In this document: positions 1 to 64,000 of the stretch, piece by piece | How the letters are laid out: the number at the start of each line of letters is the position of its first letter | Position numbering within the stretch: position 1 is the first letter of the stretch | Source: Candidatus Latescibacterota bacterium | GTDB taxonomy: Bacteria > Latescibacterota > UBA2968 > GCA-2709665 | Assembly (NCBI GenBank): GCA_965222075.1 | Contig: OZ244937.1 | Coordinates: 3,424,001-3,488,000 of the forward strand | Length of the DNA: 64,000 bases | Direction of reading: 5' to 3' | The notes under the pieces: generated by a model | The model's database searches: none | Told to the model about the DNA's origin: nothing | The model's input: the letters and a program-made list of their open reading frames with translations, nothing else | Position numbers and translations under genes: made by a program

Positions 1-1613
1 AGGACCTTTGCAACCACGGCTTCGATGTCGCCTTCATCGACGAACGGCGACAGGATATACGATTTTAAAGCGAAGATGGGCTCCTGATAGCTGGTGCGCC
101 GATAACAGTCGGTCGAGGAAATGACGACGCCGCGTCCAGCCATGGCCTCCGAGTGCACATATCGAAATATCTCTCGATTATAGTCGTTATGAGCGAGCAA
201 GGTATCCCGGTACGCGGGGTTGCCAAATTCCTGGTCCTTGATTGCAAAGGTATCGACGCCCAGGGGATATGCGCGGAAGAGCGTTACCGTGCCGAAATTG
301 TCCCGGTTCAGCACGGTCGTGCCTTCGTGGCCTTCGAGATGCTCGCGCAGGAGTTGGGCCATCTCGACGATGTGTCCGACTACGACCTGTAACCCTTGCT
401 CGCCAAACAAGCGAAAATTGGCGAGGGCCGCAAGAGGCCCTGTCCCCGCTCTCGATGTTTCAAGGGTGTACATCCCGGGTCGGTGTTCGCCAAAATGATA
501 GAGGTAGGGCATCTGTTCCGCGTGCCGCGTCACCAGCTGCAGATCCTCCCGGTTTTTGACGAGGACGAGGCTGGAGATATAAGGAGCAAAACCGGTCTTG
601 TGAAAGTCGACGCCAATGGAATCGGCCAGCGACAAATGGCGTATTCGACGACACGTGCCTGCCAGGGCACGGAGTGTGCGCGGCCGAAATCCCAGGGGGT
701 TACTCTCAAAATCGTACTCGTTGAAGACCGACCAGGCCCAGCCGATGACAGCGTCGGCGTGAATGTGCGGACAATAGGCGAGCTGGAATTCCTCCACCAG
801 GGTGTCTCGCAGGGCCACGATCCCCTGTAAATCGTCCAACCCGAACGCATCGGTGGTCCCCAGGGTCGCAATGATGGCGGCGATCTTTTTTCCGCTTGAC
901 AATGCCGTCCGAGCGGCTTGTTCGAGATGGAGGAGGTCGATTTCGTTTTCAGCTGTCGTCGGAATCGCGACCAAATTGTCGGTTCCTATTCCGAGCCACC
1001 CGGCAATGTTCGTGGCACAGTAATGTCCGGCCTCTGAAACCAACACGACAACGTCCTCCGATACGCCCTTGTGCACGGCCTGCGGACAGGCCTTTTCCAG
1101 TCCAATTTTCACCCCGTACAGCGATGTTCCAGTGCCGCCAAATGTAAACACGCCGCTCGCCAGTTCCGGGTTGTACCCGATCAAGTTCGCGGTGATACCA
1201 ACCGCCTCAACTTCGGCCAGCGCCACGAGGCGGCTGTATTCATCCCAGGCGACATTGGGGTTGTACAGCGAAGAGAGCAGAACGCCGACCAGGCTCGGAA
1301 TGGTCGGCGGAGGGATGACGTTTTGTTGGGTGCGAGGATGACCGAAGATGGTCATGCCTCGCAGATAGCTTACGAGGTCGGATGTGACCGACTCAACCGA
1401 GGCCATTTGGACGGATAACTTCGCGTTCCTCGCCGCATCGAAATCGCCTGGGACGACGGAACCGAGAATCGGCAACTGCGTTTTAAGCACGTCAACCTGA
1501 TCCAGGGCGCGCATTATGGAGTGCACGAAATAGGAGTCGTGGATCGGGTCGGATACCGGTTGGGGAAATGCAAGCCGGACTTTCTTCAGGATTTCGCGAT
1601 AGGGCGTGGTCAT
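1..1613 (-). CDS. Group II pyridoxal-dependent decarboxylase (3' end outside window)
   Basis: Manual translation of the minus strand from ATG 1613 (MTTPYREILKK...). PLP-lysine motif LADSIGVDFHKTG is in frame near 600. Absent from the ORF track because the stop lies outside the window. Confidence 0.85.
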   Translation of the reverse strand, partial: MTTPYREILKKVRLAFPQPVSDPIHDSYFVHSIMRALDQVDVLKTQLPILGSVVPGDFDAARNAKLSVQMASVESVTSDLVSYLRGMTIFGHPRTQQNVIPPPTIPSLVGVLLSSLYNPNVAWDEYSRLVALAEVEAVGITANLIGYNPELASGVFTFGGTGTSLYGVKIGLEKACPQAVHKGVSEDVVVLVSEAGHYCATNIAGWLGIGTDNLVAIPTTAENEIDLLHLEQAARTALSSGKKIAAIIATLGTTDAFGLDDLQGIVALRDTLVEEFQLAYCPHIHADAVIGWAWSVFNEYDFESNPLGFRPRTLRALAGTCRRIRHLSLADSIGVDFHKTGFAPYISSLVLVKNREDLQLVTRHAEQMPYLYHFGEHRPGMYTLETSRAGTGPLAALANFRLFGEQGLQVVVGHIVEMAQLLREHLEGHEGTTVLNRDNFGTVTLFRAYPLGVDTFAIKDQEFGNPAYRDTLLAHNDYNREIFRYVHSEAMAGRGVVISSTDCYRRTSYQEPIFALKSYILSPFVDEGDIEAVVAKV

Positions 1614-1649
1614 GGCTCTGAACATGTAAAAATAAAAGGTTATAGGACG

Positions 1650-1684
1650 CACGTCTCCCCGGAGAATCACCCCGGAGAGACGTG
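1650..1684 (-). terminator. Probable terminator hairpin downstream of tmRNA
   Basis: CACGTCTCCCCGG/CCGGAGAGACGTG stem, followed on the minus strand by a T-rich run (ccttttattttt). Confidence 0.55.
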
Positions 1685-1699
1685 TTGTGTTTTAAAGAT

Positions 1700-2064
1700 T
1701 GGTGGAGGCGGCGGGAATCGAACCCGCGTCCGAAGGCAGTTCAACGACAGCGTCTACGTGTGTAGTCTACCTTTTGAGTCTCACGCGCCGACACCCCGGT
1801 AAACAGGGTTGCCCACACGCCAGCCCGATTAAAATCTCACCCGGAACCCTCGGGGCGGAGGCGCCCGGGCCAGCCTGCATCAGTCGACGCCCCGGCCATA
1901 TCCTGCAAGCGGGATCTGACGGGACGGGCTGCGCTTTAGTTACGCAGCCAGTGCGTACGAGTTATCGTTCGCAGTTGTGTTTTTCCCCACTGGTTTAACG
2001 AGGTAAATGGGACCTCGACACGCAGCTCTCGTCTCCCCCCCTCCGTCGAAGCCTTGTCGCCCCC
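1700..2064 (-). ncRNA. ssrA: tmRNA; tag peptide ANDNSYALAA* (1972-1940)
   Basis: 5' GGGGGCG pairs with 3' CGCCTCC-A-CCA including the G3-U alanine wobble; T-arm GGGTTCGATTCCC; internal tag ORF ends YALAA. Confidence 0.97.
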
Positions 2065-2112
2065 ACGCAAAATAAAGAAACAGGCCGGATCATCCGAACT
2101 TCCGACCTTGAA

Positions 2113-2141
2113 AAGATAACCACGCGCCCCCACGCTGTCAA
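2113..2141 (-). promoter_or_regulatory. Sigma70-type promoter of ssrA
   Basis: Minus strand TTGACA (2141-2136), 17 bp spacer, TATCTT (2118-2113). Confidence 0.7.
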
Positions 2142-2224
2142 GTTGACACACCCACAGATCATATTGTGTATATTACCGGAAACAGCGCTGTTACCTCCTG
2201 ACACACCCGCAGAGGAGGAAGCCC

Positions 2225-3235
2225 ATGAAAATCGCCATACTCCACGGTCCGCGCGACCTCCGCATCGAAGAACGTCCCCTGGATACCGCGAACCTGAAAC
2301 CCGACCGGATCTGGGTAGAGACCGAAATTTCCGCCCTGAAAATCGGCACGGATCGGGGCAATTACGAAGGCGCGGAACAGGTCCCCGGAGCGCCGGACTA
2401 TCCCCGCTGGGTCGGAGACAGCAACCTGGGGATTGTACGCGGCATCGGCAGTGCGGTCACCCGCTTTCAGGTCGGCGACCGGGTCGTGTCCCGCTATTAC
2501 CACCAGTCAGAGTATATCGCCGGCGAGTCGGAGTCCATCGTCAAGGTGCCCGAATCGGTCCACCCGGAAGACGGGGTATTTGCCCACCTCTACACCCTCA
2601 GCGCCCACTGCTATCGCAAAGCGTTCTTCCGCCCCGGGGAAAACGTCGCCGTAATCGGCCTGGGCGTCCTCGGGCTGGGCGCCGTGGCCATAGGCCCGCT
2701 CTTCGGCGCCCGCGTCGTCGGCCTGGGCAACAGCCCGGTCCGCCTGAAAATGGCCGAACGCATGGGCGCGCATGCGGCCTTATTGTCCGACGATCCGGAC
2801 CTCGAAACCAGACTCGACGCGTTTACCGACGGCGTGGGCATCGACCTGGTTATTCTCACCGCAAACCCCTGGCCGGCCTTCCGCACCGCCGTGCAGATCG
2901 TTCGCCCCAACGGCCGCGTCTCCATCGTCAGCCTGCTGGGACGGGGCGAACCGCCCCTCGATTTCAACCCCCTGGCCATGGAGTGGTTCTACAACAAAGG
3001 CATCTCCCTGATTGCGGTAAGCCAGCAGGCAGGCTATTTATACCCCACCCCCGAAAACCGTTTTGACGACATCCGCGCCTGTGCGCACACCCTCTCGCTG
3101 ATGGCCGAAGGCCGCTTAGAGCCCAAACGCCTGATCACGCACCGGTTCCACTACACGGAAATGGTCGAGGCCTACGAGATGGCGTTTCACCGGGAAAAGT
3201 CCATGCTCGGCGTAATCTTCAACTGGGACACATAG
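2225..3235 (+). CDS. Zinc-binding alcohol dehydrogenase (MDR) family protein
   Basis: GroES-like N-terminus, GLGVLG Rossmann motif, LITHRF C-terminus; GAGGAGG RBS. Confidence 0.85.
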   Translation: MKIAILHGPRDLRIEERPLDTANLKPDRIWVETEISALKIGTDRGNYEGAEQVPGAPDYPRWVGDSNLGIVRGIGSAVTRFQVGDRVVSRYYHQSEYIAGESESIVKVPESVHPEDGVFAHLYTLSAHCYRKAFFRPGENVAVIGLGVLGLGAVAIGPLFGARVVGLGNSPVRLKMAERMGAHAALLSDDPDLETRLDAFTDGVGIDLVILTANPWPAFRTAVQIVRPNGRVSIVSLLGRGEPPLDFNPLAMEWFYNKGISLIAVSQQAGYLYPTPENRFDDIRACAHTLSLMAEGRLEPKRLITHRFHYTEMVEAYEMAFHREKSMLGVIFNWDT

Positions 3236-3246
3236 CCCTTAAACGC

Positions 3247-4242
3247 TCACTCATCTTCGGTTATGGCGTCGAAAAACTTGACCACGTTCCCCCTGTCCTC
3301 CGTGGTGTTGAACGCCATAGCAGAACGCGGATGCTGGTTCAAAATTCCCGTGATCATATACGGTAGGTCGAACCCCCACAGCAGCTCTGACCGCATCGGC
3401 TCAATATGCTCCTGAATGCACTGGAGAATCGGCCGGAGGCGGAACTTCGGGTTGTGCAAAAAACCGATCAACAGCTCAATCGGACAGTTGCCGGCCCCGC
3501 GTCCCAGTCCCGCCATCGTCGCGTCAATCATCGTTGCGCCCAGAACAATCCCCTCAATCGTATTGGCATAGGCCAGTTGCTGGTTGTTGTGTGCGTGTAT
3601 TCCCACCTGCTTCCCCGCCGGTTCCGAGCGCTCGAGAAACCGCTTCATAAATGTCTGAATCTGTTCGCTGTAGAGGTGCCCGAAACTGTCCACCACGTAG
3701 ATGGCATCCACCTCCGAATTCACCAGGAGTTCCAGCCCTTTGTCCAGCTCCCGTTCCTGAACGGTTGAAACCGCCATCAGGTTGACGGTGGTTTCGTAGC
3801 CCTTGTCGTGGGCGTCTTTGATCATATCTAAGGCCGTGGGAATCTGGTGGATGTAGGTCGCCACCCGGATCATATCCAGCACGCTTTCGCTTTTGGGCAG
3901 AACGTCCTCGCGGTAATCGCTCTTCTCCGCGTCCGCCATCGCCGAAAGTTTCAGGGGCGTATCGTTTTCTCCCACAATGCGCCGGATATGCTCCTCGTCG
4001 CAGAACTTCCACGCGCCGTGCTCGGTCGAGGCAAAAAGCTTTTTGGAGTTCTTGTACCCAATCTCCATATAGTCGATACCGCTCTCCACGCAGGCGTTGT
4101 ACACGGCCTTTACGACGTCATCGTCGAACTGGTGATCGTTCATCAACCCCCCATCCCGAATCGTACAGTCCAGAACCTTGATCTCCTCGCGGTAGGACAC
4201 CCACTGCCCGGCAGCACTCTCTTTCGACTTCGGCATTTCCAT
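3247..4242 (-). CDS. DRE-TIM metallolyase, HMGL/4-hydroxy-2-oxovalerate aldolase-like
   Basis: LDCTIRDGG, GIHAHNN and GLGRGAGN motifs. Confidence 0.85.
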   Translation of the reverse strand: MEMPKSKESAAGQWVSYREEIKVLDCTIRDGGLMNDHQFDDDVVKAVYNACVESGIDYMEIGYKNSKKLFASTEHGAWKFCDEEHIRRIVGENDTPLKLSAMADAEKSDYREDVLPKSESVLDMIRVATYIHQIPTALDMIKDAHDKGYETTVNLMAVSTVQERELDKGLELLVNSEVDAIYVVDSFGHLYSEQIQTFMKRFLERSEPAGKQVGIHAHNNQQLAYANTIEGIVLGATMIDATMAGLGRGAGNCPIELLIGFLHNPKFRLRPILQCIQEHIEPMRSELLWGFDLPYMITGILNQHPRSAMAFNTTEDRGNVVKFFDAITEDE

Positions 4243-4388
4243 ACTGGTCTCTCCTTTACCTCTGTCCATTCACGATTACCAACACACCGTCAAGTCGGTT
4301 GAAAACCAACAGCCCACGGTAGAATTTATCCCGGCTAAATATGGCTTTTTCAGCCCTCTGAATCAAGTTCAAATGTGTCTGGATGGGA

Positions 4389-5645
4389 TTATTGGTCGTC
4401 CAAACCAATATAAATTGTAAACCGCACCCGCTTAAACCGCCGGCCCAGCGCAATCGCCCGGTCTTTAACACCCTCCAGATCCCGCTGGTTCAGCACATCC
4501 ACAATACAATCGGCGATCTCGGGCGCATCCGCCTCCGTCATCCCGTACCGGGTCACCTCCTGCACCCCGATGCGTAGCCCGTGCCTCCCCAGTTCTTCGG
4601 GAATTCCCGCTGCCCCGGCAATGATATGGCACGCCTCAAGCCGGTCGGCAACCACCTTGCCCTCACCAAATTCATCCACAATCGGCAGGAGCATGTGAGA
4701 CTCTGTAATCCCGAACTGCGCCCCCACCACAGGAATGCCGCGCTCGTAGAGCGCCCTGCCCAACGCCTTTGCATTGCCGGTAATCGCATCTGCATGCGCC
4801 CCCCCGCAGGCCATCCACTCCAGAAACGTCCCGGCAAGCGCGGGCAGGCGGCCGAGGTGGTGGTTGGCAATCATCAAAGGGGAAGTTGCCGACCCGATTC
4901 GTTCGGCAATCGACCGATCGTTGGCCAGAATCATGCCCCCCTGAGGACCGGCAAGGGTCTTGTGGGTGCTGGTAATCACCACATCGGCCCCTTCCTGGAG
5001 CGGGGATTGAAATCGCCCACCCGCAATCAGCCCCAGAACGTGGGCCGCGTCGTAGATCAAATAAGAACCGGGAGAGTACTTCTCCATGGCCTCCTTGAGC
5101 TCCCGCACCGGCAGGGGAAAGAGAAAAGTGGACGACCCAATACTCACGATTCTGGGCCGATGCTTGCGAATGAGCGAAACGGTCTGGTCCAGGTCCACGT
5201 TGAACCGCACCCCATCCCAGGGAATCGGAACCGGCTGGAGGTCCACTTTCAAAGCCGACGAGGCCAGCTTCTCTGCATACCGGTGCCCGTTCTGAGCCTC
5301 CAGCACCGTATCGCCCGGACTGCCCAGTGCAAACGCGGCGATAATCCCCGCAATATTTCCCGACAGCGGACGAAGTTCCACAAACCCCGCGCCAAACAGC
5401 TCCTTCGCCAGTTCCTGCGTAAACACCTCAATCTCTCCGACAAACCTGCCCCCCTGGTAAGCCTGCATTCTCGGATCGATACCGCTGTAATACCCGTACC
5501 GACGGTCCAGATCCTCGGTAATCAGCCTTTCCACCAGAGGACTGGGTGTATTCTCAGACGCAATGAGATTCAAACAGTTTTCTCGAAACGTCTTGTGCTT
5601 CTCAATCAGCGACTCGACATTCTGAATTTTAAGATCAAAATCCAT
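4389..5645 (-). CDS. Divergent serine hydroxymethyltransferase-family PLP enzyme
   Basis: LNLIASEN, YDAAH, STHKTLAGPQGG and GLRIGVQEVTR motifs. Confidence 0.8.
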   Translation of the reverse strand: MDFDLKIQNVESLIEKHKTFRENCLNLIASENTPSPLVERLITEDLDRRYGYYSGIDPRMQAYQGGRFVGEIEVFTQELAKELFGAGFVELRPLSGNIAGIIAAFALGSPGDTVLEAQNGHRYAEKLASSALKVDLQPVPIPWDGVRFNVDLDQTVSLIRKHRPRIVSIGSSTFLFPLPVRELKEAMEKYSPGSYLIYDAAHVLGLIAGGRFQSPLQEGADVVITSTHKTLAGPQGGMILANDRSIAERIGSATSPLMIANHHLGRLPALAGTFLEWMACGGAHADAITGNAKALGRALYERGIPVVGAQFGITESHMLLPIVDEFGEGKVVADRLEACHIIAGAAGIPEELGRHGLRIGVQEVTRYGMTEADAPEIADCIVDVLNQRDLEGVKDRAIALGRRFKRVRFTIYIGLDDQ

Positions 5646-5687
5646 CCCCGTCTCCTCAATCCAAGATTTTTCAATCCGCAATTGAGC

Positions 5688-7325
5688 CTACCACCCAATC
5701 GCATACCCATCCCGCCTCGGATCGGCGCCCCCCATAAAGGAACCCGTCTCCGGGTCTACCATTATGCCCTGCCCGCCGCCCACGCCGGGGGACCAGTCTC
5801 CCAGACGGTTGAACCGGTGCCCCATCTCCTCCAGCGCGGCCAGCACCTCCTGGGCAATCCGCGTCTCCACACACACTGTGTACCCCGGCGAAGTGGCCTT
5901 CACACGGGGCGCTTCAATTGCCGCCTGAACGTTCATATTGTGATCCAGCACATTCATAATCATCTGAGGCGTCGTCTGCAAAATACCGTAACTGCCCGGT
6001 GTGCCGATCAGCAGGCGCAACCCCTGGTCATCCCACACCTGGGCCGGCGACATGCACATCTCGATCTTCTTGGACGGCCCCACAGCGTTGGGACTCTGCG
6101 GCTCCAGATCGAACCACCGCATCATGTTGTTCAGCGCAATCCCCGTACCCGGCACAACCATGGCCGAACCGAACCCGCTGCCCAGGCTCTGGGTCACTGC
6201 AACCGCATTGCCATCCGCATCGGCCGTATCGAAGTGCGTCGTACACTCGGTCTGCATCCACGCGTATGGATCTCCGGCCAGCACCTCATCCGCCATCTTC
6301 GTCGCCGTGTAGACCTCACCCCCCGTAGGCCGTGCCCGTTCCCCGATTCGTTTGCGTCGCTCGCTTGCGTACTCCTTGGAGAGCAGGCCGGCCACAGGCG
6401 GAGCCTCGATTCCGGTGTACTCCGCCCGGTCCGCCGTCGCCAGTTTCGCCGCTTCGATAAACCGGTGCAGCGTCGCCGCCGTATTGTGACCCATCCCGCC
6501 CACATCGAACCCCTCCATCATATTGAGCATCTCCAGATACTGCACGGCCTGGCAGGGCGGGGGCGGCACAAAAACCCTGTACCCCCGGTAATCCACGTGG
6601 ACCGGATCGAGCCAGACCGGTTCAAATCCGCTTAAATCTTCGTGGGTGATCAACCCGCCGCTCTCCTCCATATACCGTACAATCCGATCTGCGATCTCCC
6701 CCCTGTAAAAAACATCCGGCCCGCCCTCAACAACCGCACAAAACGTGCGGGCGAGGTCCTGCTGAACCAGAACCTCGCCGGGCCTCGGCGCCCTGCCGTC
6801 AATCAAATAGGTCGCCGCCGAAGAGGGATACTTGCTCAGATCCGCCGCATTGGACCCGGTAAACAGGTGATTCTTAACGGTAAACGCAAACCCCTGCTCC
6901 GCGTACTCGATCGCCGGTGCAAAAACCGTCCCCACATCCATTGTCCCGTACCGGCGCAGCGCCTCCAGCCACCCCCCGCAGGCGCCGGGAACCAGGGGCG
7001 TAAGCGGCCCCCGGTCCCGCCTCTCCGGGCTGTCGTAGAGTGCAAGCTCTGCAGCCTTGGGCGAAAGCCCCATGTAGTCGAGCACCCTGTGCGCTTTCTC
7101 CCGCACGCTGTAAACATGCATGAACCCATCCCCACCAATGCCCGACATATAAGGCTCAACCACGTTCAGCGCAGCCGCAGTGGCCACGGCCGCATCGATC
7201 GCATTGCCCCCCTGCATCAGAATGCGCAAACCGGCAATCGACGCAAGTGGGTGGGCCGACGCAATCATCCCCCGGGTACCTGTGACCGTCGCGCGGTTGA
7301 CACTACCTGTAGCAGAAAAAGCCAT
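5688..7325 (-). CDS. ggt: Gamma-glutamyltransferase
   Basis: GGNAIDAAVA, catalytic TTHF, GTPG, GGADPRRDG; start set at ATG 7325. Confidence 0.92.
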   Translation of the reverse strand: MAFSATGSVNRATVTGTRGMIASAHPLASIAGLRILMQGGNAIDAAVATAAALNVVEPYMSGIGGDGFMHVYSVREKAHRVLDYMGLSPKAAELALYDSPERRDRGPLTPLVPGACGGWLEALRRYGTMDVGTVFAPAIEYAEQGFAFTVKNHLFTGSNAADLSKYPSSAATYLIDGRAPRPGEVLVQQDLARTFCAVVEGGPDVFYRGEIADRIVRYMEESGGLITHEDLSGFEPVWLDPVHVDYRGYRVFVPPPPCQAVQYLEMLNMMEGFDVGGMGHNTAATLHRFIEAAKLATADRAEYTGIEAPPVAGLLSKEYASERRKRIGERARPTGGEVYTATKMADEVLAGDPYAWMQTECTTHFDTADADGNAVAVTQSLGSGFGSAMVVPGTGIALNNMMRWFDLEPQSPNAVGPSKKIEMCMSPAQVWDDQGLRLLIGTPGSYGILQTTPQMIMNVLDHNMNVQAAIEAPRVKATSPGYTVCVETRIAQEVLAALEEMGHRFNRLGDWSPGVGGGQGIMVDPETGSFMGGADPRRDGYAIGW

Positions 7326-7352
7326 AGGACAACACTCCTTGGAAGGGGTGAA

Positions 7353-7465
7353 GGGGCTTTTCCGCGCAGATCCCTCCAGCACCATCGTCCAAAAACGCCC
7401 CAAAGGTCCGCTGGGCACAAACGCCCGCTTCCACCACAGGCGCAGTTCGCGGAAAAGCAGCCCCC
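7353..7465. repeat. Dispersed ~115 bp palindromic repeat, copy 1
   Basis: Terminal GCTTTTCCGCG...CGCGGAAAAGC; shares AAACGCCCCAAAGGTCCGC with the copy at 20442-20584. Confidence 0.75.
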
Positions 7466-7494
7466 GCGGCGTCTGAGCGGCGCCCTTCTTTTTC

Positions 7495-7526
7495 GGCCTT
7501 TTTCTTGGGCGAACAAGAAAAAGGCC
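7495..7526. repeat. REP-like or terminator-like hairpin
   Basis: GGCCTTTTTCTTG-ggcgaa-CAAGAAAAAGGCC, perfect 13 bp stem. Confidence 0.6.
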
Positions 7527-7689
7527 AAAAGCAAAAGAACAATTGAACCCGGGTATCTGCTGAACGAACCTGGTCAAGAGAACCACTAAGAGACACGGTT
7601 GAAGACCCCTTGACATTCGCAACCCGCTTTCTTTCTTTTCAGCACCCGACGAAACGTATCAATCCATAACCCAACACCACGAGGCATCC

Positions 7690-8514
7690 ATGAAACTGGG
7701 CTACAGCACTTACGCCATGCAGCGCCTCGATATTTTTGAGGCCCTGCCCCGGATTCGGGCCATCGGCTACGATGCCATGGAGATCGCCGTGGGCGACGAC
7801 TGGCCCACGGCCCCCCACAAACTCGACGCGGCCGCCCGTCAGAAACTGGCGGACCTGCTGCAGGACCTGGGCTTCCCGCCGCCCGTCCTCTTCGGTCCCG
7901 TACCCACCTGTGCCCGGGGGGACGCGCGGCAGGCCATGCTCGGCCGGTTCGCCGGGATCTGCGCCCTGGCCCGGGACCTGAATTTCGGCGGCGAACCGGC
8001 CGTGGTCACCAGCACCCTGAGCGGCCGCCAACTCGACTGGGACGCCGACAAGCAGGCTGTTGCCGACGACCTCCTCGAACTGGCGGACCTGGCGGCCGGA
8101 GCCAGCGCCATCCTGGCAATCGAACCGCACGTGGGCGGTGCGTTCGACACCCCCGAGAAAGCCGCCTGGCTCATGCAGCAGACCGATCACTCCCACCTGA
8201 AGCTCAACTTCGACTACAGCCACTTCTTCGTCCAGGACATGGACCTGCAGCGCTGCGTTGACCTGTGCCTGCCCTGTGCCGCCCACATCCACATCAAGGA
8301 CGGAACCCTGGCCGGCAACCGGGTCAAATTCCTCCTGCCCGGCGAAGGCAAGTTAAATCTGACGACCTACATCAAAGCCTTAATCCAGGCCGGCCTCACG
8401 GTCCCCGTCACCGCCGAAGTCAGCGCCATGATATGGAGAGAGCCGGACTACGACCCCTGGGCCGCAGCGGAATTCTGTTACCGTGCCCTGAACCAGGCCC
8501 GCCGGGACGCCTGA
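7690..8514 (+). CDS. Sugar phosphate isomerase/epimerase (xylose isomerase-like TIM barrel)
   Basis: AIEPH, NFDYSH and HIHIKD metal-binding motifs. Confidence 0.85.
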   Translation: MKLGYSTYAMQRLDIFEALPRIRAIGYDAMEIAVGDDWPTAPHKLDAAARQKLADLLQDLGFPPPVLFGPVPTCARGDARQAMLGRFAGICALARDLNFGGEPAVVTSTLSGRQLDWDADKQAVADDLLELADLAAGASAILAIEPHVGGAFDTPEKAAWLMQQTDHSHLKLNFDYSHFFVQDMDLQRCVDLCLPCAAHIHIKDGTLAGNRVKFLLPGEGKLNLTTYIKALIQAGLTVPVTAEVSAMIWREPDYDPWAAAEFCYRALNQARRDA

Positions 8515-8617
8515 TGCATCTCAAAATACGTTGCGTTGACAGATCCACCGCCTTCGGGTCAAACGCTTCCACCACCGGGTACAGTTAGAAACCCAGGGAA
8601 ACCCATCTACCGAAAGG

Positions 8618-9688
8618 CTATTTTTCAAGAAGCTCCTCCAGCGCGAGAGAATCCGAATAGGCGAACAGCGCCGGAAGGCCTCCGGTATGAATGAAAAGGA
8701 CCTTTCGACCCGGATCGATTAAACCGCGTCGGACGTGATCGATCAGACCCGCCATCGCCTTCGACGTATACACCGGATCGAGCAGCAGCCCGTCGCTGCG
8801 CCCGACCAGCCGCATCGCCTCCTTCCCTTCATCCGTCACCACCGCGTAACCGGGCCCGACATAGTCGACCGTGCTGATGATCTCATCGGGGGTAAGCCGG
8901 GTCGGCAGCCCGAGAATCTCCGCACACTCGTTTCCGATGTGGGAGATGCACTCCGGAAAGGTCCAGCCCGGGGTGATCGGGTCGGGAAGCGCCGGAAGGC
9001 CGACCAGGCGAATGGGAGACTCAAGGTGTTTCAGCGCAATGGCAAGCCCGGCCTGGGTCGTGTCCGACGAGCAGACCCAGATCTCGTCGATCTTCAAATT
9101 CAGATCCTCCGCCTGTTCCACCATTTCCACAAACGCTTGCGCGTACCCGCAGGCGTAAAGCCCCAGCCTCGACTCGTCTCCAAGGCGGGCCACGTAAACC
9201 CGCTTCCCCTGCGCCTCCAGCTCCTTTCCCCGCTGCCGGATGCGCTTGCCCTGAACCGTCCAATCTTCCCCTTCGAAAACTTCTACCTGAGCGCCCACGA
9301 TGAGGTCCAGAAGAAAGTTCCCCTGGATCTCGTCGTCCCGCTTCCCCCGGACCTTCCGAAGGACCAGGTGGCACGCCAGCCCCAGCTTCGCACAGGACGC
9401 CGCGAGCTGCCGGCAAAAGTTGGACTGAACCGCAGCGCCGGCAACAACCGCATCCGCCCCACTTTCCACGGCCTCACCCAAAACATACTCGAACATCCGG
9501 GTCTTATTTCCACCTGCTGCCAGGCCGGTGAGATCGTCCCGTTTTACCCAGATCTCAGGCCCGCCCAGTTCGCGCGTCAAGCCTGGACAGGGCTCAAGAT
9601 CCGTAGGTAAGTTGGCCAGAGAAACCCGTGGAAGCGCATCCAGCGCCTCCTTCAACTCGGCCAGACGCCGTTCGCTTGCGTTTTTCAT
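8618..9688 (-). CDS. D-cysteine desulfhydrase / ACC deaminase family PLP enzyme
   Basis: KRDDLTG..GGNKTR, QSNFCR, LLDPVYTSKA and FIHTGG motifs. Confidence 0.9.
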   Translation of the reverse strand: MKNASERRLAELKEALDALPRVSLANLPTDLEPCPGLTRELGGPEIWVKRDDLTGLAAGGNKTRMFEYVLGEAVESGADAVVAGAAVQSNFCRQLAASCAKLGLACHLVLRKVRGKRDDEIQGNFLLDLIVGAQVEVFEGEDWTVQGKRIRQRGKELEAQGKRVYVARLGDESRLGLYACGYAQAFVEMVEQAEDLNLKIDEIWVCSSDTTQAGLAIALKHLESPIRLVGLPALPDPITPGWTFPECISHIGNECAEILGLPTRLTPDEIISTVDYVGPGYAVVTDEGKEAMRLVGRSDGLLLDPVYTSKAMAGLIDHVRRGLIDPGRKVLFIHTGGLPALFAYSDSLALEELLEK

Positions 9689-9742
9689 GAAATACCCTTT
9701 CCACTTCTGGTGCCAATGTGAATTTCAGGTCTGCTATCTTCT

Positions 9743-10006
9743 TCACTTCCTGGACATCCCCCTGGTATAAACCTTCCCCTGAATCATCTTGTGAGCCGGA
9801 CAGCCTCCGATCAGTATCAACCTGGCAAACTTCTGTTCACACTGCGGGCATGTTAACCCCCCTCCGGTGCGATCCTCAACAATCCGCTCCACAAAACATT
9901 TGACCAGACCGCCCCGGCCCCCTTTACGATACTTGTAAAGAAGCGTCTTACACTTCGCGCAGTAAATCGAGATTGTCCGGCGGTCTATCTTCGCTTTCCT
10001 GGCCAT
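9743..10006 (-). CDS. Small zinc-ribbon protein
   Basis: CAKC...CPQC; YRKGGRGGLVKC. Confidence 0.7.
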   Translation of the reverse strand: MARKAKIDRRTISIYCAKCKTLLYKYRKGGRGGLVKCFVERIVEDRTGGGLTCPQCEQKFARLILIGGCPAHKMIQGKVYTRGMSRK

Positions 10007-10209
10007 CGCCCACAGCTCCAACAGCCTGCATCAACCGAGCTGAGAAAGAATACGCTCCATGAGAAACAATATACACCCTCCGAAGTGGAAAAGGTAGCCA
10101 AAGATGAAGCGATCCTGAGTCCGGAGAGGCTGCTTCGAGCCGGTGCCCGCAAGATGCAGCAGGACGTCCCTGTGATACCTTCTCTGTTTCCTATCCAAAG
10201 AGGCTCTCA

Positions 10210-10244
10210 CCCGCTGTCGAAACCATTTGACAGCGGGCTTTTTT
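10210..10244 (+). terminator. Rho-independent terminator-like hairpin
   Basis: CCCGCTGTC-N10-GACAGCGGG followed by CTTTTTT. Confidence 0.65.
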
Positions 10245-10325
10245 ATGGCTTTTCTGTTAGGCGAGAGACAAAATCCCAGGGCAGGTTCCGCAACCGCCGG
10301 CATATGCGCACAGGAGAGGAAAACC

Positions 10326-11405
10326 GTGAAGAGAGAAGAAAAACGCACAGGGAATGGCCGGGGCTGGGATAACCGCAGCCAGGCGAAACCGGCGGCGGAA
10401 TATGAATTTCGCTACGGCTCCGGGCTGTTGAAGAAAGAGAGCGCCGGGTGGCCGCGCACCTTAGTGGTAACCACACCCAGCGCGTACAGGACCGCCCGCC
10501 CATACCTGTCCCGGGAACCGGCCGGCGTAGCCTGCGTACGGTGGCTGGACTGGGATCACCTGCACGAAACCAGCAAACAGCTGCCCGACGATGCGGGGCT
10601 GGTCATAGGCCTCGGCGGTGGACGCGCCGTGGACGCAGCCAAATTCGTGGCGCTCGAAAAAGGCCTGCCTCTGATCACAGTTCCGACGATCGCATCCACC
10701 GGTGCGATTATCCACGGCGTGTGTGCAAAATGGAAGGGCAGGGAGCCTGTACAGGATACTGACTGGCCGTGGGTCGATTGCGAGTATGTCCTGGTGGATT
10801 ACGACCTGGTGCTGGAAGCGCCTTATTATCTGAATACGGCCGGGCTGGGCGATATCCTCTGTGGGTACGCCGGGCTGGCGGAGTGGCGGTGGAGGGCCAG
10901 GAACGGCCAGGGACCTGCCTGTGACGAGGCGGCCATGGCCACGGTTATCGAACACCACGAAGCGTTCACCCGGAGGTTTGAGGAAACGCTCGACGGTGAG
11001 GGCAACCTGACGGCCGACAGCGTACATCACATGATGACATGCTTGCAGGAGCGGGACGGCAGGGCGCTCCGGCACCCGGGCATGAGGAGCGGGGACCATC
11101 ATTTCTTGATCGCCCTGGAGTTTGTGAATAACAGGAGCTGGGTTCACGGTGAGCTTGTTGCCTTAGGCGCGCTCACTATCGCCTGGCTGTGCGATGCGCA
11201 GCCGGAAGACCTGATCGGAAGGCTGGAGAGGTGCAGGGTGCGGCGCCGGCCGACGGAGATGGAACTGGGCCGTGAGCAGCTGCGCAAAGGGCTGGCATTT
11301 GTGCCGGACTATATGGCGCAGCGGAACATCGACTCGATCCTGCGCCACGAGCCCGTTAAGGGCGCGCAGTTCGAGGCGCTCTGGGAATTTCTGGAAACCG
11401 GGTAA
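10326..11405 (+). CDS. Iron-containing ADH / glycerol-1-phosphate dehydrogenase-like protein
   Basis: GLGGGRAVDAAK, VPTIAS, AGLGD, HGELVALG; start uncertain. Confidence 0.8.
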   Translation: MKREEKRTGNGRGWDNRSQAKPAAEYEFRYGSGLLKKESAGWPRTLVVTTPSAYRTARPYLSREPAGVACVRWLDWDHLHETSKQLPDDAGLVIGLGGGRAVDAAKFVALEKGLPLITVPTIASTGAIIHGVCAKWKGREPVQDTDWPWVDCEYVLVDYDLVLEAPYYLNTAGLGDILCGYAGLAEWRWRARNGQGPACDEAAMATVIEHHEAFTRRFEETLDGEGNLTADSVHHMMTCLQERDGRALRHPGMRSGDHHFLIALEFVNNRSWVHGELVALGALTIAWLCDAQPEDLIGRLERCRVRRRPTEMELGREQLRKGLAFVPDYMAQRNIDSILRHEPVKGAQFEALWEFLETG

Positions 11406-11462
11406 CGCGTGGACACGGTCTGAAATTCCACCTCTCATTACGAACCGAAAGGAGTCAGCAGG

Positions 11463-14438
11463 ATGCCGAACAGAAAAAAGCGCAGCCGATTCGTTAGCGC
11501 CGGGATGCGGGCCAATGCGCTGGCGAATGCGGAGAAACACGAGTGGGTGCGGCAGCAGCAGGAACGCGCGGTCGCAGCGGCCGAGGCGTGGGTGAGCCGC
11601 ACGGATAATACGCTGTGGACAATGGTTACCGCGCAAGAGCTGCCCCGGACGACTTACACGAATGAAGGCGTGGTTTACAGGGGCCAGAAGCCTTACTGCC
11701 CCGGCTGCGGGGAGGCGGCGCCGGCGAAATCGGGGCGAGAATGGTGGGATTTTGACCAGGACAGGCCGTGGAAGGTTCAGTGCGAACACTGCGATGAGAT
11801 CTATCCCAAGAATGACTTCGAAGCATTCTACAAGACGGCTCTGGATGCGCACGGTATGTTCCAACGGAAGTTGGGCGACCGATCGCTGCTGTTTAATGCG
11901 GACCATCCCGATCCCACCGATCCGCTGCACAAGCTCTACGTTGACGACGGCTATGGGATGTTCGACGAGAAGGGAAACCGGCACGACATCATCGCATACT
12001 ACAATTTTGAAGCGGTGTGGCGGCGGGTCCAGTCGGGCGTAGCCGCGCTGGCCGAAGCGTATGCGCTCACCAGCGATAAGCGCTATGCCCACAAGGCAGG
12101 TGTGCTGCTGGACCGGATCGCCGATGTCTACCCCGAGATGGACTACCTGCCTTTGCACGAATTGGGCTTTCAGCACAGCCAGGGCGGCTCGGGGAGGGGA
12201 CGCATCGAGGGGTGCATCTGGGAGACGTTTGTGGCCCAGCGCCTGGCCCGGAGCTACGATGTGATCTTCGACGGGCTCCAGGGCGACGGTGAACTGGTGA
12301 CGTTCTGCTCGGATCAGGCAGAGCAATACGACCTGGGCGACAAGGGCAGTATTGCCGCGATCTGCGAGCATATTCGCGATCACCTGCTGCTGGAGGCGCT
12401 GGCGTCGGTGAAAGACGGCCGGATTAACGGCAACACGGGTATGAACCACACTTCGCTGGCTACCTCGGCGATCGCGTTGGACGATCCCGAGTTGACGCCG
12501 CAGTGGCTGGACTGGTTGTTCCACCCCGATTTTCCCGGCGACCACTCGAACCGGAAAGACCCGGTGCCGTGGGTGCTGACCGAGGGCCTCGACCGGGATG
12601 GCATGGGCAGCGAGTGCGGAGGTTACGGCCTCATCTGGACGCGCCACATGCAAGACCTGGTCGAAATTCTGGCCGTCTATCCCGAGTATGTGAAACACAA
12701 CCTGGTTGCCGATTACCCGAAGCTCAAACAGGCATTTCTTGTGGAGTCCCGGCTGAATGTGCTGGATGGGATGATGCCCAACACAGGCGACAGCGGCGCG
12801 GTCGGCGCCTGGGGAAGACAGGGCAGTGCTGCGACCTACCTCCTGGCGTATAAGCTGTACCGGGACCCGCGTTTTGCCACCCTGGCGTGGTTCGAGCACG
12901 AGGCCCACGGGTCGTCCCTGCGCCTCGACGACGACATCTACCAGGAGGATCCGGACGCGCTGATCCGTGAGGTGCGGGAGATCGCTCAGGACGAGCCGTC
13001 CAAACTGAAGAGCGAGCACTTTGGCCGGTACGGGCAGGCGTACCTCCAGACTGGAAATCCCGAGAATGGCCGCGCCGTGTTCATCCACTACGGGCAGGAC
13101 AAAGGGCACTCGCACCACGATTGTCTCAACCTGGGATTGCTGGCGAAAAATGTGGCCATGATTCCGGATCTGGGCTACCCGGAGTACACCGGAACCTGGC
13201 CGAAGCGGCATGCCTGGACGGCCAACACGATCAGTCACAATACACTGGGGGTGGGCGATACCGGATCGGGATACAGCCCGGGCGGACAGATTGAGTTTTT
13301 CGCGGTTGAAACGCCCCTGCGCGTGATGCAGGTGGATGCGCCCAACGCTTATGAAGGTATGCGGACCTACCGGCGCACGGTTGCGCTGGTGGACGTGGGC
13401 GAGGACGACAGCTACGTTTTCGATCTGTTCCGGGGGCGGGGTGGGAGCAACCACCGCCTTTCCTGGCACGGGGCGGCAGAAGCGGCACAGGTTGCGGGCC
13501 TTGAGCCGGTCAGACAGGAGAGCGGCACGTTCGCCGGTCCGGATGTGCCGTTCGCCAGGCTCGACGGCGAGGATGCCGACTTCTACAAACGGAGCGGTTT
13601 CACCTACCTCTATGACGTGGAGCGCTCCACCGGTCCTGTGGAGACGCCCTACACCGTCGACTGGAAGATCGAAGATATCCAGGACCGCATCCGGGAAGGC
13701 CACGAACCGCATCTGTGCCTGCACGCGCTAACGTCCTGCGATGAGGTCGCGCTGGCCACGGGGGATTCGCCGCGCAGGCTGCAGCGGCCCAGATATCTCA
13801 TCCAGAGCCGGCTGGGCGAGGATGTGCAGAGCCAGTTTGTCAACGTGCTTGAACCCTATGACACCAGGCCGTTCATCAATCAGGTTCGCCGACTGAGGGT
13901 GGAGCACAACGGGGATGCCGATGCGGCCGCCGCCGTGGCCGTGGAGTTGGCCGATGGTCGCATGGATATCCTGATCAGCTGCGAGGAGACGACAGAGGGT
14001 ACGGTCGAAGGCGGGATCACATTCAACGGTACCTTCTGCATGATTCGCCTGGTTGACGATGAGGTGAAGCTGATGCGGTTGATCGGTGGCACGTTGCTCG
14101 CCTGTGGGGATGCGAAGCTGACGGCAGACCGGGCCGCCTGGCGCGGGAAGGTATCGCGAATTGACGCTTCCGACGCCGGGAACAACCAGGTCTTCCTCGA
14201 TCCCCCGCTGCCGCAGGATGACGACCTCGCTGGCCGCACGATCCATTTCATCAACGGTTTGCCGATGGATACGAGTTACAAGATCAGGGCGGTCACGGCC
14301 GAGGGCATCTCCACGGGCGACATTACGATTGTGAGAGGGCTGAAGGAAGGCACCGACCTCGCCAGTGGACACACGTACCTGGTCAATCCTGGAGATGAAT
14401 ACGTCGTGCCAGTGATCGCCAGGAGCGGAGATGCGTGA
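11463..14438 (+). CDS. Heparinase II/III-like lyase with N-terminal zinc ribbon
   Basis: GHSHHDCLNL, DLGYP, TISHNT motifs; CPGC...CEHC. Confidence 0.8.
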   Translation: MPNRKKRSRFVSAGMRANALANAEKHEWVRQQQERAVAAAEAWVSRTDNTLWTMVTAQELPRTTYTNEGVVYRGQKPYCPGCGEAAPAKSGREWWDFDQDRPWKVQCEHCDEIYPKNDFEAFYKTALDAHGMFQRKLGDRSLLFNADHPDPTDPLHKLYVDDGYGMFDEKGNRHDIIAYYNFEAVWRRVQSGVAALAEAYALTSDKRYAHKAGVLLDRIADVYPEMDYLPLHELGFQHSQGGSGRGRIEGCIWETFVAQRLARSYDVIFDGLQGDGELVTFCSDQAEQYDLGDKGSIAAICEHIRDHLLLEALASVKDGRINGNTGMNHTSLATSAIALDDPELTPQWLDWLFHPDFPGDHSNRKDPVPWVLTEGLDRDGMGSECGGYGLIWTRHMQDLVEILAVYPEYVKHNLVADYPKLKQAFLVESRLNVLDGMMPNTGDSGAVGAWGRQGSAATYLLAYKLYRDPRFATLAWFEHEAHGSSLRLDDDIYQEDPDALIREVREIAQDEPSKLKSEHFGRYGQAYLQTGNPENGRAVFIHYGQDKGHSHHDCLNLGLLAKNVAMIPDLGYPEYTGTWPKRHAWTANTISHNTLGVGDTGSGYSPGGQIEFFAVETPLRVMQVDAPNAYEGMRTYRRTVALVDVGEDDSYVFDLFRGRGGSNHRLSWHGAAEAAQVAGLEPVRQESGTFAGPDVPFARLDGEDADFYKRSGFTYLYDVERSTGPVETPYTVDWKIEDIQDRIREGHEPHLCLHALTSCDEVALATGDSPRRLQRPRYLIQSRLGEDVQSQFVNVLEPYDTRPFINQVRRLRVEHNGDADAAAAVAVELADGRMDILISCEETTEGTVEGGITFNGTFCMIRLVDDEVKLMRLIGGTLLACGDAKLTADRAAWRGKVSRIDASDAGNNQVFLDPPLPQDDDLAGRTIHFINGLPMDTSYKIRAVTAEGISTGDITIVRGLKEGTDLASGHTYLVNPGDEYVVPVIARSGDA

Positions 14439-14540
14439 GACAATCGAGCCGAAAGGGTGGAGGGATGCCGATCTGAAAGACGCTCAGACCGTGTTGAAAG
14501 ATGGGATCATCTTGCCGGATTACGATTGGAGGTCTGGAGC

Positions 14541-16007
14541 ATGGTAGCTTTTGACAAGCACCGCAAGCGACGCATGATCTGCAACGATGACGGGGATCAG
14601 CAGAGGTCCGCCAGCGACCGCGCCTTCGGGTACAACGTCCACGACGAGCAGTCATTCCTCGACGCGCGTACGACGGTTACGTTCGATTCGCACGTGGACA
14701 CGTACGTGTGGTGCGTGGGAAACGGCGCGGACCCGCCTTATGGTGACGCTTCACTCGTTCCAGGTGTGAAGTCGGCTTCCCACGCCAACGACATGGTCGT
14801 GGAAAAGTGCCACGCCTGCGGAATGGAGGTATGGGCGTCACTGCGCATGAACGACATCCACGACTCGCGGGCCAAAGGTCTGGAGCACGTCCACGATGAC
14901 CTGAAGCGGCAGCACCCGGAACTGCTCGTTGCGCCGGAGGAGAACCGCCACCTGCCGGTCGAACTGGCCGAGCGCAGCCAGTGGACGGTCTTCAACTACG
15001 CCCGGCCCGAAGTGCGGCAGCACCGGCTCAACTTTATCCGGCACAACGCCTCCGCCCACGATTTCGACGGCTACGAACTGGACTTCACCCGCCACGGGTT
15101 CTACTTTCCACTGGGCCAGGAGCGCGAGTTGGCCCCGAAGATGACCGACCTGATCCGGCAGGTGCGGGCACTCCTGAACGACATAGGCGAAAAGCGAGGA
15201 CGGCCCTTCACCTTTGTTGTGCACGTCAACGACTCGGTCGAATCCTCGCTCGGCCAGGGTCACGACGTCGTAACGTGGTTGAAGGAGGGCCTGATTGACG
15301 TGTTGATCGTCGGGGCAGGGTATCTCCCTTATGGGGTGCCCTGCCATGAATGGGTGTCACTGGGCAAACACTACGGCGTGCCGATCTATCCGTCCGTGAA
15401 CACCAATACGTATCTCCCCTTGTGCCGAGACCTGCTCAAGCGGCCGCTGGCTTTCCCGGAAGCGGTCCGCGCCCATGCCGCGCACTACTGGCACCAGGGG
15501 TTTGAGGGCCAGTACCTGTTCAACCTCTTCTGCATGGATGAGAAGGAACGGGCGGGGTCTCCGGAGATCGCCTACCAGGTGCTCAACCAGATCGGCGACC
15601 CGGCGGCGCTGGTGGGCACCAGCAAGATCTACTGCATCCAGGGCGCGCAGGACTCAGGCGGCAATGCCCGGTTCGGCTCCGGCCCGACCCCCCTGCCCAT
15701 CGCCCTGGTTGGACAGGAGCACAAGCTGCCGCTCCAGCTCGGCCCCGACGGCGGCGATCCGAATGCAAAGATCACGATCACCGCCCTGGCCAACGGCGAC
15801 GCAACGGACCGCCGTGTGTGGCTTCGGTTGAACCATCGCCTGCTGCCCGCACCGACGCGCACCGACCTGGGCTTCGTCGTCCAGGCACCGGCGGGATTTG
15901 CCCGACCCGGTCAGAATGAACTGTCCATCTGGGCCAGCGACAACACCGCGTTGTCGGATCGACCCATTGTCGTTTATCAGGTTGTTGCGCATGTGGAATA
16001 CGAGTGA
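14541..16007 (+). CDS. Glycoside hydrolase-like (GHL10-type) TIM-barrel protein
   Basis: SLRMNDIH, FNYARPEVR, DGYELDFTR. Confidence 0.65.
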   Translation: MVAFDKHRKRRMICNDDGDQQRSASDRAFGYNVHDEQSFLDARTTVTFDSHVDTYVWCVGNGADPPYGDASLVPGVKSASHANDMVVEKCHACGMEVWASLRMNDIHDSRAKGLEHVHDDLKRQHPELLVAPEENRHLPVELAERSQWTVFNYARPEVRQHRLNFIRHNASAHDFDGYELDFTRHGFYFPLGQERELAPKMTDLIRQVRALLNDIGEKRGRPFTFVVHVNDSVESSLGQGHDVVTWLKEGLIDVLIVGAGYLPYGVPCHEWVSLGKHYGVPIYPSVNTNTYLPLCRDLLKRPLAFPEAVRAHAAHYWHQGFEGQYLFNLFCMDEKERAGSPEIAYQVLNQIGDPAALVGTSKIYCIQGAQDSGGNARFGSGPTPLPIALVGQEHKLPLQLGPDGGDPNAKITITALANGDATDRRVWLRLNHRLLPAPTRTDLGFVVQAPAGFARPGQNELSIWASDNTALSDRPIVVYQVVAHVEYE

Positions 16008-16074
16008 TGAATAGGCCTGCTTTTCAACTGGAAGTGGTCGATGATCGATTTCTGCAGGAAAGGAGGTCGAGACG

Positions 16075-17655
16075 ATGATATCAGCTACTGAAAGCCCGCG
16101 GGGCGCCCGACGGGTGATTCACACCAGCGACCTGGGCTCACATTTTGGCGAGGGAACCTGGCTCTTTGGCGACCCGACAACCGCCGAAGAGCTGCGGAAT
16201 TGGATTTGCAATGTGGCCGCAGGCGGCGCAGACACCTACGTGCCGGAGGTCTATTTTGATGGCCTGAACGCCTACTATCGCAGCGACCGATGTCCGAACT
16301 GGGATTCGCCGAGGTACAGGCGCTTCGACGCCATCATGGATTCCGGAACCATGCCACTTGAAATTTTCGTCGAGGAAGCGCACCGACAGGGAATGGAATT
16401 ACTGGCCGGTTTTCGGATAAACGACCGTCACCGCGTCCACAAGTCCTTTTTTGAGGAGCATCCGGACTGGATGTTGAAGGACCTCGGACACGGCGTGGAC
16501 TACTCGCTGCCGGAGGTGCGGGACTGGATGTTTTCTATTGTAGAGGAAGTGCCCGACCGGTTTGACGTGGACGGAATCGAGTTCAACTTCATTCGTCACG
16601 GCTATTGTTTTCCGCCGGCAACGGCCGCAGATCAGCATCCGATTATGACGGACTTTATGCGGCGCGTCCGTAAGATGCTCAATGATATCGGCAAGAGAAG
16701 GGGACGTCATCTCCTGCTGGGCGTGCGGGTGCCCACCACGCTGGAGGAATGCCGCCACTTTGGGTTCGATCTGCCCACGTGGGTTGCGGAAAAGTTGATC
16801 GATTATGTGGCTCCGACCGACTATCACTACACGAATTTCAACATGGAGGTTGAGGCGTTCTCCGAGCTGACCCGGTCCTCGGATTCCTGTTTCCTCTATC
16901 CGGCCATCCAGGCCGATGTGCCCGGGAACTGTGCGATCATGTCGCTGGACAACTACCGGGCCGCAGTGCAAAATTTCTATGGCGCGGGCGCCGACGGTAC
17001 CTCCACGCACAACTACGACGTCTATATGTGGGGGCAATTGCGGAGCAAGAGCTACCCCGGCCCGGCGGACATGTACCCGAAAGCTCTGGATTATTTCAAA
17101 ACCCTGAAGCATCCCGATGCAGTGGTCGCCGGGGACCGGCATTATCTGTTTCTCCCCCTCTGGCCCCACGAACTCCACCCTGCCGGGTATCGCGGGATTA
17201 CAATTCCGCACCCCAGAGCGGTGCTGAAGCGCAGTGAGCCAGACCACCGCGCCGAATACCGGTTCCGCATTTGCGAGGATCTGCCCGAGCGTGTCGATCT
17301 GCCGAGGGATAACCGCGGCGTGTACGCAGGGCAATTCAACAGCACAGGTAAGGCTCCGGGCGTCTGGCTCATCTTCAGAGCGATCGGGTTGGGACCGGGC
17401 GATGAGATTGCGGTGGACATAAACGGACAGGAGGTTCCAGCCGACCGTGTCCGACAGATCTGGTACCGGGAGGGCCGGCCTGCATGGGAGGGAAGGCCGC
17501 TGCCGCCGTATACCGAATGCCGGTTGAACTTGACTGCGCCCCCAGGGGTCTACGGCGATAACAACCTGGGTTTCAAGCTCCTTGGAAGTGACGAGGGGGC
17601 CGAAGGGGATGTTGTTGTTGACGAACTTGAGGTTATTGTGCACGTGAAAGACTGA
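16075..17655 (+). CDS. Glycoside hydrolase-like (GHL10-type) TIM-barrel protein
   Basis: GFRINDRH, DYSLPEVR, DGIEFNFIR; paralog of the upstream gene. Confidence 0.65.
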   Translation: MISATESPRGARRVIHTSDLGSHFGEGTWLFGDPTTAEELRNWICNVAAGGADTYVPEVYFDGLNAYYRSDRCPNWDSPRYRRFDAIMDSGTMPLEIFVEEAHRQGMELLAGFRINDRHRVHKSFFEEHPDWMLKDLGHGVDYSLPEVRDWMFSIVEEVPDRFDVDGIEFNFIRHGYCFPPATAADQHPIMTDFMRRVRKMLNDIGKRRGRHLLLGVRVPTTLEECRHFGFDLPTWVAEKLIDYVAPTDYHYTNFNMEVEAFSELTRSSDSCFLYPAIQADVPGNCAIMSLDNYRAAVQNFYGAGADGTSTHNYDVYMWGQLRSKSYPGPADMYPKALDYFKTLKHPDAVVAGDRHYLFLPLWPHELHPAGYRGITIPHPRAVLKRSEPDHRAEYRFRICEDLPERVDLPRDNRGVYAGQFNSTGKAPGVWLIFRAIGLGPGDEIAVDINGQEVPADRVRQIWYREGRPAWEGRPLPPYTECRLNLTAPPGVYGDNNLGFKLLGSDEGAEGDVVVDELEVIVHVKD

Positions 17656-17712
17656 CGTCGGATGGGTTCTGACCGTGAGCGGAAGCGCCTGTTCAACCCG
17701 GGAGAATACCCA

Positions 17713-18924
17713 ATGAGCAAGCCGGATATCTACCAGCGCACGATGATTGACGTGCTGACGCCCCAGTTGAAGAAACGCGTCAAGGACCACTTTACCATGC
17801 ACCAGTTCGCCATCTGCGGCTGCACGCGCGAGGATGGGTTCGCCGGGCAGGGGGTCGTGCCGCTGTATGAAATGGAACGGCACTACGTTTTCAAGACTTC
17901 CACCGATCTGGGGACCTACAACCATCACCCGAACCTCGTCAAGTGGAAGGGCGAGTATTGGTTTGCCTGGGACAACTGCATGGTCAACGAGGAATGGCCG
18001 GGACAGCGGACGTTCATTTCGCATTCGACCGATGGTGTGGCGTGGTCCGAGCGCATCCTCGTGGCCGACGGGGATGAGAAGAGAGGGATGCTGCGCAATC
18101 TCGGCGGGGTCTACGCGCGCGGCAACACGCTCTACGCGTTCATCCAGGAGAAGTGGGACCTGGCCCATGCTACGGATCCCGAGATGAGCGTTCACGACAA
18201 CACGAAGGTGTCGGTCCGCAACGATCTCTGGGCAAGCAGGGACGGCAAGAATTGGGAACTGCTGAAACAGAACTACGTGGATGTGCGCTGGATGTTCGAG
18301 AACCCGAGGCTGACCAACGGTGGACGTCTGATGGGGCCGATCACGGACCACGACGGAGCGCCCGGTGTCGCGCTGTGGCCCGGTGACGATCCCGAAGAGA
18401 CGCCGGAGGTGATCCACCAGCCCTGGCACGGCAACAGGGACGACTACTTCGCCGGCCACGACGAAGGCCGGTTTATCTACGGCGAGGCGACCTGGTACAC
18501 CGATGACGAGAATCGCATCTGGATGTACTGGCGCGACGAGAGCGGGTCCACGTACCTCGGTCTGACGCTCTCCGAGGACGGGGGCGGGACGTGGACCGAG
18601 GTGATGCGCACGAACTTCCCCGATTCAAAATCGCGCACCTTTGCGGGACGCCTCTACGACGGGCGCTTTTTCCAGGTCGGTAACTCGACCCGTGTCTACA
18701 TGGACCGCAATTTCTTCGCGCTGAGCCTCTCCGACGACGGCGCCAGGTTCAGCAAGATGTACCAGCTCATCAAAGAACCCGCCTACCAGCGTTTCCAGGG
18801 GCATCTGAAGGCCCACGGCTACCAGTATCCAAGCTGCGTGGTAGATGGCCACAGGCTTTTGATCGGTTACTCGGTCAACAAGGAGGACATCGCGGTCGGG
18901 ATCGTGGATACAACAGAGATTTGA
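17713..18924 (+). CDS. Exo-alpha-sialidase / BNR-repeat protein
   Basis: Asp-boxes STDGVAW, SRDGKNW, SEDGGGTW; YQYP. Confidence 0.75.
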   Translation: MSKPDIYQRTMIDVLTPQLKKRVKDHFTMHQFAICGCTREDGFAGQGVVPLYEMERHYVFKTSTDLGTYNHHPNLVKWKGEYWFAWDNCMVNEEWPGQRTFISHSTDGVAWSERILVADGDEKRGMLRNLGGVYARGNTLYAFIQEKWDLAHATDPEMSVHDNTKVSVRNDLWASRDGKNWELLKQNYVDVRWMFENPRLTNGGRLMGPITDHDGAPGVALWPGDDPEETPEVIHQPWHGNRDDYFAGHDEGRFIYGEATWYTDDENRIWMYWRDESGSTYLGLTLSEDGGGTWTEVMRTNFPDSKSRTFAGRLYDGRFFQVGNSTRVYMDRNFFALSLSDDGARFSKMYQLIKEPAYQRFQGHLKAHGYQYPSCVVDGHRLLIGYSVNKEDIAVGIVDTTEI

Positions 18925-19005
18925 AGCATGGTCCAATTCACAGGTACAGGGGCCTGTCTGCGAAGGACGAACAGGAGGAGGCAATGAATCGAAAGGAGAG
19001 GACCG

Positions 19006-20355
19006 ATGGCCCGGTTGCAATTCGGCATGGCCGTTCGTGACATTACACCCCGCTACCCGGTCTGGGCGCACGGGTACTCCGCACGTACGCGCAAGTCCTC
19101 CGGCGTGCGGGAACCGCTGTCTGTGGGATGTCTGGCCGTTACCAACGGCCAGACCCGGGTGCTGATTTTTGCGCTGGACATGATCGGCGTTCGGGCCGAT
19201 GTGTGCGACGAGCTGTATGCGCTGCTGGAGAAGGAGACGGGTGTGGGCTACCCCAATATCCTGATCTCGGGGTCGCACACGCACTTTGCCCCGGCGCTGC
19301 ACGGGACGGCCTTCGCCGATCCGGCGATTGCCTTTGTGGATCGCGACGAGAAGTATGTGAATGGGGTAAAGACCCGGCTCGTGGAGGCGGCCGGGGAGGC
19401 TCTGGCCGACGCGCGCGCCATGCGCCTTGAGACGGCCCGGATTCAGGTGCCTCAGGTGGTGTACAACCGGCGAACGGTGCGAAGGTCGGACGGCATGGTG
19501 CAGATGAACCTGATGTACCCGGAAAACCCCTCTCCGTACACGTTCAGCCCGGTGGATTCCGAACTGACGGTTCATCGTCTGGTGGACGAGAGGGGGGTGC
19601 ACGGCGTGCTGATGAACTTCGGCTGTCATCCGGTCACAGGGTGCTGGCCCGACGAGGACAACTACAAATTCTCAGCCGACTATCCGTACCACGCACGGCA
19701 AACCATTTCCGAAAAATGGCATTGCCCGGTGCTGTTCACACTGGGCGCCGCCGGAGACGCCGTGCCGATCAATCGCCGCGACGACTGCAGGGAACGCATC
19801 GGCAGTGTGCTGGGAAACGCGGCGGTGCTGGCAGAGCGCACGTTTCAGGCCGATCCCTCCACCGACCTGAATGCCGATACGGTAGAAGTGGAGGCCGAGA
19901 CGATTCTGAAGACGCACCCGTCCAGGGCCGAGGCCGAGTACGAAGCGGCGAGGCAGGCGGTTCTTGCGGTAGAAGACAGGAAGGGTGAACAATTTCGCGA
20001 ACGCAATGAGGCGTTCACGCAGAAGTTGCGGGATTGCGGACGGGCCCGCCTCTATCCCGAAAACAGGTGGCGAATCAGGGTTCAGTTCGTCCGGATCGGG
20101 AAGACGACGCTGGTGGGTCTGCCGTTCGAGGTGCTGGCCGAGATCGGCCTCAGGATGAAGGAACGCTTTCCGGACAGCGTTCTGGTGTCCTGCTGCGGAG
20201 GCTACCAGGCCTACCTGCCCCTTGCCTACGAATACGACCGCGTGGGCTATGAAGCCACGGCGTCTTCAACGCATTTCGTACCGGGCACGGGCGACCGGGT
20301 ACTTGAGGCCATTCTGGAGCGGCTTGAAAAGAAGACCATCCCGGGGAGCTTATGA
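19006..20355 (+). CDS. Neutral/alkaline ceramidase-like hydrolase
   Basis: SHTHFAP, NFGCHP, SADYP and GAAGD motifs. Confidence 0.75.
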   Translation: MARLQFGMAVRDITPRYPVWAHGYSARTRKSSGVREPLSVGCLAVTNGQTRVLIFALDMIGVRADVCDELYALLEKETGVGYPNILISGSHTHFAPALHGTAFADPAIAFVDRDEKYVNGVKTRLVEAAGEALADARAMRLETARIQVPQVVYNRRTVRRSDGMVQMNLMYPENPSPYTFSPVDSELTVHRLVDERGVHGVLMNFGCHPVTGCWPDEDNYKFSADYPYHARQTISEKWHCPVLFTLGAAGDAVPINRRDDCRERIGSVLGNAAVLAERTFQADPSTDLNADTVEVEAETILKTHPSRAEAEYEAARQAVLAVEDRKGEQFRERNEAFTQKLRDCGRARLYPENRWRIRVQFVRIGKTTLVGLPFEVLAEIGLRMKERFPDSVLVSCCGGYQAYLPLAYEYDRVGYEATASSTHFVPGTGDRVLEAILERLEKKTIPGSL

Positions 20356-20441
20356 GAAGCTGTTTTAAAATTCCCGGTGAGTTCCCCAGCGCGAGCGAAA
20401 AAGTATCGGTCTCGCCTCCTCCACCTTCGTTGCGGAGTGGT

Positions 20442-20584
20442 GGGGCTTTTCTGCGCGGTTCCGTTCACCGCCTTCGCCCAGAAACGCCCCAAAGGTCCGC
20501 AGGGCAGACCTGCCTGTGCCGTGCCCGGCACGGCAGACAGGAGCTTCCGTTTCCACCCCAGGGGCAATTTGCGGAAAAGCAGCC
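20442..20584. repeat. Dispersed palindromic repeat, copy 2, carrying a 33 bp insertion
   Basis: Aligns with 7353-7465 apart from the insert at 20509-20541. Confidence 0.75.
20509..20541 (+). repeat. CCTG..CAGG mini-palindrome (33 bp)
   Basis: cctgcctgtgccgtgcccggcacggcagacagg; absent from repeat copy 1. Confidence 0.85.
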
Positions 20585-20668
20585 GCTTAAACCCAAGAAA
20601 CACAACAAGTTCTGTTACAATCTGAAAGCCTATTTTCCAAGTAGCAGCTTCATAAAAAGGGGGATCCG

Positions 20669-21595
20669 ATGTCGATGGCATCTCAGAGCGCAGTGGTCGA
20701 GAAGCTGGATGGGGAAGATGGATCTGTTGAACTTCCCTGCCGGGTGCTGGGCAAGACGGGCGAGCGCGTGCCGATCCTGGGGTACGGCACAGCGCCTGGC
20801 GGTATGGGGTTGAGCGATGAAGAGGCGATTGCGCTGATTCACAGGGCGATTGACCTGGGAGTTACCTGTATGGACACGGCACCGGGGTACGGACGAGCGC
20901 ATGTGCAGCTGGGGACGGTGATGGCAGAGCGGCGTGAGGAGGTCTTTCTGGTGACCAAGACGGGTGCGGATGATGCGGAAAAGGCGCTGGAGATCCTGGA
21001 GCAGAGTCTGAAAGATCTGCAGACCGAGCAGGTGGATCTGACCTACGTCCACTCCCTGGGCAACCGGGATGTGGACCGGGTGCTGGCTGTGGATGGGTCT
21101 CTGGCGGGCCTCCGAGAGGCGCAGCGGCGAGGGTGGACGCGTTATGTGGGGTTTTCGGCGCACAATACGCCCTGGAAGGCGGCCAGGGCGCTTGAGGAGG
21201 CGGATGTGGATGTGGTGATGCTGGCGATGAATCTTGCGGACCGGCACACGTACAATTTTGAAGAAGCGGTCCTGCCCCTGGCCCGCGAGCGTGGGGTGGG
21301 GGTGGTGGCGATGAAGGTCTACGGCGGGGCGCTGGAGATGAAATACGACCGTCCGACCCCTTCGGCGCTGGCAGCACACGGCGCACACGACCACCAGGCT
21401 GCCCTGAATTATGCGCTGGGCCTGCCGGGGGTGGCAACGGCGGTTGTGGGGGTGTATACCGGGGCGGAGTTGATCCAGAACCTCGAATGGGCTCGAAATC
21501 ACACGCCCCTGTTCGCTGAAGCGGAAGCCGGGCTGGAGAAGCTGGGCAGGGAGATTGCCGCCGACTGGGGGGCGCACTACGGCTCGGTACGATAG
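20669..21595 (+). CDS. Aldo/keto reductase
   Basis: DTAPGYG, FLVTK, YVGFSAH and AMKVYGGG motifs. Confidence 0.9.
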   Translation: MSMASQSAVVEKLDGEDGSVELPCRVLGKTGERVPILGYGTAPGGMGLSDEEAIALIHRAIDLGVTCMDTAPGYGRAHVQLGTVMAERREEVFLVTKTGADDAEKALEILEQSLKDLQTEQVDLTYVHSLGNRDVDRVLAVDGSLAGLREAQRRGWTRYVGFSAHNTPWKAARALEEADVDVVMLAMNLADRHTYNFEEAVLPLARERGVGVVAMKVYGGALEMKYDRPTPSALAAHGAHDHQAALNYALGLPGVATAVVGVYTGAELIQNLEWARNHTPLFAEAEAGLEKLGREIAADWGAHYGSVR

Positions 21596-21648
21596 AAGCT
21601 GCTGCTTCGGAGTGTAAGTGCTGCTCAACTTTCGTAGTAACACATTCT

Positions 21649-22089
21649 TCAGCAGCAACTTCTCAGAGATTCGGCGCTCCATCGCTCTTTCGGTGGATAC
21701 CACCGTCCCTGACCGAGCAACTGGTCTACCACCGCCGCAAATTCTGCTGTCATGGCTTCTCGGAAGATGCGAGATTTCCTCACGGATCGGCTGACTCCTC
21801 CCGGGTACTTTCGCCAGGTCGCAGGGGCATCCCGCTGTACGCCCTCCATCTCCAGCCGACGCCAGATCGTTGATTCCATCTCTGCGGCGTCTTCGGCCGT
21901 AAACGCGCGCACCTTGACGTAGCCCCGGGTGCAGAGCTGCTCAAGGTCCTGTTCGTTCAGTGGTCCGTCAGTCGGCGATGTGTTATTTGTCTCTGAGCGA
22001 AAGGATTCCAAATACTTCCCCCGGACACCAGGACCGAGATCTCCACGGCGATATCCTGGACGCAGCTCGTCTGGATCAGCCTTCTTCAT
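21649..22089 (-). pseudogene. Chimera of a BrnA-like antitoxin 5' fragment and a truncated PhyH-like dioxygenase N-terminus
   Basis: First ~100 bp are near-identical to the 5' part of 28459-28686; then LNEQDLEQLCTRGYVKVRAF...DAPATW, which ends abruptly. Confidence 0.6.
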
Positions 22090-22142
22090 AGATTCTCCTG
22101 TTGACGTCCACTGCCTGTAGCGCCTTGGCAGACGGCGTTGTC

Positions 22143-22397
22143 TTACAAAGACTGCAGCATGGCTTCAGCTCCGATTTCCGCTCGCTCTACCTCGTAACCT
22201 GCCGATTTCACATTTGCGATGGCTGAACGAATAGCTGCTTCCAGGGAGTCCCCCTCTCGGTGAAAATCAATCGAGAACACACCGTTGCAGATCCCTGGTG
22301 TTCCATCGTCACAACCGGCCTCGAACAATTCGTCTGCAATCTCTTCGGTCAGCTCGAATTGTCCTTTGAGAATCAAGGTAAAACCATATTTGGTCAT
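22143..22397 (-). CDS. Putative antitoxin (HicB-like)
   Basis: ELFEAGCDDGT...FHREGDSLEAAIRSA; downstream of a HicA-like gene. Confidence 0.6.
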   Translation of the reverse strand: MTKYGFTLILKGQFELTEEIADELFEAGCDDGTPGICNGVFSIDFHREGDSLEAAIRSAIANVKSAGYEVERAEIGAEAMLQSL

Positions 22398-22423
22398 TGG
22401 GCTTAACCTTTCCAATTTACAGT

Positions 22424-22654
22424 CTACAACATGTGATGCGGGCAACGGTCAATAGCCCGACGGATGTCTTTGGCATGGTCTTCAGGACTCTTTGGGGTTG
22501 AGTATACAGCTCTCGCACAGCCAGTCTGATCGCTCAGTGGGCAATACAAGCGGCCCCAGGTGTGGGCACGTGGTCCCGCTTTCCGAACCGTCCAGCCATG
22601 GTCTAATGCGTAAGCAATGGCTGCACGAATATGCTTATTGGGATGATCTGACAC
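22424..22654 (-). CDS. Putative HicA-like toxin
   Basis: HPNKHIRAAIAYA..GWTV...HTWG...STP. Confidence 0.6.
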   Translation of the reverse strand: MSDHPNKHIRAAIAYALDHGWTVRKAGPRAHTWGRLYCPLSDQTGCARAVYSTPKSPEDHAKDIRRAIDRCPHHML

Positions 22655-22746
22655 TGGATTCTTATAACGTCATTTATGTTTTGGCTTGATTTCTTCGTGC
22701 GCGATTTGTTGAAGTGGGGTCTGAGAGCTTTTTTTGCGCCAGTTTT

Positions 22747-22829
22747 GCATAACGTTTCTCCGGTTTGCGAACCGCGCAGCGGTTGCGCGGAGGGGCGGAT
22801 GCCCCGTAGCCGGGGGCACGGTGTTACAG
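22747..22829 (-). other. attC site 1
   Basis: GCATAAC...GTTACAG; arms partly mismatched. Confidence 0.7.
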
Positions 22830-22900
22830 GATGTGCCAGTTCAGGATATTGGGCTCCCAGCTTGCTACGGACGGCAAGACCGCTACATAAAAGATACCAC

Positions 22901-23680
22901 TCAGTTTCGATCTATCCCTAATATTGCAGGTAGGTCAGCCAATGAAGTAATTTCGTGGTCAGCTTTGATCTCAGTGTCGTTCATCAGACCTTCACGATTC
23001 AGCCAGACCGCATGCGCTCCGGCCTCACGCGCTCCGGCAACATCGTTTTCCAGGGAATCCCCCACGTGTAATAGCTGCTCCAGCGGACAGCACGCCCTCC
23101 GTGCGGTGATCTGGAAGATGCGTCGATCGGGCTTCTCAACACGCACATCCTGGGAAAGGACAGCAAAGACAAACCGGCCCTCAAGCCCACAGCGGTCGGG
23201 GTAACTATTCCCATTGGACAAAAGTCCGATCTTGAAATGAGGCGCTAGAATGTCAAGAGCAGGCAAGACATCCTGATACAACTCAATATCTTCGAAACGA
23301 TGCTTCAGATATATCTCATTCAAATGAACAGCCAGACTGCGGTCCTCACAGCCAACGCGTTCAAGCGTCCTCTCAAATGCAAGTCGTCTGATCTCCTCAA
23401 GATTCCAGGTCTTGCCCTTCACTTCCTCGGCAAGCCGATTGCGAATCACAATCATTTCGTCCACCGTAAGGGCCACAGCTCGCTCTGCCGGAACGTGCCT
23501 ACGCAGTTCCACTAACGTGTGCTTTAGTGAATGTCTCATGACCTTCTGAAAATCCCACAAAGTCATGTCGCCATCAAAAGAGATCGCTGAAATTCGCAAG
23601 GTACTCGCCTCCACTAAATGGACAAAGATGCCTCGGCGTATGATGACGACGGTTCTGCCGCTTCCAGAGCTGGGTGGCAC
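22901..23680 (-). CDS. HAD family hydrolase (cassette)
   Basis: FDGDMTL, LSNG, KPD, HVGDSLENDV; true start may be GTG 23614. Confidence 0.88.
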   Translation of the reverse strand: MPPSSGSGRTVVIIRRGIFVHLVEASTLRISAISFDGDMTLWDFQKVMRHSLKHTLVELRRHVPAERAVALTVDEMIVIRNRLAEEVKGKTWNLEEIRRLAFERTLERVGCEDRSLAVHLNEIYLKHRFEDIELYQDVLPALDILAPHFKIGLLSNGNSYPDRCGLEGRFVFAVLSQDVRVEKPDRRIFQITARRACCPLEQLLHVGDSLENDVAGAREAGAHAVWLNREGLMNDTEIKADHEITSLADLPAILGIDRN

Positions 23681-23683
23681 TTC

Positions 23684-23804
23684 CTATAACGTTTCGCCGA
23701 TTCGCGAACCCCGAGCTCGGCCGCTGAGCCTGTCGAAGCGTGTCGAAGGGTTGCCCTTAGGGCCAAGGCGCGAATGCGCCGCAGCGCAAAACGTGATGTT
23801 AACT
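23684..23804 (-). other. attC site 2 (with nested hairpin insertion)
   Basis: CTATAAC...GTTAACT. Confidence 0.85.
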
Positions 23805-23849
23805 GCTGGCGACCCTTTTTTAGGAAATCCTTCAGTATGCATAGGATCG

Positions 23850-24281
23850 TCAGCTTTCCATTAGGGCTTGTTTGACCCGGTCTGCATATGAATCCAATTC
23901 CTCATCAGGGATACGATCTAGCCACCGTGGATAAACTCTCAATAAACCATCGTCTACTTTTCTAGGATGGATATGAAAATGCACGTGGGGGACTTCCTGG
24001 TGAGCACCTGGCCCATTGCTCTGCCATATGCTTAATCCGTCTAGCTCGAAGGCTTTTCTGACGGTTCGAGAAAGTAAGATCATAGCTTTCATAATCTCAG
24101 ATCCTGTTTCCTCTGACAGGGCATAGATGTCTGGAAAGTGCTCTTTGGGAATGACCAGAATATGCCCAGGGTTTGCTTGCCTTGGATCTATCAGCGCGAT
24201 GACAGAATCCGACTCGTATACCACCCTCGCACTCTTAGTTCCCTCCACGATTTCACAGAAGACACATCTTGATTCATCCAT
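23850..24281 (-). CDS. HIT family protein (cassette)
   Basis: CVFC, GHILVIPK, HVHFHI. Confidence 0.92.
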   Translation of the reverse strand: MDESRCVFCEIVEGTKSARVVYESDSVIALIDPRQANPGHILVIPKEHFPDIYALSEETGSEIMKAMILLSRTVRKAFELDGLSIWQSNGPGAHQEVPHVHFHIHPRKVDDGLLRVYPRWLDRIPDEELDSYADRVKQALMES

Positions 24282-24377
24282 ACATCCTTCACCTTGCTTT
24301 GTGCAAGAGATATAATGACGTACGAAAAGGCTCTCCGCGGTAATGGGTGTGTGCTATTCTTTGGTTTTTTCGCTTGC

Positions 24378-24471
24378 AGTTAACGTTCTGGCCACTTGCG
24401 AACCCGCGCAGCGGGTTGCCGAATGGCCGGAGGGAGCGAACGCGCCGGAGCCGCAGCCCGTCGTGTTATGT
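24378..24471 (-). other. attC site 3
   Basis: AGTTAAC...GTTATGT. Confidence 0.85.
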
Positions 24472-24487
24472 GTAGTTGCAGTCCCGG

Positions 24488-25333
24488 TTATCGCCGGCCT
24501 TGCCATGCATGGCAAGGCCGGAAATGGGCTGATACCTCAAACTTCAATCTGGCTTTCTTCCTGCGAAATGCTAAAGCAGTTTCGTAGTGCTTGGTGATCG
24601 ATCCTCCGTAGTTCTTGTTTATCAGGTCAGCGATACCATCAAATAGGTGCGTGCGATTGAATTCGGGCAGCGCGATGTGGTCAGAATAGGTGCCAATGAG
24701 TTTGATGTACTGTTCCGCAGAATAGTTCGCTGTCCACGCGTACACTCGGTGGATAGGATCGGCAAAAGCGGTAGTTCCGGGTTCTGGGGACTCTGATGTC
24801 GTCGGAGTACTGGGATCCCGAGGGGAATCTGAAACTACATAATGCTTGCTATAAACTTCCTGGACTTCCGCAAAGAAACCTTCGTGTTTTCTTACGTGTT
24901 GGTTGGAGAAGATGGCCAATGATCCCCTGGCCTTCAGGGTGTCACGGGCTTTAATGAATCTGACTCTTGGACTCACCCAGTGGAATGCAGTCGCGGAGAT
25001 CACAAGGTCAAACTTGCTAGCCGAGTCCCAATCTTCGAAAGGACACAGGACGAAGCAAACGTTCTTGTAGTTGTTGAGTCGCGCCCTCGCAACCTCGATC
25101 AAATCTTGGCCAATATCCAAACAGGTCATTTCGCAACCGATGGTGGCAAATAATCTCGAAGCCTGTCCGGTTCCACACCCGACTTCCAGGATTTTTCCGC
25201 TTCTATCCATTCCGGAGAGGTCCAAAACATCCCTGACAAGCTCATCAGGGTATCCGGGCCTCACTTCGTCATAGAGCGAGGCAACGGTATTGAAAGTGGT
25301 TTTGAGATCAGGGCGGGGCATTAGAATTCCCAT
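24488..25333 (-). CDS. Class I SAM-dependent methyltransferase (cassette)
   Basis: LEVGCGTG, SATAFHW. Confidence 0.9.
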   Translation of the reverse strand: MGILMPRPDLKTTFNTVASLYDEVRPGYPDELVRDVLDLSGMDRSGKILEVGCGTGQASRLFATIGCEMTCLDIGQDLIEVARARLNNYKNVCFVLCPFEDWDSASKFDLVISATAFHWVSPRVRFIKARDTLKARGSLAIFSNQHVRKHEGFFAEVQEVYSKHYVVSDSPRDPSTPTTSESPEPGTTAFADPIHRVYAWTANYSAEQYIKLIGTYSDHIALPEFNRTHLFDGIADLINKNYGGSITKHYETALAFRRKKARLKFEVSAHFRPCHAWQGRR

Positions 25334-25383
25334 GATTTGGGTTTAGGCGGCGCAGGGAGGCGTCGCTCTGGGACTACAATTGC

Positions 25384-25468
25384 ACATAACGTCCCGGCTG
25401 TTCCTGAACCGTGTAGCAGTTGGGTCAGAAGGAGCCAAGCGACTGGAGCCAGGAACAGCCTGTTATGT
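25384..25468 (-). other. attC site 4
   Basis: ACATAAC...GTTATGT; GGCTGTTCCTG/CAGGAACAGCC arms. Confidence 0.85.
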
Positions 25469-25534
25469 GTCTGTAGCAGTTTGCGATCGGAAAAGCGATA
25501 GAGAGGCGACCATCACCCTTCTGTTTTGTGTCTT

Positions 25535-26070
25535 TCAGGGTTTTACAGCCTGAGCAAAGAACAGACTCTGAGAATAATCGTCATACACCTTCCACTTAAA
25601 GATTTCAAAACCTGCTGTCTCGACTTCCTGAACCAGACTCTCTGGCAAGCCCCAGAAACGCGTTGCGATTCCATTCTCTATTTTGCATCGGGTCACAGGA
25701 TCAAACGGATAATCTGCATTCTTTGGCTCACCACATTTTGTCATGACGATGAATAACCCCTGAGACTTCAGTACACGATGCACATTCTTCAAGAATGCAA
25801 TGCGATCTTCGCCGATGATACAATGTAGGCAAAGGGCGTCTATGATCACGTCGAAAAACCCATCCTCATACGGCAAATCGAGGACGTTCCCAACTCGGAA
25901 ATCCGCTCTCAAATTCTGTTCCTCACCCTTTTCCTCTGCCCAAGCAATCGCCGTCGGAGAGATATCGATTCCATAGGCTTGAAAGCCCTTCTCCGAAAGG
26001 AGCAAAGAAAGATCGCCGGCACCACATCCTAACTCAAGCAAAGTTCCCGATTCCAACTCCAACTCTCGCA
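25535..26070 (-). pseudogene. SAM methyltransferase cassette gene, 5'-truncated and fused to an IS4 remnant
   Basis: LELGCGAG, GIDIS, FDVIID; native N-terminus missing. Confidence 0.75.
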
Positions 26071-26108
26071 ATACATTGGTCACTTTGCCGAAGTTCCAGG
26101 TCGTCCGA

Positions 26109-26139
26109 CCTGCCTGTGCGTTGCACGCACGCAGACAGG
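26109..26139 (+). repeat. CCTG..CAGG mini-palindrome (31 bp)
   Basis: cctgcctgtgcgttgcacgcacgcagacagg at GA^T. Confidence 0.9.
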
Positions 26140-26178
26140 TCAAGCGAGATGGTGAAGTCACACTTGACTGGCAACAGA

Positions 26179-26209
26179 CCTGCCTGTGCGTTGCACGCAC
26201 GCAGACAGG
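26179..26209 (+). repeat. CCTG..CAGG mini-palindrome (31 bp)
   Basis: Identical to 26109-26139, at GA^T. Confidence 0.9.
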
Positions 26210-26375
26210 TGCAAGATCAAGTCGACCACCAGATCATAGGGCAGATGAAATCCACTGAAGAAACGTTGAATCCTGCGATAGTTGGACTTCTGCTTGGCTT
26301 TGCCGTTGAGAACGTTGGCCAGTTTGCTGAAGTTCACTGTTGTCAGTTTGATGAGGGATAGGATGAACGCGCTGA

Positions 26376-26457
26376 CCTGCCTGTGCGTTACCGCACGCTT
26401 GCCTGCGCGCAGCGCGTCTGCCTGTGCCGAAGGCAGACAGGCAAGCAGGCAGACAGG
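26376..26457 (+). repeat. Triple-nested CCTG..CAGG mini-palindromes (30+27+25 bp)
   Basis: Outer 26376-26397 + 26450-26457; middle 26398-26416 + 26442-26449; inner 26417-26441. Confidence 0.85.
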
Positions 26458-26901
26458 TGAATTTCACTCGGGCTTTATGCCAGAGAAAATGCCATTGCAT
26501 TACCTCTTGCAATTGGTTAACTTGGGGAGACATGGACCTGTGCCTTTCTTATGAATGAGTGGTTGGATTGTGGCCAACCCAAACCTAACTCATTTCATCT
26601 AAAAACGCAGGTCTTTTCTATTGAGTGTGTAGGAAATCGCGGGCGCTTTGAAAGGGCCTTCAGACAGCATAAATGCCTGCTCGACATTTCCCAAATCCCA
26701 TTTTGGCCCCTGAGGCTGCTCATTGAGACCAAACATCGAGGATACTTTAAATGTTTGGCCTGAAAAGCAAGAAAATTCACGATAACAAATTTCGTAAGTG
26801 ATTTTTTTTCAGACTGTTATTTCGCCTGTAAAATCCTACACACTCTTTTCTATTTTGTCGTGTACCTTGATCCGGTCCATAAATCCCAAAACTGCCATGG
26901 C

Positions 26902-27006
26902 ACATAACGTTCTGGCCACTTGCGAACCCGCCGAGCACAGCGAAGGTGGGTTGCCGCTAGGCCGAAGGGAGCGAATGCGACCGAAGCGCAAGTGGACGTG
27001 TTACAC
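26902..27006 (-). other. attC site 5
   Basis: ACATAAC...GTTACAC; CCACTTGCG/CGCAAGTGG arms. Confidence 0.88.
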
Positions 27007-27067
27007 GCCGGCGCCTTGATAGCGAAGCTCATTTGGCGCAGGAGTTGCGCACCCGGCATCTCGCCAA

Positions 27068-27772
27068 TCAATCCCCAGCCAGCAGGAATCCGATCCGCCA
27101 TCTACCTTTGAGATACTCGAACTGGGCACGGTAGCCGATGGGGCTTCTACAATCTGAGGCCAAAACGTAACCAGAAACTCCATCCAAGGTCGTGACCCTC
27201 TTCCATTCTCTTCCGGCCTTGTCTCGCGGATTCGGCTCGTTCACATCTTTGACGATTTCGTAGCTCAGAGTATCAATTGCCGCTGAACTTAGGCTCATCT
27301 CGGGCCGCAGTGGAGCAGCCTCTGACTTGATAGCCGAATAGAAATAGGCGTCGTAAGCGTCTGGCCATCGAGAAAAGAAGTATGGAATTATGAAAACTGT
27401 GCAGCTGTCATTCTCACACGTCGCGCCAAGTGCCAGCAATTCCTCTAGGGTGCTCCACAACCTAGACTTCTTTGGCTTCGATCTCAGGTTCCAGTAATCG
27501 AGAAACCCTTCCCTTCCGAATCGTCCTCCGTAACTAACGTGAATATCTGGTTTCAGATGATCTAGGACAAAATCGAGGTCTTTCCGCTCAACGGCTGAGG
27601 CCAACTCTGAGCGAAAGTTACCGAAGGAGTCGCTGAGATAAGTTTCGTCAATCGGTAGCAGTCGAGTAACACCCGTACCTGCCAGGAGACTCAAGGGTAG
27701 GGCTATAACCAGGAACGTAGCTCTGAGTATCATGTCAAATCGTTGGTGCGAAGGTAGTTGGTTTGTCTTCAT
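27068..27772 (-). CDS. Secreted hypothetical protein with SH3-like C-terminus (cassette)
   Basis: Signal-like hydrophobic stretch; WKRVTTLDGVSGYV...SPIGYRA. Confidence 0.7.
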   Translation of the reverse strand: MKTNQLPSHQRFDMILRATFLVIALPLSLLAGTGVTRLLPIDETYLSDSFGNFRSELASAVERKDLDFVLDHLKPDIHVSYGGRFGREGFLDYWNLRSKPKKSRLWSTLEELLALGATCENDSCTVFIIPYFFSRWPDAYDAYFYSAIKSEAAPLRPEMSLSSAAIDTLSYEIVKDVNEPNPRDKAGREWKRVTTLDGVSGYVLASDCRSPIGYRAQFEYLKGRWRIGFLLAGD

Positions 27773-27807
27773 ACACCTGTCGGGTGCCTCCGACTTCCGA
27801 CGCTGGC

Positions 27808-27889
27808 GTGTAACGTTTCAGTGCCCCCGAACCGCGAAGCGGTTGGGCGAAGGGCCGAATGGCCCGAAGCCGGGGGCACAATGTTAGGC
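27808..27889 (-). other. attC site 6
   Basis: GTGTAAC...GTTAGGC; GTGCCCCCG/CGGGGGCAC arms. Confidence 0.9.
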
Positions 27890-27899
27890 GAAGTCTCCG

Positions 27900-28328
27900 T
27901 TACTGAAAGCGGACCACGCATTTGTATCGTTGAACACCCGGATATTTCTCGCCGAGAGGTTCTATTTCAAATCCACATGATCTGTAGAAGCCAACGGCAT
28001 CGTCGTCAGTTTCTGCCTCTAACTGGCCAAACCTCAGATCGTCACGAACGAACGCAATCAGTCTCCGTCCTATGCCTACACCCCTCCATTCAGGATGAAC
28101 GGCGATGTGGGTGATGATACACCGGCTTCGATCGGATGAATCCAAACGTACGATTCCAACGGGCGCGTCCTCGCATCTGGCAACCCATAACGTCGTGAGG
28201 GAGTTCGAAGTGCAAGACTGCATGAGCTCTCCAATAGCAGCCTCTGTGGGTGCACCAACGGACTCGGCAAGAATACTCGCCACATCCTTTGCGTCCGACT
28301 CATCAGCATGAAAACGATGGATCTGCAT
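27900..28328 (-). CDS. GNAT acetyltransferase (cassette)
   Basis: IAVHPEWRGVGIG, AETDDDAVGFYRSCGF. Confidence 0.9.
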   Translation of the reverse strand: MQIHRFHADESDAKDVASILAESVGAPTEAAIGELMQSCTSNSLTTLWVARCEDAPVGIVRLDSSDRSRCIITHIAVHPEWRGVGIGRRLIAFVRDDLRFGQLEAETDDDAVGFYRSCGFEIEPLGEKYPGVQRYKCVVRFQ

Positions 28329-28340
28329 CTTGGAAATGTC

Positions 28341-28430
28341 GCCTAACGTCTCATGATTTGCGAACTCGCGAAGCGGGTTGCCGAAGGCCAAGGCGCGATC
28401 AGCGCCGCAGCGCAAATCGCTGTGTTACAG
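28341..28430 (-). other. attC site 7
   Basis: GCCTAAC...GTTACAG. Confidence 0.9.
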
Positions 28431-28458
28431 GAAGAGAGAAAGATACAGCCTGTGTATG

Positions 28459-28686
28459 TCAACTGGTGCTCTTGGTAGAGTCCTCCGGTCCCTCTGCCGC
28501 GTCCATAAACGACCGAAGAGCATTGTTTACGGCCTCGTCCGTGGGAAATGCCTTCGCAACGTCTGGGTGGAGTAGAACCAAATTTGTCCCTGAGCAAAAG
28601 GATTCCAAATACTTACCCCGGACACCAGGACCGAGATCTCCACGGCGATATTCTGGACGCAGTTCGTCTGGATCAGCCTTCTTCAT
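28459..28686 (-). CDS. BrnA-like antitoxin
   Basis: ELRPEY...VRGKY...PDVAKAFP..EAVNNALR; overlaps the toxin stop. Confidence 0.8.
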   Translation of the reverse strand: MKKADPDELRPEYRRGDLGPGVRGKYLESFCSGTNLVLLHPDVAKAFPTDEAVNNALRSFMDAAEGPEDSTKSTS

Positions 28687-28945
28687 AGATCCTCCTTTCC
28701 TGACGCGTCATTAAACGTGCACTGATTATTCTCGTCTTTCCGGCTCGTTGGGTATGCAAGATGACTACCAATCGATTCAATCTCGACAGGCCAAAAGTAA
28801 GATATCGTTCTTCATCCACCGAGTGATCGGGATCGGGGAAGGTTATTGCCAGCGGGTCCCCAAAAACAGTGGCCCCTTCGTGAAAACTGAGGTCGTGTTT
28901 TCGCTCGTTCGCTTTGGCTTTTTCTGAATCCCATTCAAATTCCAT
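28673..28945 (-). CDS. brnT: BrnT family toxin
   Basis: MEFEWDSEKAKANERKH..F...RIISAR. Confidence 0.92.
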   Translation of the reverse strand: MEFEWDSEKAKANERKHDLSFHEGATVFGDPLAITFPDPDHSVDEERYLTFGLSRLNRLVVILHTQRAGKTRIISARLMTRQERRIYEEG

Positions 28946-29026
28946 CAGTTGACGGCTTCCTCATCAATAACAGTAGCCCCAGTGTTTTATTATCCCACAG
29001 CAAAAGCGATTCTCTGTTCTCTTTTC

Positions 29027-29101
29027 CTGTAACGTCTGCCGGTTTGCAAACCTGCGAAGCGGGTTGCCAGAAGGGCCAAGGCGCGAAACGTGCTGTTATG
29101 G
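29027..29101 (-). other. attC site 8 (shortened)
   Basis: CTGTAAC...GTTATGG; one arm partly deleted. Confidence 0.75.
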
Positions 29102-29156
29102 GCCGTGGCACGCAATAGCCTCATCGAAAGTTCATGAGGTGGTGGGTAACACGTCT

Positions 29157-29366
29157 CTAATCATGTAAGATCTCACCCGCCAATGGAGGGCGTACTGCTG
29201 AATCTTCCAGAGTCAGAACCGCAATGGTGGTGCCCTGAGTATCCACGAACTCTACCTCCGACGCCTCGTCGTCCGCATATCTATGTACCACTGTGCCCAC
29301 ATCTCCGGCCACCAGACCGTGCTCTACAATCGACTCCTTGAGAACCACCAGATCCAATTCAGCCAT
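29157..29366 (-). CDS. DUF4926 domain protein (putative antitoxin/immunity)
   Basis: ELDLVVL...GLVAGDVGTVV...EVEFVD..G.T. Confidence 0.8.
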   Translation of the reverse strand: MAELDLVVLKESIVEHGLVAGDVGTVVHRYADDEASEVEFVDTQGTTIAVLTLEDSAVRPPLAGEILHD

Positions 29367-29381
29367 TTCAATCCTCCTTGA

Positions 29382-29714
29382 TCAAGCTGGATAGGCTGTC
29401 ACCAGACGAGGCCTATCTGAACCAGGTTCAACAATCCAGACCGTCCGAATCCGAACACTCGAACCCGATGGGGTTTTCACACGACCATCCAAAATATACT
29501 TGGTGCCATGACGTGTCTGTATAACTTCGGAGACCTGCTCATTGCGCGCAATGGATGCTAAATCAGCTTTGAGGACAGAGGGGTCCTCCTGCCCATACCC
29601 AACACCACGGAAGAATCTCGCCTTTGCTCGACCTACGGCATGTATATCGGAAAGCAGATATTGCTCGACTTTCTCAGTAGGTATCGCCACATTTATTCCG
29701 TTAGGCAACTTCAT
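29382..29714 (-). CDS. DUF6883-like protein (putative toxin)
   Basis: KVEQYLLS..H..GRAKARFF...TVWI...PRLVTAYP. Confidence 0.75.
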   Translation of the reverse strand: MKLPNGINVAIPTEKVEQYLLSDIHAVGRAKARFFRGVGYGQEDPSVLKADLASIARNEQVSEVIQTRHGTKYILDGRVKTPSGSSVRIRTVWIVEPGSDRPRLVTAYPA

Positions 29715-29757
29715 AGAATCAGTATTTGTGAATCAGATCCAATTTTCACGCCAGGGC

Positions 29758-29850
29758 CCATAACATTTCGCCGGTTTGCGAACCTGCGAAGCAGGTTGCC
29801 CGAAGGGCCAAGCTGCCGCAGGCGGCGCAGCGCAAACCGCTGTGTTCTGG
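29758..29850 (-). other. attC site 9
   Basis: CCATAAC...GTTCTGG. Confidence 0.85.
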
Positions 29851-30030
29851 GAAATTGGAATCCACTTGAAAATATGTCTAAATTCCTGCGCAATAAGTGT
29901 CAAGGCGTTGAACCGTGGCTATCGCGATATGCTGCCCAACTACGGTTTCATCGTCATTCCTGCCCCTCAGGCTATGCATAAGGGCGTCTGCGCAATCACT
30001 TGTTTGGTGACAAAACCGGAAAAACAAACA

Positions 30031-30984
30031 TCAAAACTGGACAACAAAATCAATGTACGGCACACCGGGGAAAAATGCTTCCTCTCCTATCATATTGATA
30101 AGCGCGAGGTCTACACTCAATCGTCTGCCAAAGAATCGCAGTCCATAAGAGATCAAGGTCTCGTCTACACCCGGAAAGATCCAGTTTTCCGAAACAAATG
30201 CTATCCGTCGAGTCAAGCGTTTCTCTCCGCCAACCATCACCATAGGATGATCTGCTAAATCTCGGTCGACAAAGCCATAACCGAGTCCTGCAGTCAGGCT
30301 TGCATCGGGTTGCCCAAACGTTATTACACCATACAATATGCCCACAACTGAGTACTCATCAGGGACACGCACAAGAAGCGCGCCCACGGAAAACTGAACG
30401 GGATCTTCTTGTACTAAACCAAATTTTGGCGCGAAAAAAAAGAGTTGCTCATCCATATCTACGCCGGGAAAGATAGAAACCCCACCTCCCAGTGTAAAAC
30501 GATCAGTTACCCCATAAGCAAATCCTGGAAAAAAGAGATAATAATCGGAAAAATAACCTCTGCCCTGTTCCAGCATACGCGCCGTAGGTGCAAAGAACAG
30601 GCGCGTTGTATTGGGATTTTTAAACCAGATCTCACCATCGTGTATCGAAGTAACAGGTACTGTTTCAATGTGTTTAATCTTTGAAATGGGAATGTGGATT
30701 ATGCCCAGGTCCGTCTCAAATGCAATCTCTTCATCACCAATCTGCACGATGCGTCCGACATTTGTCGATGCATCCATTGTCTCAATCACCTGAATATGAT
30801 TAGAATCGGGAATTGCCAACTGGGCCATTAGGCATGCGCTTTTAAGTTGCGTATCCTTCGCACGTTCTTCTGCAAAGGCAATACTCATGGCGTCCAGAGA
30901 AATCGTAGTCCAGGTGGAGAACAAGAGTAACCATAGCATCCGTGTGCCAACTACAGGGGTATCGATGCATACTTTAGGTACCAT
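30031..30984 (-). CDS. Hypothetical exported/outer-membrane protein (cassette)
   Basis: NTTRLFFAPTAR..YGVTDRF; beta-strand-like pattern; C-terminal Phe. Confidence 0.65.
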   Translation of the reverse strand: MVPKVCIDTPVVGTRMLWLLLFSTWTTISLDAMSIAFAEERAKDTQLKSACLMAQLAIPDSNHIQVIETMDASTNVGRIVQIGDEEIAFETDLGIIHIPISKIKHIETVPVTSIHDGEIWFKNPNTTRLFFAPTARMLEQGRGYFSDYYLFFPGFAYGVTDRFTLGGGVSIFPGVDMDEQLFFFAPKFGLVQEDPVQFSVGALLVRVPDEYSVVGILYGVITFGQPDASLTAGLGYGFVDRDLADHPMVMVGGEKRLTRRIAFVSENWIFPGVDETLISYGLRFFGRRLSVDLALINMIGEEAFFPGVPYIDFVVQF

Positions 30985-31029
30985 GAGATCTCATTCTTTC
31001 GAGAATACTGATGGCCGTTCTCCAATTTC

Positions 31030-31171
31030 CCATAACGTCTGACGGTTTGCGAACCCCGAGCTCGGTCGCTGAGCCTGAACCCTGAGCCTGTCGAAGGGTG
31101 TCGAAGCGTGTCGAGGGGTTGCCGAAGGCCAAGGCGCGAATGCGCCGTAGCGCAACACCGTGCTGTTAGAC
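31030..31171 (-). other. attC site 10 (with doubly nested hairpin insertions)
   Basis: CCATAAC...GTTAGAC. Confidence 0.85.
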
Positions 31172-31524
31172 GATCGCGGCGACCAACCTTATTCGCAGTT
31201 CTGCCTCTCGAAATTTCGAACAACCATTCCCACACACTCCGTGAAACCTTGCTTAACGTAGAAATCAGACACATCTCGGTCGCACACAAGGTCAATCATG
31301 TAAAAATGCCCAAACTCCTTGAGCATTCGCCTGACAAGCTCAGCTCCAATGCCCATACCATGGTAGTCGGGCAGTACACCGAGGTGAGGAATATATGCAC
31401 AGGACACACCATCCGAGATGGCAGAAATCCAACCGACGACCTCTCCTTCTGGCGAAATAGCCAGAACAAAGAAATCGCTGCCCTGCAAAATTCTAAGATG
31501 CGCCTCTGGGGAGGGAGGATTAGG

Positions 31525-33407
31525 CCTTAAATAAGCGAGTTCCTTAAATAAGCGAGGTTTTGTTGTTTGCTGAACAGAAAGGCCATTTTGTGTTACGATT
31601 TGGTTGATAGAAGTATCCGTGCTGCCTAATATGGTGCGCGGGAGGTCGTTCTGGCGTTTGTTGAGTGTTTGTTGGAGTGGTAAAGCGAACCGTTATTTGT
31701 CGGGTGGGCGTATTTGTCCGTTGCGTCGCCGTGGGCGTCGTGGGTCCCCTGGTACAAGGTCACGGTTCGTGCCGGTGTCAGGTGAAGCCGGTTCGTTCGA
31801 TGGTAGCCCAAGCGCTCAAGAGTCTTTTCAGGGATGGCTGATAGCCGATGATGCGCACCCTCGTGCTTCGGGCGTGTCGCACGACACGACAGGGAAACAG
31901 GATGATGTGTGTGAGGAAGGTCCGAAAGTCCATACGGATATATTGTCGGCGATGGTTTTTTTGATGCATCATCAGGGCAAACCACGACTTGATGTTCCAG
32001 GCCAGTGCGGCGATGACCATGTAGGCCCAGTTGCTGATCAAGTCATACAAGGGCACGCGCAGGGCATTGACGCCGTTCTTAAGCTGTTCGATCACGTTTT
32101 CCTGGTCACATCGTTTGTTGGCAGCAAAGACGACCTCGGCGGGAGTCAGGTCGTCGCGTGTGGTGATATAGAAGAAATATCGGATATCGTCGAAGAGGGT
32201 CTGCTGGCCTTTGGTTTTACTGATGTTTTTGCGGAGGGCCACGACGCGGTAGGGGCGTTCGCACTTGCCCGGCTGGTAGTCAAACTCAGCCACGTCTTCG
32301 AAGTTGAGCGCCAACTTGAGGTAGCCCCGCGCTTTGACGATACGCTGCTTCTCATTGTCCCGTCGCTGCCTTTTCTGGGGCGCGTGAGGCCGGTGCAGGC
32401 GCTGCCAGTTGGCTTCGTCAAGGGCTTCGGCGCGTGTTCGTAAGGCGCTATTGCAGTCCATCCCGAAGATGAAATCGGTGTCCTTTGCCCAGCGATCAAA
32501 GTGACCAGTGAGCGAAAAGTCTGTGTCGCCGCGTAGGCACAGGCGCTGCGCATGGGGCTTCACCAGGGCGATGGCCGCATCGATCCAGGGTGGGGCCCCC
32601 TGGTGACTCGACGCGTTGCCCGGACGGTTGACCACATACAGCACCTCTTTGGTGTTGGCCAACGATACGATCAGGGGTGCATACCCCCACACGCCCTTGT
32701 AGGAGATGTCCATACCGCCCTTCTTCTCCCCATACGTCGGCGCGGTCGTGCCATCCACATCGATGTAGGCGACCGGCTCCAGGAAACTGGCAGCGCGTGT
32801 GCGCCACAACTTGGGGCGTACCGCGTTAATGCAGTCCATAAGCCCAATCACGTCCGCTTCCCTGAAGCGACGCGTGAAGTCGCCCGCGGTGGTCGGGTCC
32901 GGGATCAGCTTCGCGTTCAAGGCATTCATGTAGGCCCCGTCATGTCGCAAACGCTCGATGTCTTCCAGACGCGTGCCACCGCACATAACGTTGTAGGTAA
33001 GGTTCAACACGTGATCCGACTCATGATAGGGCAGATGTACCTTCAACAACTTCAACGTCGTGTCTATCGCGTTGACCAATCCCAACTTGGTCACCAGACG
33101 ATGCACGGCCGCAATGCCACCGTAGCTCATCGCTTCTGGTTGCGCGCTGACCTCGTAATGCACACAGGTGCTGCCAAACATCGGCTTGGCTTGTGCACAA
33201 AAGCGACCGGCAAGCATCTGGCGAGCACGTACCTTGCGCCCACAATTAACACTGTTCCTGCGGCTCTCTTTTACCGATATTCTTTTCACCGGAAAGGCCT
33301 CCTTCGTTGGAGTAGCAATTTCTCGTCCGATACTGCTAACTCCATCTATGGTAAGTCTTTCCGGTACTTTTGTGCACAAAAATCTCAAAAAACCCGCTTA
33401 CTTGGGG
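31525..33407 (-). mobile_element. IS1380-family insertion sequence
   Basis: Imperfect IRs CCTTAAATAAGCGAG / CCCCAAGTAAGCGGG; TSD ATTAGG at 31519-31524 and 33408-33413. Confidence 0.9.
31778..33388 (-). CDS. IS1380 family transposase
   Basis: YIDVDGT, LRGDTDF, RCDQENVIEQLK; true start probably further downstream. Confidence 0.92.
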   Translation of the reverse strand: MRFLCTKVPERLTIDGVSSIGREIATPTKEAFPVKRISVKESRRNSVNCGRKVRARQMLAGRFCAQAKPMFGSTCVHYEVSAQPEAMSYGGIAAVHRLVTKLGLVNAIDTTLKLLKVHLPYHESDHVLNLTYNVMCGGTRLEDIERLRHDGAYMNALNAKLIPDPTTAGDFTRRFREADVIGLMDCINAVRPKLWRTRAASFLEPVAYIDVDGTTAPTYGEKKGGMDISYKGVWGYAPLIVSLANTKEVLYVVNRPGNASSHQGAPPWIDAAIALVKPHAQRLCLRGDTDFSLTGHFDRWAKDTDFIFGMDCNSALRTRAEALDEANWQRLHRPHAPQKRQRRDNEKQRIVKARGYLKLALNFEDVAEFDYQPGKCERPYRVVALRKNISKTKGQQTLFDDIRYFFYITTRDDLTPAEVVFAANKRCDQENVIEQLKNGVNALRVPLYDLISNWAYMVIAALAWNIKSWFALMMHQKNHRRQYIRMDFRTFLTHIILFPCRVVRHARSTRVRIIGYQPSLKRLLSAWATIERTGFT

Positions 33408-33525
33408 ATTAGGCCAACTCTCGAAGTGACTCCCAAGATTGTCGGGACGGATTCCCTCAAGGGTACTCTGGTATCTAATTGACATCGCGTCGTGTGCGTT
33501 CATGTGAATTTTTACTCGCCATGTC

Positions 33526-33606
33526 GTCTAACGTCCCCGCCGTGCCCGAACCGCGAAGCGGTTGCGCGAAGGGCGTAGCCCGAAGCCGGGCACGGACGTG
33601 TTAGAC
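33526..33606 (-). other. attC site 11
   Basis: GTCTAAC...GTTAGAC; CCGTGCCCG/CGGGCACGG arms. Confidence 0.92.
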
Positions 33607-33663
33607 GGCGTTGGCCAAATCGTCACCACGGAGGAGATTTTTGGGCACACGGTTGCAGAGCGT

Positions 33664-35025
33664 TCAAAATGCCTCTTTCCCAACGATCTCGTAAACCCTC
33701 GCCGGATGGCGGTGATCTTTGACCTTATTGAATAGCGCTTTGGCCTTTTCCAGCATCCCGGCCCGTCCATAGAAGTAGATGAGGTTGCCAGCCTCGTTTG
33801 GTCTCCCAGTGAGGTCCCATACCTTCTCCTGCACGACCACGGCCCTGCCCCAATCACCCCTGTGGAATGCCAAACAGGACCCCATTTGCCGAAGTGCAAC
33901 GTAGGCCCATACGGTCTTTTGGCCTAGTCCGTACATGGTCTCATACACCGGATAGGCCTCATCCCACCGGTTCTGTCGAGCCAGTGACAAAGCGAGGTAG
34001 TTCAGGCACTGCTGGTCTTCAGGGGCCAAAGTGACGGCATGGCGGGCAACTTCCTCCATCTCTTCAAAGTCGCGTTTCCACAAAAACATCTGCGCCTTGG
34101 CAGTGAGAGCAACTATGTCATCAGGGTCCTTTGCAAGCCGCAGACTGCATAGCTCCAGGCATTTCTCGATTGCCGTGGCCTGCTTTTGCTGGTCGCCCGC
34201 CCATAAAACGGTAAGCTCGAACGCAACATCGATGGAGTCCGGCGCCGCTTTCGCGGCTCGTTGAAGGGTTGCCGCCTCTTCCTCGGAGGGGCCCTTGATC
34301 GGGTCATATGTCCGTCCGAGCTCCATCAATGCCTCAGGATGGTCCGGGGACACCTCCAGTGCTTCCCTGAAGCGTGCGCGTGCCTCATCCATCCTCATGT
34401 ACAATCGATCCCTCTTGCCCTGTTCCAAGAGTCGGGCAATGGTCCGTGCTGCGAATCCTTCGGGCAGATCATGCTTGCTCCTGTCATCTCTTGCCATGCG
34501 GGTGACCTCCTCCTTAAGCTGCCTGCGCGCCCTGTATAGCCGCTGTTTCACACCTGCAGGGGTCGTTCGTACCAGAAGAGCCACATCCTGAATCGAATAC
34601 CCTTCCAGATAATGCAGTGTAAACGCCTGGACGCTTTTCGCAGGAAGCCTTGAAAACAGTTCCTGGAACGCTGCATTCCGGATAACAGGCTGCTCTGGAT
34701 GTTCTCTGAGATCCGTCACCTCGACAACTGACTTCGCCACGGCTTGGTGGCGGCGATTGTCCCTCAACCTGTTGAGGCAGATGTTGCGAAGTATCTGCCC
34801 CACCCAGGATGAGAATCGAGAGTGCTCCTTCAGAGCCTCAAGCTGTTTGAAGGCCTTCAAGAATGCGTCCTGAAGAGCATCCTGTGCCTCTTCCTTAGCG
34901 TGCACATAACTTAGCGCCTGCAGGTAGAGGCGATCCTGATGGCGTAACACCAGGGCTTCGAATGCAGAAAGGCTGCCAGAGAGTGCGGCGGCGACTAGCT
35001 GGGCATCTGTGGATAGGCTTTCCAT
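33664..35025 (-). CDS. ECF-type sigma-70 factor fused to TPR repeats (cassette, copy A)
   Basis: AFEALVLRHQ, DALQDAF, FSSW, GVKQRLYRAR; C-terminal TPR-like helices. Confidence 0.88.
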   Translation of the reverse strand: MESLSTDAQLVAAALSGSLSAFEALVLRHQDRLYLQALSYVHAKEEAQDALQDAFLKAFKQLEALKEHSRFSSWVGQILRNICLNRLRDNRRHQAVAKSVVEVTDLREHPEQPVIRNAAFQELFSRLPAKSVQAFTLHYLEGYSIQDVALLVRTTPAGVKQRLYRARRQLKEEVTRMARDDRSKHDLPEGFAARTIARLLEQGKRDRLYMRMDEARARFREALEVSPDHPEALMELGRTYDPIKGPSEEEAATLQRAAKAAPDSIDVAFELTVLWAGDQQKQATAIEKCLELCSLRLAKDPDDIVALTAKAQMFLWKRDFEEMEEVARHAVTLAPEDQQCLNYLALSLARQNRWDEAYPVYETMYGLGQKTVWAYVALRQMGSCLAFHRGDWGRAVVVQEKVWDLTGRPNEAGNLIYFYGRAGMLEKAKALFNKVKDHRHPARVYEIVGKEAF

Positions 35026-35117
35026 CGCTCTACCATTACGACACCTCAGGAGAGAGGAAGGTAACGCCGAGGAAGGATTCTTGCAGTAATCTCCGCCCGT
35101 TCGTGAGGGCAAATGCC

Positions 35118-35196
35118 GTATAACGTTCTCGGCACCCCCGAAGCCGCGAAGCGGTTTTGTGCGGAGCGAAGCGAAGCCGGGGGTGCCGTGTTAACC
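35118..35196 (-). other. attC site 12
   Basis: GTATAAC...GTTAACC; CGGCACCCCCG/CGGGGGTGCCG arms. Confidence 0.92.
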
Positions 35197-35260
35197 GATG
35201 TGGAGGTTTGTCGGATCACCAAAAAGTTCAAGAGGCAACCATCACCCCTTGCTTTTTTGT

Positions 35261-35566
35261 TCATTCATTTCCTGCCAGTGCTTCTGACCAACGCCTGGCC
35301 ATTGTCCTCAATTCTTCCTCATGGGCTGGCCAATCGTGAAGCGTGGCAGGATCAAAATCAGCACCATTCGGCCAGACGAGTGTATGCACCTCAGGATCAA
35401 TACGCACCTCATTAAAAAGCAATATATCCATCAGAGGTCCGAACAACTCGCCCTCAAGAACTGGACGAAAATCGATAACTCGAGTCGTTTCATCGTTGAA
35501 TCTGACTTTGATCTGATAGGTCCCAACAATCTCAAATGAAACGACTCGATAGATTGGATGACTCAT
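35261..35566 (-). CDS. DUF2442 protein (putative antitoxin), copy A
   Basis: IKVRFND...F.PL...TLVWPNGADFDP. Confidence 0.85.
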   Translation of the reverse strand: MSHPIYRVVSFEIVGTYQIKVRFNDETTRVIDFRPVLEGELFGPLMDILLFNEVRIDPEVHTLVWPNGADFDPATLHDWPAHEEELRTMARRWSEALAGNE

Positions 35567-35577
35567 TCTATCCTCCC

Positions 35578-35847
35578 TTAATGAAGCGGATCGATCGGCA
35601 AGGGAGGATGCCCAGATTGGAGCCGACCCCAATCTTCAAGGAGCTCCTCCTGATGCAACTCCGCCCAGGCTTCGACGAATCGTTGCTGACGGCGTGGCAA
35701 AGTCCCTGCGATCAATTCAATGGTATCCACAGCGTAAACGGCCACTTCATCTTGATAATAGGCGTGAAAATGAGGCCGATGGTGCTGTGTTCTCGGTTCG
35801 GCAAACATGCGAATGATGATTCCGAAAAACCGAGAAATTTCAGGCAT
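35578..35847 (-). CDS. DUF4160 protein (putative toxin), copy A
   Basis: MPEISRFFGIIIRM...PHFHAYY...WAELHQEELLEDW. Confidence 0.88.
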   Translation of the reverse strand: MPEISRFFGIIIRMFAEPRTQHHRPHFHAYYQDEVAVYAVDTIELIAGTLPRRQQRFVEAWAELHQEELLEDWGRLQSGHPPLPIDPLH

Positions 35848-35997
35848 TTGTTTTCCTTGCGATATGGATTTTATCGATGAAACCCTGCGGGAAATAAACC
35901 GGATTATGCATGGGTAAGCAAAATCCAAATTGGGATGAATGGGAGTCTGTTTTTGCCCCTCAGAGCTTGACCAATTAGCCCTTAAAACCTCCATGTC

Positions 35998-36081
35998 GGT
36001 TAACGTTCATCTGCCCCTGAACCGGCACAGCCGGTTGGGCGAAGGCCCGAATGGGCCGAAGCCAGGGGCAGGGTGTTATGC
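35998..36081 (-). other. attC site 13
   Basis: GGTTAAC...GTTATGC. Confidence 0.9.
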
Positions 36082-36201
36082 GGCCCCGAAGGGCCGGAGC
36101 GCCCGCAGGGTGCGGAGGGTGTGCATTCTACGCCTTGAGGACAGAAGTGCTTGGACTCTCATGCGGTGAAAAGATAATTCCCAAAGAATGAATTGCATTG
36201 G

Positions 36202-36930
36202 CTATTTGGCTTTCTCGATGACAGCTATATATCTTGGCCCCTCAGAATCAATAAAAGTAGAGGCCCTCCAACCTGTGCCAGCCAAAATATCGTGCAACTC
36301 CGCTTTGGACACAAACAGGTAATCAATCCACGGCGTTCTATGGATCTTATAGCGAATGCGCATCTTCACCTGACCCCCCATCCGACCTTGCTGACGATTG
36401 GCTCTGTGATAGGCATGGTGAAGAGGGTTCGAAGTCTGATAGGGATCCAAGGTCTCTGCGATAATGCGTCCTTTGCCAGTAGTCATGTGATAGAACTTAC
36501 GCAACAGCCACCTTGCCCGTCTGTAATTGCTCATCAGACCAAAATTGTTGCCCATCATGAGGAGGGTATCGAAGTGACCCAGGCGGGCATTCAATTGAGT
36601 GATCGACAATCTACGCACCTGCTTCACACCCCTCAATCGGCAGACCTTCACCGCCAGAGAAGATACATCGATCCCTATCACATCGTGTCCTTGATCCTGC
36701 AAATAGAGGGACATCCTCCCCGCGCCGCAGCCAATGTCTAAGGTACGCCCTATGACGTATCTCATGGCCTCCTGTTTCTGAGAGGGCCACTCTTCATAAG
36801 AAGAAAAATAGGCACTGGCCAAACTAGCGACATCAACGTACCCGTCGCTGCGCTCCACAATTTCGTATCTGTCATCCCCGCCTAAGAAATCGTAGAGTAG
36901 TTGACCGAATGCATCTGCATGTTGTTTCAT
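36202..36930 (-). CDS. Class I SAM-dependent methyltransferase (cassette)
   Basis: LDIGCGAG, GIDVS, FDTLLMMGNNFG. Confidence 0.9.
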   Translation of the reverse strand: MKQHADAFGQLLYDFLGGDDRYEIVERSDGYVDVASLASAYFSSYEEWPSQKQEAMRYVIGRTLDIGCGAGRMSLYLQDQGHDVIGIDVSSLAVKVCRLRGVKQVRRLSITQLNARLGHFDTLLMMGNNFGLMSNYRRARWLLRKFYHMTTGKGRIIAETLDPYQTSNPLHHAYHRANRQQGRMGGQVKMRIRYKIHRTPWIDYLFVSKAELHDILAGTGWRASTFIDSEGPRYIAVIEKAK

Positions 36931-37038
36931 GAGTTCACCGAAGATAGCCTCTTATTGGGGACATCTTGCATGGGGAATTCACTATCGGAATTTGAAGTAG
37001 GTAAAGCGTGGGGACAAATTTATCTTATTGCACATGCC

Positions 37039-37137
37039 GCATAACGTTCTCGCGGGCTGCGAACCTGCCGTAGCGAAGCGGAGGCAGGTTGGGTCGGAGG
37101 CGCGAATGCGCCGAAGCCGCAGCCCGTCGTGTTATGC
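37039..37137 (-). other. attC site 14
   Basis: GCATAAC...GTTATGC; CGGGCTGCG/CGCAGCCCG arms. Confidence 0.9.
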
Positions 37138-37298
37138 ATTGCTGGGGCAGGCCTCCGTCACCAAGAACCGTTCAGGGCCAACATACAGCGCACAACATTG
37201 TGTATGTTGCATCTTCCGACTCAGGTTCAATTTTCGATGGGTCTTGTAGCGGGGCGATGGGTAAACGAACAGAGGACTCTGCTTGCAAGGGGTCTCCG

Positions 37299-38291
37299 CT
37301 ATCCCAGTATAACAGCTATTCGGTTGTTCATATATTCGGTGATTTCCTTCAACTCCTGTTTGTTGTACGCCTCTTCAATGAGCCCCCAGCAGGTCAGGTA
37401 CCCAAGCGGATAGCGTAAACGATAGTACTCCAGGTGCAGCTCGTGGTCCTTATGAAGAGGGGCATCGTAGGATTTCCAAAAAGCCTCAAGACAGGAAGCC
37501 ATCAGATCCTCCCGATCGAATCCTAGATCATAGACCTCGTGGGAGAAGTGGTTGTACAATCTAGAAATATCCTGAATCCCGTACCCCGGCCCAACGCCCT
37601 CGAAGTCCAGCAGTCCCGTTACGGTATCTCGCGAAATCATGATGTTGGTTGCAGAGAAATCCCCGTGGGTTAGACAAGGCTGGACGTCTTCGCTAAAGAC
37701 CTCAATCCCTTTCCGGACCCAGCCCTCCAAGCGAGAACCCCATTTGGCAAAAGGGGTTTGAAAACTGGCTTTCACAATCTCTAATCCACGCTGTAGCTCA
37801 TATTCACGAGCTGTATGGCTGGTGTCGATTCCCTCCCGGGGTTTGACCCTGACCTCACCGTCTTTATATGCCAATCCTCCACCAAAGTGAGAGAAAGCAC
37901 TGATTTGGTGGAACGAAGAAAGTATTGTTCCAATCTGGGAATAGACAGCAACGGCTTCCTGGCGGGATAAACTCTCGCCCGCGTCTCCGAGGTTCTGCCC
38001 GTTGATGTACTCTTTGGTTACAAACTCCCCGGGCATGAGGCCAGCACGTAACCCTGTTTCGAGCACTTTGGGAACAGGAAGCTCAGTCTTGTCCTCCAGT
38101 ACGTTGATGACGAGGAGCTCGTGCTCAAGAGCATTAAGTTGACCGGGCGGGACATATTGGACCACAAATGGAGCAGTGTCCCTTGGGTGCACGAGATAAG
38201 TGGGTTTGCAGATGCCGCCTTCCAATTGCTCGAAATGCGCAATCGGTCTCCGGATAACCTCCTCAATGACATCAAGAGTCACTTCAGCCAT
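37299..38291 (-). CDS. Aminoglycoside phosphotransferase (APH)-family kinase
   Basis: LPVPKV, LTHGDFSATN, LLDFE. Confidence 0.85.
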   Translation of the reverse strand: MAEVTLDVIEEVIRRPIAHFEQLEGGICKPTYLVHPRDTAPFVVQYVPPGQLNALEHELLVINVLEDKTELPVPKVLETGLRAGLMPGEFVTKEYINGQNLGDAGESLSRQEAVAVYSQIGTILSSFHQISAFSHFGGGLAYKDGEVRVKPREGIDTSHTAREYELQRGLEIVKASFQTPFAKWGSRLEGWVRKGIEVFSEDVQPCLTHGDFSATNIMISRDTVTGLLDFEGVGPGYGIQDISRLYNHFSHEVYDLGFDREDLMASCLEAFWKSYDAPLHKDHELHLEYYRLRYPLGYLTCWGLIEEAYNKQELKEITEYMNNRIAVILG

Positions 38292-38321
38292 TTAGCCCCG
38301 TGTTGAGTTTGTTGTGCGGGA

Positions 38322-39113
38322 TCAGGATATCAGCTGCTTGGCCAAATCAATACCAGGATCATATCCCTCCAAAGCTGGTTCACCCTGAGAAACAGCAATG
38401 GTCGTGACCATTCGGTAGACCAGCGCGCGGATCAGTAGCTGGGGGAAGTGTTCAACGTGAGAGACATGCTCAATTAGACCTGACGGATCTGCATCCCGCC
38501 AACACACGGCATCCGCTACAACGATAGCAGACGCAAACCCAACTGGACGCCAATAGGGCGAAAAATCGATCACGGCCGGGGAAAGTCCTTCAGCGAAGAG
38601 GATATTCTCCGTAAGGTCACCGTGAATAAGCTGCGATGTGGTTACCATCGGGGAGCGCATGCGGAGTAACTCGGTGAGCCGCTTGTTTGCGAATGGCGGC
38701 TCTATCTCCTCCCAAGCTACAAAATCACCAAGTGACCAAGGATCATCTGAGCGATCGTCCAGGAATGGCGCCCGAGGCAGGTGCTCAATTGCCTTATGGA
38801 ATCGGTCTCCGGTGAGAATTACTTCTGCCCATCTTTCCTGCTCAGGGTGTTCGCCCTCAACCGCTTCTTGGGCACACCACCCGTCAACAACCCATCGTCC
38901 ATCGAAGGCCCGTACGGGAAGTGGCAGCCTAAAGCCTTCTGCTTTAACTGTTGATAGATGGTCGGCGAACCAACGCCAAACGTCAGGACTTTCGTCCGGT
39001 TTGAGGATAAGGTCTCCTGCCAGCCAGCAGCAACCCTCCCCGCCAGCTAGTTGTACCAAATCTGCGGTAACATTGAACGCTTGAATTACCCTATCAGGGG
39101 GCCGGGGGCTCAT
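38322..39113 (-). CDS. TIGR02569-like APH-fold phosphotransferase
   Basis: DGRWVVDGW, QLIHGDLTENILF, VIDFSPYWRP. Confidence 0.8.
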   Translation of the reverse strand: MSPRPPDRVIQAFNVTADLVQLAGGEGCCWLAGDLILKPDESPDVWRWFADHLSTVKAEGFRLPLPVRAFDGRWVVDGWCAQEAVEGEHPEQERWAEVILTGDRFHKAIEHLPRAPFLDDRSDDPWSLGDFVAWEEIEPPFANKRLTELLRMRSPMVTTSQLIHGDLTENILFAEGLSPAVIDFSPYWRPVGFASAIVVADAVCWRDADPSGLIEHVSHVEHFPQLLIRALVYRMVTTIAVSQGEPALEGYDPGIDLAKQLIS

Positions 39114-39184
39114 CTGTTATGATTCGGCAAGAGGTGGACATTCTTAGTTTGTGCGCAACTGTGGTGCTGTCTTGCCCCAGTTTT

Positions 39185-39301
39185 GCATAACGTTCTCGGC
39201 ACTCCCGACCTGCCGGCCTGTCCTCCGGAGCTGCGTAGCAGCGAAGGAGGGAGGCAGGTTTCTGCGGAGCGTCAGCGAAGCTCGGGAGTGCCGTGTTAAG
39301 C
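39185..39301 (-). other. attC site 15 (with inserted hairpin)
   Basis: GCATAAC...GTTAAGC; CGGCACTCCCG/CGGGAGTGCCG arms. Confidence 0.88.
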
Positions 39302-40344
39302 GCATGTGCTGGTTTTGGTGTCAGGAAATCGACTGGCGGTGCCGATCAATGGATCTTAACGAGCGAAATTCGTCCCAATGTTTAATCGAGGAAATATCAC
39401 CTGATGTCTTTATGGATCCGGGCCGATCATCTGATCTGTCGAAGTAGACCGCTTGCATACCGAGCTGCTTTGGTGCAGTATAATCGTTCTGTAGGCTGTC
39501 ACCGATGAATAAGACTCTATTGGCTTGATCAGCTTGCACATTCGCAAGCCCCTGTTGATAAATCTGTTTACCTGGCTTTTTCCATCCGAAGTCCGAGCGG
39601 GCGCGGTCCCATAGTGTGACAAAAAAGATAGCATAACATCCTCAATAATTTCTTATGGTTAGAGGAAAGTTTGGGAAATTTACTTCTAACCAACAAGAAT
39701 CAGAAAGGACGTTATGCTGGATCATATCATAGATCAAGTGACAGAAAAAGTCAACCAAAAGTTGCCTAAGATGGTGAGCGACTTGCAAGAGAGTCTTTCG
39801 TTTGCCGACTTGGAGCATGGCTTGATCGGTTTGCTCCAGGAGGTGGTGGGCATCGTCGTGAGTCCGGTGTTGAATCAGGTTTTTCAGGATGAGGCCTTGC
39901 TGTTTGGGCTGCGTCAGGCAGCCGGTAGTATGGGCTACAGATATAAGGAACATCGGCCTTTGACCGTACGGATTTTGGAAGGTGTAGAAGTTGAAGTCTC
40001 TTCGCCCTATTTCGTTAAGCGGGGTCGCAAACGGGGCAGGAAGAAGCGGGGTCCCAATGGTCGAGGGTGTCATCTGTTATTGGATGTGCTTGGGTTTATC
40101 GGTCAGTGCAGTCCGGAGTTTGTAGATGAAGCTGTGAAGTTGGCCTTGTTATGCCCCTCCTTTGAGGTGGCCACTCAGGTGTTGGATGCCCGTCAGATAA
40201 AGCTGGACAAAAAAACCCTTCGAAGATTGTGCAAAGCTTTAGGCGAATTGGGTCTGGAGCAGAGAGCCACGATTGCTCTAAAAGATGAGCTCTCCTTTTC
40301 AGGTCGCACGGTGTATATCGGCATCGATGGGGGTCGGATGCGGA

Positions 40345-40371
40345 CCTGCCCGCGCGCAGCGCGCAGGCGGG
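40345..40371 (+). repeat. Mini-palindrome variant (27 bp, in frame)
   Basis: cctgcccgcgcgcagcgcgcaggcggg at GA^T. Confidence 0.8.
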
Positions 40372-40534
40372 TGCGTGAGCCCAAGCGGGGTCGAAAGCCG
40401 AAGGGAAAGAAATATCCCCGATATGATACACCTTGGAGAGAACCCAAGTTGTTTACCATCTACATGTTGGACGAAAAAGGTCGCGTCGAAAAATCGTGGA
40501 CGCCTATCCACGATGCGACTCGGGGCAATGCCGA

Positions 40535-40561
40535 CCTGCCTGTGCGGTGCACGCAGACAGG
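40535..40561 (+). repeat. CCTG..CAGG mini-palindrome (27 bp, in frame)
   Basis: cctgcctgtgcggtgcacgcagacagg at GA^T. Confidence 0.9.
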
Positions 40562-40853
40562 TTTGATGTTTGAGATGCTGGAAGCTACCCTTTTGGAACT
40601 GCCCCTGCAACAGGCCGATCGGGTCGTGTTTATCGCCGATGGGGCAGAATGGATCTGGCCGAGGGTAGAGCGTCTGATCTGGAGGTTGGGGGTGCCTCCA
40701 AGCAAGGCGATCCAGATCCTCGACTATTACCATAATAGTGAAACCCTCTTTGAACTGGTGCAACTCCAACCGAAGCTTAAAGAAAAGGCACAACGTGCCC
40801 TGTATGAGACGTGGAAGACCTGGATGTGGAATGGGGAGCTTTTAAAACTCCGA

Positions 40854-40889
40854 CCTGCCTGTGCGTGCTGTCTCACGCACGCAGACAGG
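40854..40889 (+). repeat. CCTG..CAGG mini-palindrome (36 bp, in frame)
   Basis: cctgcctgtgcgtgctgtctcacgcacgcagacagg at GA^A. Confidence 0.9.
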
Positions 40890-40969
40890 AAAGAAGTGCT
40901 CCAGCAGCTTCGCGGGAAAAAACGAAAACAGGCCATCACATCCCTGAACCATTTCGACCGTCATGCGCA

Positions 40970-40994
40970 CCTGCCTGTGCCGATGGCAGACAGG
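40970..40994 (+). repeat. CCTG..CAGG mini-palindrome (25 bp, frameshifting)
   Basis: cctgcctgtgccgatggcagacagg at CA^T. Confidence 0.9.
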
Positions 40995-41035
40995 TCGAAT
41001 GCGCTATCCTACCTTCAAAGAACAGGGCCTTCCCA

Positions 41036-41062
41036 CCTGTCTGCGTGCCACGCACAGGCAGG
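41036..41062 (-). repeat. CCTG..CAGG mini-palindrome (27 bp, opposite orientation)
   Basis: cctgtctgcgtgccacgcacaggcagg; splits the LPIGSG motif. Confidence 0.9.
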
Positions 41063-41300
41063 TCGGAAGTGGACACGTCGAAAGCGCCATCCGTCGTGTC
41101 ATCAATCTTCGGATCAAAGCACCAGGCACGTTCTGGAAAAAAGACATGGGCGAATACTTCCTGTTTCTGCGCTCACAGTTGATCTGTGGAAGATGGCCTA
41201 TCTTCTTCCAGAATGTCACAGGACGATACCGAACGGGTGAGTTTGCCCAACATCTCTTTCCCTCTTCTCCGAAAATGGGTTTGCTCAAGACAGGGACAGA

Positions 41301-41325
41301 CCTGCCTGTGCCGCCGGCAGACAGG
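41301..41325 (+). repeat. CCTG..CAGG mini-palindrome (25 bp)
   Basis: cctgcctgtgccgccggcagacagg at GA^T. Confidence 0.9.
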
Positions 41326-41935
41326 TGATCACTAACGCAATTAACCGCTTATTCAACAACTTAACACGACTTTCTATATGTCATACTTTGGGACTGCACC
41401 CAGTCCGAGCTGCCTAACATAAATTCAAAATATTTCCCAAGACCGGACTTTTGGATGCTCCGAGAAGGACCATCTGGAAGAAAGAAGTTCGACACGACAG
41501 CCAATCGGCACTTATCTATCCAGAAGTCGAGCATTTGCACAACGCCGGGTGTAAGTCTAAGGGTCTTGGGAAATTCCTGTTCGAAGTGCTCAATCATTTC
41601 ACAAACCAAACCTTCGATTTCACCTCTTCTCTCAGGGGCCTTCTCCTCAAGAACTGCACGGAAACGTTCCGGCAACGTAACTTCGCGCCAGGTCCCGTCG
41701 GACCACTGGTTCTCCCGCCACCTATCATAATCTTGCCTGAAATCAGTTGAAGAAGAATAGAACCCCGCCTCTACTGGCATGTGAGTGAGAAACCCGATCC
41801 CGGATTCATCTCCTGTGTCATCGAAATTGTCAATCAGTGTATTGAAGCAGTCGAAGAATATCCAATCAAACGAGCTCATTTTCCGGTATTTTGCACCCTT
41901 TGTCTTTTCGTTGAGCTAGCCAAAACCAACATTGC

Positions 41936-42014
41936 ACTTAACGTTCTCGGCACCCCCGAAGCCGCGAAGCGGTTTTGTGCGGAGCGAAGCGAAGCCGGGG
42001 GTGCCGTGTTAACC
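41936..42014 (-). other. attC site 16 (same body as attC12)
   Basis: ACTTAAC...GTTAACC. Confidence 0.92.
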
Positions 42015-42078
42015 GATGTGGAGGTTTGTCGGATCACCAAAAAGTTCAAGAGGCAACCATCACCCCTTGCTTTTTTGT

Positions 42079-42384
42079 TCATTCATTTCCTGCCAGTGCT
42101 TCTGACCAACGCCTGGCCATTGTCCTCAATTCTTCCTCATGGGCTGGCCAATCGTGAAGCGTGGCAGGATCAAAATCAGCACCATTCGGCCAGACGAGTG
42201 TATGCACCTCAGGATCAATACGCACCTCATTAAAAAGCAATATATCCATCAGAGGTCCGAACAACTCGCCCTCAAGAACTGGACGAAAATCGATAACTCG
42301 AGTCGTTTCATCGTTGAATCTGACTTTGATCTGATAGGTCCCAACAATCTCAAATGAAACGACTCGATAGATTGGATGACTCAT
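42079..42384 (-). CDS. DUF2442 protein (putative antitoxin), copy B
   Basis: Identical translation to 35261-35566. Confidence 0.85.
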   Translation of the reverse strand: MSHPIYRVVSFEIVGTYQIKVRFNDETTRVIDFRPVLEGELFGPLMDILLFNEVRIDPEVHTLVWPNGADFDPATLHDWPAHEEELRTMARRWSEALAGNE

Positions 42385-42395
42385 TCTATCCTCCC

Positions 42396-42665
42396 TTAAT
42401 GAAGCGGATCGATCGGCAAGGGAGGATGCCCAGATTGGAGCCGACCCCAATCTTCAAGGAGCTCCTCCTGATGCAACTCCGCCCAGGCTTCGACGAATCG
42501 TTGCTGACGGCGTGGCAAAGTCCCTGCGATCAATTCAATGGTATCCACAGCGTAAACGGCCACTTCATCTTGATAATAGGCGTGAAAATGAGGCCGATGG
42601 TGCTGTGTTCTCGGTTCGGCAAACATGCGAATGATGATTCCGAAAAACCGAGAAATTTCAGGCAT
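42396..42665 (-). CDS. DUF4160 protein (putative toxin), copy B
   Basis: Identical translation to 35578-35847. Confidence 0.88.
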   Translation of the reverse strand: MPEISRFFGIIIRMFAEPRTQHHRPHFHAYYQDEVAVYAVDTIELIAGTLPRRQQRFVEAWAELHQEELLEDWGRLQSGHPPLPIDPLH

Positions 42666-42815
42666 TTGTTTTCCTTGCGATATGGATTTTATCGATGAAA
42701 TCCTGCGGGAAATAAACCGGATTATGCATGGGTAAGCAAAATCCAAATTGGGATGAATGGGAGTCTGTTTTTGCCCCTCAGAGCTTGACCAATTAGCCCT
42801 TAAAACCTCCATGTC

Positions 42816-42905
42816 GGTTAACGTTCTACCGATTGCCGAACCTGCGAAGCAGGTTGCCGAAGGCCAAGCGCCGAATGGCGCGCAGCGGCAAACGAGTTGT
42901 TAGAT
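42816..42905 (-). other. attC site 17
   Basis: GGTTAAC...GTTAGAT. Confidence 0.88.
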
Positions 42906-42960
42906 GAAGTGGGATCTAATTCGTATTCCAATATCAAACCACCTGGATTAAGGCTACAGC

Positions 42961-43476
42961 TCAGCCGCGGTGCTTGTCACCGTCGGCTGCAGTGCCTTGT
43001 TGGCCGTTTATTCCTTTGTCCAGGTCCAGTCTGTACCGGCATGTCGGCCCGAGTTCTCCTGGCTCCCGTTCGGTTTCGATGGTGTCGACGTATGTCGCCC
43101 CGATCAACTCACAGGTCCTTCTGGATGCGTCGTTATCGGGACGGCAAGTGATCAACAGCGAGTTCAGTCCATGGCTAAGAGCAAGGGGGAACAGGAGGCG
43201 GCAACTGCGGGCAGCACATCTGTTCCCACGGTATTCCTCCTGAACATCGTAGCTCAGGTTGCCTCCATACTGTTCGAGCCTTTCCGTGCACCGGGTCCTG
43301 AGGCAGATGCTGCCGATCGTCGCCCCGCTGCTAATAAGCCGCATCTCGAAACGGTACTCGGGCACCCGTCCCTTCTCAGAATCGGACGGAAGCGTCTCGG
43401 TGAGGACAAGCTCAAGATCTCCGTCGACCAAGTGTCCTGGATCGTGGAATTCACATTCGGGATTCTTCCGGGTCAT
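42961..43476 (-). CDS. GNAT acetyltransferase, RimJ/RimL-like (cassette)
   Basis: GGNLSYDVQEEYRG, ITCRPDNDASRRTCE. Confidence 0.85.
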   Translation of the reverse strand: MTRKNPECEFHDPGHLVDGDLELVLTETLPSDSEKGRVPEYRFEMRLISSGATIGSICLRTRCTERLEQYGGNLSYDVQEEYRGNRCAARSCRLLFPLALSHGLNSLLITCRPDNDASRRTCELIGATYVDTIETEREPGELGPTCRYRLDLDKGINGQQGTAADGDKHRG

Positions 43477-43579
43477 CCGGTATTCTCTGCGGCCAACTAG
43501 TGATTGAGCGGTGAATATGCAGAATATCTCCCGCTATCTGGAGATATTCTGCAATGATCTGATTTTACGTTTCCATTTC

Positions 43580-43667
43580 ATCTAACGTTCTCGGCACCCA
43601 CGAACCTGCCGGAGGTAGGTTGGGCGGAAGCCCGAACGGGCTGGAGCCGTGGGTGCTCGTGTTACGC
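43580..43667 (-). other. attC site 18
   Basis: ATCTAAC...GTTACGC. Confidence 0.88.
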
Positions 43668-43717
43668 GCCGTGTCTGTCCTGAGTACACACCAAAACAGT
43701 TCGGCCAAGTTCAAACT

Positions 43718-44359
43718 TCACGAGTACATCGACAGGTCATCCCAGTCCGAGGACAGCGTCGGTCGAGGTAGCTTCGGATCGGGGTGCCAGCCTTCCCACC
43801 CGGCGGAGAAGGGACCTACGTTCCGCTCAATCTCCTCGACCGCACGCTGCCCCTCTGCACGAATCGCAATGGCATCCTCGAGACTCACTCTCCCGTCCTG
43901 CACGCATATGTCGAGTTCGTCCTTGTCTTTCCATCTCCACTCTCGGTTTGGTTCAACGAGGATGTCAAGCTGATGGTCCCTCAAATCGAAGCCCAGCGGT
44001 GTGCGTGTTAGTCTGCTCTGCATGTTCACATACCACCCAGAGAACTCCCGATCTCTTGACCATATGACGCAAGTTGCCCGATGCTGATCGGGTCTGATGA
44101 CGATCAAGAGCTCGCCCCACTGCCAAGTCGAATCCTGAAGCGTCCAGTTGTCCTCGGTCCACCGCCGTGGCGTTCCTGGCGTATGGTTTAGCAGCACCGG
44201 ATTCTTTGTAGGTGTATCCATTGGGAGCCAGAGGACGATCTGGGTCTCAGAATCTTCGACTACGGTGACGGGCTTCACATCGATAATTTGGCCATGCTCA
44301 TCAGTTTCTCGATAGAGTATGCAATCACCACATCGGAACCTGTCAGCTCCTTCTCCCAT
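43718..44359 (-). CDS. DUF402 (FomD-like) protein (cassette)
   Basis: FSGWYVN, DHQLDILV, WKDKDE. Confidence 0.85.
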   Translation of the reverse strand: MGEGADRFRCGDCILYRETDEHGQIIDVKPVTVVEDSETQIVLWLPMDTPTKNPVLLNHTPGTPRRWTEDNWTLQDSTWQWGELLIVIRPDQHRATCVIWSRDREFSGWYVNMQSRLTRTPLGFDLRDHQLDILVEPNREWRWKDKDELDICVQDGRVSLEDAIAIRAEGQRAVEEIERNVGPFSAGWEGWHPDPKLPRPTLSSDWDDLSMYS

Positions 44360-44416
44360 CTAGATTCTTCTCCTCCGAAAAATCAACCAGCCTGGCAAGA
44401 ATTCCTAAGGCATGGC

Positions 44417-44497
44417 GCGTAACGTCCCCGCCGTGCCCGAACCGCGAAGCGGTTGCGCGAAGGGCGTAGCCCGAAGCCGGGCACGGACGTGTTAGAC
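44417..44497 (-). other. attC site 19 (same body as attC11)
   Basis: GCGTAAC...GTTAGAC. Confidence 0.92.
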
Positions 44498-44554
44498 GGC
44501 GTTGGCCAAATCGTCACCACGGAGGAGATTTTTGGGCACACGGTTGCAGAGCGT

Positions 44555-45916
44555 TCAAAATGCCTCTTTCCCAACGATCTCGTAAACCCTCGCCGGATGG
44601 CGGTGATCTTTGACCTTATTGAATAGCGCTTTGGCCTTTTCCAGCATCCCGGCCCGTCCATAGAAGTAGATGAGGTTGCCAGCCTCGTTTGGTCTCCCAG
44701 TGAGGTCCCATACCTTCTCCTGCACGACCACGGCCCTGCCCCAATCACCCCTGTGGAATGCCAAACAGGACCCCATTTGCCGAAGTGCAACGTAGGCCCA
44801 TACGGTCTTTTGGCCTAGTCCGTACATGGTCTCATACACCGGATAGGCCTCATCCCACCGGTTCTGTCGAGCCAGTGACAAAGCGAGGTAGTTCAGGCAC
44901 TGCTGGTCTTCAGGGGCCAAAGTGACGGCATGGCGGGCAACTTCCTCCATCTCTTCAAAGTCGCGTTTCCACAAAAACATCTGCGCCTTGGCAGTGAGAG
45001 CAACTATGTCATCAGGGTCCTTTGCAAGCCGCAGACTGCATAGCTCCAGGCATTTCTCGATTGCCGTGGCCTGCTTTTGCTGGTCGCCCGCCCATAAAAC
45101 GGTAAGCTCGAACGCAACATCGATGGAGTCCGGCGCCGCTTTCGCGGCTCGTTGAAGGGTTGCCGCCTCTTCCTCGGAGGGGCCCTTGATCGGGTCATAT
45201 GTCCGTCCGAGCTCCATCAATGCCTCAGGATGGTCCGGGGACACCTCCAGTGCTTCCCTGAAGCGTGCGCGTGCCTCATCCATCCTCATGTACAATCGAT
45301 CCCTCTTGCCCTGTTCCAAGAGTCGGGCAATGGTCCGTGCTGCGAATCCTTCGGGCAGATCATGCTTGCTCCTGTCATCTCTTGCCATGCGGGTGACCTC
45401 CTCCTTAAGCTGCCTGCGCGCCCTGTATAGCCGCTGTTTCACACCTGCAGGGGTCGTTCGTACCAGAAGAGCCACATCCTGAATCGAATACCCTTCCAGA
45501 TAATGCAGTGTAAACGCCTGGACGCTTTTCGCAGGAAGCCTTGAAAACAGTTCCTGGAACGCTGCATTCCGGATAACAGGCTGCTCTGGATGTTCTCTGA
45601 GATCCGTCACCTCGACAACTGACTTCGCCACGGCTTGGTGGCGGCGATTGTCCCTCAACCTGTTGAGGCAGATGTTGCGAAGTATCTGCCCCACCCAGGA
45701 TGAGAATCGAGAGTGCTCCTTCAGAGCCTCAAGCTGTTTGAAGGCCTTCAAGAATGCGTCCTGAAGAGCATCCTGTGCCTCTTCCTTAGCGTGCACATAA
45801 CTTAGCGCCTGCAGGTAGAGGCGATCCTGATGGCGTAACACCAGGGCTTCGAATGCAGAAAGGCTGCCAGAGAGTGCGGCGGCGACTAGCTGGGCATCTG
45901 TGGATAGGCTTTCCAT
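44555..45916 (-). CDS. ECF-type sigma-70 factor fused to TPR repeats (cassette, copy B)
   Basis: Identical translation to 33664-35025. Confidence 0.88.
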   Translation of the reverse strand: MESLSTDAQLVAAALSGSLSAFEALVLRHQDRLYLQALSYVHAKEEAQDALQDAFLKAFKQLEALKEHSRFSSWVGQILRNICLNRLRDNRRHQAVAKSVVEVTDLREHPEQPVIRNAAFQELFSRLPAKSVQAFTLHYLEGYSIQDVALLVRTTPAGVKQRLYRARRQLKEEVTRMARDDRSKHDLPEGFAARTIARLLEQGKRDRLYMRMDEARARFREALEVSPDHPEALMELGRTYDPIKGPSEEEAATLQRAAKAAPDSIDVAFELTVLWAGDQQKQATAIEKCLELCSLRLAKDPDDIVALTAKAQMFLWKRDFEEMEEVARHAVTLAPEDQQCLNYLALSLARQNRWDEAYPVYETMYGLGQKTVWAYVALRQMGSCLAFHRGDWGRAVVVQEKVWDLTGRPNEAGNLIYFYGRAGMLEKAKALFNKVKDHRHPARVYEIVGKEAF

Positions 45917-46008
45917 CGCTCTACCATTACGACACCTCAGGAGAGAGGAAGGTAACGCCGAGGAAGGATTCTTGCAGTAATCTCCGCCCGTTCGTGAGGG
46001 CAAATGCC

Positions 46009-46103
46009 GTCTAACGTCTCACGGTTTGCGAACCCCGAGCTTGTCGAGGGGTTGCCGGAGGCCAAGGCGCGACAGCGCCGCAGCGAAAACCGCTGTGTTA
46101 TGT
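46009..46103 (-). other. attC site 20
   Basis: GTCTAAC...GTTATGT. Confidence 0.88.
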
Positions 46104-46126
46104 GCTGTGCAATTCAAACGCAGTCA

Positions 46127-46996
46127 CTACCATGCCTCCGAGCGAGCAGGTTGCAGAGCAAATTGCGTGATTGTGTCGTGAGCCCGCCCCGTGCAGTCAT
46201 GATGCACATACACCGTGTCGTTGATGACGATTCGGCGATTGTCTGGATACTTGGCGACCAAGTCCCGGTCGCGGAAAAACCTCCCATCGTATCGCCGGAA
46301 GAAGACAGTCCTTCCACCTGCTTCAACGAAGGCTTCCACCAACTCGCCACCGTTTGGTGCGGAGAGTCCTGGAATGGCATCGAATACACGTAGACAGTGG
46401 AACCTGTGATCGCCGATAGTCACGTCGTAGGTTCCAGCACCAATCCCTTCCCCGTCTGTTGTTTTGTAGGATCCATCGCTCTGCCGCTCGTATTGGCCTC
46501 CGTCGATCATTCGACGGTTCATAACACCGCCCCAGTTGGCCTCGAAGTGCCTGTCGCCCTGCACCTCGACCAAGCGTTTGCCGTCTACGCTCCTCGTGAC
46601 ACCAACCCAACGCGCACCGACGTCATCCAACAGTGCGTACATATAGCCAGGATCGAATTCCAACGGGATGTCTTCACGCTTCACATGTTGTTCCACTCGA
46701 AGTTCGATACAATCGATGTCTCGGAGTGTAGCCGATCCTACGGACACGATTTTAACGACCTCTGTCAGCTCAAGTGTATCCGCTTCATACACGGCCCACT
46801 TGCAGTGTTCACCCAACCTGGGAACGGCAAACCACCACTGCAGTTCCGGGCAATTGACCTCTTGCAATCGCGCACTGCTTTCCTGGATCGTGACCTGTGG
46901 TCGGGTCAATGGAAAACCATCAACCATCTCGCTGCCGATTTCAGTGTTCATAAGGACTGTAGGAGAGCGGCGCGGTCTTTGTCTTTTGCATGGCAC
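46127..46996 (-). CDS. Hypothetical protein (cassette)
   Basis: ORF fills the cassette between attC20 and attC21; start may be ATG 46951 or later. Confidence 0.75.
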   Translation of the reverse strand: MPCKRQRPRRSPTVLMNTEIGSEMVDGFPLTRPQVTIQESSARLQEVNCPELQWWFAVPRLGEHCKWAVYEADTLELTEVVKIVSVGSATLRDIDCIELRVEQHVKREDIPLEFDPGYMYALLDDVGARWVGVTRSVDGKRLVEVQGDRHFEANWGGVMNRRMIDGGQYERQSDGSYKTTDGEGIGAGTYDVTIGDHRFHCLRVFDAIPGLSAPNGGELVEAFVEAGGRTVFFRRYDGRFFRDRDLVAKYPDNRRIVINDTVYVHHDCTGRAHDTITQFALQPARSEAW

Positions 46997-47092
46997 ATAA
47001 CGATTTGACGGTTTGCGAACCCCGAGCTTGCCGAGGGGTTGCCCGAAGGGCCAAGGCGCGTAGCGGCGCAGCGCAACACCGTGCTGTTAGAG
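46995..47092 (-). other. attC site 21
   Basis: ACATAAC...GTTAGAG. Confidence 0.88.
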
Positions 47093-47116
47093 GACGTGCA
47101 GGTAATCTCCCCGATC

Positions 47117-48151
47117 TCAGAGCGCTACCGTCGTCTCGTTCAATGTCCGAAGAAGCCTTCTCACTTCGGATTCATATGATGGTCCACCGTGCCCGATGGC
47201 CTTTCGTGCAGTCATTGTCCAAATGAGTTCCTGTAGGCTGTAAAGGAGATGAACCGACTCCCACGACGGCCCATGAAGTCCCCTTGTGTGCAGGTACTCA
47301 CTCCAAAGAGCCTTTCGAAACGCTGAAAAATCGTCTCGGTAGCGCCAAAGCTCTCCTCCCCACTCGCCGAAGTTAAACTCGAGGACGGGATTTCCCACAC
47401 CAGCGTTTCCCCAATCCAGGATCCCGGTTACTTCTAGGTCTCGATCTGACCGGACCAAGATCTGGTCTTCGTGGACATCACCGTGAAGAAGCACATTGTC
47501 CATCTTGGCAAGCTCTGAAAGGGCCTGTTGCCACTTGCCGATACTGGTTTCAGAAGTCAGCTCTTTGAATTCGTCCTCCGCGATATTGGTAGCGTGGTCC
47601 CGGACTAATGATGCAATTAAACTCAGCACTTCCCCCAAGGAACTCAATTGGAGCGCCTTGTACATCCATCGATACGAGTCGGCATGATCACCGGCGAGAT
47701 CCTGTGACAATGGTTTCAGGAAGTCTGTTTCCGGCCCCAATTGAAGGTTGTGCCAAAATCCCGCAAGCCGTCCAACTGTGCGGAGAACTTCTTCATAACC
47801 TTCCGAACGTAAGGATCGTTCGATCGTGCCAAGCAGCACCCCATGTAGGCGCGTGACAACTCCAAACCGGTAAAGGCTCAACTCGTAATTTTCGACCGAT
47901 CTGACGAGCTTGGAGACCGGCAACCCGTCCAGTTCATTGAACAGTTCATAAAGCTCAAGTTCGGTACTCAGTGAACACTGGTACTTGGGATGCCTTGGAA
48001 ATAGAAAGACGAGATCCGGGGACTTGATAATGTGCTTGGACCAGCCGGTAAAATCGGGTTCAAGCTCTCCGAGCGTCAGTCCGAACTCTTCACAGAAACG
48101 ATTGAGGTGAGGCCTGATCAAAATGGCTTCGATTGCCGCAGAGTTTTTCAT
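47117..48151 (-). CDS. APH-family phosphotransferase (cassette)
   Basis: FLFPR, LLHGDVHEDQILV, GILDWG. Confidence 0.85.
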   Translation of the reverse strand: MKNSAAIEAILIRPHLNRFCEEFGLTLGELEPDFTGWSKHIIKSPDLVFLFPRHPKYQCSLSTELELYELFNELDGLPVSKLVRSVENYELSLYRFGVVTRLHGVLLGTIERSLRSEGYEEVLRTVGRLAGFWHNLQLGPETDFLKPLSQDLAGDHADSYRWMYKALQLSSLGEVLSLIASLVRDHATNIAEDEFKELTSETSIGKWQQALSELAKMDNVLLHGDVHEDQILVRSDRDLEVTGILDWGNAGVGNPVLEFNFGEWGGELWRYRDDFSAFRKALWSEYLHTRGLHGPSWESVHLLYSLQELIWTMTARKAIGHGGPSYESEVRRLLRTLNETTVAL

Positions 48152-48177
48152 GTCTTTGTGATCCGAACCTGCATGTC

Positions 48178-48307
48178 CTCTAACGTCCTCCGGGTTGCCG
48201 AAGTGGCCGTGCATAGGGAAAGGAACCAGTGGTTTTACAATCAGTCAAGCATAAACTCACGGCCATTTAGGCGTAGCGAAACGGAGCCGGTCAACCCGGT
48301 GTTAACC
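48178..48307 (-). other. attC site 22 (atypical, 130 bp)
   Basis: CTCTAAC...GTTAACC; CCGGGTTGCCG/CGGTCAACCCGG arms, AT-rich loop. Confidence 0.8.
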
Positions 48308-48404
48308 GAAGGTGGCTCTTAGTGGGGCGCCTCCATCAGGATACATTCGGGGCGGACATAAAGCACGCGACATAATCTGGTTTTGCTTTTTGTTTTTCTC
48401 TCAG

Positions 48405-50753
48405 CTATTCATACCTCAAAGCATCTACTGGATTTGCAGTTGCGGCTTTGAACGCTTGGGAAGTAACTGTCAACAACACAATGACCAATGTTAAGAATCC
48501 TCCTAACACAAATACCTGTGGTCCAATATTTATACGATATGCAAAATCTTGAAGCCATCGGCTCATAGTGTAGTAGGCCATCGGCCAGCCGATTAGATTA
48601 GCCAGGACCACTAACTTCATGAAATCTTTCGAGAACAGCAGGACGATGTTGAAGACTGAAGCACCCAAGGCCTTCCTAATACCCACCTCTTTTGCACGTC
48701 GAGCCACCGCAAGGGCTGTCAACCCAAACGCGCCGAGAGAGGCGATAAAGATTGCAAAAAGGGAAGAATATCCTATAATTCGTCCCCATCGCTGGTCCGA
48801 CCTGTATAGTCTATCTACATGGTCATCTAAGAAAGAAAAGTCGAAAGGCAGATTCGGGATGACCTGATGCCACTTGCCTTTCAGAAGCTCAATGGTTGCC
48901 GGAATTTTGTCTGCACGAATCTTGACAAAGAGGTAAGATGGAGTCGATGTAAGAGAAAACATCAGGGGTTCGATTGGATGATGTAGGGATTGATAATGGA
49001 AATCCTTCACCACACCGATGATGGGTCGATCCTTAAATACGCCCTTCATATGTTCAGAGGCATCCAAACCAATTGTATTCATCCATGTCTCATTAACCAT
49101 TACCCCCTCGACACCGAATGCCTCTGAAAAACCCCTCCCTGAGACCAGTTCAATCCCCATAAATTCGAAGTAATTATAACCGACTTCGAACACCACAAAA
49201 CTTACTTTTCTATCCTTGTACATACCTGTATATCTGGCCAGCCCCCGGCCAAAGAGATCGGAGGCACCGAAAATCCCCAGGATATCCTCGTGGTGGGCCA
49301 ATCCATCCTTGAAAGCGTCTATAATCCGCGCCCTCTCCAGATTCCATAAGGGCATAACGAGGACATGCTCACTGTGAGACCCTAAGCTTTTCACCTTCAA
49401 ATAGTCGATCTGTTTAAACATAAGGAGGGTACTGATAATAAGAAATATGGACAAGGCATATTGAATAACCATAAGCGTCTGGCCCAAGAGGTCCCTCCCG
49501 CCGATCCGCAATGATCTTTTCAGTACGTCTACGGGTTGGAACCTCGATAAAAAAGCAGCCGGATACCCCCCGGCGGCCAGACTCACCAGGAACATCAGTC
49601 CGGCCAGGATTCCTAGAGCCCATCCATCCAGATGGAACTCAATCGGCGGTCTTTTCTGGACCAGATCATTGAACTTTGGCAGAAACAATTCGGCTATCCC
49701 AAATCCCAGCAACAGTGCTAGAAAACTCAGTATGAAGAATTCACCCCAAAACTGCACCACGATCTGAGTTCTTCTAGCGCCTATTACTTTGCGCACACCC
49801 ACTTCTTTGGCACGAGCCACAGACAGGCTAATGGATAAGTTCGCGAAATTGATGCAGGCGATCAATAGGACCAGGAGTGCAATCCCAGTCAGAACGTAGG
49901 AATAGACAGGGTTACTCACCGGCTCTGGACCATGGAGAACATGGTTTGCATAGTGAACGTCCGTAAGTCTCTGAAGATGCAACGTCCATCTGTCAGGGTT
50001 CCCCATGAATTTTTTCACTATTGATGGAAATTTCGCTTCAATCTCAGAGGACAGGGTCTTCTCCGCCAAGCGTACATAAACTGTATGGCCGCCGATATGC
50101 GACTTCCAACTGTGGATGTCCATCTCCAAAAGGTCTATCAGCCGTTCATATGGTAGCAGACAATCGAATCGAATGCTGGAGTTCTCCGGAATGCGATGGG
50201 CCACACCTGTCACAAGAAAATCGTAAAACTGGTTGCCCGAGCCAAGAATCGAAATCTGTTTACCCACCGGATTTGCGTTGCCAAAAAATCTCTTTGCCAC
50301 CTCCTCGCTCAGTACGACTGAACTCTTATCCCGAAGGGCCGTTCTTTCATCGCCCATCCTGAGCGGAAAGCTAAAAATATTGAAAAGGGACGCATCAGCA
50401 AAGAGAAGATCCTGCTCAAGCATCTTCTCCCCGACCATAATCCATTTCCTGCTTGTCTTCAGCCTGACCGTATGGGCTATTTCCGGGATATTCTCTGCTA
50501 ATATGGGTGCTAAAGGTGGATTCTGGATAACAAAAAGCCGTCGATCACCATCCGGCTCCTTCCAACCTATATAAAGCCGGTAAATAGAATTAACGTGCTT
50601 GTGGAAGGTATCGTAGGACCATTCGTGCCGAACATAGAGGAACGTCAGGATGCAGAAGGCAAACCCGATGGCCAGACCGGTGATGTTGATCAGGGAATAG
50701 GCTTTGTGTCTGAGTAAATTCCGAACCGCAACTGTCAAATAGTTCCTAAGCAC
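48405..50753 (-). CDS. MacB/FtsX-type ABC transporter permease
   Basis: AVRNLLRHK.YS.INI.GL, ACINF.NL...RAKEVGVRK, NPVDALRYE. Confidence 0.93.
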   Translation of the reverse strand: MLRNYLTVAVRNLLRHKAYSLINITGLAIGFAFCILTFLYVRHEWSYDTFHKHVNSIYRLYIGWKEPDGDRRLFVIQNPPLAPILAENIPEIAHTVRLKTSRKWIMVGEKMLEQDLLFADASLFNIFSFPLRMGDERTALRDKSSVVLSEEVAKRFFGNANPVGKQISILGSGNQFYDFLVTGVAHRIPENSSIRFDCLLPYERLIDLLEMDIHSWKSHIGGHTVYVRLAEKTLSSEIEAKFPSIVKKFMGNPDRWTLHLQRLTDVHYANHVLHGPEPVSNPVYSYVLTGIALLVLLIACINFANLSISLSVARAKEVGVRKVIGARRTQIVVQFWGEFFILSFLALLLGFGIAELFLPKFNDLVQKRPPIEFHLDGWALGILAGLMFLVSLAAGGYPAAFLSRFQPVDVLKRSLRIGGRDLLGQTLMVIQYALSIFLIISTLLMFKQIDYLKVKSLGSHSEHVLVMPLWNLERARIIDAFKDGLAHHEDILGIFGASDLFGRGLARYTGMYKDRKVSFVVFEVGYNYFEFMGIELVSGRGFSEAFGVEGVMVNETWMNTIGLDASEHMKGVFKDRPIIGVVKDFHYQSLHHPIEPLMFSLTSTPSYLFVKIRADKIPATIELLKGKWHQVIPNLPFDFSFLDDHVDRLYRSDQRWGRIIGYSSLFAIFIASLGAFGLTALAVARRAKEVGIRKALGASVFNIVLLFSKDFMKLVVLANLIGWPMAYYTMSRWLQDFAYRINIGPQVFVLGGFLTLVIVLLTVTSQAFKAATANPVDALRYE

Positions 50754-50924
50754 GGTGCCCCTCTCCGTTTATAAGTTTACGAATCAAGAATATCTTGAAA
50801 CATAGGAGCAATATGTGTGCTATAGTCACACTTATGCAGGTTTTCCAGGCGTTTAGCGAAAAGTACAAGAAATACAACTCAAGAGAAGTGTTCGCTGGAG
50901 ATACATAGGTGTTCGATAATGGAC

Positions 50925-51018
50925 GGTTATACAGGTAGCGCAGTTGGGACAGCAGCGCGTCAAGGTTCTTGTGAGCGCGCCGGGAGATGTAAGCCGTCTT
51001 TGTTATCGTCCTGGTCAT
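50925..51018 (-). pseudogene. Possible TnpB N-terminal fragment
   Basis: MTRTITKTAYI..AHKNLDALLSQLRYLYN resembles an IS605 OrfB N-terminus. Confidence 0.4.
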
Positions 51019-51259
51019 AAGATAAATATAACAAAATCAGGATGTTAAAGCAATAAATACTGCCGAAAATACGATCTCTCTTTTCTTGTTCCTTCAACCT
51101 GTTAGCCAAGTATGTAATTCCCTTTTTTAACTTCATCTCTGAGACCGGATCAATGGAACAGAGGTTCCATTTTTGTATCAACCATCCGGTTTGTTGAGTT
51201 TATTCGGGGAATCCCCTTCCCTGGCGACTGACCCGTCCTGGTCTTCAGAGGCCAGCGGT

Positions 51260-51420
51260 TTGTTGTCGCCGGCTGTTTTCCTTCATCGATCAGGTAGAGC
51301 AGGTGCCCTCGGATCTCTTCGCCTGTGACATCCTTTAAATTCTGACGTACGAGCCGAATAAATTGTTGCAAATGACGCAGATAGGTTCTGCGGGAACCCG
51401 GCGCCAGCTCCGCCTGCTCT
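51260..51420 (-). pseudogene. Tyrosine recombinase N-terminal SAM-like domain fragment
   Basis: LAPGSRRTYLRHLQQF...VTGEEIRGHLLYLIDEGKQPATTN; no catalytic domain. Confidence 0.65.
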
Positions 51421-51583
51421 TTGACACTCCCACGGATAAATCCATGGGATTCTCTCACCCCTCCGAGTTACATGCGAAGTGAGGGTGGTATCTCCAACCT
51501 CACAAAGGGAGTGCCATAACCCCAACTACAGGACGCTCTTCGGATACTTTTTCCGAATATTGATCGCACCTGCGGCATCTCTA
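51421..51583 (-). mobile_element. IS200/IS605 remnant: tnpB 3' tip plus right end
   Basis: HRDAAGAINI (TnpB C-terminal RuvC motif), then GAATCCCATGGATTTATCCGTGGGAGTGTCAA, a typical right-end hairpin ending TCAA. Confidence 0.8.
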
Positions 51584-52567
51584 TGAGCCTGAACCCCGCT
51601 CCCGGATGAGCTTCCAGGCGTCGGGAAACATGTTGTTGCCCGCGACCATCCACAGGGCGTCGTCGTAGACAAATACGCTGGCGGCGTGTCGGGGCGCCCA
51701 GCGGGTGTCCGGCAGTTCGCGCCAATCGATGCCGTCTGAAGAGTACCACACATCGGCGCGATTGCCGCTTATCCGGTCGCATCCCTCCAGCACCCACATT
51801 TTGTCGTCAAAGGCGGCTACCTCGTGGTACTGGCGCGGGGCCCAGGGGGCGGACGCCAGGTGCTGCTGCCAGTTGACGCCGTCCGCCGAGCTCCACACGT
51901 CGTTGTAATACTTCCTGTCGGGCGTGGTGGGCGTATCGTAGGTGCCTCCGCCCAGTATCCACATCCGGTTCTCAAATACAACGCTGCCACCGATCATACC
52001 CCGGGGCGGCCAGGGGGCTTTTTCGGTTACCCGCGTCCAGGTCACACCGTCGGAAGAGTTCCAGACATCGCTGTAGAACACCTCGGTAGCCGGTGCGAAT
52101 TGCAGGATGGTCTGCCCTCCCATGATCCAGATTTTGTTGTCGAAGACGAGGGTGTAGTGAAGGACGCGGGGGCCCCAGGGCACGTTGTCGTTGACGAGGT
52201 CCCAGTGGATTCCGTCGGAACTGCTCCACACGTCATTCTGGTAGTGGCCCTGGTTGGCGTCTCCCCCCACAATCCACATTCTGTCGTTGTGCACGGCATA
52301 TCCGGCCGTGTGCCTTCCTTCCCAGGGCGCCTGAACGGTCTCCAGCGTCCATGAAGCTCCGTCGCCGGAAGACCATACTTCGCTGTTGCAGATGTGGGGG
52401 AAATGGACTTTGTCGTCAGGATTCCAGCCGCCCAGTAGCCACATTCTGTCTTTGAAGACCAGCGCACCGGCGCCGTCGCGGCCGGCGAAAGCGGCGTTTT
52501 CGGTGATGCAACACCACTGATAGTCGGGCGATTCCTGAGAAGGCCCTGCAGCGAAACCATCTCCCAT
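51581..52567 (-). CDS. Kelch-like beta-propeller repeat protein
   Basis: Repeated MW(I/L)xGG...NDVWSSxDG..W...APW.PR units. Confidence 0.85.
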   Translation of the reverse strand: MGDGFAAGPSQESPDYQWCCITENAAFAGRDGAGALVFKDRMWLLGGWNPDDKVHFPHICNSEVWSSGDGASWTLETVQAPWEGRHTAGYAVHNDRMWIVGGDANQGHYQNDVWSSSDGIHWDLVNDNVPWGPRVLHYTLVFDNKIWIMGGQTILQFAPATEVFYSDVWNSSDGVTWTRVTEKAPWPPRGMIGGSVVFENRMWILGGGTYDTPTTPDRKYYNDVWSSADGVNWQQHLASAPWAPRQYHEVAAFDDKMWVLEGCDRISGNRADVWYSSDGIDWRELPDTRWAPRHAASVFVYDDALWMVAGNNMFPDAWKLIRERGSGS

Positions 52568-52913
52568 GGGTTGTCCTCCTATACCTTGCTTTCGCAGGTG
52601 CTCGATACAAAAGACGGCTGCCTCTTTCAACGTTGTATTGCGGCACAGCTTTACCGATTTGTCGGGTTAAACCCCAGGCGGATCTCTATATGGGTTCTCC
52701 TTCCACAAATAGTGTGCGTTTCCTACGATTTTTCACCTTGTCAAATGTACATGATTGTGGGGCGCTCCTGCAAGCAGAGATGCGCCTGCCCTTCTTCCAA
52801 CGAGAGATGCTCCGTCCAATTGCACTTGACTTCGGTATGTCCACCTCCTATCTTGCCCCCTGGAAGATATTCTGTTACTTGGGCCGATTGTTTTTTGTGA
52901 GAGGATCAGGCAG

Positions 52914-54179
52914 ATGGCGGATAAACCGAGTTTTCGCAAGCCAGCGCCGGAAGGGGTGGTCGAGCAGGCCGGCATCGGTACCGGTTCAAGCAATGGGATG
53001 GTGGCGTTAGACGACGGCTCCCTGATGATGGTTGCGGGGAGCCGCTGCCATATCTCGACCGACGGCGGACAGACCTGGGGCAAGCCGCGGCCGCTGAACT
53101 GCGAGGCGATGGGAAGTCCGTCCAACCTGTCGTGCATAAAGCTGCAGTCGGGCAAGCTGGCGCTGGCGCACCGGGGCAGGGAGGAGGCGGGACAGGGGAC
53201 GGAGATGTTCAACTGGAATCCCTTTTATCTGTCGGTGTCTGAAGACGGCGGCCAGACCTGGGCGGGCGCGTGGCCGATGAAGCTGCTGGGCGGGCCGTAC
53301 CACGATGCGATGATTCAGCTGTCGAGCGGGCGGCTGCTGATGCCCAGCCGGATTTGCCACAGCAACAACCGGCACCCGGGTTTAGAATACGATCGGGTGA
53401 GCAGTTTCGGGACCTGGAAGGGGATGAGGTTGCAGGTGAGCGGGCACTATCACTATCCGGAGGTGGATATCGCCGCGGTGAGTTATTCGGACGACGAAGG
53501 ACGGAACTGGCAGCAGTGCCAGGGGCAGTTGATGGGCTGGTTCGACGCGGAGGGCATTCCCAACGGGCGTGGAGGGATCACGGCGGTGGATGAACCAGGT
53601 GTGGCCGAATGCGTGGACGGGCGGGTGATGCTGCTGGCGCGGTCTACGGTGGGGCGGCTGGTGCAGAGCGCCAGCGAAGACGGCGGGGAGACCTGGACGC
53701 CGATTTTGCCCACCGATCTGGCCAGTTCGTATTCGCCGCCGAGGCTGCGGCGGATTCCGAGCACGGGCGATTTACTGTGTGTGTGGAACCAGGTGTCGCG
53801 GGATGAGATCAAACGGGGCTACCGGCGGGGGCGGCTGTCGGCGGCGATTTCGAAGGATAGTGGAGCGAGTTGGGAGCGGTTCAGGACGATCGAGGTGAGC
53901 GACGGTATGGAGGACGTGGAGCGGGTGGTGCCTCAGGAGCCGATTACGCCGGTGGTCGGGCTACCCGAAGTGGGCACGCTGCCGGAGGGTTTCGCTACCT
54001 TCGATTACCCCAATGTGTGGTTTGCGGGCGATAAGGTGTACCTGACCTACCACCGGAGCTGGATCGAAGCGGACGAGGACGCCCGGGAAGCGGTGACGCT
54101 GGGGGAACGGAAGGGGAAGGCGAGGAAGCCGGGCGAGATGGTGCTGCGCATTTATTCGCTGGCGGAGTTTTACCGCTGA
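52914..54179 (+). CDS. Sialidase / BNR-repeat protein
   Basis: Several SxDGGxTW Asp-boxes; DEPGVAE; DYP. Confidence 0.85.
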   Translation: MADKPSFRKPAPEGVVEQAGIGTGSSNGMVALDDGSLMMVAGSRCHISTDGGQTWGKPRPLNCEAMGSPSNLSCIKLQSGKLALAHRGREEAGQGTEMFNWNPFYLSVSEDGGQTWAGAWPMKLLGGPYHDAMIQLSSGRLLMPSRICHSNNRHPGLEYDRVSSFGTWKGMRLQVSGHYHYPEVDIAAVSYSDDEGRNWQQCQGQLMGWFDAEGIPNGRGGITAVDEPGVAECVDGRVMLLARSTVGRLVQSASEDGGETWTPILPTDLASSYSPPRLRRIPSTGDLLCVWNQVSRDEIKRGYRRGRLSAAISKDSGASWERFRTIEVSDGMEDVERVVPQEPITPVVGLPEVGTLPEGFATFDYPNVWFAGDKVYLTYHRSWIEADEDAREAVTLGERKGKARKPGEMVLRIYSLAEFYR

Positions 54180-54190
54180 GGAGCCGAACG

Positions 54191-55102
54191 ATGGACCGGG
54201 ACGAAGTTCGAGCGCATCTGACAGGCCCCATTTCTTCGATTGCGACGCCGTTTAACGAAGACGGCAGCGTGGACTACGACGGGCTACGGAACCAGATCGA
54301 CTTTGTGCTGTCCGCCGGGAGCAGGACGGCGTTGCTGACGGTTGGGGACAGCCACTATACCTGCCTTTCGGAGCAGGAGATTGCCCAGGTGACGCGGGTA
54401 ACCTGCGAGCACACGGCCGGGCGGGGGATGGTTGTGGCGGCGGATCGGTGGCACAGTACGGCGCGGTCGATTGAATTTGCCGGGTTCGCCAGAGGGCTGG
54501 GCGCGGATGTGCTGATGGTGCTTCCGCCGAACTGGGGGCCGTCCTGTACGCCGGAGACGATTGCCGAGCACTACGGGGCGGTGGCGCAACAGATGCCGGT
54601 GATGATCGTGACCGGGGTGTTCGTTGCCCAGGGGGCGGAGTTCGGGCTGGAGGCGATTGAACGGACGCTGGATCAGTATGAGAATGTAGTGGCGATCAAG
54701 GACGATATGTGCGGGGATTTCGCGCGGCGGCTGTGCCTGCTGGCCCACGAGCGGGTTGCGGTTTTTGCGGGAGGGCAGAAGGTGAACCATATAAATATGT
54801 GGCCCTATGGGTGCGACGGGTATATGTCCACGTATATTGCGCTCAAGCCGGAGATCGCCCACGATTACTGGAGCGCGATCCAGGCGGTGGACCTGGAGGC
54901 CGTGCGGGGGATTATCCGGGACTACGACATGCCGTTTTTCGACACGATAATGAAGCTGACGGGCGGGTGGAATGCGGGGGTACACGGGGCGATGGAGGTG
55001 TTCGGAGTTGCGAAGCGGTGGCGGCGGAAGCCGTATTATTCGTTGAATGACGAGGAGATGGAGGGGCTGGCGGGGTTTTTCAGTGGGAAAGGGATACTAT
55101 GA
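54191..55102 (+). CDS. Dihydrodipicolinate synthase-family lyase
   Basis: TPFNEDGSVDYDGL, GADVLMVLPP, VVAIKDD. Confidence 0.85.
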   Translation: MDRDEVRAHLTGPISSIATPFNEDGSVDYDGLRNQIDFVLSAGSRTALLTVGDSHYTCLSEQEIAQVTRVTCEHTAGRGMVVAADRWHSTARSIEFAGFARGLGADVLMVLPPNWGPSCTPETIAEHYGAVAQQMPVMIVTGVFVAQGAEFGLEAIERTLDQYENVVAIKDDMCGDFARRLCLLAHERVAVFAGGQKVNHINMWPYGCDGYMSTYIALKPEIAHDYWSAIQAVDLEAVRGIIRDYDMPFFDTIMKLTGGWNAGVHGAMEVFGVAKRWRRKPYYSLNDEEMEGLAGFFSGKGIL

Positions 55103-55145
55103 ATCGTCCGCTGCTGGAGATCCTGATGGGGAGGGGTCAGGTGAT

Positions 55146-55406
55146 ATGTCCGACAGATTCGACGTGATCGTGGTGGGCGGGGGCGCGATGGGGCTTTCGG
55201 CGGCCTATTCCTGCGCCAGGACGGGAAAGCGGGTGCTGGTTCTGGAGCAGTTCAGGTTTTTCAACGAACGGGGCAGTTCCAAGGGGCTGTCCCGGTTTTT
55301 TCGGATTGTGTATTCAGATGCGCTGCTGTGCCTTCTGGCGCGGTCGGCGTATCCGCTGTGGCAGGAGCTGGAAAGGGAGTCGGGCGAGACGCTGATTGCG
55401 AAATAA
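55146..55406 (+). pseudogene. Truncated FAD-dependent oxidoreductase (sarcosine oxidase-like N-terminus)
   Basis: DVIVVGGGAMGLSAA...LEQF...GSSKG.SR; only 86 aa. Confidence 0.7.
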
Positions 55407-55452
55407 AAGCCTTTCAACCCGAAATCCGCACATTTGCAGGGGGGTATAAGCC

Positions 55453-56217
55453 ATGCGAATTGATCCGATTGAGATGACGGTTCAAAGCAGGGAGGGGTCC
55501 GGGAGGCGGTCGTTTTCTGTCGGTTCTGTGTGCGGGACCAGGTATTCCTCCCGCGATGTGGAGGGAATGCGCAGGCAGCTGGACGAGATGCTGGAACGGG
55601 ACGGGCATTTTACGAGTGGAACGCGGACCAATCCGTCCATTTACCACATCGGGCGCTATTTGCTGACGCAAGCGTCGACGTTCGAAGTTCAGGGGCCGCT
55701 GACGGGAGGGGAGGCGGAGGCTGTGGCGATCCGAGAGGGGGAGGAGGTGTTCGTTTCGGTGGGCAGCGATCAGTGTGATCGCGAACTGGACCCGCTGTTC
55801 CCGGATAAGCCGAAGCAGATGTGCCCGCATCCGATCGCATCAACGGCGTGGCCTTACAGCGAGATCCGGGACCACTGGGACGACCTGCGGATTTACAGCC
55901 AGGTGGTGGTTGGGGGGCACACGGTGCCGCTGCAGGACAGTGCGCTGTCTGCGCTGGTCAATCTTGAGTTTCTGCTGGGGATGGATGCGGTGAAGAGGCT
56001 GGCCGATCCGATGGTTTTATTCTGCGGGGCCTCGCCGGTTCTGAATTCCGCTGCCGAGACGGTGAAGGAGCACGGTCTGCCGGAAGAGACGGTCAAGGGG
56101 GTCGGGGAGGCGTTTACCATGCGGCTGCACGATCCCGTGCTCGATCGGACGATTGAACACCGGTACCGCGCCCTGCCGCTTGGGGATGACCTGGCCGAGC
56201 GACGTGACGTGGGATGA
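55453..56217 (+). CDS. DUF2848 domain protein
   Basis: TGGEAE, VGSDQCDRELD, KQMCPHP. Confidence 0.7.
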   Translation: MRIDPIEMTVQSREGSGRRSFSVGSVCGTRYSSRDVEGMRRQLDEMLERDGHFTSGTRTNPSIYHIGRYLLTQASTFEVQGPLTGGEAEAVAIREGEEVFVSVGSDQCDRELDPLFPDKPKQMCPHPIASTAWPYSEIRDHWDDLRIYSQVVVGGHTVPLQDSALSALVNLEFLLGMDAVKRLADPMVLFCGASPVLNSAAETVKEHGLPEETVKGVGEAFTMRLHDPVLDRTIEHRYRALPLGDDLAERRDVG

Positions 56218-56311
56218 GAGGTCAGGACCGATCTCCGACTTGCGTTTACAGACCAGCAGTTCGCGGAGCCACGGGGACGGGCTGAGATATTTTAGAAGAG
56301 GTGAGCGCGGG

Positions 56312-57643
56312 ATGACGATCAACCCTGTTGTCGATGTCGAAGAGGAGATCTATTCGTTCGAGCCGGCGAACAACGGCGCCGGGCCGCTATGGTGTCACGG
56401 GTCGACGATTGTCATCCGCACCGGGGAGGATGTGTATGTGACGACGCTGGAGACGCTGCCGGATGAAGCGCCGCTGAACAACTGCCGCTGGGTACTCTAT
56501 GCGCGTGGGGCCAACGGCTGGCGGGTTGTACACCAAGATGAGACCGGCCGCACGCGGGAACCCTGTCCGATCGCCGCGCTATACAACGGTGCCCTCCTGG
56601 TTACCGACAATCCGACCCTCACGGAGTCTGGACAGGAGAGGGGTCCTGCACAGCCGGTGGTGTTTCGCTTCAACACGAAGGACATCCAGGCCGGGTGTAC
56701 ACGGGAACTGCCCGTGTGGAAGGGGGAGCCGGGGTTTACCGAGCACTCTTATCGCACGGTGACGGCCGACGGGGAGAAGAACGAGGTGCTTTACATGCAG
56801 AATGTGGGTATGGACGTGTCGCACATGTCGCTGCTGGGACGCGACGGCGTGTGGGTGGGGGTGGGCACGCTCGCCTGGCCGTGGGGGAGCGAGTATCCGG
56901 TCCCCCAGCCGCTTCGCCTCTGTTATCCCAACGTTGTGATGCGAGACCGGGAGGCGCATTTTTTCGGTGTCGGAGATATTGTCGAGCCGATCGAGGCCTG
57001 GAGGAAGACCAAGTTTGAGATCACCGGGCGCCATTGGGACTACGTTTTCCGGCGGTTGTTCTACGCGTATACACCGGATGTGGCCCGGGAGCCTTTCTGT
57101 GAATGGATCGAAGTGGCCAACCGGGATGCCACGGCCGGGACGATGCGCAACAACGACATCTGGCTGGCTCCGGACGGTGCCGCGCATTTGATCTGGAGTG
57201 AGACGACTGTGGACGAACGCCTTCGGGACCGGTTCTTTCCGGATGAGACGGTCGCGCATTCGTTTGAATATGCAGCGGTCCACAACGGGGAGGTCCAGGC
57301 GCGGCGGACCCTTGCCAGGGTCACAGAGGACGCGCCGGGCGACCGGCCGCACCTGACGCGGTTTCAGGTTATGGAGAATGGGACGCCGGTCCTGCTGGCG
57401 TCGTTTGTGTGCGACGCGCCATCGGCGCCAACTCACGTCTATCGGCTGGCTGCGATGTTTCCCGACGGGAGCCTGTCGGACTGGGTGGATGTGCCGTTTG
57501 AAGATCCGATTGCCGGGACGTTTCTCACCAGTACCGTGCGCGGAGGGTCACGGCCCGCCTCTACGATCGATGTGGTCGGGATGGCCGCCGGGGCGCCGCA
57601 GACTCTGCGTTACGCGCGGGTTCGCCTCGATGAAGGGGGCTGA
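56312..57643 (+). CDS. Hypothetical protein (probable beta-propeller)
   Basis: Long ORF with coding-like bias; NNGAGPLWCHG, RLCYP. Confidence 0.75.
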   Translation: MTINPVVDVEEEIYSFEPANNGAGPLWCHGSTIVIRTGEDVYVTTLETLPDEAPLNNCRWVLYARGANGWRVVHQDETGRTREPCPIAALYNGALLVTDNPTLTESGQERGPAQPVVFRFNTKDIQAGCTRELPVWKGEPGFTEHSYRTVTADGEKNEVLYMQNVGMDVSHMSLLGRDGVWVGVGTLAWPWGSEYPVPQPLRLCYPNVVMRDREAHFFGVGDIVEPIEAWRKTKFEITGRHWDYVFRRLFYAYTPDVAREPFCEWIEVANRDATAGTMRNNDIWLAPDGAAHLIWSETTVDERLRDRFFPDETVAHSFEYAAVHNGEVQARRTLARVTEDAPGDRPHLTRFQVMENGTPVLLASFVCDAPSAPTHVYRLAAMFPDGSLSDWVDVPFEDPIAGTFLTSTVRGGSRPASTIDVVGMAAGAPQTLRYARVRLDEGG

Positions 57644-57655
57644 AGAGGAGTCGCT

Positions 57656-58852
57656 ATGCGAGAGCCGAAGAGGTGCACATTGCGGTCATTCATCCTTTCC
57701 GCACTCATTCTGGCTACGGTCAGCTGCAGCGTTTCCGCGCAAGAATATCGCATCGGCTGGCGAACCGATGGTAGCGGACGGTATCTGGAGGCCGACCCGC
57801 CAATCAAGTGGTCACCGGGTGAGAGCGTGGCGTGGAAGACGGCGATGCCGTCGTGGTCGAATGCGTCGCCGGTGCTGTGGACCGGTTCGCTGATGATCGT
57901 GTGCAGCGAGCCGGACCAGGTTCTGGGGGTTGATCCACACAAGGGGAGCATCGTGTGGAAGCAGTCGCTGGGCGACGTAAGTCCCACAGATAAGGTTAAG
58001 ACGCATGGGTCCAACGGATACACGTCCCAAACGCCGGTGGCCGATAGCCAGCGCATCTACACATTGTTCGGATCGGGTGTGGTGGCGGCGCACACGCTGG
58101 AGGGCAAGCGTGTGTGGGCGCGCGTGGTGGAGCGACCTCAGCACGGGTGGGGGCACAGCGCGTCGCCGACACTGGGCGGTGGGCGGCTGATCGTGCATAT
58201 TACCGACCTCATCGCGCTGGATCCGGCGACCGGCAAGGAGGTGTGGAGGCGACCTGCGAAAGAGAAGTTCGGCTCCCCGGTGGTCACGCGGATCAGCGGT
58301 GAGGAGATCGTGATCACGCCGGCAGGTGACGTGTTTCGCGCGGTGGACGGGAAGCCTCTGGCCCGGGGAATCGGGAAGCTGGAATACGCAACGCCCGTGG
58401 TTCAAGAAGGTGTGGTGTACTTCATTGAGAAGAAGGCGACGGCGGTCAAACTGCCCGAGAAGATCAACGGCGCATTCGAAACCGTGTGGACCACACGTGT
58501 GAAGGGGTCGCGGCACTATTCGTCGCCGGTGATTCACAACGGCTTGATTTACGCCATTTCGCGTGAGGAGAAGTTCTCGATCCTGGACGCGAAGACGGGC
58601 AAGCTGGTTTTTGAGAAGGACCTGTATCTTGGCGAGGGGACGAACAGCGCGTACACGTCCATCACGCTGGCTGGCGATAAGCTGTTCGTCGGCGCCGAGA
58701 GCGGTACGACGGTAGTCATCGAACCAGGCGGGACCTACAAGGAGATCGCGCGAAATGTGGTGGAAGGGTTCCGTTCCTCGCCCGTATTCGTCGGAAACCG
58801 GATGTATCTGCGCGCCTTCGACCACCTCTATTGCTTCGAGAAGAAGAGGTGA
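57656..58852 (+). CDS. PQQ-binding-like beta-propeller protein (secreted)
   Basis: Signal peptide; repeated ASPV / ALDPATGKEVW units. Confidence 0.85.
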   Translation: MREPKRCTLRSFILSALILATVSCSVSAQEYRIGWRTDGSGRYLEADPPIKWSPGESVAWKTAMPSWSNASPVLWTGSLMIVCSEPDQVLGVDPHKGSIVWKQSLGDVSPTDKVKTHGSNGYTSQTPVADSQRIYTLFGSGVVAAHTLEGKRVWARVVERPQHGWGHSASPTLGGGRLIVHITDLIALDPATGKEVWRRPAKEKFGSPVVTRISGEEIVITPAGDVFRAVDGKPLARGIGKLEYATPVVQEGVVYFIEKKATAVKLPEKINGAFETVWTTRVKGSRHYSSPVIHNGLIYAISREEKFSILDAKTGKLVFEKDLYLGEGTNSAYTSITLAGDKLFVGAESGTTVVIEPGGTYKEIARNVVEGFRSSPVFVGNRMYLRAFDHLYCFEKKR

Positions 58853-58963
58853 CCGGGATCCACGATCGCACCGGCCGCGAACCATCCTGCCGCTTCACGA
58901 AGGTCGGGCGGCCAGGCGCCTACTTTCGGATCGCCCCAATACCACGAGAGAAAGGAGTGCTTT

Positions 58964-59956
58964 ATGCACCGAGTCACAAAAGCGTTTGAGACTGCGGCTG
59001 TCTTCACAATCGCCCTGTGTATCGGGTGCGGCGCTCCCCGGGATCAGGCTGAAAAATCCACTTCGGATCGCCAGTTCTTCAGTGTGGGCACGGCCCCACC
59101 CGGGGGGGCCTTCTTTGTTGTTGGAGGGGCCATCGCTCAGGTCGTCAACGATCACAGAGAGGATCTGTCCTGGGATGTGTCCGCCGAAGCCACCCAGGGC
59201 ACCCAGGAAAACATCCGCCGTCTCGTAAGCGGCGAACTGGACTTTGCCCTGGCCAACGCGGCCATCTCCTACTTCGCAGTTCGCGGAGAGGGCGCCTGGG
59301 AACAAAAGCAGGGGATCAACACCGTGATGACCCTGGCGCCCAATATTGCCCTCTTCATCACTCCGAAAAGCTCGGGCGTCAAAACCATAGCGGACCTCAA
59401 GGGCAAGCGGGTTGTTGTGGGCCCGGCCGGCGCTGGCTTCGAATACTTTCTGCAGCCCATCCTGAAGGCCCACGGCATGACCTATGACGACTTCACCCCG
59501 CTGCACAACCCCCAGGCCGGGGCTGTTGACATGCTTGCGGATGGATCTACAGCCGCCGCCTTTCTGGGCGGAGCCGTACCCACCGCCTCCATCACCCAGG
59601 CCAGCGCCTCACTGGACATTCACTTCATTCCCTTTGACGCATCCGCCAAAGAGACCCTGTTCCGGAATTACCCCTTCTTTTTCCCCGCCACCATCCCGGC
59701 CGATACGTATCGAGGTCAGTCCGAAGCCTTCGAAGGCATGAACGTGGGCTCGATGCACCTCATCACCCGATCCAGCCTGGATGCGGACACCGTCTACCGG
59801 TTCACCAAAATTCTCTACGAACACCGGGCGGATGTGGTAAAAAAACACCCGGCCGGCAGAGCCATCAACTCCAAGAATGTCATCCGGGATACCGGCGCCC
59901 CTTTTCATCCGGGCGCTGTGAAGTACTTCAAAAAAATCGGAATCTGGCCCAATTGA
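58964..59956 (+). CDS. TAXI-family TRAP transporter solute-binding lipoprotein
   Basis: GTAPPGG.F..G, ATQGTQEN, DLKGKRV, PFHPGA.KY. Confidence 0.92.
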   Translation: MHRVTKAFETAAVFTIALCIGCGAPRDQAEKSTSDRQFFSVGTAPPGGAFFVVGGAIAQVVNDHREDLSWDVSAEATQGTQENIRRLVSGELDFALANAAISYFAVRGEGAWEQKQGINTVMTLAPNIALFITPKSSGVKTIADLKGKRVVVGPAGAGFEYFLQPILKAHGMTYDDFTPLHNPQAGAVDMLADGSTAAAFLGGAVPTASITQASASLDIHFIPFDASAKETLFRNYPFFFPATIPADTYRGQSEAFEGMNVGSMHLITRSSLDADTVYRFTKILYEHRADVVKKHPAGRAINSKNVIRDTGAPFHPGAVKYFKKIGIWPN

Positions 59957-59957
59957 C

Positions 59958-61898
59958 ATGCCCCGGCTCAAGTCCCGACTCTTCCGCATCCTGGCCACCT
60001 TCCTCAGCCTCTTCATCCTGGTCGAGGTCAACTATCCGCAGCTCACGCCCCAGGCCCAGTTGGCCATTTTTGCCCTGCTGGGCTTGAGCCTTGTGTTTCT
60101 CAAGTACCCTGTCCACCGAAGCGCCGCCAAGAACACCCCTTTCCAGATTCTGGACCTCTTCCTTGCCCTCGCCGTTGTCTTCTGCTTTGGCTACATCCTG
60201 ATTCAGACCGACCCTATTTTTCAAACCTACTGGCTGAACGGCCGGTCTCTGGGCAACCGCGCCGGTCTGGAACACCCGCTCGATCACATCGTGGGCCTGG
60301 TGGGCCTCCTTCTGGTTCTGGAAGCCACCCGCCGGGCCATCGGCTTCATCCTGCCCCTGCTCGCCCTGGCCTTCCTGACCTACGCCGCCTGTGGGTATGC
60401 GATGCCCGACTGGCTCTTCCCCCACAGGGGATACCCCTGGGACCGCATTGTCTCCCAGGTCTTCCTGCATTCCCAGGGTGTCTTTGGCATTGCCCTGAAG
60501 GTCATGTTCACCTATGTCTTCCTCTTTGTCCTCTTCGGCACTGTCCTGGAACAGACCGGCGCCACGGGCTACGTCCTGGACACGGCCCGCCGGCTTTTTC
60601 GCAGCAGCACCGGGGGGCCTGCCAAAGTCGCCGTGATCTCCTCGGGCCTGATGGGCTCGCTCTCCGGCAGCGCCGTGGCCAACACTGCCACGACCGGCAC
60701 CTTCACCATCCCTATGATGCGCTCGGCCGGATTCCGCCCCGCCGTTGCCGGGGGCATCGAAGCCGCCGCCAGTTCGGGCGGAGCCCTTGTACCGCCCATC
60801 ATGGGCGCGGGGGCGTACATGATGCTTGAAATGGTCCAACCGGCCGTTACCTACCTGGAAATCATCAAAGCCGCGCTTGTTCCGGCGCTGCTTTACTACA
60901 CCGCCCTCCTCCTGGTTGTACACTTCTACGCCCGGCGAATCGGGGTGGCCGTGCAGGACGAAGACCCGCTCAAGCGTCCCCCCAAAGTCCGGGGGCTCAT
61001 CTTCCTGGTGGCCTTCTTCAGCCTGGTCTTCTTCCTCGTGCTGGGCTATACACCCTTCCGGGCCGTGAGCATTTCCCTGCTCTGTGTCCTGATCAGCAGC
61101 GCCTCCAGCCCGCTGACCCGCGTGGGGGGCCGCGCCCTTTCACGCGCCCTGGAAGGCGCGGCCCACAGCGGCGTCTCGCTGATCGCGGCCGCCTCCTGCG
61201 TGGGCATCATCATCGGCATCGTCACCCTCACCGGCATCGGCGCCAAGCTCCCCAGCGTTCTCATGCCTCTGGCGAAAGACAACCTCATCCTGGCGCTACT
61301 CCTCCTCATGGTCTCCACCATTATCTTAGGGATAGGCCTGCCCTCGGCCGTCTGCTACCTCCTCATGGCCACCCTCGTGGGTTCCGTCCTGGGCGAATTG
61401 GGCGTTGTCCCTCTGGCCGCCCACTTCTTTATCTTCTACTTCGGCATGATGTCCATGGTCACGCCCCCCGTCGCCCTGGCGGCTTACACGGCCGCCGCCA
61501 TCGCAAAGGCCGGTATCATGCGAACCGGGGTCGCCGCCTTCCGCTTCGCCCTGGTCGGCTTCACACTTCCCTACGCCTTCGTCCTCCATCCCGAGCTGCT
61601 CCTCCTCTCCCCCGACCTTCCAGCCACCCTGGTCAACATCCTCACCGCCCTTCTGGGCATCCTTCCCCTGGCCGCCGCCATCGCAGGCTACGGCTTCGCT
61701 CCCCTGAACACCTGGCAGCGTTCCGTCCTCCTCGCTGCCGCCCTTCTCCTATTCCTTTCTCCTTCCGGAAGCGTCCGCCCCTGGCTACAGGGATTGGCCT
61801 TGCTTATTACCGGGATCATCGCCATCTTAAACCGGAGGAACTCCACGAACCCATGTTCACCACCACCCTCATCCTCCCCGGCGAAACCGGGCCGATGA
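59958..61898 (+). CDS. TRAP transporter fused 4TM/12TM permease
   Basis: GGPAKVAV, SGSAVAN, EAAASSGG..PPIMGA, TPPVALAAY. Confidence 0.93.
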   Translation: MPRLKSRLFRILATFLSLFILVEVNYPQLTPQAQLAIFALLGLSLVFLKYPVHRSAAKNTPFQILDLFLALAVVFCFGYILIQTDPIFQTYWLNGRSLGNRAGLEHPLDHIVGLVGLLLVLEATRRAIGFILPLLALAFLTYAACGYAMPDWLFPHRGYPWDRIVSQVFLHSQGVFGIALKVMFTYVFLFVLFGTVLEQTGATGYVLDTARRLFRSSTGGPAKVAVISSGLMGSLSGSAVANTATTGTFTIPMMRSAGFRPAVAGGIEAAASSGGALVPPIMGAGAYMMLEMVQPAVTYLEIIKAALVPALLYYTALLLVVHFYARRIGVAVQDEDPLKRPPKVRGLIFLVAFFSLVFFLVLGYTPFRAVSISLLCVLISSASSPLTRVGGRALSRALEGAAHSGVSLIAAASCVGIIIGIVTLTGIGAKLPSVLMPLAKDNLILALLLLMVSTIILGIGLPSAVCYLLMATLVGSVLGELGVVPLAAHFFIFYFGMMSMVTPPVALAAYTAAAIAKAGIMRTGVAAFRFALVGFTLPYAFVLHPELLLLSPDLPATLVNILTALLGILPLAAAIAGYGFAPLNTWQRSVLLAAALLLFLSPSGSVRPWLQGLALLITGIIAILNRRNSTNPCSPPPSSSPAKPGR

Positions 61899-62040
61899 TC
61901 GATCCGAAGGCCATTTGGGAGGGCCTGGAGAACCCGGTTGACCTCGTGATCGACAGCGGTTATGGCGACCTGGACTCCACCACCATCGATTGATATGCTG
62001 AACAACGAGCCCGAGATCGTACGCGAGGCCGAGGCGTTGT
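61854..62040 (+). pseudogene. Frameshifted C-terminal fragment of a Sua5/YciO/YrdC-family gene
   Basis: Manual translation MFTTTLILPGETGPMIDP..LENPVDLVIDSGYG..STT / IDMLNNEPEIVRE. Confidence 0.6.
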
Positions 62041-62134
62041 GGAAGGAAGAACCGGAACGCCTGCCGGACGCGCCCAGGACCATGCGGGCTTTTCGCAAGC
62101 TGGTCAAGATTCAATACTTTTAGGAGGTCGTATC

Positions 62135-63505
62135 GTGTTTCACGCTGTCCGTTTTGAAGACGACATTGAGCCGCTTGTCCGCTTTGTGGAGGAGACCTCG
62201 CCCGAGGCCATTGTGGAGGAGACGGTGAAGAGGCTGTGCGAGGGGGCTTCCGTAGAGCAGATGATGAAGGCGCTGGCCTTAGCGGTGATCCGTTCCACGG
62301 AGATGCCTTTTGTGCATCACGGCGGCCCACTGCACCCGGTGGCTGCGCTCCACGCCATTGGGGAGACGATGGGGCGGCTGCCCGAGGAGGCGCGCTGGCT
62401 GCCACTTATCCAGGACATGGCGCTGGCGAATGCGCACATCCATGACCCGGTTTCGGGACCTTATGTGATGCCCGAGATTGCGCCTGTGGGCGAGGGGAGC
62501 GTGAAGGCCACACGGGAGGCGTTCCTTGGTTGCATGAAGCGTAACTATTCTAACGCAGCGGAGCACTACTTCCTCTGGCTGCTGGAACATGCTCCGCGAG
62601 AGGTGGCCACAGAGGCGCTGCTGCAGGTGGGTGTGGCGAATTACCGCTACGATGAGCACAAGCTGATTGCCGCGGTCAATGGGATTCGTCTGCTGGATGC
62701 GGTGGGCTGGTCGCTGGCGCCTGTTGTGCTGCGGTCCATTGTGCGCTATAACTTCATGCCCTCTATCTGGGCGGATGCGCCGGCGGCGGGGGAGGTGGAG
62801 GCGCTCCTGGAGCGGTATGGGCTTTTGCAGGGGGTGGCCCAGGAGGGGAAGAACGAGGAGGGTGAGGTCGAGGCGCTGCGGGGGGAGCTGCTGGCGCATT
62901 CGCTTGAGGATCTGCCCGAGGTTATTGCCCGGGCGCTGGCAGGCGGACTGTCTTTGCGCGGCGCAGGGGAGGCGATCTCCCTGGCGGCTTCGGCGCTGTT
63001 TTTGCAGAGTGCGTCGGCAAACTCCATGGGCATCCACTTTATGACGGGTGCGAACGCGCTGCGCTGGGTCTGCGGGGCGTTTCCGTCCCTGGGAGCAAGG
63101 GGGCTGCTGCTCTGGGCGCTGGGGCCCGAGACGCGGGGGGTGAAGGGTTCGGTCGCACCTGTTGAAGAGATGACGCCGGTTTCGGCGTCGCTGGAGGCCA
63201 TCTCGGAGGCGATCTCGGAAAATGATCCTGTACGCACCGCTGCCTGTACTCAGGCTTACTGCCGGGCCGAGGGAGACGTGCCGGCCCTGCTTCAGAGGCT
63301 GGGGGAGTGGGCAGCGAAGGACAGCGCCACTGAGATGCACGGGATGAAGCATCACCAGGCTATGGTGGAGGAGTTCTCCAACACGCACGCATCCTCTGCG
63401 TGGGTGCATCTGGCGGCGCAGGCCAAGGAGGCTGCGTTACACGCCGGAAAGGGGACAGCGGTGTACGAGCGGGCAGCGGAAGCTTTGAGGAGAAGTGGGC
63501 GCTGA
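62135..63505 (+). CDS. Hypothetical alpha-helical protein with conserved His motifs
   Basis: AGGAGG RBS before GTG 62135; HHGGPLHP, DEHK, GIHF..ANA, EMHGMKH. Confidence 0.75.
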   Translation: MFHAVRFEDDIEPLVRFVEETSPEAIVEETVKRLCEGASVEQMMKALALAVIRSTEMPFVHHGGPLHPVAALHAIGETMGRLPEEARWLPLIQDMALANAHIHDPVSGPYVMPEIAPVGEGSVKATREAFLGCMKRNYSNAAEHYFLWLLEHAPREVATEALLQVGVANYRYDEHKLIAAVNGIRLLDAVGWSLAPVVLRSIVRYNFMPSIWADAPAAGEVEALLERYGLLQGVAQEGKNEEGEVEALRGELLAHSLEDLPEVIARALAGGLSLRGAGEAISLAASALFLQSASANSMGIHFMTGANALRWVCGAFPSLGARGLLLWALGPETRGVKGSVAPVEEMTPVSASLEAISEAISENDPVRTAACTQAYCRAEGDVPALLQRLGEWAAKDSATEMHGMKHHQAMVEEFSNTHASSAWVHLAAQAKEAALHAGKGTAVYERAAEALRRSGR

Positions 63506-63657
63506 AAGGGGCATGTCTGAGTCCAGACAGGGACAGATGGTCTGCGAGCGGGTGCAGAATGAGGGGGCATTTCCCGGTGGTTGATGGAGGAGGACCACTC
63601 GGGAAATAGCATTATAGGAAAAACGCCCGAATCCTGAGCCTTGAAAGGGTATGAGTG

Positions 63658-64000
63658 ATGACTGTTTTGAACGCCGTTGTGATCGGACCGGGCGGTAGAG
63701 GGAGAGCGCACCTGGCCGTTGTTCCGAAACTGTCCGACAGGTATCGGTTGGTGGGGGTGTGCGATGTTGATGGGGAGCGGGCAAGGACGGTTGGTTCCGA
63801 GATGGGCGTCAATGCGTACACAGATCTGGAAGCGATGCTGGACAAAGAGAAGCCGGATGTGGGTTTGATTACCGTTCAACCGGAGATCCACCACGCCGTC
63901 GCCCGGGTCTTAGCTGAAAAAAAGGTCCACATTCTGACGGAGACTCCCATTGCCCTCACCGTGCCCTGTGCGGACGCGATGATACAGGCGACTGCGGAGA
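63658..64000 (+). CDS. Gfo/Idh/MocA oxidoreductase (partial, runs off window)
   Basis: MTVLNAVVIGPGGRGRAH...VGVCD...HILTETP. Confidence 0.85.
   Translation, partial: MTVLNAVVIGPGGRGRAHLAVVPKLSDRYRLVGVCDVDGERARTVGSEMGVNAYTDLEAMLDKEKPDVGLITVQPEIHHAVARVLAEKKVHILTETPIALTVPCADAMIQATAE

Follow-up and report, generated by a model that had tools for sequence, protein, structure and literature searches.

Small dispersed repeats (SDRs), of which Elhai et al. reportedly described families SDR1-8 of heterocyst-forming cyanobacteria (in Genome Res 2008), are among the closest described systems. IS200/IS605 elements and their gene-less derivatives carry subterminal hairpins at two dissimilar ends and measure 100 nt or more, and IS608-type elements insert after a one-sided tetranucleotide without target-site duplication (TSD). 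According to the available part of PMC2884548, SDRs are about 20 bp long and possibly mobile; in the available sections of PMC5861425, SDR5 may insert at HIP1, and no SDR is reported outside Nostocaceae. REPs sometimes occur in frame within genes, including uvrA (excerpts of PMC3733652), and the foot of the REP hairpin is a 5' GT[AG]G tetranucleotide (PMC6006769 and PMC3733652, both in the portions available). Ssn is described in the accessible text of PMC11893778 as a nuclease that modulates transformation and not as a transposase. The element analyzed here is REP/SDR-like, and its copies probably belong to a superfamily of mobile DNA hairpins, 19 to 36 nt in length and without genes, that are moved as a single strand by an enzyme supplied in trans.

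The window, a stretch of 64,000 nt from the 5.36-Mb genome of a Candidatus Latescibacterota bacterium, holds 12 copies at 10 loci, as counted in the initial annotation: eight exact matches to its search pattern (0 in 100 dinucleotide shuffles) plus a divergent 27-mer and a three-fold nest, both found by reading the sequence. Once the copies are oriented, GA precedes 9 of the 10 and all 10 lie between A and A/T, again in agreement with the earlier description. The first copy, a 33-nt hairpin of family A, as we call the asymmetric form (20509..20541, plus strand; exact pattern match; DNA fold of −13.1 kcal/mol, z −3.67), is located inside a dispersed, non-coding intergenic repeat of about 220 to 260 bp (20345..20600, from the blastn coverage profile), whose central part matches up to 46 copies and which has a ceramidase-like ORF on one side and an aldo/keto reductase ORF on the other. 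Two family A hairpins of 31 nt with the same sequence (26109..26139 and 26179..26209, both plus strand and exact pattern matches) are 39 bases apart and are the genome's only two of their variant. The former lies within roughly the initial 30 codons of the open frame of a class I methyltransferase (25538-26200, minus strand), upstream of the methyltransferase Pfam domain, which begins at residue 55. In the nest (26376..26457, plus strand), the outer element is a family A 30-mer, inside of which lies a CTTGCCTG...CAAGCAGG element (26398-26449) and, innermost, a family A-like 25-mer (26417-26441); the whole folds with −31.6 kcal/mol (z −4.68). The nest sits in a repeated-element fragment (26234..26631, minus strand) that has a 91% identical paralogue and whose 99-aa frame gave no Pfam match. 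By eye only, this fragment resembles a transposase N-terminus plus an IS end.

Six hairpins are located in one IS copy (39600..41401, plus strand; ends from the paralogue alignment), the UPF0236-type transposase frame of which (39714-41240; Pfam UPF0236) is frameshifted by 25-nt inserts. Four of them are recent insertions at A^T that are absent, with exact A^T junctions, from a 99%-identical IS paralogue (genome 2831294-2832990): the divergent 27-nt hairpin CCTGCCCG...CAGGCGGG (40345..40371), whose flanks are exact, a family A 27-mer (40535..40561), a family A 25-mer (40970..40994), downstream of which translation runs out of frame, and a family A 25-mer near the right end of the IS (41301..41325), all on the plus strand. 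A family A 36-mer (40854..40889, plus strand) and a reversed family A 27-mer (41036..41062, minus strand; pattern match), both in frame, are common to both genomic IS copies, and the paralogue retains an intact 505-aa frame with these 36- and 27-nt hairpins still inside.

Altogether, clean empty alleles without target duplication were found at 6 of the 10 window loci. The 20509 site is empty in 13 paralogous copies of its dispersed repeat, among whose paralogues one carries the same 33-mer with a nested 27-mer and one a 12-nt remnant. A public contig joins 40853 straight to 40890 and therefore represents the empty allele of the 40854 copy (run X20; a 263-nt record of 186 + 77 letters); empty joints at this site are also present in public runs X15 and X17. 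Furthermore, the 40345 hairpin is missing from contigs of runs X15 and X18 and the 41301 hairpin from a contig of X18. No empty allele was found for the copies at 26109, 26179, and 41036, and the sole paralogue of the nest (genome 2932240-2932611) likewise carries the insertion, shortened internally by a deletion of 23 nt. A flank-adjacency BLAST yielded 36 (family A) and 172 (family B, the symmetric relatives) element/paralogue pairs with a gap of 0; nested copies were seen as well. At none of the filled/empty pairs read was a target base duplicated, which is at odds with a MITE of a DDE transposon, where terminal inverted repeats come with a TSD. The filled/empty pairs support the proposal of a non-autonomous hairpin element of very small size with precise, TSD-free insertion. 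Empty alleles, which the initial annotation suggested looking for in related genomes, do exist, for example, in uvrA orthologues (see below), and the X20 contig holds one as well.

Genome-wide, 102 copies of family A and 134 of family B were counted, or 236 strict copies, with a size of 19 to 36 nt. Their outer arms read CCTG[C/T]CTG ... CAG[A/G]CAGG, and the inner stem-loop varies provided that pairing holds: 45 (A) and 86 (B) distinct sequences have the arms in common and differ in the inner stem-loop. The hairpin had been described with a C/A mismatch and a 2-nt bulge. The hairpin itself stands, but mismatch and bulge (TG) belong to an alternative register and not to the minimum-energy DNA fold of most copies, in which the 5' CCTG is unpaired and a GA bulge is formed. 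Insertion takes place at C-N-S-R^Y, i.e., between a purine and a pyrimidine and preferably after the one-sided, degenerate word C-N-S-R, without any target base being duplicated or deleted and in either orientation on the chromosome (family A, 52 plus and 50 minus). At 94 deduplicated family A sites, position −4 is C in 73 (control positions, 17 to 31), whereas G at the mirror position +4 is seen in only 33; −1 is A/G in 89, +1 is C/T in 86, and the two are complementary in 66, compared to 25% at random. Hence, the directional target claimed before holds in a sharper form, with the C at −4 on one side only. Relative to replication, family A orientation is 62 versus 40 (p = 0.04), a weak bias among copies that are not all independent. 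Copies are also found in other repeats, in their own relatives, and in genes, and they cluster: 38 of 235 neighbour gaps are shorter than 200 bp versus about 2 expected (Poisson estimate, mean spacing of 22.7 kb), and neighbours at ≤1 kb are of the same variant in 6 of 63 pairs versus 1.3% of all pairs. Where the hairpin occurs in other phyla and in viruses, the C at −4 is a weaker and symmetric signal (L−4 is C in 74/174 and R+4 is G in 74/174), and therefore, the one-sided target rule may be local to the Latescibacterota genome studied.

The initial annotation had seen copies in transposases and repeats only and considered either targeting of IS transposases or survival only in neutral DNA. 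Genome-wide, this confinement proved wrong, since in-frame copies are present in intact uvrA, purL, hsdR, a glycosyltransferase gene, and other genes. None of 20 uvrA orthologues, one of them from a same-genus genome at 96% identity, has the 36-nt copy (clean site GTGTA^TCGG), and the 33- and 21-nt copies in purL are both missing in the same-genus orthologue. With coding and non-coding DNA split by a crude codon-usage score and no gene call, the density of family A relative to random was 3.1-fold in repeats, 2.2-fold in unique non-coding-like DNA, and 0.11-fold in coding DNA; family B reached 0.33-fold in the latter. Because of these densities, the pattern points to survival in neutral DNA rather than to IS targeting, which found no support, with survival largely confirmed and the word "only" contradicted by the copies in uvrA, purL, and hsdR. 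The window copies probably look IS-specific because most gene insertions are lost and new copies tend to land near old ones. All six frames are free of stop codons for 38 of the 45 distinct A sequences (versus a mean of 14.4 and a maximum of 22 in shuffles) and for 80 of the 86 distinct B sequences (mean, 40; maximum, 52), and the length is a multiple of 3 in 75/102 A and 109/134 B copies. Since the element is stop-free and usually a multiple of 3 long, some copies persist in frame in housekeeping genes.

Beyond this genome, 31 of the phylum's 151 genomes have the exact pattern (controls, 0), and it is also present in at least 122 stretches from other named phyla, and in 61 stretches of viral contigs with terminase, capsid, and portal proteins, with up to four hairpins in one 27-kb phage contig. 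Certain 27- and 30-mers recur letter for letter in viral contigs and in records from many phyla. Among close relatives the distribution is patchy, and six same-family genomes that are 97 to 98% complete have no copy at all. In one relative (G072), all 26 identical 28-mers are inside one larger dispersed repeat; therefore, the per-genome counts in relatives overstate independent insertions, and part of the copy number is hitch-hiking.

How might such an element be moved? As only the outer stem and its irregularity are constant and the C at −4 marks one side of the asymmetric form only, we infer that the element is recognized as a folded single strand; a structure-specific enzyme that breaks and joins DNA, acting in trans, would therefore cut and reseal it on one strand. 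The mover is presumably neither a RAYT nor an Ssn-type nuclease of this genome, in which searches turned up no RAYT, small GIY-YIG (Ssn-like) gene, TnpB, or IS110. The single GIY-YIG (PF01541) match is a 629-aa frame which we take to be uvrC from its size and place, not from a scan. A search for small GIY-YIG-like frames at ≤400 bp from a hairpin gave three regex hits, none of them nuclease-like, and among 21 relatives the small GIY-YIG genes do not track the hairpins. The initial annotation had favored an HUH Y1 enzyme (RAYT/TnpAREP or IS200/IS605 TnpA), which excises and inserts a single-stranded hairpin 3' of a short target word without duplication. Indeed, the one-sided word C-N-S-R resembles the element's own 3' end (CAGG, CAGA), the minimum-energy fold leaves the 5' CCTG unpaired at the hairpin foot like the REP tetranucleotide (available part of PMC6006769), and the genome holds one intact IS200-type tnpA. 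However, both PF01797 matches in the genome are IS200-type, with one Y1 gene broken, and CCTG hairpins do not flank either of them in the manner of a REPtron; the intact tnpA is instead flanked by unrelated hairpins (CCCC[T/G]CCC-AAA-GGG..GGGG). Nor do Y1 genes track the hairpins in 21 genomes of the family: G151 has 32 Y1 matches and CCTG hairpins at control level (2 versus 2), G105 lacks family A despite 5 Y1 matches, and G130, with 92 family A copies, lacks any Y1 match. RAYT-like genes of relatives (G072, G124, and G101, as well as G051 and G135, where they form part of larger frames) had no CCTG hairpin within about 1.5 kb at five of six loci inspected, and the GT[AG]G foot is absent. Mobilization by a RAYT or IS200-type Y1 enzyme is therefore unlikely.

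Conceivably, the hairpin is recognized and inserted by a mover of its own, either from an unrecognised family or encoded by a phage or plasmid outside this chromosome, an option that we entertain tentatively. It would be in line with very recent insertions (the IS paralogues are about 99% identical and four hairpins apart), with the TSD-free transposase families searched here being missing or broken save for the single IS200-type gene, with the hairpins on genuine phage contigs, and with the patchiness described above. On the other hand, the 61 viral stretches show no recurrent neighbour gene of the hairpin (phage structural genes make up the largest cluster, of six loci), no small nuclease frame adjoins the hairpins in this genome, and the genes with hairpins on both sides are not nuclease-like; the search for a RAYT, TnpA, or other nuclease gene flanked by these hairpins, suggested in the initial annotation, had no success in the genome. 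Alternatively, no dedicated transposase may exist, and a universal host enzyme that breaks and joins single strands, e.g., a type IA topoisomerase, could occasionally excise or insert an extruded hairpin, an idea to which we give little credence. Topoisomerase I of bacteria and archaea selects C at the fourth nucleotide upstream of where it cleaves (PMC3467081, in the part available), which matches the C at −4 in 73/94 family A left junctions and the right end of the element (C-A-G-G^), which has a −4 C by construction. We likewise think it very unlikely that the hairpin is a gene-less, transposase-free parasite for which a universal enzyme, with type IA topoisomerase as the best fit, cuts after C-N-N-N at both junctions and moves the folded strand to a C-N-S-R site. 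To our knowledge, there is no case of topoisomerase-driven transposition; furthermore, the match is to a single logo position, the −4 C is weaker outside this genome, and a universal mover fits poorly with copy-free close relatives unless these were never seeded. If true, the hairpin would be a parasite of housekeeping DNA metabolism, and a universal enzyme would explain the letter-for-letter copies in many phyla and phages without a linked gene. Replication errors (a template switch onto another copy and back) or gene conversion between repeats are highly improbable: the left flank C-N-S-R is partly like the element's last four bases and could serve as microhomology, and copies cluster with neighbours more often identical, but the junctions are exact in all filled/empty pairs inspected with only 1 to 4 bases of imperfect similarity, insertions in unique genes have flanks without homology to any donor, both orientations are used, and the same sequence occurs across phyla. 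Finally, an artefact of assembly or polishing of the long-read genome, named beforehand as a possible refutation of mobility, has a negligible probability and is ruled out as far as contigs show, since short-contig assemblies of four public runs from three studies include the sequence with its hairpins as well as empty forms (record 6 of run X15 spans 40890-41365 without gaps), many independent assemblies carry the same elements, and long genes stay open with in-frame copies.

The reading we prefer, a gene-less hairpin moved as a single strand by an enzyme in trans, can be set beside the known systems. Like IS200/IS605 and their gene-less derivatives, the element inserts without TSD and depends on a hairpin, and it may follow a short one-sided word as they do, with C-N-S-R being degenerate where theirs is fixed, but here, one hairpin is the whole element and shows no likeness to the ends of the resident IS200-type copy; IS608-type elements also have a much stronger replication-orientation bias than 62:40. 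Rickettsia palindromic elements (RPEs) are several times longer, confined to one genus, and unrelated in sequence. With them the element shares the nature of a selfish palindrome tolerated in frame in protein genes (excerpts of PMC3733652). The CGTC REPs or Ssn-related motifs of Chenal et al. 2025 are hairpin repeats of about 30 nt in many phyla as well and are recognized as single-stranded DNA (PMC11893778, as far as available), which may also apply to the element; in contrast to them, it has no CGTC in its arms or flank logo, and neither the 629-aa GIY-YIG frame nor the small GIY-YIG genes of relatives suggest an Ssn-type partner. REPs and REPINs are imperfect palindromes of 20 to 40 nt, in high copy number, mostly extragenic, and clustered (PMC3116915, PMC6006769, and PMC3733652, all in the parts available), and the 236 strict copies show the same features. 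Unlike REPs, the element has CCTG...CAGG arms and a C-N-S-R^ / ^Y flank in place of the GT[AG]G foot, comes without a RAYT or REPtron, and does not form a species-specific family tied to its own RAYT and host lineage, identical 27- and 30-mers being spread across phyla; unlike in REPINs, single hairpins and not pairs come and go. From the SDRs of Nostoc and relatives, against which it was set by description only, the element differs in its Latescibacterota host, its CCTGCCTG-type arms, its presence in many phyla and phages, and its in-frame copies in housekeeping genes, but it is like them in size (about 20 to 27 nt) and behaviour, namely, in presumed mobility and in its location inside other repeats.

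The hairpin element inserts exactly, without target duplication and in either orientation, at C-N-S-R^Y (left flank word, insertion point, right flank), and it reaches repeats, other hairpins, genes and phage DNA. The initial annotation had claimed 12 copies at 10 loci in the window, and this count is confirmed: CCTG[CT]CTG-N8-22-CAG[AG]CAGG gives 8 matches in the 64-kb window versus 0 in 100 dinucleotide-preserving shuffles, and reading the sequence adds a divergent 27-mer hairpin at 40345-40371 (arms CCTGCCCG...CAGGCGGG) and a three-fold nest at 26376-26457, where a 30-mer encloses a CTTGCCTG...CAAGCAGG element with a 25-mer innermost. Its description of the flanks is borne out as well, since GA precedes 9 of 10 oriented copies and all have A on one side and A or T on the other. 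As single-stranded DNA, the 33-mer folds into a hairpin of −13.1 kcal/mol (z −3.67) and the nest reaches −31.6 kcal/mol (z −4.68); the folds of the 25-27-mers beat shuffles only modestly (z −0.8 to −1.4). The hairpin fold thus stands, but the C/A mismatch and TG bulge given with it belong to an alternative register, possible because of the CCTGCCTG/CAGACAGG direct repeats; the minimum-energy register of most copies has an unpaired 5′ CCTG and a GA bulge. The 31-mers at 26109 and 26179 match each other exactly, and their variant has no further copy in the genome. A class I methyltransferase there has as its longest frame 25538-26200 (−), which takes its GTG start within the 26179 hairpin and then reads through the 26109 hairpin; its Pfam domain begins only at residue 55. 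The real start probably lies downstream, or the hairpins have provided a new N-terminus. The sole above-threshold Rfam match across the window is a tmRNA gene, 1700-2064 (−), with 205 bits.

Mobility and the lack of a target duplication, both proposed from the window alone, are confirmed by base-exact empty alleles in an IS paralogue, a dispersed repeat and a public contig. The source genome is a single contig of 5,360,005 bp with 59.3% G+C, and the IS at 39600-41401 has one paralogue in it (genome positions 2831294-2832990, ~99% identity). Compared to this paralogue, the window copy has four extra hairpins of 27, 27, 25 and 25 nt, each of which splits an A-T pair that is adjacent in the paralogue, with zero bases gained or lost. 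A 36-mer (40854) and a reversed 27-mer (41036) are common to both copies. The 505-aa frame of the paralogue is intact and runs through both shared hairpins; that of the window copy is shifted by the 25-nt inserts. Furthermore, a 263-nt contig of public run X20 has 40853 fused to 40890 and is the empty allele of the 36-mer carried by both genomic IS copies. The host of the 20509 copy is a dispersed intergenic repeat (~20345-20600) with up to 46 matching copies; 13 paralogous copies are empty exactly at this point, one has the 33-mer holding a nested 27-mer, and another has a 12-nt remnant. Empty alleles for 26109, 26179 and 41036 were looked for and not found, and the single paralogue of the nest at 26376 is also filled, with a 23-nt internal deletion.

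The comparison with public runs left out X1-X14, which had small word shares, and uncovered parts. Hairpin-bearing IS sequence is present in contigs of four runs from three studies; contigs without the 40345, 40535 and 41301 copies may simply be the paralogue. All four runs also have a contig in which 41072 leads back into 40344 across 8 letters that do not differ between runs (depth 15-46), a joint that probably comes from another locus with two adjoining hairpins. In each of the four runs, contig depth summed over 41064-41124 reaches 40-800 times the value of adjacent bins; very abundant sequences in those samples share this 60-nt stretch of the transposase gene.

Genome-wide, 240 strict minimal hairpins were found. 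They comprise 102 copies of the asymmetric family A (CCTGCCTGTGC...GCAGACAGG; 52 on the plus and 50 on the minus strand), 134 of its symmetric relative, family B (CCTGCCTGC...GCAGGCAGG), and 4 whose arms combine in another way; CCTGCTTG/CAAGCAGG arms mark a third form, which occurs mostly within nests. CCTGCCTG is the top 8-mer closing perfect short hairpins in this genome, with 158 cases compared to 48 for the next unrelated family. Flank-adjacency BLAST gave 36 gap-0 pairs of element and paralogue for family A and 172 for family B, and members of one family were nested within another. A second, unrelated palindromic family with arms GGCCTTTTTCTTG...CAAGAAAAAGGCC has ~47 copies. A looser, gapless finder (CCTG..CAGG, 9-nt arms, at most one mismatch) was dropped: it overlooked the bulged family A, and its 560 matches compare with 117 for the reversed control. 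Orphan arms (39 left, 99 right) gave no guide to the direction of synthesis, since by our estimate the 9-mer right arm would turn up ~40 times by chance and the lists are mixed.

The target logo was derived from 94 deduplicated family A sites. C stands at −4 in 73 of them (control positions, 17-31), G or C at −2 in 80, a purine at −1 in 89 and a pyrimidine at +1 in 86; at the mirror position, +4, no more than 33 have G. Hence, with a one-sided C and a weak mirror, the target is directional, C-N-S-R^Y on the CCTGCCTGTGC-bearing strand, the top left words being CCGA (18), CAGA (9) and CGCG (7). The bases at −1 and +1 are complementary in 66/94 sites, versus 25% for random adjacent bases, and complementarity stops at this first flanking pair. 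Copies found in other genomes and in viruses show a weaker signal, present on both sides (C at −4 and G at +4 in 74/174 each). With the origin at ~4.21 Mb and the terminus at ~1.34 Mb, as placed by GC skew, orientation relative to replication shows a weak bias (62 versus 40; p = 0.04).

We infer that a folded single strand is the form recognised, because the outer stem and its irregularity are constant while the inner stem-loop is variable yet paired, and because the target signal of the asymmetric form is one-sided. On that strand, each junction would then come after a word with C at −4, the target word on the left and, on the right, the element's own CAGG end, which has CAGA before it. This is the logic of HUH Y1 transposition, yet the enzyme that it calls for is absent or does not vary along with the hairpins. 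The mover of this type suggested in the initial annotation finds no support and stays a minor possibility: the source genome has one intact IS200-type tnpA (PF01797, 147 aa; in the region 2071800-2072450 of the genome), one broken Y1 copy and a broken Y2_Tnp fragment, and neither RAYT nor TnpB nor IS110 was found there. The hairpins flanking the intact tnpA, CCCCGCCC-AAA-GGGCGGGG and CCCCTTCC-AAA-GGAAGGGG, are of the CCCC..GGGG type and unlike the element; this copy has no paralogue in the genome, and its ends and target word are unreadable. Some 31 hairpins with CCCCTCCC arms may be its gene-less relatives. Among 21 family genomes, Y1 genes do not track the hairpins: G151 has 32 Y1 matches with hairpins at control level, G105 has 5 matches and zero family A copies, and G130 has 92 copies and zero Y1 matches, although this genome is fragmented and its copies may hitch-hike. 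RAYT-like genes are present in several relatives, with no nearby CCTG hairpin at 5 of the 6 loci read. At two loci in relatives (L235 in G051, L236 in G135), a RAYT-like Y1 domain lies within a frame of at least 884 aa whose beginning resembles what we take to be a DUF1156-kind DNA methyltransferase; by its look, a transposase-like domain has been joined to a methylase or has landed within one.

A GIY-YIG nuclease of the Ssn kind fares no better. The only GIY-YIG match in the source genome lies within a 629-aa frame, and small GIY-YIG genes, missing there, occur alike in hairpin-free (G097, G105, G122, G152) and hairpin-rich relatives. In the genome contigs scanned, the 16-nt core CCTGCCTGCAGGCAGG occurs in 119 stretches with unrelated flanks, where hundreds would be expected by chance according to our own arithmetic, and the scan is uninformative; the single GIY-YIG-like frame, near one of the 119, is unconvincing. 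In viral contigs, no gene recurred next to the hairpins except phage structural genes. No nuclease-like gene bracketed by hairpins was found in the source genome; the genes so placed are all of other kinds, such as IS genes, a sigma factor and a response regulator. The boldest reading that the data permit, and one of low probability, is a type IA topoisomerase as the mover: C at −4 at both hairpin junctions matches the sole sequence preference, a C four bases upstream of the cut, reported for these enzymes (PMC3467081).

Where copies survive was judged from site classes based on flank repetition and a crude codon-usage score, with 600 random sites as the baseline. Repeated DNA holds 52% of family A copies versus 17% of random sites (enrichment 3.1x; B, 1.95x), unique DNA without coding signal 35% versus 16% (2.2x; B, 2.33x), and sites with coding signal on both sides 4% versus 36% (0.11x; B, 0.33x). 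Targeting of IS elements, one of two explanations offered at the outset, is not supported, given the 2.2x enrichment of family A also in unique DNA without coding signal. The IS-specific look of the window reflects mostly survival in dispensable DNA, and it is strengthened by strong clustering: 38 of 235 neighbour gaps are <200 bp (~2 expected by our Poisson estimate from mean spacing), and 6 of 63 neighbour pairs within 1 kb are of identical variant, versus 1.3% of all pairs.

The other explanation, survival only in neutral DNA, is largely right except for its "only", which is contradicted by in-frame copies in uvrA, purL and other intact genes. There are 21 copies (5 A, 16 B) that lie in frame within long open frames and have coding signal to their left and right; Pfam confirmed the host for each of the five frames scanned, a 1922-aa double UvrA with two hairpin copies, PurL, a type I restriction R subunit, a GT4 glycosyltransferase and a UPF0236-type transposase. 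The 36-nt copy in uvrA is missing from 20/20 orthologues in 20 family genomes, including one from the same genus with 96% identity, and the empty site is clean (...GTGTA^TCGG...). In purL, two copies, one of 33 nt at G^C and one of 21 nt at A^C, together add 18 residues and are both missing from the same-genus orthologue. Judged from its sequences, the family looks made for tolerance within genes: 38 of 45 distinct A sequences are stop-free in all six frames (composition-matched shuffles, mean 14.4, maximum 22), as are 80 of 86 distinct B sequences (mean 40, maximum 52), and the length is a multiple of 3 in 75/102 A and 109/134 B copies. The double-length UvrA-like protein (genome positions 1821500-1827268), with two UvrA domain sets, is itself kept in 21/21 family genomes alongside ordinary uvrA genes of 930-1050 aa.

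The relatives of a housekeeping protein encoded in the window, with 78-92% identity, belong to Candidatus Latescibacterota. Within this phylum, 31 of 151 sampled genomes have the family A pattern (reversed-pattern controls, 0), and its distribution is patchy: six same-family genomes, 97-98% complete, have 0 copies and five others have 34-92. Copy counts in relatives are inflated by hitch-hiking; in G072, one larger dispersed repeat, a MITE-like element, holds all 26 identical 28-mers (L369-L394) in its middle and has multiplied the hairpin along with itself. Beyond the phylum, at least 122 stretches match the exact pattern, and the matches listed include Ca. Brocadia pituitae (complete genome), Kuenenia, Methylomirabilis, Thermodesulfobacteriota, Zetaproteobacteria, Verrucomicrobiota, Lentisphaeria, Nitrospirota, Nitrospinota, WOR-3 and Syntrophomonadaceae. 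Strict copies in five other-phylum genomes number 1, 1, 2, 2 and 14. In IMG/VR viral contigs, 61 stretches carry the pattern, and those scanned encode terminase, capsid and portal proteins. Across the other-phylum and viral matches listed, identical 27- and 30-mers turn up repeatedly, and 24, 27, 30, 33 or 36 nt is the length of 156 of the 190 copies.

How very short palindromic repeats such as REP and SDR multiply is a long-standing question, and to our knowledge neither an insertion event nor an enzyme has been proven for most such families. In the source genome, insertions of one 25-36-nt hairpin can be dated and placed to the base, both in IS copies that are nearly identical and, by comparison with close relatives, in uvrA and purL; the directional rule comes from them. 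Since neither RAYT nor Ssn, the movers proposed in print, was found on searching this genome, the mechanism is directly testable with oligonucleotides and a few enzymes. The element makes essential proteins 7-12 residues longer and moves between phyla in phage genomes, and each of these points bears on genome annotation and on how indels in metagenome-assembled genomes are read.

No description of the family was found in the main texts searched, nor in the RepRanger paper, where CCTGCC and GGCAGG were looked for. Nearest in behaviour are the small dispersed repeats (SDR) of Nostoc, as portrayed in passages that cite Elhai 2008, and also near are REPs, including those within uvrA of other bacteria (PMC3733652). 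However, the features that define REP/RAYT systems, the GT[AG]G foot, a RAYT gene and lineage-specificity, are missing from the hairpin family, as are the CGTC tag and the Ssn gene of the Ssn-related motifs (PMC11893778). In sum, this is a REP/SDR-like family that stands out for having no recognisable mover, and for its size, its tolerance in essential genes and its reach over phyla and phages.

What the first reader, a model, noticed from the sequence alone, without database searches (positions are those of the whole stretch)
23709..47038. A second hairpin family nests inside one specific attC loop
The slot between GAA and TTG is normally CCGCGAAGCGG or CCTGCGAAGCAGG. It is CCCCGAGCTTG(T/C)CGAGGGG in attC20 and attC21. 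In attC2 that unit carries an insert (cggccgctgagcctgtcgaagcg), and in attC10 two nested inserts (adding tgaaccctgagcctgtcgaaggg), each placed just before TGTCGA. attC5, 14 and 15 hold other modules, e.g. cctgtcctccggagctgcgtagcagcgaaggagg. Inference: REP-like elements colonise the attC variable terminal structure, hitch-hike on cassettes and may alter recombination rates.
Basis: partly seen in the sequence, partly recalled or inferred. Interest (0 to 1): 0.7.

Follow-up and report, generated by a model that had tools for sequence, protein, structure and literature searches.

The report
Nested hairpin repeats inside attC sites
A tiny DNA hairpin repeat found in many bacterial phyla sits at the tip of one branch of some integron recombination sites in this genome, and stacks inside itself like Russian dolls, about 23 bases per layer.

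Summary
The window holds 22 attC sites (22747-48307) with no integrase nearby. In attC20 and attC21 the first small hairpin of the variable terminal structure is a 19-nt unit: a 4-bp stem plus the 11-nt cap GAGCYTGYCGA. attC2 holds two nested units and attC10 three. Each layer adds 23 nt, and the stems pair in nest order.

The unit is not specific to attC. It has 22 paired copies in this genome against 5 in a control, 32-111 copies per genome in a sister genus, and a two-layer form in records titled with many phyla. Its stem covaries (0 of 500 shuffles reach the observed score). It also caps a ~95-nt three-way-junction element, which occurs empty, single, double and complex. In one record it fills a terminal loop of an M-box riboswitch.

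No Y1/RAYT transposase accompanies it, so it resembles REP elements in form only. All 10 unit-bearing attCs here belong to one attC subfamily, so capture by attC probably happened once and spread with attC copying. Layers then grew by loop insertion, arm slippage or both; the mechanism is not settled. Any effect on recombination is untested. The modules in attC5, 14 and 15 are not a dispersed family.

The parts
22747..48307 (-). Cassette array of 22 attC sites with no integron integrase nearby (a CALIN). Cassette genes lie on the - strand, so the + strand is the attC bottom (folding) strand.
   Evidence: attC list. Of the 18 ORFs inside the array with Pfam hits, 17 are on the - strand; I chose the longest ORF per gap, which was mostly on the - strand. 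TIGR02249 has no match over its cut-off in the genome. The GAA loop on the + strand fits the bottom-strand rule in PMC5027507.
46009..46103 (+). attC20. Its slot at 46033-46051 is one unit: CCCC-GAGCTTGTCGA-GGGG.
46995..47092 (+). attC21. Its slot at 47020-47038 is one unit: CCCC-GAGCTTGCCGA-GGGG.
23684..23804 (+). attC2. Its slot at 23709-23750 is a two-layer nest: outer stem CCCC/AGGG, inner stem CGCT/AGCG, linker CGGC.
31030..31171 (+). attC10. Its slot at 31054-31118 is a three-layer nest: stems CCCC/GGGG, CGCT/AGCG and CCCT/AGGG, with linkers CGGT and TGAA.
   Evidence: A near-identical 65-nt nest lies in another attC at genome position 973.3 kb.
26927..26950 (+). Slot of attC5: CCCGCC-GAGCACAGCGAA-GGTGGG. 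This is a GA-flanked mini-hairpin and a local variant, not a dispersed family.
37064..37088 (+). Slot of attC14: a GCGAAGC mini-hairpin nested in a CCTGCC/GGCAGG stem.
39209..39258 (+). Slot of attC15: a 50-nt composite hairpin, CCTGCC..CCTCC-GGAGCTGCGTAGCAGCGAA-GGAGG..GGCAGG.

Best explanation
The units belong to a widely dispersed family of very small hairpin repeats. Each has a 4-bp stem of free sequence and a conserved 11-nt cap, GAGCYTGTCGA. I infer that its G-A and A-G ends form tandem sheared pairs.

The family tends to sit at the apex of existing hairpins, including its own loop, so it builds nested rod-like hairpins.

In this lineage one attC subfamily acquired one unit in place of the usual C-GNA-G mini-hairpin of the first branch of its variable terminal structure. 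That attC type was then copied onto many cassettes and into several genomes.

In this genome, which has no intact integron integrase, further layers were added inside the loop. Each layer is a 4-nt linker plus a 19-nt unit, 23 nt in all, giving sites 2, 3 and more than 5 layers deep.

Growth is most likely a mixture of two processes: insertion of whole units at the loop between GAGCY and TGTCGA, and later replication slippage of the two arms, which are tandem arrays of 12-13 nt and 10 nt.

The purine-rich version lies on the attC bottom strand. It should therefore lengthen and stiffen that branch of the folded bottom strand, and make extrusion from double-stranded DNA harder.

Shown: the anatomy, the dispersion, the covariation, and the presence/absence series. 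Inferred: the insertion step, the G-A pairing, and any effect on recombination.
For: 1. The unit occurs outside attC.
- GAGCYTGYCGARG is found 23 times in the genome against 7 for the backwards control.
- The relaxed core with 4 of 4 paired flanks is found 22 times against 5.

2. It is a dispersed family.
- The 15-mer CTGAGCYTGTCGAAG occurs in 31 of 53 genomes of the order. Counts are 32-111 copies in 15 of 15 genomes of sister genus g2, 10 in G000, 26 in G024 and 15 in G038, with controls at most 1.
- G013 has 158 cores against 11 in the control.
- The 26-nt two-layer motif occurs in 96 stretches of public genomes titled with many phyla, including isolates of Bacteroidota.

3. The hairpin is real.
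- In 53 cores (37 distinct) the 4-bp stem is 89.2% paired against 69.6% when shuffled.
- All 4 pairs change on both sides, in 26 cells; 0 of 500 shuffles reach the score; slid partners give 33-58%.
- In G013, 26 of the first 31 cores have a perfect stem of 6 sequence types, and the 5th pair is mismatched in 26 of 31.

4. Nest steps are discrete and recur in unrelated hosts.
- The attC series runs attC20 to attC2 to attC10, adding 23 nt each time.
- The ~95-nt three-way-junction element has 20 copies: 1 empty (81 nt, apex GCC-GACA-GGC), 5 with one unit, 8 with two, and 6 complex.
- At one apparently orthologous locus, G016 has one unit and G012 has two.
- An M-box riboswitch carries the nest as 84 nt in a terminal loop where the model has 6.

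5. The layers of attC10 have three different stems that pair in mirror order. The inner layers read GAGCC while the outer layer and all single-unit attCs read GAGCT. CGCT/AGCG and CCCT/AGGG are also stem types of the free family.

6. Single-unit attCs of the same subfamily occur in G003, G030, G043 and G044. Sites with two or more layers occur only in G000, plus one degenerate site in G020.

7. Strand and stability.
- G000 has no IntI over the cut-off.
- The + strand folds better in 19 of 22 attCs, by 1.96 kcal/mol on average.
- Passages of PMC5027507 say bottom strands fold 2.12 kcal/mol better on average, carry 5'-GAA-3' in the terminal structure, and recombine less from double-stranded DNA as that structure lengthens.
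Against: - No enzyme and no target-site duplication were found. The only shared letters at an insert's edges are TG.
- Linkers differ by host (CGGY and TGAA in attCs; TTGT, CTTG, CGTG, CTCG and GCTG in the ~95-nt element), which fits local origin better than a master copy.
- Arms are unbalanced in 55 of 94 public copies by a crude count that is biased to two or more right units. One attC holds a 53-nt block repeated 3 times. Slippage alone therefore explains much of the growth.
- All 10 unit-bearing attCs are one subfamily, so attC may have been entered only once per layer.
- The empty copy of the ~95-nt element could be a deletion rather than an unfilled site.
- Standard nearest-neighbour DNA folding does not recover the strict nest of attC2 and attC10. 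It keeps the outer and inner stems of attC10 but not the middle one, and z-scores are only -1.7 to -2.7.
- The flanks of 94 public nests pair only slightly better than mismatched flanks (-5.42 against -4.93, sd 0.17). Most copies are therefore free-standing and not in host loops.
- Only 1 of 60 scanned public loci overlaps an Rfam family.
Confidence: 0.6

Rival explanations
1. Purely local growth. The attC hairpin expanded by slipped-strand or template-switch errors during replication. Its likeness to hairpins elsewhere reflects convergence on an unusually stable purine-capped DNA fold, not a shared element.
For: - The arms are tandem arrays: 12-13 nt on the left and 10 nt on the right.
- A 53-nt block is repeated 3 times in the attC at 3410 kb.
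- Arms are unbalanced in 55 of 94 public copies.
- Linkers are host-specific.
- The two largest nests (969.9 kb on the + strand and 3410 kb on the - strand) have the hairpin strand on the lagging-strand template, judging from GC skew with its minimum at 4.21 Mb and maximum at 1.34 Mb.
- Other attC slots show graded elaborations of GNA-loop hairpins.
Against: - A tandem duplication of a whole hairpin gives side-by-side copies, not nested ones. A nest needs two matched events, one per arm.
- The three layers of attC10 have different stems in mirror order.
- An identical 13-nt conserved core with six stem types occurs 158 times in G013, and in many phyla. That is hard to reach by convergence.
- Inner layers read GAGCC while the outer layer reads GAGCT.
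Confidence: 0.2
2. A selected functional module. The cap is a recognition site for a host or integron protein on folded single-stranded DNA, kept in this attC subfamily to tune folding, strand choice or excision rate.
For: - The 11-nt cap is nearly invariant while the stems covary.
- Its orientation relative to the attC bottom strand is constant in 10 of 10 attCs.
- The single-unit attC is conserved across two families of the order, in one case 2 kb from a 315-aa IntI-like gene.
- The terminal structure is known to modulate recombination and strand selectivity (PMC5027507 passages).
Against: - The same cap occurs in hundreds of non-attC places and in phyla and contexts without integrons.
- The deep nests occur in the one genome without an intact integrase.
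- No partner protein was identified.
Confidence: 0.12
3. An RNA-level element, for example a transcript-stabilising or processing hairpin, that happens to overlap attC sites.
For: Many copies are intergenic, between gene ends. Stem covariation is equally compatible with RNA.
Against: - In the array the purine-rich cap is on the strand opposite to the cassette genes.
- In the M-box case it is also antisense to the RNA.
- Copies occur on both strands about equally (81 against 77 in G013).
- There is no Rfam match: 0 hits on the 7 loci and the 4 loci, and no family covering the repeat itself.
Confidence: 0.05

Closest known systems
REP / REPIN elements with RAYT (TnpA-REP) transposases
   Same: Short imperfect palindromes, extragenic, tens to hundreds of copies per genome in some lineages. 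They are often in inverted pairs 50-80 nt apart. Sources: PMC2817692 and PMC8266576, abstracts seen in the listing.
   Different: No unit flanks any Y1_Tnp gene: 28 loci from 22 genomes were scanned, and 7 of 15 g2 genomes have no Y1 hit at all. The conserved part is the loop, not a 5' foot. The same core occurs across phyla rather than being lineage-specific. Self-nesting is not a feature I found described: 'nested' has 0 occurrences in the review PMC3184786.
attC variable terminal structure with the bottom-strand GAA loop
   Same: The ordinary slot here is C-GNA-G, mostly CCGCGAAGCGG. This matches the statement that the bottom-strand terminal structure of most mobile-integron attCs is 5'-GAA-3', and that sedentary integrons have longer, branched terminal structures (PMC5027507 passages).
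   Different: Here one branch tip is replaced by a member of a genome-wide repeat family and grows in 23-nt layers, to about 270 nt in one site.
Known invaders of attC: IS1111-attC insertion sequences and group IIC-attC introns
   Same: Mobile elements that are found specifically inside attC sites and travel with cassettes. Sources: PMC3001079 abstract and PMC11187229 abstract, seen in the listing.
   Different: Those are kilobase elements that encode their own enzymes and insert near the recombination core. The unit here is 19-23 nt, non-coding, and sits at the apex of a terminal-structure branch.
MITEs
   Same: Non-autonomous, structured and dispersed. In g2 the units are also parts of larger ~130-250-nt composite repeats.
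   Different: No terminal inverted repeats or target-site duplication are defined for the 19-nt unit.
The d(GCGAAGC) mini-hairpin and tandem sheared G-A pairs (from my own recall, not from any call)
   Same: The ordinary slot contains GCGAAGC. The unit has Y-GA-R on both sides of its cap, the context I recall as favouring tandem sheared G-A pairs.
   Different: I did not test this. The nearest-neighbour folds I ran do not credit such pairs.

Membership tests
integron attC site | Inverse-core and core boxes (..TAAC ... GTT..) at the two ends | tested here: met
   22 of 22 sites start with xTAAC[GA] and end with TGTT[ACT].
integron attC site | Imperfect hairpin of the two arms with a terminal structure between them | tested here: met
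   DNA folds pair the arms in the sites shown. The + strand is more stable in 19 of 22 sites.
integron attC site | One site per cassette, downstream of a co-oriented ORF, in an array | tested here: met
   17 of 18 Pfam-supported ORFs inside the array are on the - strand, between successive sites.
integron attC site | Extrahelical bases on the R''-L'' arm | tested here: inconclusive
   The L stems I read are perfectly paired. The asymmetry lies in the central spacer, for example 6 against 3 nt in attC6 (my reading).
complete integron | Adjacent intI gene | tested here: not met
   TIGR02249 scores at best 93 bits against a cut-off of 265. Only fragments are found, at genome positions 5301112-5301384 and 3408755-3408859. 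The array is therefore a cluster of attC sites lacking an integrase.
REP/REPIN-RAYT system | Short extragenic palindrome in high copy number | tested here: met
   32-111 copies per genome in g2, but only 10 in G000.
REP/REPIN-RAYT system | A Y1 (RAYT) gene flanked by the repeats | tested here: not met
   G000 has one IS200-like gene and one broken gene, with no units nearby. Across 28 Y1 loci in 22 genomes no unit is found; there are two stray partial motif hits.
REP/REPIN-RAYT system | Conserved tetranucleotide at the 5' foot of the hairpin (a feature I recall, not from a call) | tested here: not met
   The columns outside the 4-bp stem are variable in alignment A3.
MITE | Terminal inverted repeats and a target-site duplication | tested here: not met
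   No duplication is seen at insert edges beyond an ambiguous TG.
slipped-strand tandem repeat | Head-to-tail copies of one unit | tested here: inconclusive
   Each arm is a tandem array, and a 53-nt block occurs 3 times. However, the layers of attC2 and attC10 differ and pair in mirror order.
IS200/IS605-type single-strand hairpin transposition | Element ends recognised and cut by a Y1 HUH transposase | not testable with these tools
   Only the absence of an associated Y1 gene could be shown.

The most novel reading that the evidence does not exclude
The 19-nt unit is a 'loop-homing' element. It is a minimal selfish hairpin, spread across bacterial phyla, that is inserted as a ~23-nt block into the apical loops of DNA hairpins exposed as single strands. 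Targets include attC terminal structures, the tips of other structured repeats, a riboswitch helix and its own loop, which is why it nests. It would be moved by an enzyme not yet linked to it, or by a replication reaction that needs no dedicated enzyme.
Probability: 0.3. Interest if true: 0.85.

Novelty: new variant of a known kind. Interest (0 to 1): 0.7.

Why it matters
**For integrons.**
- attC sites can carry passenger repeats in their terminal structure, and those passengers are copied when attCs are copied.
- Sites with 0, 1, 2, 3 and more than 5 layers on an otherwise similar scaffold form a natural allelic series. It can be used to test how terminal-structure length and strand-biased stability set folding and recombination rates.

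**For repeat biology.**
- A 19-nt hairpin has a nearly invariant cap, free covarying stems, self-nesting, copies in many phyla and no associated transposase.
- I found this described neither in Rfam nor in the papers I searched.
- It would bear on how structured DNA and RNA elements, such as recombination sites and riboswitches, acquire insertions at helix tips.

**For annotation.** Such nests inflate attC length and break short-read assemblies at these sites.

Tried and rejected
- **RAYT/IS200 link.** PF01797 was searched in G000 and in 22 family genomes, and the flanks were scanned. No association was found.
- **Rfam.**
  - The window gave only a tmRNA.
  - The four G000 copies of the ~95-nt element gave 0 hits.
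  - Seven g2 copies gave 0 hits.
  - Of 60 public loci, only one M-box overlaps a nest; a tRNA lies beside another nest.
  - Three G000 regions gave one weak group II intron hit.
- **Sequencing runs.** Four runs held only as contigs were laid on 23600-43599. The contigs stop or join chimerically at attCs, so nothing can be said about nest-length variation. No raw reads were available.
- **Orthologous cassettes.** I looked for the GNAT and HIT cassettes with a different slot state in relatives. In 14 of 14 and 3 of 3 g2 loci these genes are not cassettes at all, so no comparison was possible.
- **Type-2 module.** GAGCNNNGCGA as a second dispersed family: 17 paired copies against 14 in the control, so rejected.
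- **A simple arm-pairing scan for attCs** was too insensitive. I replaced it with an nhmmer profile.
- **Flank complementarity of public nests.** The excess is weak.
- **Viral contigs.** 1 match only.
- **Genes between two inverted ~95-nt elements in G013.** A BNR-repeat protein and an unknown protein, no transposase.
- **Earlier findings of this scan.** Nothing was found.
- **Literature.**
  - The motif strings gave 0 relevant hits. Searches returned only primers by chance, as did.
  - 'attC + variable terminal structure + nested' gave 0 papers.
  - Recalled peptide strings from spurious ORFs gave 0 relevant papers.
  - 'Nested' has 0 occurrences in PMC3184786.
  - My statement that this is not in print rests only on these searches of the held library.

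Full report
**What is in the window**

From 22747 to 48307 the window holds 22 attC sites in a region of lower G+C, 0.48-0.57 against about 0.60-0.63 outside.

The ORFs between them that hit Pfam include HAD, HIT, methyltransferases, GNAT, BrnT, APH and DUF families. Of the 18 Pfam-supported ORFs inside the array, 17 are on the - strand. The exception is a transposase-like ORF. I submitted the longest ORF per gap, which was usually on the - strand.

The + strand is therefore the attC bottom strand. This agrees with the GAA loops read on the + strand: passages of PMC5027507 say the bottom-strand terminal structure of most mobile-integron attCs is 5'-GAA-3'.

No integron integrase reaches the TIGR02249 cut-off anywhere in the 5.36-Mb genome. 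The best score is 93 bits against 265, and there are two fragments. The array is therefore a cluster of attC sites without an integrase.

An nhmmer profile of the window's attCs finds 67 hits in the genome at E<10, of which 59 are at E<=0.01. They fall in about nine clusters.

**The observation**

Every site has the same plan on the + strand. It runs xTAACGT, left arm, (C)GAA, hairpin 1 (the 'slot'), TTGSS, a second small hairpin, right arm, GTGTTA.

The slot is usually a C-GNA-G mini-hairpin such as CCGCGAAGCGG, CCTGCGAAGCAGG or CCCGCGCAGCGGG.

| Site | Slot coordinates | Content |
|---|---|---|
| attC20 | 46033-46051 | CCCC-GAGCTTGTCGA-GGGG |
| attC21 | 47020-47038 | as attC20, with one T to C change |
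| attC2 | 23709-23750 | a second unit with stem CGCT/AGCG and linker CGGC, between GAGCT and TGTCGA |
| attC10 | 31054-31118 | a third unit with stem CCCT/AGGG and linker TGAA, inside the second |

Each step adds exactly 23 nt, and the three stems pair in mirror order.

The motif occurs 4 times in the window against 0.01 expected.

**The unit is not an attC feature**

- The relaxed core GAGCNTGNCGA with four paired flanking bases occurs 22 times against 5.
- Ten attCs carry it: four in the window, and others at 969.9, 973.3, 981.5, 3410.3-3410.6, 3527.4 and 5298.2 kb. All are of the GGTTTGCGAA...TTGCC.GAAGG.CCAAGG subfamily, and all have the same orientation.
- Outside attCs the unit caps a ~95-nt repeat at 486, 1350, 2837 and 3405 kb, and occurs singly at 1234 kb and twice at 494 kb.

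**Dispersion in other genomes**

- In the sister genus g2 the 15-mer CTGAGCYTGTCGAAG has 32-111 copies in 15 of 15 genomes.
- Elsewhere in the order it is patchy: 26 in G024, 15 in G038, and 0-2 in most others. Controls are at most 1.
- G013 has 158 cores against 11 in the control, often as inverted pairs 50-80 nt apart.
- A scan of one genome per species for the 26-nt two-layer motif found 96 stretches. The records are titled as Latescibacterota, Bacteroidota (including cultured isolates), Bacillota, Chloroflexota, Eremiobacterota, Binatia, Nitrospirota, Planctomycetota, Proteobacteria, Acidobacteriota and others.
- Some titles may be inconsistent for metagenome bins, but the flanks differ and the isolates are unambiguous.

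**It is a hairpin**

In 53 cores taken without regard to their flanks (37 distinct; G000 plus the first places of G013), the four flanking pairs behave as follows.

| Measure | Value |
|---|---|
| Paired, observed | 89.2% |
| Paired, partners shuffled | 69.6% |
| Paired, partners slid | 33-58% |
| Pairs with changes on both sides | 4 of 4 (26 cells) |
| Shuffles reaching the covariation score | 0 of 500 |

In G013, 26 of 31 cores have perfect stems of six types: CCCT/AGGG 15, TGCT/AGCA 4, CATT/AATG 3, CGCT/AGCG 2, CACT/AGTG 1 and TCCT/AGGA 1. The fifth pair is mismatched in 26 of 31.

The stem is therefore exactly 4 bp, and the 11-nt cap (13 nt with the T-A closing pair) is what is conserved.

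Both ends of the cap read Y-GA-R. From recall, this is the context of tandem sheared G-A pairs. I did not test that.

**It sits at hairpin tips and nests**

Three unrelated hosts show the same behaviour.

(a) *The attC slot*, as described above.

(b) *The ~95-nt element.* Its 20 distinct copies in my loci form a series:

| State | Copies | Length |
|---|---|---|
| Empty (L018:487-567, apex GCC-GACA-GGC) | 1 | 81 nt |
| One unit | 5 | 99-101 nt |
| Two units | 8 | 122-125 nt |
| Complex | 6 | 133-313 nt |

- The empty copy folds as a clean three-way junction with z = -6.2.
- At one apparently orthologous place next to a GNAT gene, G016 has one unit and G012 has two.

(c) *An M-box riboswitch.* In one public record an M-box riboswitch (119.8 bits) has 84 nt, containing the nest, in the terminal loop of a short helix where the model has 6 nt. 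The nest is antisense to the RNA.

Most public copies, however, are free-standing. Their flanks pair only slightly better than mismatched flanks (-5.42 against -4.93, sd 0.17). Only 1 of 60 scanned loci overlaps an Rfam family.

**How the layers arise**

A tandem duplication of a whole hairpin would place copies side by side. A nest needs either insertion of a block into the loop or two matched duplications, one per arm.

For insertion:
- The discrete 23-24-nt differences between copies in three hosts.
- The different stems in mirror order in attC10.
- Inner layers reading GAGCC while the outer layer, and every single-unit attC in five genomes, read GAGCT.
- The inner stems (CGCT/AGCG, CCCT/AGGG) are common types of the free family.

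For slippage:
- Each arm is a tandem array: 12-13 nt on the left and 10 nt on the right.
- Arms are unbalanced in 55 of 94 public copies. The count is crude, and the query forced at least two right units.
- The attC at 3410 kb contains a 53-nt block three times, and the one at 969.9 kb has about 8 left and 5 right half-units plus an inverted unit.
- Linkers differ by host.
- By GC skew (minimum at 4.21 Mb, maximum at 1.34 Mb), the two giant nests have the hairpin strand on the lagging-strand template. The window's array has it on the leading-strand template. With n = 2 this is only a hint.

I conclude that both processes probably act. The insertion step is inferred, not shown.

No mobilising enzyme was found.
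- Y1/RAYT genes are absent from 7 of 15 g2 genomes.
- None of the 28 Y1 loci has a unit nearby.
- The motif is almost absent from viral contigs, with 1 match.

**History in attCs**

- Single-unit attCs of the same subfamily occur in G003, G030, G043 (two) and G044. These span two families of the order.
- In G044 the site lies 2 kb from a 315-aa IntI-like ORF that scores 104 + 97.5 bits, below the cut-off.
- Sites with two or more layers occur only in G000, plus one degenerate site in G020 that shares the CGGC linker and the AGCG stem.
- The 65-nt nest of attC10 is nearly identical to that of the attC at 973.3 kb, although the rest of the two sites differs.
- The simplest reading is one capture of the unit by this attC type, one origin of each further layer, and spread by whatever process copies attCs onto new cassettes. 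In that sense the unit hitch-hikes.
- Deep nests appear in a genome without an intact integrase. This fits relaxed selection on attC function, but it is a single case.

**Likely consequence**

- With standard DNA parameters the + strand folds better than the - strand in 19 of 22 sites, by 1.96 kcal/mol on average. The published figure for bottom strands is 2.12 kcal/mol (PMC5027507 passages).
- The same paper states that recombination from double-stranded DNA falls as the terminal structure lengthens.
- Layers of 23 nt, up to about 270 nt at 3410 kb, should therefore hinder cruciform extrusion while leaving the R and L boxes untouched.
- This is inference. The folds do not reproduce the strict nest of attC2 and attC10, and no assay was possible.

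**The other modules**

- The slots of attC5, attC14 and attC15 are elaborations built from GNA triloops and GA flanks.
- The pattern GAGCNNNGCGA with paired flanks is not enriched in the genome, at 17 against 14.
- They are local variants, not a second dispersed family.

**Comparison with what is known, and verdict**

- The family resembles REP/REPIN elements in size, copy number and inverted pairs. It fails the defining RAYT association and lacks a conserved foot.
- It differs from the known attC invaders, IS1111-attC and group IIC-attC introns (abstracts seen in the listing), in size, coding capacity and position.
- I found no description of it in Rfam 15.
- I found none in the held paper library either (searches; passages of PMC3184786).
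- I rate it a new variant of a known kind, dispersed hairpin repeats, with an unusual self-nesting, tip-dwelling habit.
- It is of real interest to integron and repeat specialists. The mechanism remains open.

Noticed in passing
L018:487-567 (-), L012:1445-1545, L001:1433-1556 and 17 further copies: A conserved ~81-nt three-way-junction repeat (CATTACTCCCCCCTTGAGGGGGAGTCGCAGAAGCCGAGCCG..GGCGACGGCTGATGCGGTGGGGGG). It is shared by G000 and genus g2, is intergenic, and has no Rfam match. Its third helix tip is the other main host of the nested units.
   Followed up: partly
window 31192-31488 and 23853-24281; loci L108-L124: The GNAT and HIT cassette genes have 78-89% identical counterparts in 14 and 3 genomes of genus g2. 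There they are ordinary chromosomal genes with no attC downstream. This is a possible window on how cassettes are made.
   Followed up: partly
window 31781-33388 (-): A DDE_Tnp_1_4 insertion sequence interrupts the GNAT cassette next to attC10. The same IS has many copies in several relatives.
   Followed up: no
window 26107-26140, 26177-26210, 40343-40376, 40533-40566; L042: Another palindromic repeat (GACCTGCCTGTGCGTTGCACGCACGCAGACAGGT). A similar hairpin occupies the slot of the ~95-nt element in one G018 copy.
   Followed up: no
L226:118-361 (-): An M-box riboswitch in a public Candidatus Cybelea record carries an 84-nt nest of the hairpin repeat in a terminal loop.
   Followed up: partly
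L090:2412-2472 (genome about 493.9 kb): A weak match to group II intron domains V-VI (28.5 bits, E = 0.047) overlaps a unit with stem CGGT/ACCG. A second identical unit lies 84 nt downstream.
   Followed up: no
window 33520-33819 = 44411-44710; 35121-35420 = 41939-42238: Duplicated cassettes within the array, 99-100% identical over at least 300 nt.
   Followed up: no
window 48178-48307: attC22, the last site, has an atypical 130-nt form with an A+T-rich insert in its terminal structure.
   Followed up: no
window 1700-2064 (-): A tmRNA gene (205 bits).
   Followed up: no
genome 5301112-5301384 (-) and 3408755-3408859 (+): Fragments matching the integron integrase model lie beside two other attC clusters. 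They are probably remnants of intI.
   Followed up: no

Follow-up and report, generated by a model that had tools for sequence, protein, structure and literature searches.

The window, a 64,000-nucleotide stretch of contig OZ244937.1 of a Candidatus Latescibacterota bacterium, contains an ISKra4/ISLre2-like insertion sequence (IS) of 1803 bp (copy A; positions 39599 to 41401, plus strand), the bounds of which were set by alignment to a second genomic copy (copy B). Copy A measures 1636 bp without the six inserts in its transposase gene and has a GC content of 49.7% versus 59.3% for the genome. Its terminal inverted repeats, read from the sequence, lie at 39599 to 39621 (plus strand) and 41379 to 41401 (minus strand) and match at 19 of 23 positions, and a 9-bp direct repeat, AGTCCGAGC, likewise read from the sequence, flanks the element on both sides (39590 to 39598 and 41402 to 41410), so that both features are intact, as had been predicted. 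At copy B, the 9-bp target duplication is TCTTCGGTT; duplications of this length are typical of the ISKra4/ISLre2 family. Contigs of two public runs join position 39589 to 41402, skipping the IS and one repeat copy, and the 9 letters at this empty-site joint fit either side. The two flanks of copy A are, by profile matches, complementary pieces of one minus-strand HAD hydrolase gene split by the IS. The N-terminal part (41402 to 41879, minus strand), an open reading frame (ORF), gives a weak match to PF00702 positions 2 to 148 in the profile search (41403 to 41879; 18.6 bits, below the cut-off), and the C-terminal part (39324 to 39598, minus strand) matches PF13242 (39324 to 39596; 25.1 bits, above the 22-bit cut-off) and PF00702 positions 153 to 191.

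The assignment of the transposase to ISKra4/ISLre2, implied in the original prediction, stands in part. The copy A transposase passes the cut-off of PF06782 (UPF0236; 29.7 bits against 24.3), and this match, the terminal inverted repeats, and the 9-bp duplication are what the element shares with that family. In contrast, the NCBIfam scores fall far under the equivalog cut-offs, with 112 bits against 205 for the best model, NF033572 (ISKra4), and 34.8 bits against 200 for NF033529 (ISLre2). Judged by these scores, the host IS appears only ISKra4/ISLre2-like, a distant member of the family at best.

The transposase reading frame (39714 to 41335, plus strand), delimited from ORFs, profile matches, and in silico removal, is interrupted by six hairpins. 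The present ORF of copy A runs from 39714 to 41240 and encodes 508 amino acids (aa), and the true frame is lost at insert 4. Insert 1 (40345 to 40371, plus strand; 27 bp), of the CCTGCCCG...CAGGCGGG subfamily, lies in frame between GCGGA and T, and identical 27-mers occur at other places in the genome. Insert 2 (40535 to 40561, plus strand; 27 bp) lies in frame between GCCGA and T, and its 27-mer occurs 4 times in the genome and many times among the matches listed in one relative (G019). Insert 3 (40854 to 40889, plus strand; 36 bp) is in frame between TCCGA and A. Insert 4 (40970 to 40994, plus strand; 25 bp), between GCGCA and T, causes the first frameshift, and insert 6 (41301 to 41325, plus strand; 25 bp), between ACAGA and T, causes the second, 3 codons upstream of the stop. 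Insert 5 (41036 to 41062; 27 bp) is in reverse orientation, with the foot TTCCGA on the minus strand. The coordinates agree with the predicted sizes (27, 27, 36, 25, 27, and 25 bp) and their total of 167 bp, and excising these positions from 39714 to 41335 leaves 1455 nucleotides (nt), in which the only stop is codon 485; this bears out both the complete ORF and the lack of any further frame-disrupting lesion. The restored 484-aa product shows 0 mismatches with P0122, a natural insert-free copy of 484 aa in the protein collection, and the peptides expected to be restored (GRMRMREP, ADLMFE, LRKEV, HAHRMRY, LPIGSGHVESA, and TDDH before the stop) are found in copy B and in homologs. Copy A is a pseudogene through the two 25-bp elements.

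Copy B carries two of the six inserts, 3 and 5, and lacks inserts 1, 2, 4, and 6 exactly, with an empty junction between A and T. Its transposase frame is intact (505 aa) and is still open because its elements have lengths in multiples of three. Three metagenomic IS relatives (L205 to L207) have none of the six inserts at the DNA level. Contigs of public runs lack insert 1 (X1 and X4), insert 6 (X4 and X18), and also inserts 1 and 2 together, and a joint bypassing insert 3 is present in contigs of X1 and X3; contigs of independent public runs do contain the inserts. The X18 contigs, from an RNA library, cover parts of the IS, which is no proof of transcription. At the protein level, 13 of the 20 best transposase hits are exactly 484 aa and lack insert 3, and no insert occurs in any of the 13 outside homologs aligned, so the inserted segments are not retained.

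The six inserts belong to a lineage-wide family of imperfect hairpins with CCTG...CAGG termini, present in about 280 copies in the genome (262 by a relaxed pattern and 283 by a slightly wider one; a reversed-pattern control gave 0 to 1 matches per genome), 104 of them in an oriented subfamily. Each insert is a different member of this family, as the proposed diverse source pool implied. The element is a single imperfect hairpin of 25 to 36 bp. A conserved mismatch or bulge separates its 5-bp outer stem from an inner stem and loop that vary among copies, and all six inserts are predicted to fold as stem, internal loop, and stem. Lengths in multiples of three dominate overall, and hairpins also occur nested inside hairpins, between CG and CA. 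The window contains further plus-strand members at 26109 to 26139 (31 bp; foot TCCGA, followed by T), 26179 to 26209 (31 bp; foot ACAGA, followed by T), and 20509 to 20541 (33 bp; foot GCAGA), the last within a larger unit repeated elsewhere in the genome. The strict hairpin pattern has 4 matches in the window and 0 in 100 shuffles. Six hairpins in this IS exceed chance: at the density of the whole genome, its 1636-bp insert-free length would hold 0.086, which gives a probability of 5e-10 for six or more, and with the intergenic density the probability is still only 4e-7. By our own crude gene caller, 151 of the 262 copies are intergenic, 105 lie within predicted coding sequences, and 6 are at gene edges, and by the same caller multiples of three make up 78/105 genic versus 94/151 intergenic copies (P = 0.058). 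A longest-open-frame test for genic location was dropped as uninformative in this GC-rich genome.

Insertion is seamless, without duplication, and directly 3' of C-N-N-A (mostly CNGA, i.e., CCGA or CAGA), usually before T. In the 82 oriented copies that stand alone, C occupies position -4 in 69 and T occupies position +1 in 53, with G (42) or C (29) at -2 and A (56) or G (23) at -1; the six IS sites are uniform in carrying C at -4 and A at -1. No target duplication was found in 4 + 6 + 1 comparisons of filled and empty sites. The C-N-N-A motif remains in empty sites and is therefore part of the target, not of the element, and the flanking A and T lengthen the hairpin stem after insertion. Inspection of the six IS sites revealed no consistent palindromic or other special target context beyond CNNA followed by T. 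The same arrangement is present in a host gene of the AcrB family, where G000 has 27 bp between CCGA and T and G001, G003, and G004 have empty sites; 20 of 20 matches to this gene in relatives are shorter by 9 to 10 codons. The alternative that hairpin-free sites are slippage deletions is argued against by the outgroup IS copies and the orthologous host genes.

Over 1699 aligned bases, 9 substitutions (0.5% divergence) and, hairpins aside, no indel separate copy A from copy B, yet four hairpins distinguish them. On this account, hairpin changes outpace ordinary decay, as had been proposed, and the set of hairpins in nearly identical IS copies changes more quickly than point substitutions arise. 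Inserts 3 and 5 are older than the split between A and B. Among 26 proteins at least 90% identical, there are at least 12 insert combinations over 8 sites, and the sites are nested (3 contains 5, 5 contains 4, and 3 contains 1). All four presence/absence combinations (four gametes) occur in 9 of 28 site pairs, which indicates that recombination and/or precise excision also shaped the insert pattern and reshuffled it among IS copies. The hairpin variant at a given site is constant across IS copies, and amino acid variants conflict, with I87 common to A and P0002 and R132 common to B and P0002. The repeated in situ attack proposed originally holds insofar as copy B has only two inserts, so that the six were not simply inherited as a block; gain in situ is only one possible history, given that P0137, from another assembly, carries inserts 1-2-3-4-5 as in copy A. 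The full-length IS did not turn up in any of 40 related species genomes searched and is therefore a recent arrival; no IS relative was confirmed in the collection of named genomes.

Hairpins accumulate in transposase genes of several IS families. A set of 21 transposase loci (30.3 kb) holds 35 hairpins against 1.6 expected, with a maximum of 10 across 2000 random sets, and the 16 loci obtained from family searches alone hold 19 against 1.05 expected. The families struck are IS982, IS5/DDE_Tnp_4, DDE_Tnp_1, IS1182, and DDE_5, and one IS982 transposase holds three in-frame hairpins. Density is about 1 per kb at transposases versus about 0.16 per kb in intergenic DNA (151 hairpins, by our own crude gene calls), and 2-kb windows of low GC, IS loci included, have 0.11 per kb. 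Hairpin invasion is not special to the copy A transposase; insertion sequences of unrelated families are a preferred sink, with about 20-fold enrichment in transposase genes. This preference probably combines, in some proportion, true targeting of IS DNA with relief from purifying selection. In line with the original prediction, neither half of the split HAD gene contains a family hairpin among the genome-wide pattern matches and the oriented subfamily set.

IS200/IS605 elements such as IS608 and ISDra2 insert seamlessly 3' of a specific tetranucleotide without duplication, are recognized through hairpins, and excise seamlessly. The hairpins described here resemble them in being seamless, 3' of a tetranucleotide that flanks one defined end, and without target duplication, and may also resemble them in hairpin recognition and seamless excision. 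They differ in that one 25- to 36-bp hairpin takes the place of the two unlike subterminal hairpins that enclose genes. In addition, the genome's canonical TnpA has unrelated ends, and the orientation bias with replication is weak (12 plus and 22 minus copies on one replichore and 40 and 30 on the other; Fisher P = 0.059, duplicates included); under IS608-like lagging-strand targeting, the bias should be clear. The single-strand mechanism of the IS200/IS605 type is also summarized in PMC6006769 (Quentin et al. 2018), which describes high-copy secondary structures with a 5' foot, CnGA, on the flanks of class 3 TnpA-Y1 genes in Acidobacteria and Planctomycetes. Compared by description, the hairpins here share that foot and the high copy number; no class 3-like gene was found in the genome, and the part of PMC6006769 consulted reports no empty sites, genic insertions, or IS preference for the class 3 structures. 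The genome gives a hit to an ADOP-type permease, below the family cut-off, which is a hint at Acidobacteria, and some RNA runs carry the label sponge metagenome.

REP sequences mobilized with RAYTs (REPtrons and REPINs) are a further likeness. TnpA-REP recognizes REPs that form bulged imperfect palindromes and have a conserved motif ahead of them (PMC8266576), and REPs occur in hundreds of copies, some clustered, patchy among related genomes, and some within genes (PMC3733652). A bulged imperfect palindrome of 20 to 40 bp behind a short motif and in hundreds of copies is common to both systems, going by those two sources, as are occasional clusters, a patchy spread among related genomes, and some copies inside genes. 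In contrast to REPs, the hairpins here have no GTAG or CGTC tag and end in CCTG...CAGG, the CNNA motif belongs to the target and stays in empty sites, the inserted unit is a single hairpin and not a doublet, about 40% of copies are genic by our own crude gene calls, and different REP families flank the RAYT-like genes found here and in the relatives. Rickettsia palindromic elements (RPEs) are mentioned in PMC3733652 as in-frame palindromic selfish DNA in protein-coding genes. Like RPEs and REPs inside genes, the hairpins here add short peptide segments, namely to the AcrB-family gene and the copy B transposase. RPEs are about 100 to 150 bp long, whereas the present elements measure 25 to 36 bp, insert at a defined target of four bases, and are strongly concentrated in transposases. 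In cyanobacteria, Elhai et al. reportedly described in 2008 the SDR hairpin repeats, of 21 to 27 nt, with mobility evidence from filled and empty sites and frequent nesting in other repeats. Hairpin repeats, filled and empty sites, and nesting are also found here; the sequence and the host phylum differ, and we know of no CNGA target or IS preference for SDRs.

A PF01797 search and six-frame motif scans revealed no cognate enzyme for the CCTG hairpins in the genome. The PF01797 search yielded one canonical IS200-type TnpA, rejected because its end hairpins are unrelated to the CCTG hairpins, and one broken copy. Motif scans of G000 yielded only two class 2 RAYT-like genes (3242104-3242868 and 1858861-1859469), which are associated with GTAG-tagged REPs and not with the CCTG hairpins, and six-frame scans of G000 for the class 3 motifs (NHVH ... 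YV[VI].EQ) gave no ORF, including near hairpins. Across the genome and 40 relatives, PF01797 matches do not track hairpin number: G019 has 135 hairpins and 0 matches, G024 has 87 hairpins and no intact match, G004 has 2 hairpins and 32 matches, and G038 has 1 hairpin and 75 matches. Two RAYT-like types are present in 8 of 9 hairpin-rich versus 1 of 32 hairpin-poor genomes (Fisher, 8e-7, the kin not being independent); each type is flanked by its own, different REPs, which argues against its being the mobilizing enzyme. The flanks of the RAYT-like genes of hairpin-rich relatives are other hairpin families, and further weak Y1 matches in relatives belong to different RAYTs with different REPs.

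We consider that each of the six inserts is probably a copy in its own right of a very small, nonautonomous mobile element whose family is specific to the lineage. For a "peel and paste" mechanism of the REP or IS200/IS605 type, carried out by an in-trans HuH-Y1 enzyme and suggested by analogy, the chances are about even. Such a single-strand DNA transposase would cut and rejoin the hairpins. Multiple-of-three elements spare the frame, as in copy B, and the two 25-bp elements inactivated copy A. The opposite view, that the inserts are native variable loops of the transposase or assembly artifacts, could point to the 3 of 6 that keep the frame in copy A and to the location of copy B's two in a predicted coil; it is refuted by the hundreds of the same sequences outside IS, the 484-aa homologs without inserts, the two inserts that shift the frame, and the independent public-run contigs that contain them. 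Short inverted repeats, conserved termini, many copies, and the many DDE transposases in the genome would suit a minimal MITE, i.e., the two terminal inverted repeats of a DDE-type IS fused together and moved by its transposase, but the 4 + 6 + 1 empty-site comparisons show no target duplication, the target motif is one-sided and orientation dependent, the terminal repeats of the IS examined are unrelated to CCTGCCTG, and among six distant terminus pairs in the genome, none is convincing as a longer "master" element with the same termini; this origin is largely refuted and extremely improbable. It is also very improbable that a host system purposely puts hairpins into transposase genes to restrain IS. 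The enrichment of about 20-fold at transposase loci from five or more unrelated IS families and the inactivation of copy A by two frameshifting hairpins would fit such silencing, but 151 of 262 hairpins are intergenic and others lie in ordinary host genes, such as the AcrB-family transporter, many IS hairpins keep the frame, as in copy B and the IS982 transposase with three, and no dedicated gene was found.

Two other readings concern history and target choice. A loaded IS allele may have preexisted, with the copy differences arising mainly from precise excision and recombination or gene conversion, possibly in other strains before arrival; this history, which is compatible with the elements being mobile, is possible but less likely than not. 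The four-gamete site pairs, the constant variant per site, the set shared by P0137 and copy A, the conflict between I87 and R132, the recent arrival of the IS, and the failure to find a cognate enzyme in the genome speak for it. On the other side, the insert-free copies and outgroups show each hairpin to have been acquired at one point or another, the sites 3, 5, 4, and 1 are nested as stepwise gain predicts, and excision is not directly seen in the public-run contigs, which hide rare variants. A neutral sink, with near-random insertion at CNNA, clearing of non-IS sites by selection, an equilibrium of gain and loss in neutral DNA, and no IS targeting, is somewhat unlikely. Sites are not limiting, as C[CAG][GC]AT occurs 40 times in the IS and 83,034 times in the genome, host genes carry hairpins too, mostly frame keeping, and the predominance of multiple-of-three lengths agrees with such clearing; however, the density at transposases exceeds that of intergenic DNA and low-GC windows, the IS is young by its 0.5% divergence whereas intergenic DNA had far longer to collect hairpins, and the split HAD halves are hairpin free. 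The stronger version of mobility, in which the hairpins are a rapidly cycling single-strand element that moves seamlessly in and out faster than point mutation and truly prefers IS DNA, is unlikely on present evidence; such a preference could arise if IS DNA is single stranded while transposing or transferring.

The spread of REP-like hairpins is still poorly understood (PMC8266576), and single hairpins seldom come with clean filled/empty pairs; eleven exact comparisons are available here. The one-sided four-base target and a near-identical IS population with at least 12 combinations over 8 sites form a natural experiment in which the chemistry of insertion, and possibly of excision, is open to direct testing. 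The known relation is that insertion sequences target REPs (PMC1525189, in the portion used), and hairpin accumulation in unrelated IS transposases reverses it; a nonexhaustive literature search by title and abstract found no published account of hairpins accumulating in IS. If targeting is real, two classes of mobile DNA would here interact in a new way. If the cycling, IS-preferring reading were true, "parasites of parasites" of 25 to 36 bp would restrain or tune the transposases of a whole bacterial lineage, and the multiple-of-three lengths would be an adaptation for riding within still-functional genes.

In a scan of named genomes with the hairpin pattern, the matches listed came from scattered, unrelated taxa and are uninformative on distribution. 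Among the relatives, hairpin counts are patchy, with 226, 222, 206, 135, and 129 in some genomes versus 0 to 6 in their close kin, and the recurring variants, among the matches listed, differ from genome to genome. Patchy counts and genome-specific variants together point to activity of the hairpins in several lineages.

The transposase gene of the interrupted ISKra4/ISLre2-like insertion sequence (IS) in the window (copy A; 39599 to 41401, 1803 bp) starts at 39714, and its present ORF of 508 aa ends at 41240. The frame contains six short palindromic inserts totaling 167 bp, and their lengths agree exactly with the original prediction: insert 1 (40345 to 40371, 27 bp), insert 2 (40535 to 40561, 27 bp), insert 3 (40854 to 40889, 36 bp), insert 4 (40970 to 40994, 25 bp), insert 5 (41036 to 41062, 27 bp), and insert 6 (41301 to 41325, 25 bp). 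As predicted, removing them restores a complete ORF: in silico excision by coordinates yields 1455 nt with a single stop, at codon 485, and the 484-aa product shows no mismatch with P0122, a natural protein of the same length. The ends of the IS, described earlier as intact, were read from the sequence as imperfect terminal inverted repeats (39599 to 39621 and 41379 to 41401, matching at 19 of 23 positions) flanked by the 9-bp direct repeat AGTCCGAGC (39590 to 39598 and 41402 to 41410).

The same genome (G000) has another copy of the IS (copy B), which occupies 2,831,293 to 2,832,991 and is likewise flanked by a 9-bp duplication. In an alignment of 1699 bases, only 9 substitutions and four gaps separate it from copy A. 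Each gap coincides exactly with one of inserts 1, 2, 4, and 6, which supports the proposal of separate insertions; inserts 3 and 5 are common to both copies. In each of the four pairs, ...A|T... at the empty site corresponds to ...A-CCTG...CAGG-T... at the filled site, with unambiguous boundaries and no base duplicated or lost. The frame of copy B is intact (505 aa) because its inserts are 36 and 27 bp long, and a structure prediction of modest quality (mean pLDDT, 67.6) places both inserted peptides in low-confidence interhelical coil. Exactly 484 aa is also the length of 13 of the best 20 of 1205 homologs. No homolog retaining the inserted peptides was found in a 16-sequence alignment, all six segments being absent from all 13 outside homologs, and three metagenomic relatives of the IS (83 to 88% protein identity) have 1455-bp frames that lack all six inserts in the DNA, with the junctions CNGA|T, CNGA|A, or C-C-C-A|T. 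The six segments in the transposase are therefore insertions. These results confirm the original observation and support its interpretation, with the reservations that two of the inserts are shared with copy B and that accumulation need not have taken place at this very locus.

The window covers positions 3,424,001 to 3,488,000 of a single contig of 5,360,005 bp with a G+C content of 59.3%; the G+C content of copy A is 49.7%. The two sides of copy A encode, on the minus strand, parts of a HAD-type hydrolase that complement each other, with the N-terminal part giving a weak match to PF00702 positions 2 to 148 and the C-terminal part matching PF13242 above the cutoff and PF00702 positions 153 to 191. 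Contigs from two public sequencing runs (X1 and X4) join the two halves (39589/41402) without the IS, with 9 letters that fit either side, indicating that the uninterrupted hydrolase allele is present in nature and that the IS insertion is polymorphic in natural populations. Searches of 40 related species genomes with DNA and of 21 family genomes with protein detected no full-length copy of the IS; in G000 it is a recent arrival. For X18 and X20, RNA libraries labeled as sponge metagenome, contigs of a metatranscriptome library span parts of the IS in a form lacking insert 6. These contigs hint at the habitat and possibly at expression, and DNA carry-over may account for them.

The surroundings of the IS (window, 30 to 50 kb) are low in G+C throughout (about 46 to 59%) and resemble a rearranged island. 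A 2.5-kb segment is duplicated there in rearranged form (33520 to 35132 versus 44411 to 46024, 99.6% match; 35121 to 36008 versus 41939 to 42826, 99.9% match) and carries an identical 482-aa ECF-sigma-like ORF at 33667 to 35112 and 44558 to 46003. Two kinase-like ORFs adjoin the split HAD gene on the minus strand (37302 to 39113), one with a weak APH(3')-like match (38.5 bits versus a cutoff of 205) and the other belonging to a TIGR02569-family protein slightly under the cutoff (132 versus 136.75).

The inserts belong to a family of mini-hairpins with 262 copies in G000 by a relaxed terminus pattern and 283 by a slightly wider one; a reversed-pattern control gave 0 to 1 match per genome. Lengths peak at 33 bp (80 copies), 27 bp (40), 25 bp (16), 30 bp (13), and 36 bp (13). 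The termini are conserved as CCTGCCTG...CAGGCAGG or CCTGCCTGTG...GCAGACAGG, and the inner stem and loop vary with palindromy kept. Folded as DNA, all six inserts form an outer stem of 5 bp (flanking A-T included), followed by an internal mismatch or loop and then by an inner stem that ends in a small loop. Two transitions distinguish the arms in the commonest subfamily, so that an orientation can be assigned to the element. Among 82 solitary oriented copies with distinct flanks, position -4 is C in 69 (background, 30%), position -3 is C in 44 and A in 18, position -2 is G in 42 and C in 29, position -1 is A in 56 and G in 23, and position +1 is T in 53 and C in 19. The target is thus C-N-N-A, a tetranucleotide present on one side only, which in most cases is CCGA or CAGA and precedes a T. 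All six IS sites fit this motif, and since empty sites retain it, it belongs to the target and not to the element. Most copies with G|C flanks lie nested within other hairpins at ...CG|CA..., and hairpin-in-hairpin forms of 42 to 70 bp are common. A 33-bp hairpin at window positions 20509 to 20541 recurs at G000 positions 391024, 3208499, and 5127200 with constant flanks (GCAGGGCAGA ... AGCT[CT]CCG), which makes it a component of some larger composite repeat and not a solitary insertion.

By a crude purpose-made gene caller (3598 genes, 83% coding), 105 of the 262 copies are located inside coding sequence and 151 are intergenic, while 6 fall at gene edges. Lengths divisible by three account for 78 of the 105 genic versus 94 of the 151 intergenic copies (Fisher p = 0.058). 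In the one genic case checked, an AcrB-family gene (1079 aa), a 27-bp hairpin is inserted in frame at CCGA|T; the site is empty in the orthologs of three related genomes (G001, G003, and G004), and the match spans 594 to 597 nt in all 20 relatives searched versus 624 to 627 nt in G000. The family is present in 31 of 41 related genomes, very unevenly: nine genomes are hairpin-rich, namely, G000, G021, G009, G019, G003, G002, G024, G020, and G018, with 226 (G000), 222, 206, 135, 129, 91, 87, 84, and 64 copies, and the rest, close congeners with 0 to 3 among them, have 0 to 21. One hairpin-rich genome, G024, belongs to the other family of the order. Among the matches listed, recurrent variants differ between genomes: G019 has the exact 27-mer of insert 2 many times, together with a close variant of the insert 3 36-mer, and G009 has many copies of one 28-mer and one 30-mer. 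Such a distribution characterizes a mobile family that has undergone bursts in separate lineages.

At the genome-wide density, an insert-free IS would be expected to contain 0.086 hairpins (P for at least six = 5e-10), and the remaining hairpin clusters of G000 also lie within transposases. Three in-frame hairpins interrupt an IS982-type ORF, each of two copies of an IS5/DDE_Tnp_4 element has three, and the others are in one gene each of the DDE_Tnp_1, IS1182, and DDE_5 types. Around 21 transposase loci (30.3 kb), 14 of which have at least one hairpin, 35 hairpins were observed versus 1.6 expected, and the maximum in 2000 random sets never exceeded 10. Because five of these loci came from tracing hairpin clusters, the count was repeated on the 16 loci obtained from family searches only, and these contain 19 hairpins versus 1.05 expected, with 9 of the 16 hit. 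Low G+C explains little of the enrichment, as 2-kb windows at 48 to 56% G+C have 0.11 hairpins per kb with the IS loci included. Target sites are not limiting, with 40 suitable ones in the IS versus 83,034 in the genome. The enrichment may reflect true targeting of IS DNA or rapid turnover together with selection against insertions elsewhere. One of the seven hairpin-free loci among the 21, at window positions 31991 to 32764 (minus strand), has a DDE_Tnp_1 match (50.7 bits; open frame, 539 aa) and no family hairpin within 400 bp. A 434-aa open frame at the extracted locus L036 (1099 to 2400, minus strand; G000 positions about 496598 to 497899) has three in-frame hairpins (27, 30, and 33 bp) and no Pfam or NCBIfam match, and a weak rve (integrase core) match lies just downstream (498127 to 498270).

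Insert sets were compared in 26 proteins from other assemblies (90%-identity clusters around copies A and B), scored at eight sites, namely, the six of copy A and two new ones, after LQQAD and after KEVLQ. They are not identical sets: at least 12 combinations occur, including {2}, {6}, {3,6}, {3,5}, {1,3,5}, {2,3,6}, {1,2,3,4,5}, and {1,2,8,3,4,5}, and six 484-aa proteins are insert-free. The peptide at any one site is always identical, indicating a constant hairpin variant per site. Several of the proteins are 100% identical to P0122 apart from the hairpins, which indicates that hairpin states change faster than amino acids are substituted. Some sites are nested (3 contains 5, 5 contains 4, and 3 contains 1), as stepwise gain would leave them, but all four combinations of presence and absence occur in 9 of the 28 site pairs, so that tree-like stepwise gain alone is insufficient. 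The IS copies must have recombined with one another, lost hairpins by precise excision, or undergone both. The public runs, represented by contigs and hence blind to rare variants and ongoing excision, agree: contigs lack insert 1 in X1 and X4 and insert 6 in X4 and X18, one X4 contig lacks inserts 1 and 2 (54 letters omitted), and X1 and X3 have a joint that bypasses insert 3, the letters between being not known.

The hairpins resemble REPs and IS200/IS605-type elements, which are moved by HuH-Y1 single-strand transposases, in their seamless insertion beside a one-sided tetranucleotide, their bulged imperfect hairpin, their high copy number, and their reliance on a factor supplied in trans. 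The closest published match is that of Quentin et al. 2018 (PMC6006769), where rare "class 3" TnpA-Y1 proteins, chiefly from Planctomycetes and Acidobacteria, are associated with structures reaching about 600 copies per genome; these have the same foot motif as the hairpins here, and the likeness described concerns the foot. It is well supported by this anatomy that the hairpins work like a REP or IS200-type single-strand element. On the enzyme they so far depart from REPs and class 3 structures, to either of which they may yet belong, since PF01797 searches and motif scans found no cognate enzyme in G000 and motif scans found no ORF with class 3 motifs. We describe them as a REP-like mini-hairpin family. 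The PF01797 matches in G000 are one broken copy and a canonical IS200-type TnpA (156 aa) whose end hairpins are unrelated. Motif scans revealed two class-2 RAYT-like genes, one being flanked by GTAG-tagged REPs and the other having such REPs inside its frame. Two RAYT-like types occur in 8 of 9 hairpin-rich versus 1 of 32 hairpin-poor genomes, which are kin and not independent, but each lies within its own REPtron with other hairpins. Orientation relative to replication shows no more than a weak bias (p = 0.059). In the titles and abstracts of the literature surveyed, we found no description of exact hairpin empty sites, of a CNNA foot as target, of in-frame colonization of genes by hairpins, of a roughly 20-fold hairpin build-up in transposases of unrelated IS families, or of a single IS whose hairpin load is combinatorial and changes fast.

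The first RAYT-like gene of G000 (3242104 to 3242868, 255 aa; motifs NHVH, WQ, and YVLNNP) is bracketed by two direct repeats of about 135 bp with GTAG-tagged hairpins; the GTAGCGCAAAC core of the repeat occurs only 3 times in G000, and orthologs of the gene are found in G009, G012, G017 (with a stop), and G019. The second (203 aa, in the region 1858300 to 1859469) has its GTAG-type REPs between the HuH and Y motifs and a partial tandem duplicate upstream, and G024 has a similar gene with internal REPs. A further conserved RAYT-like gene, in hairpin-rich genomes only (loci L067 to L072, from G021, G009, G020, G003, G002, and G018), has inverted CGAGGGCA...TGCCCTCG hairpins on both sides and is the REPtron of a different family; nearby open frames of 1200 to 1441 aa hold a second RAYT-like domain.
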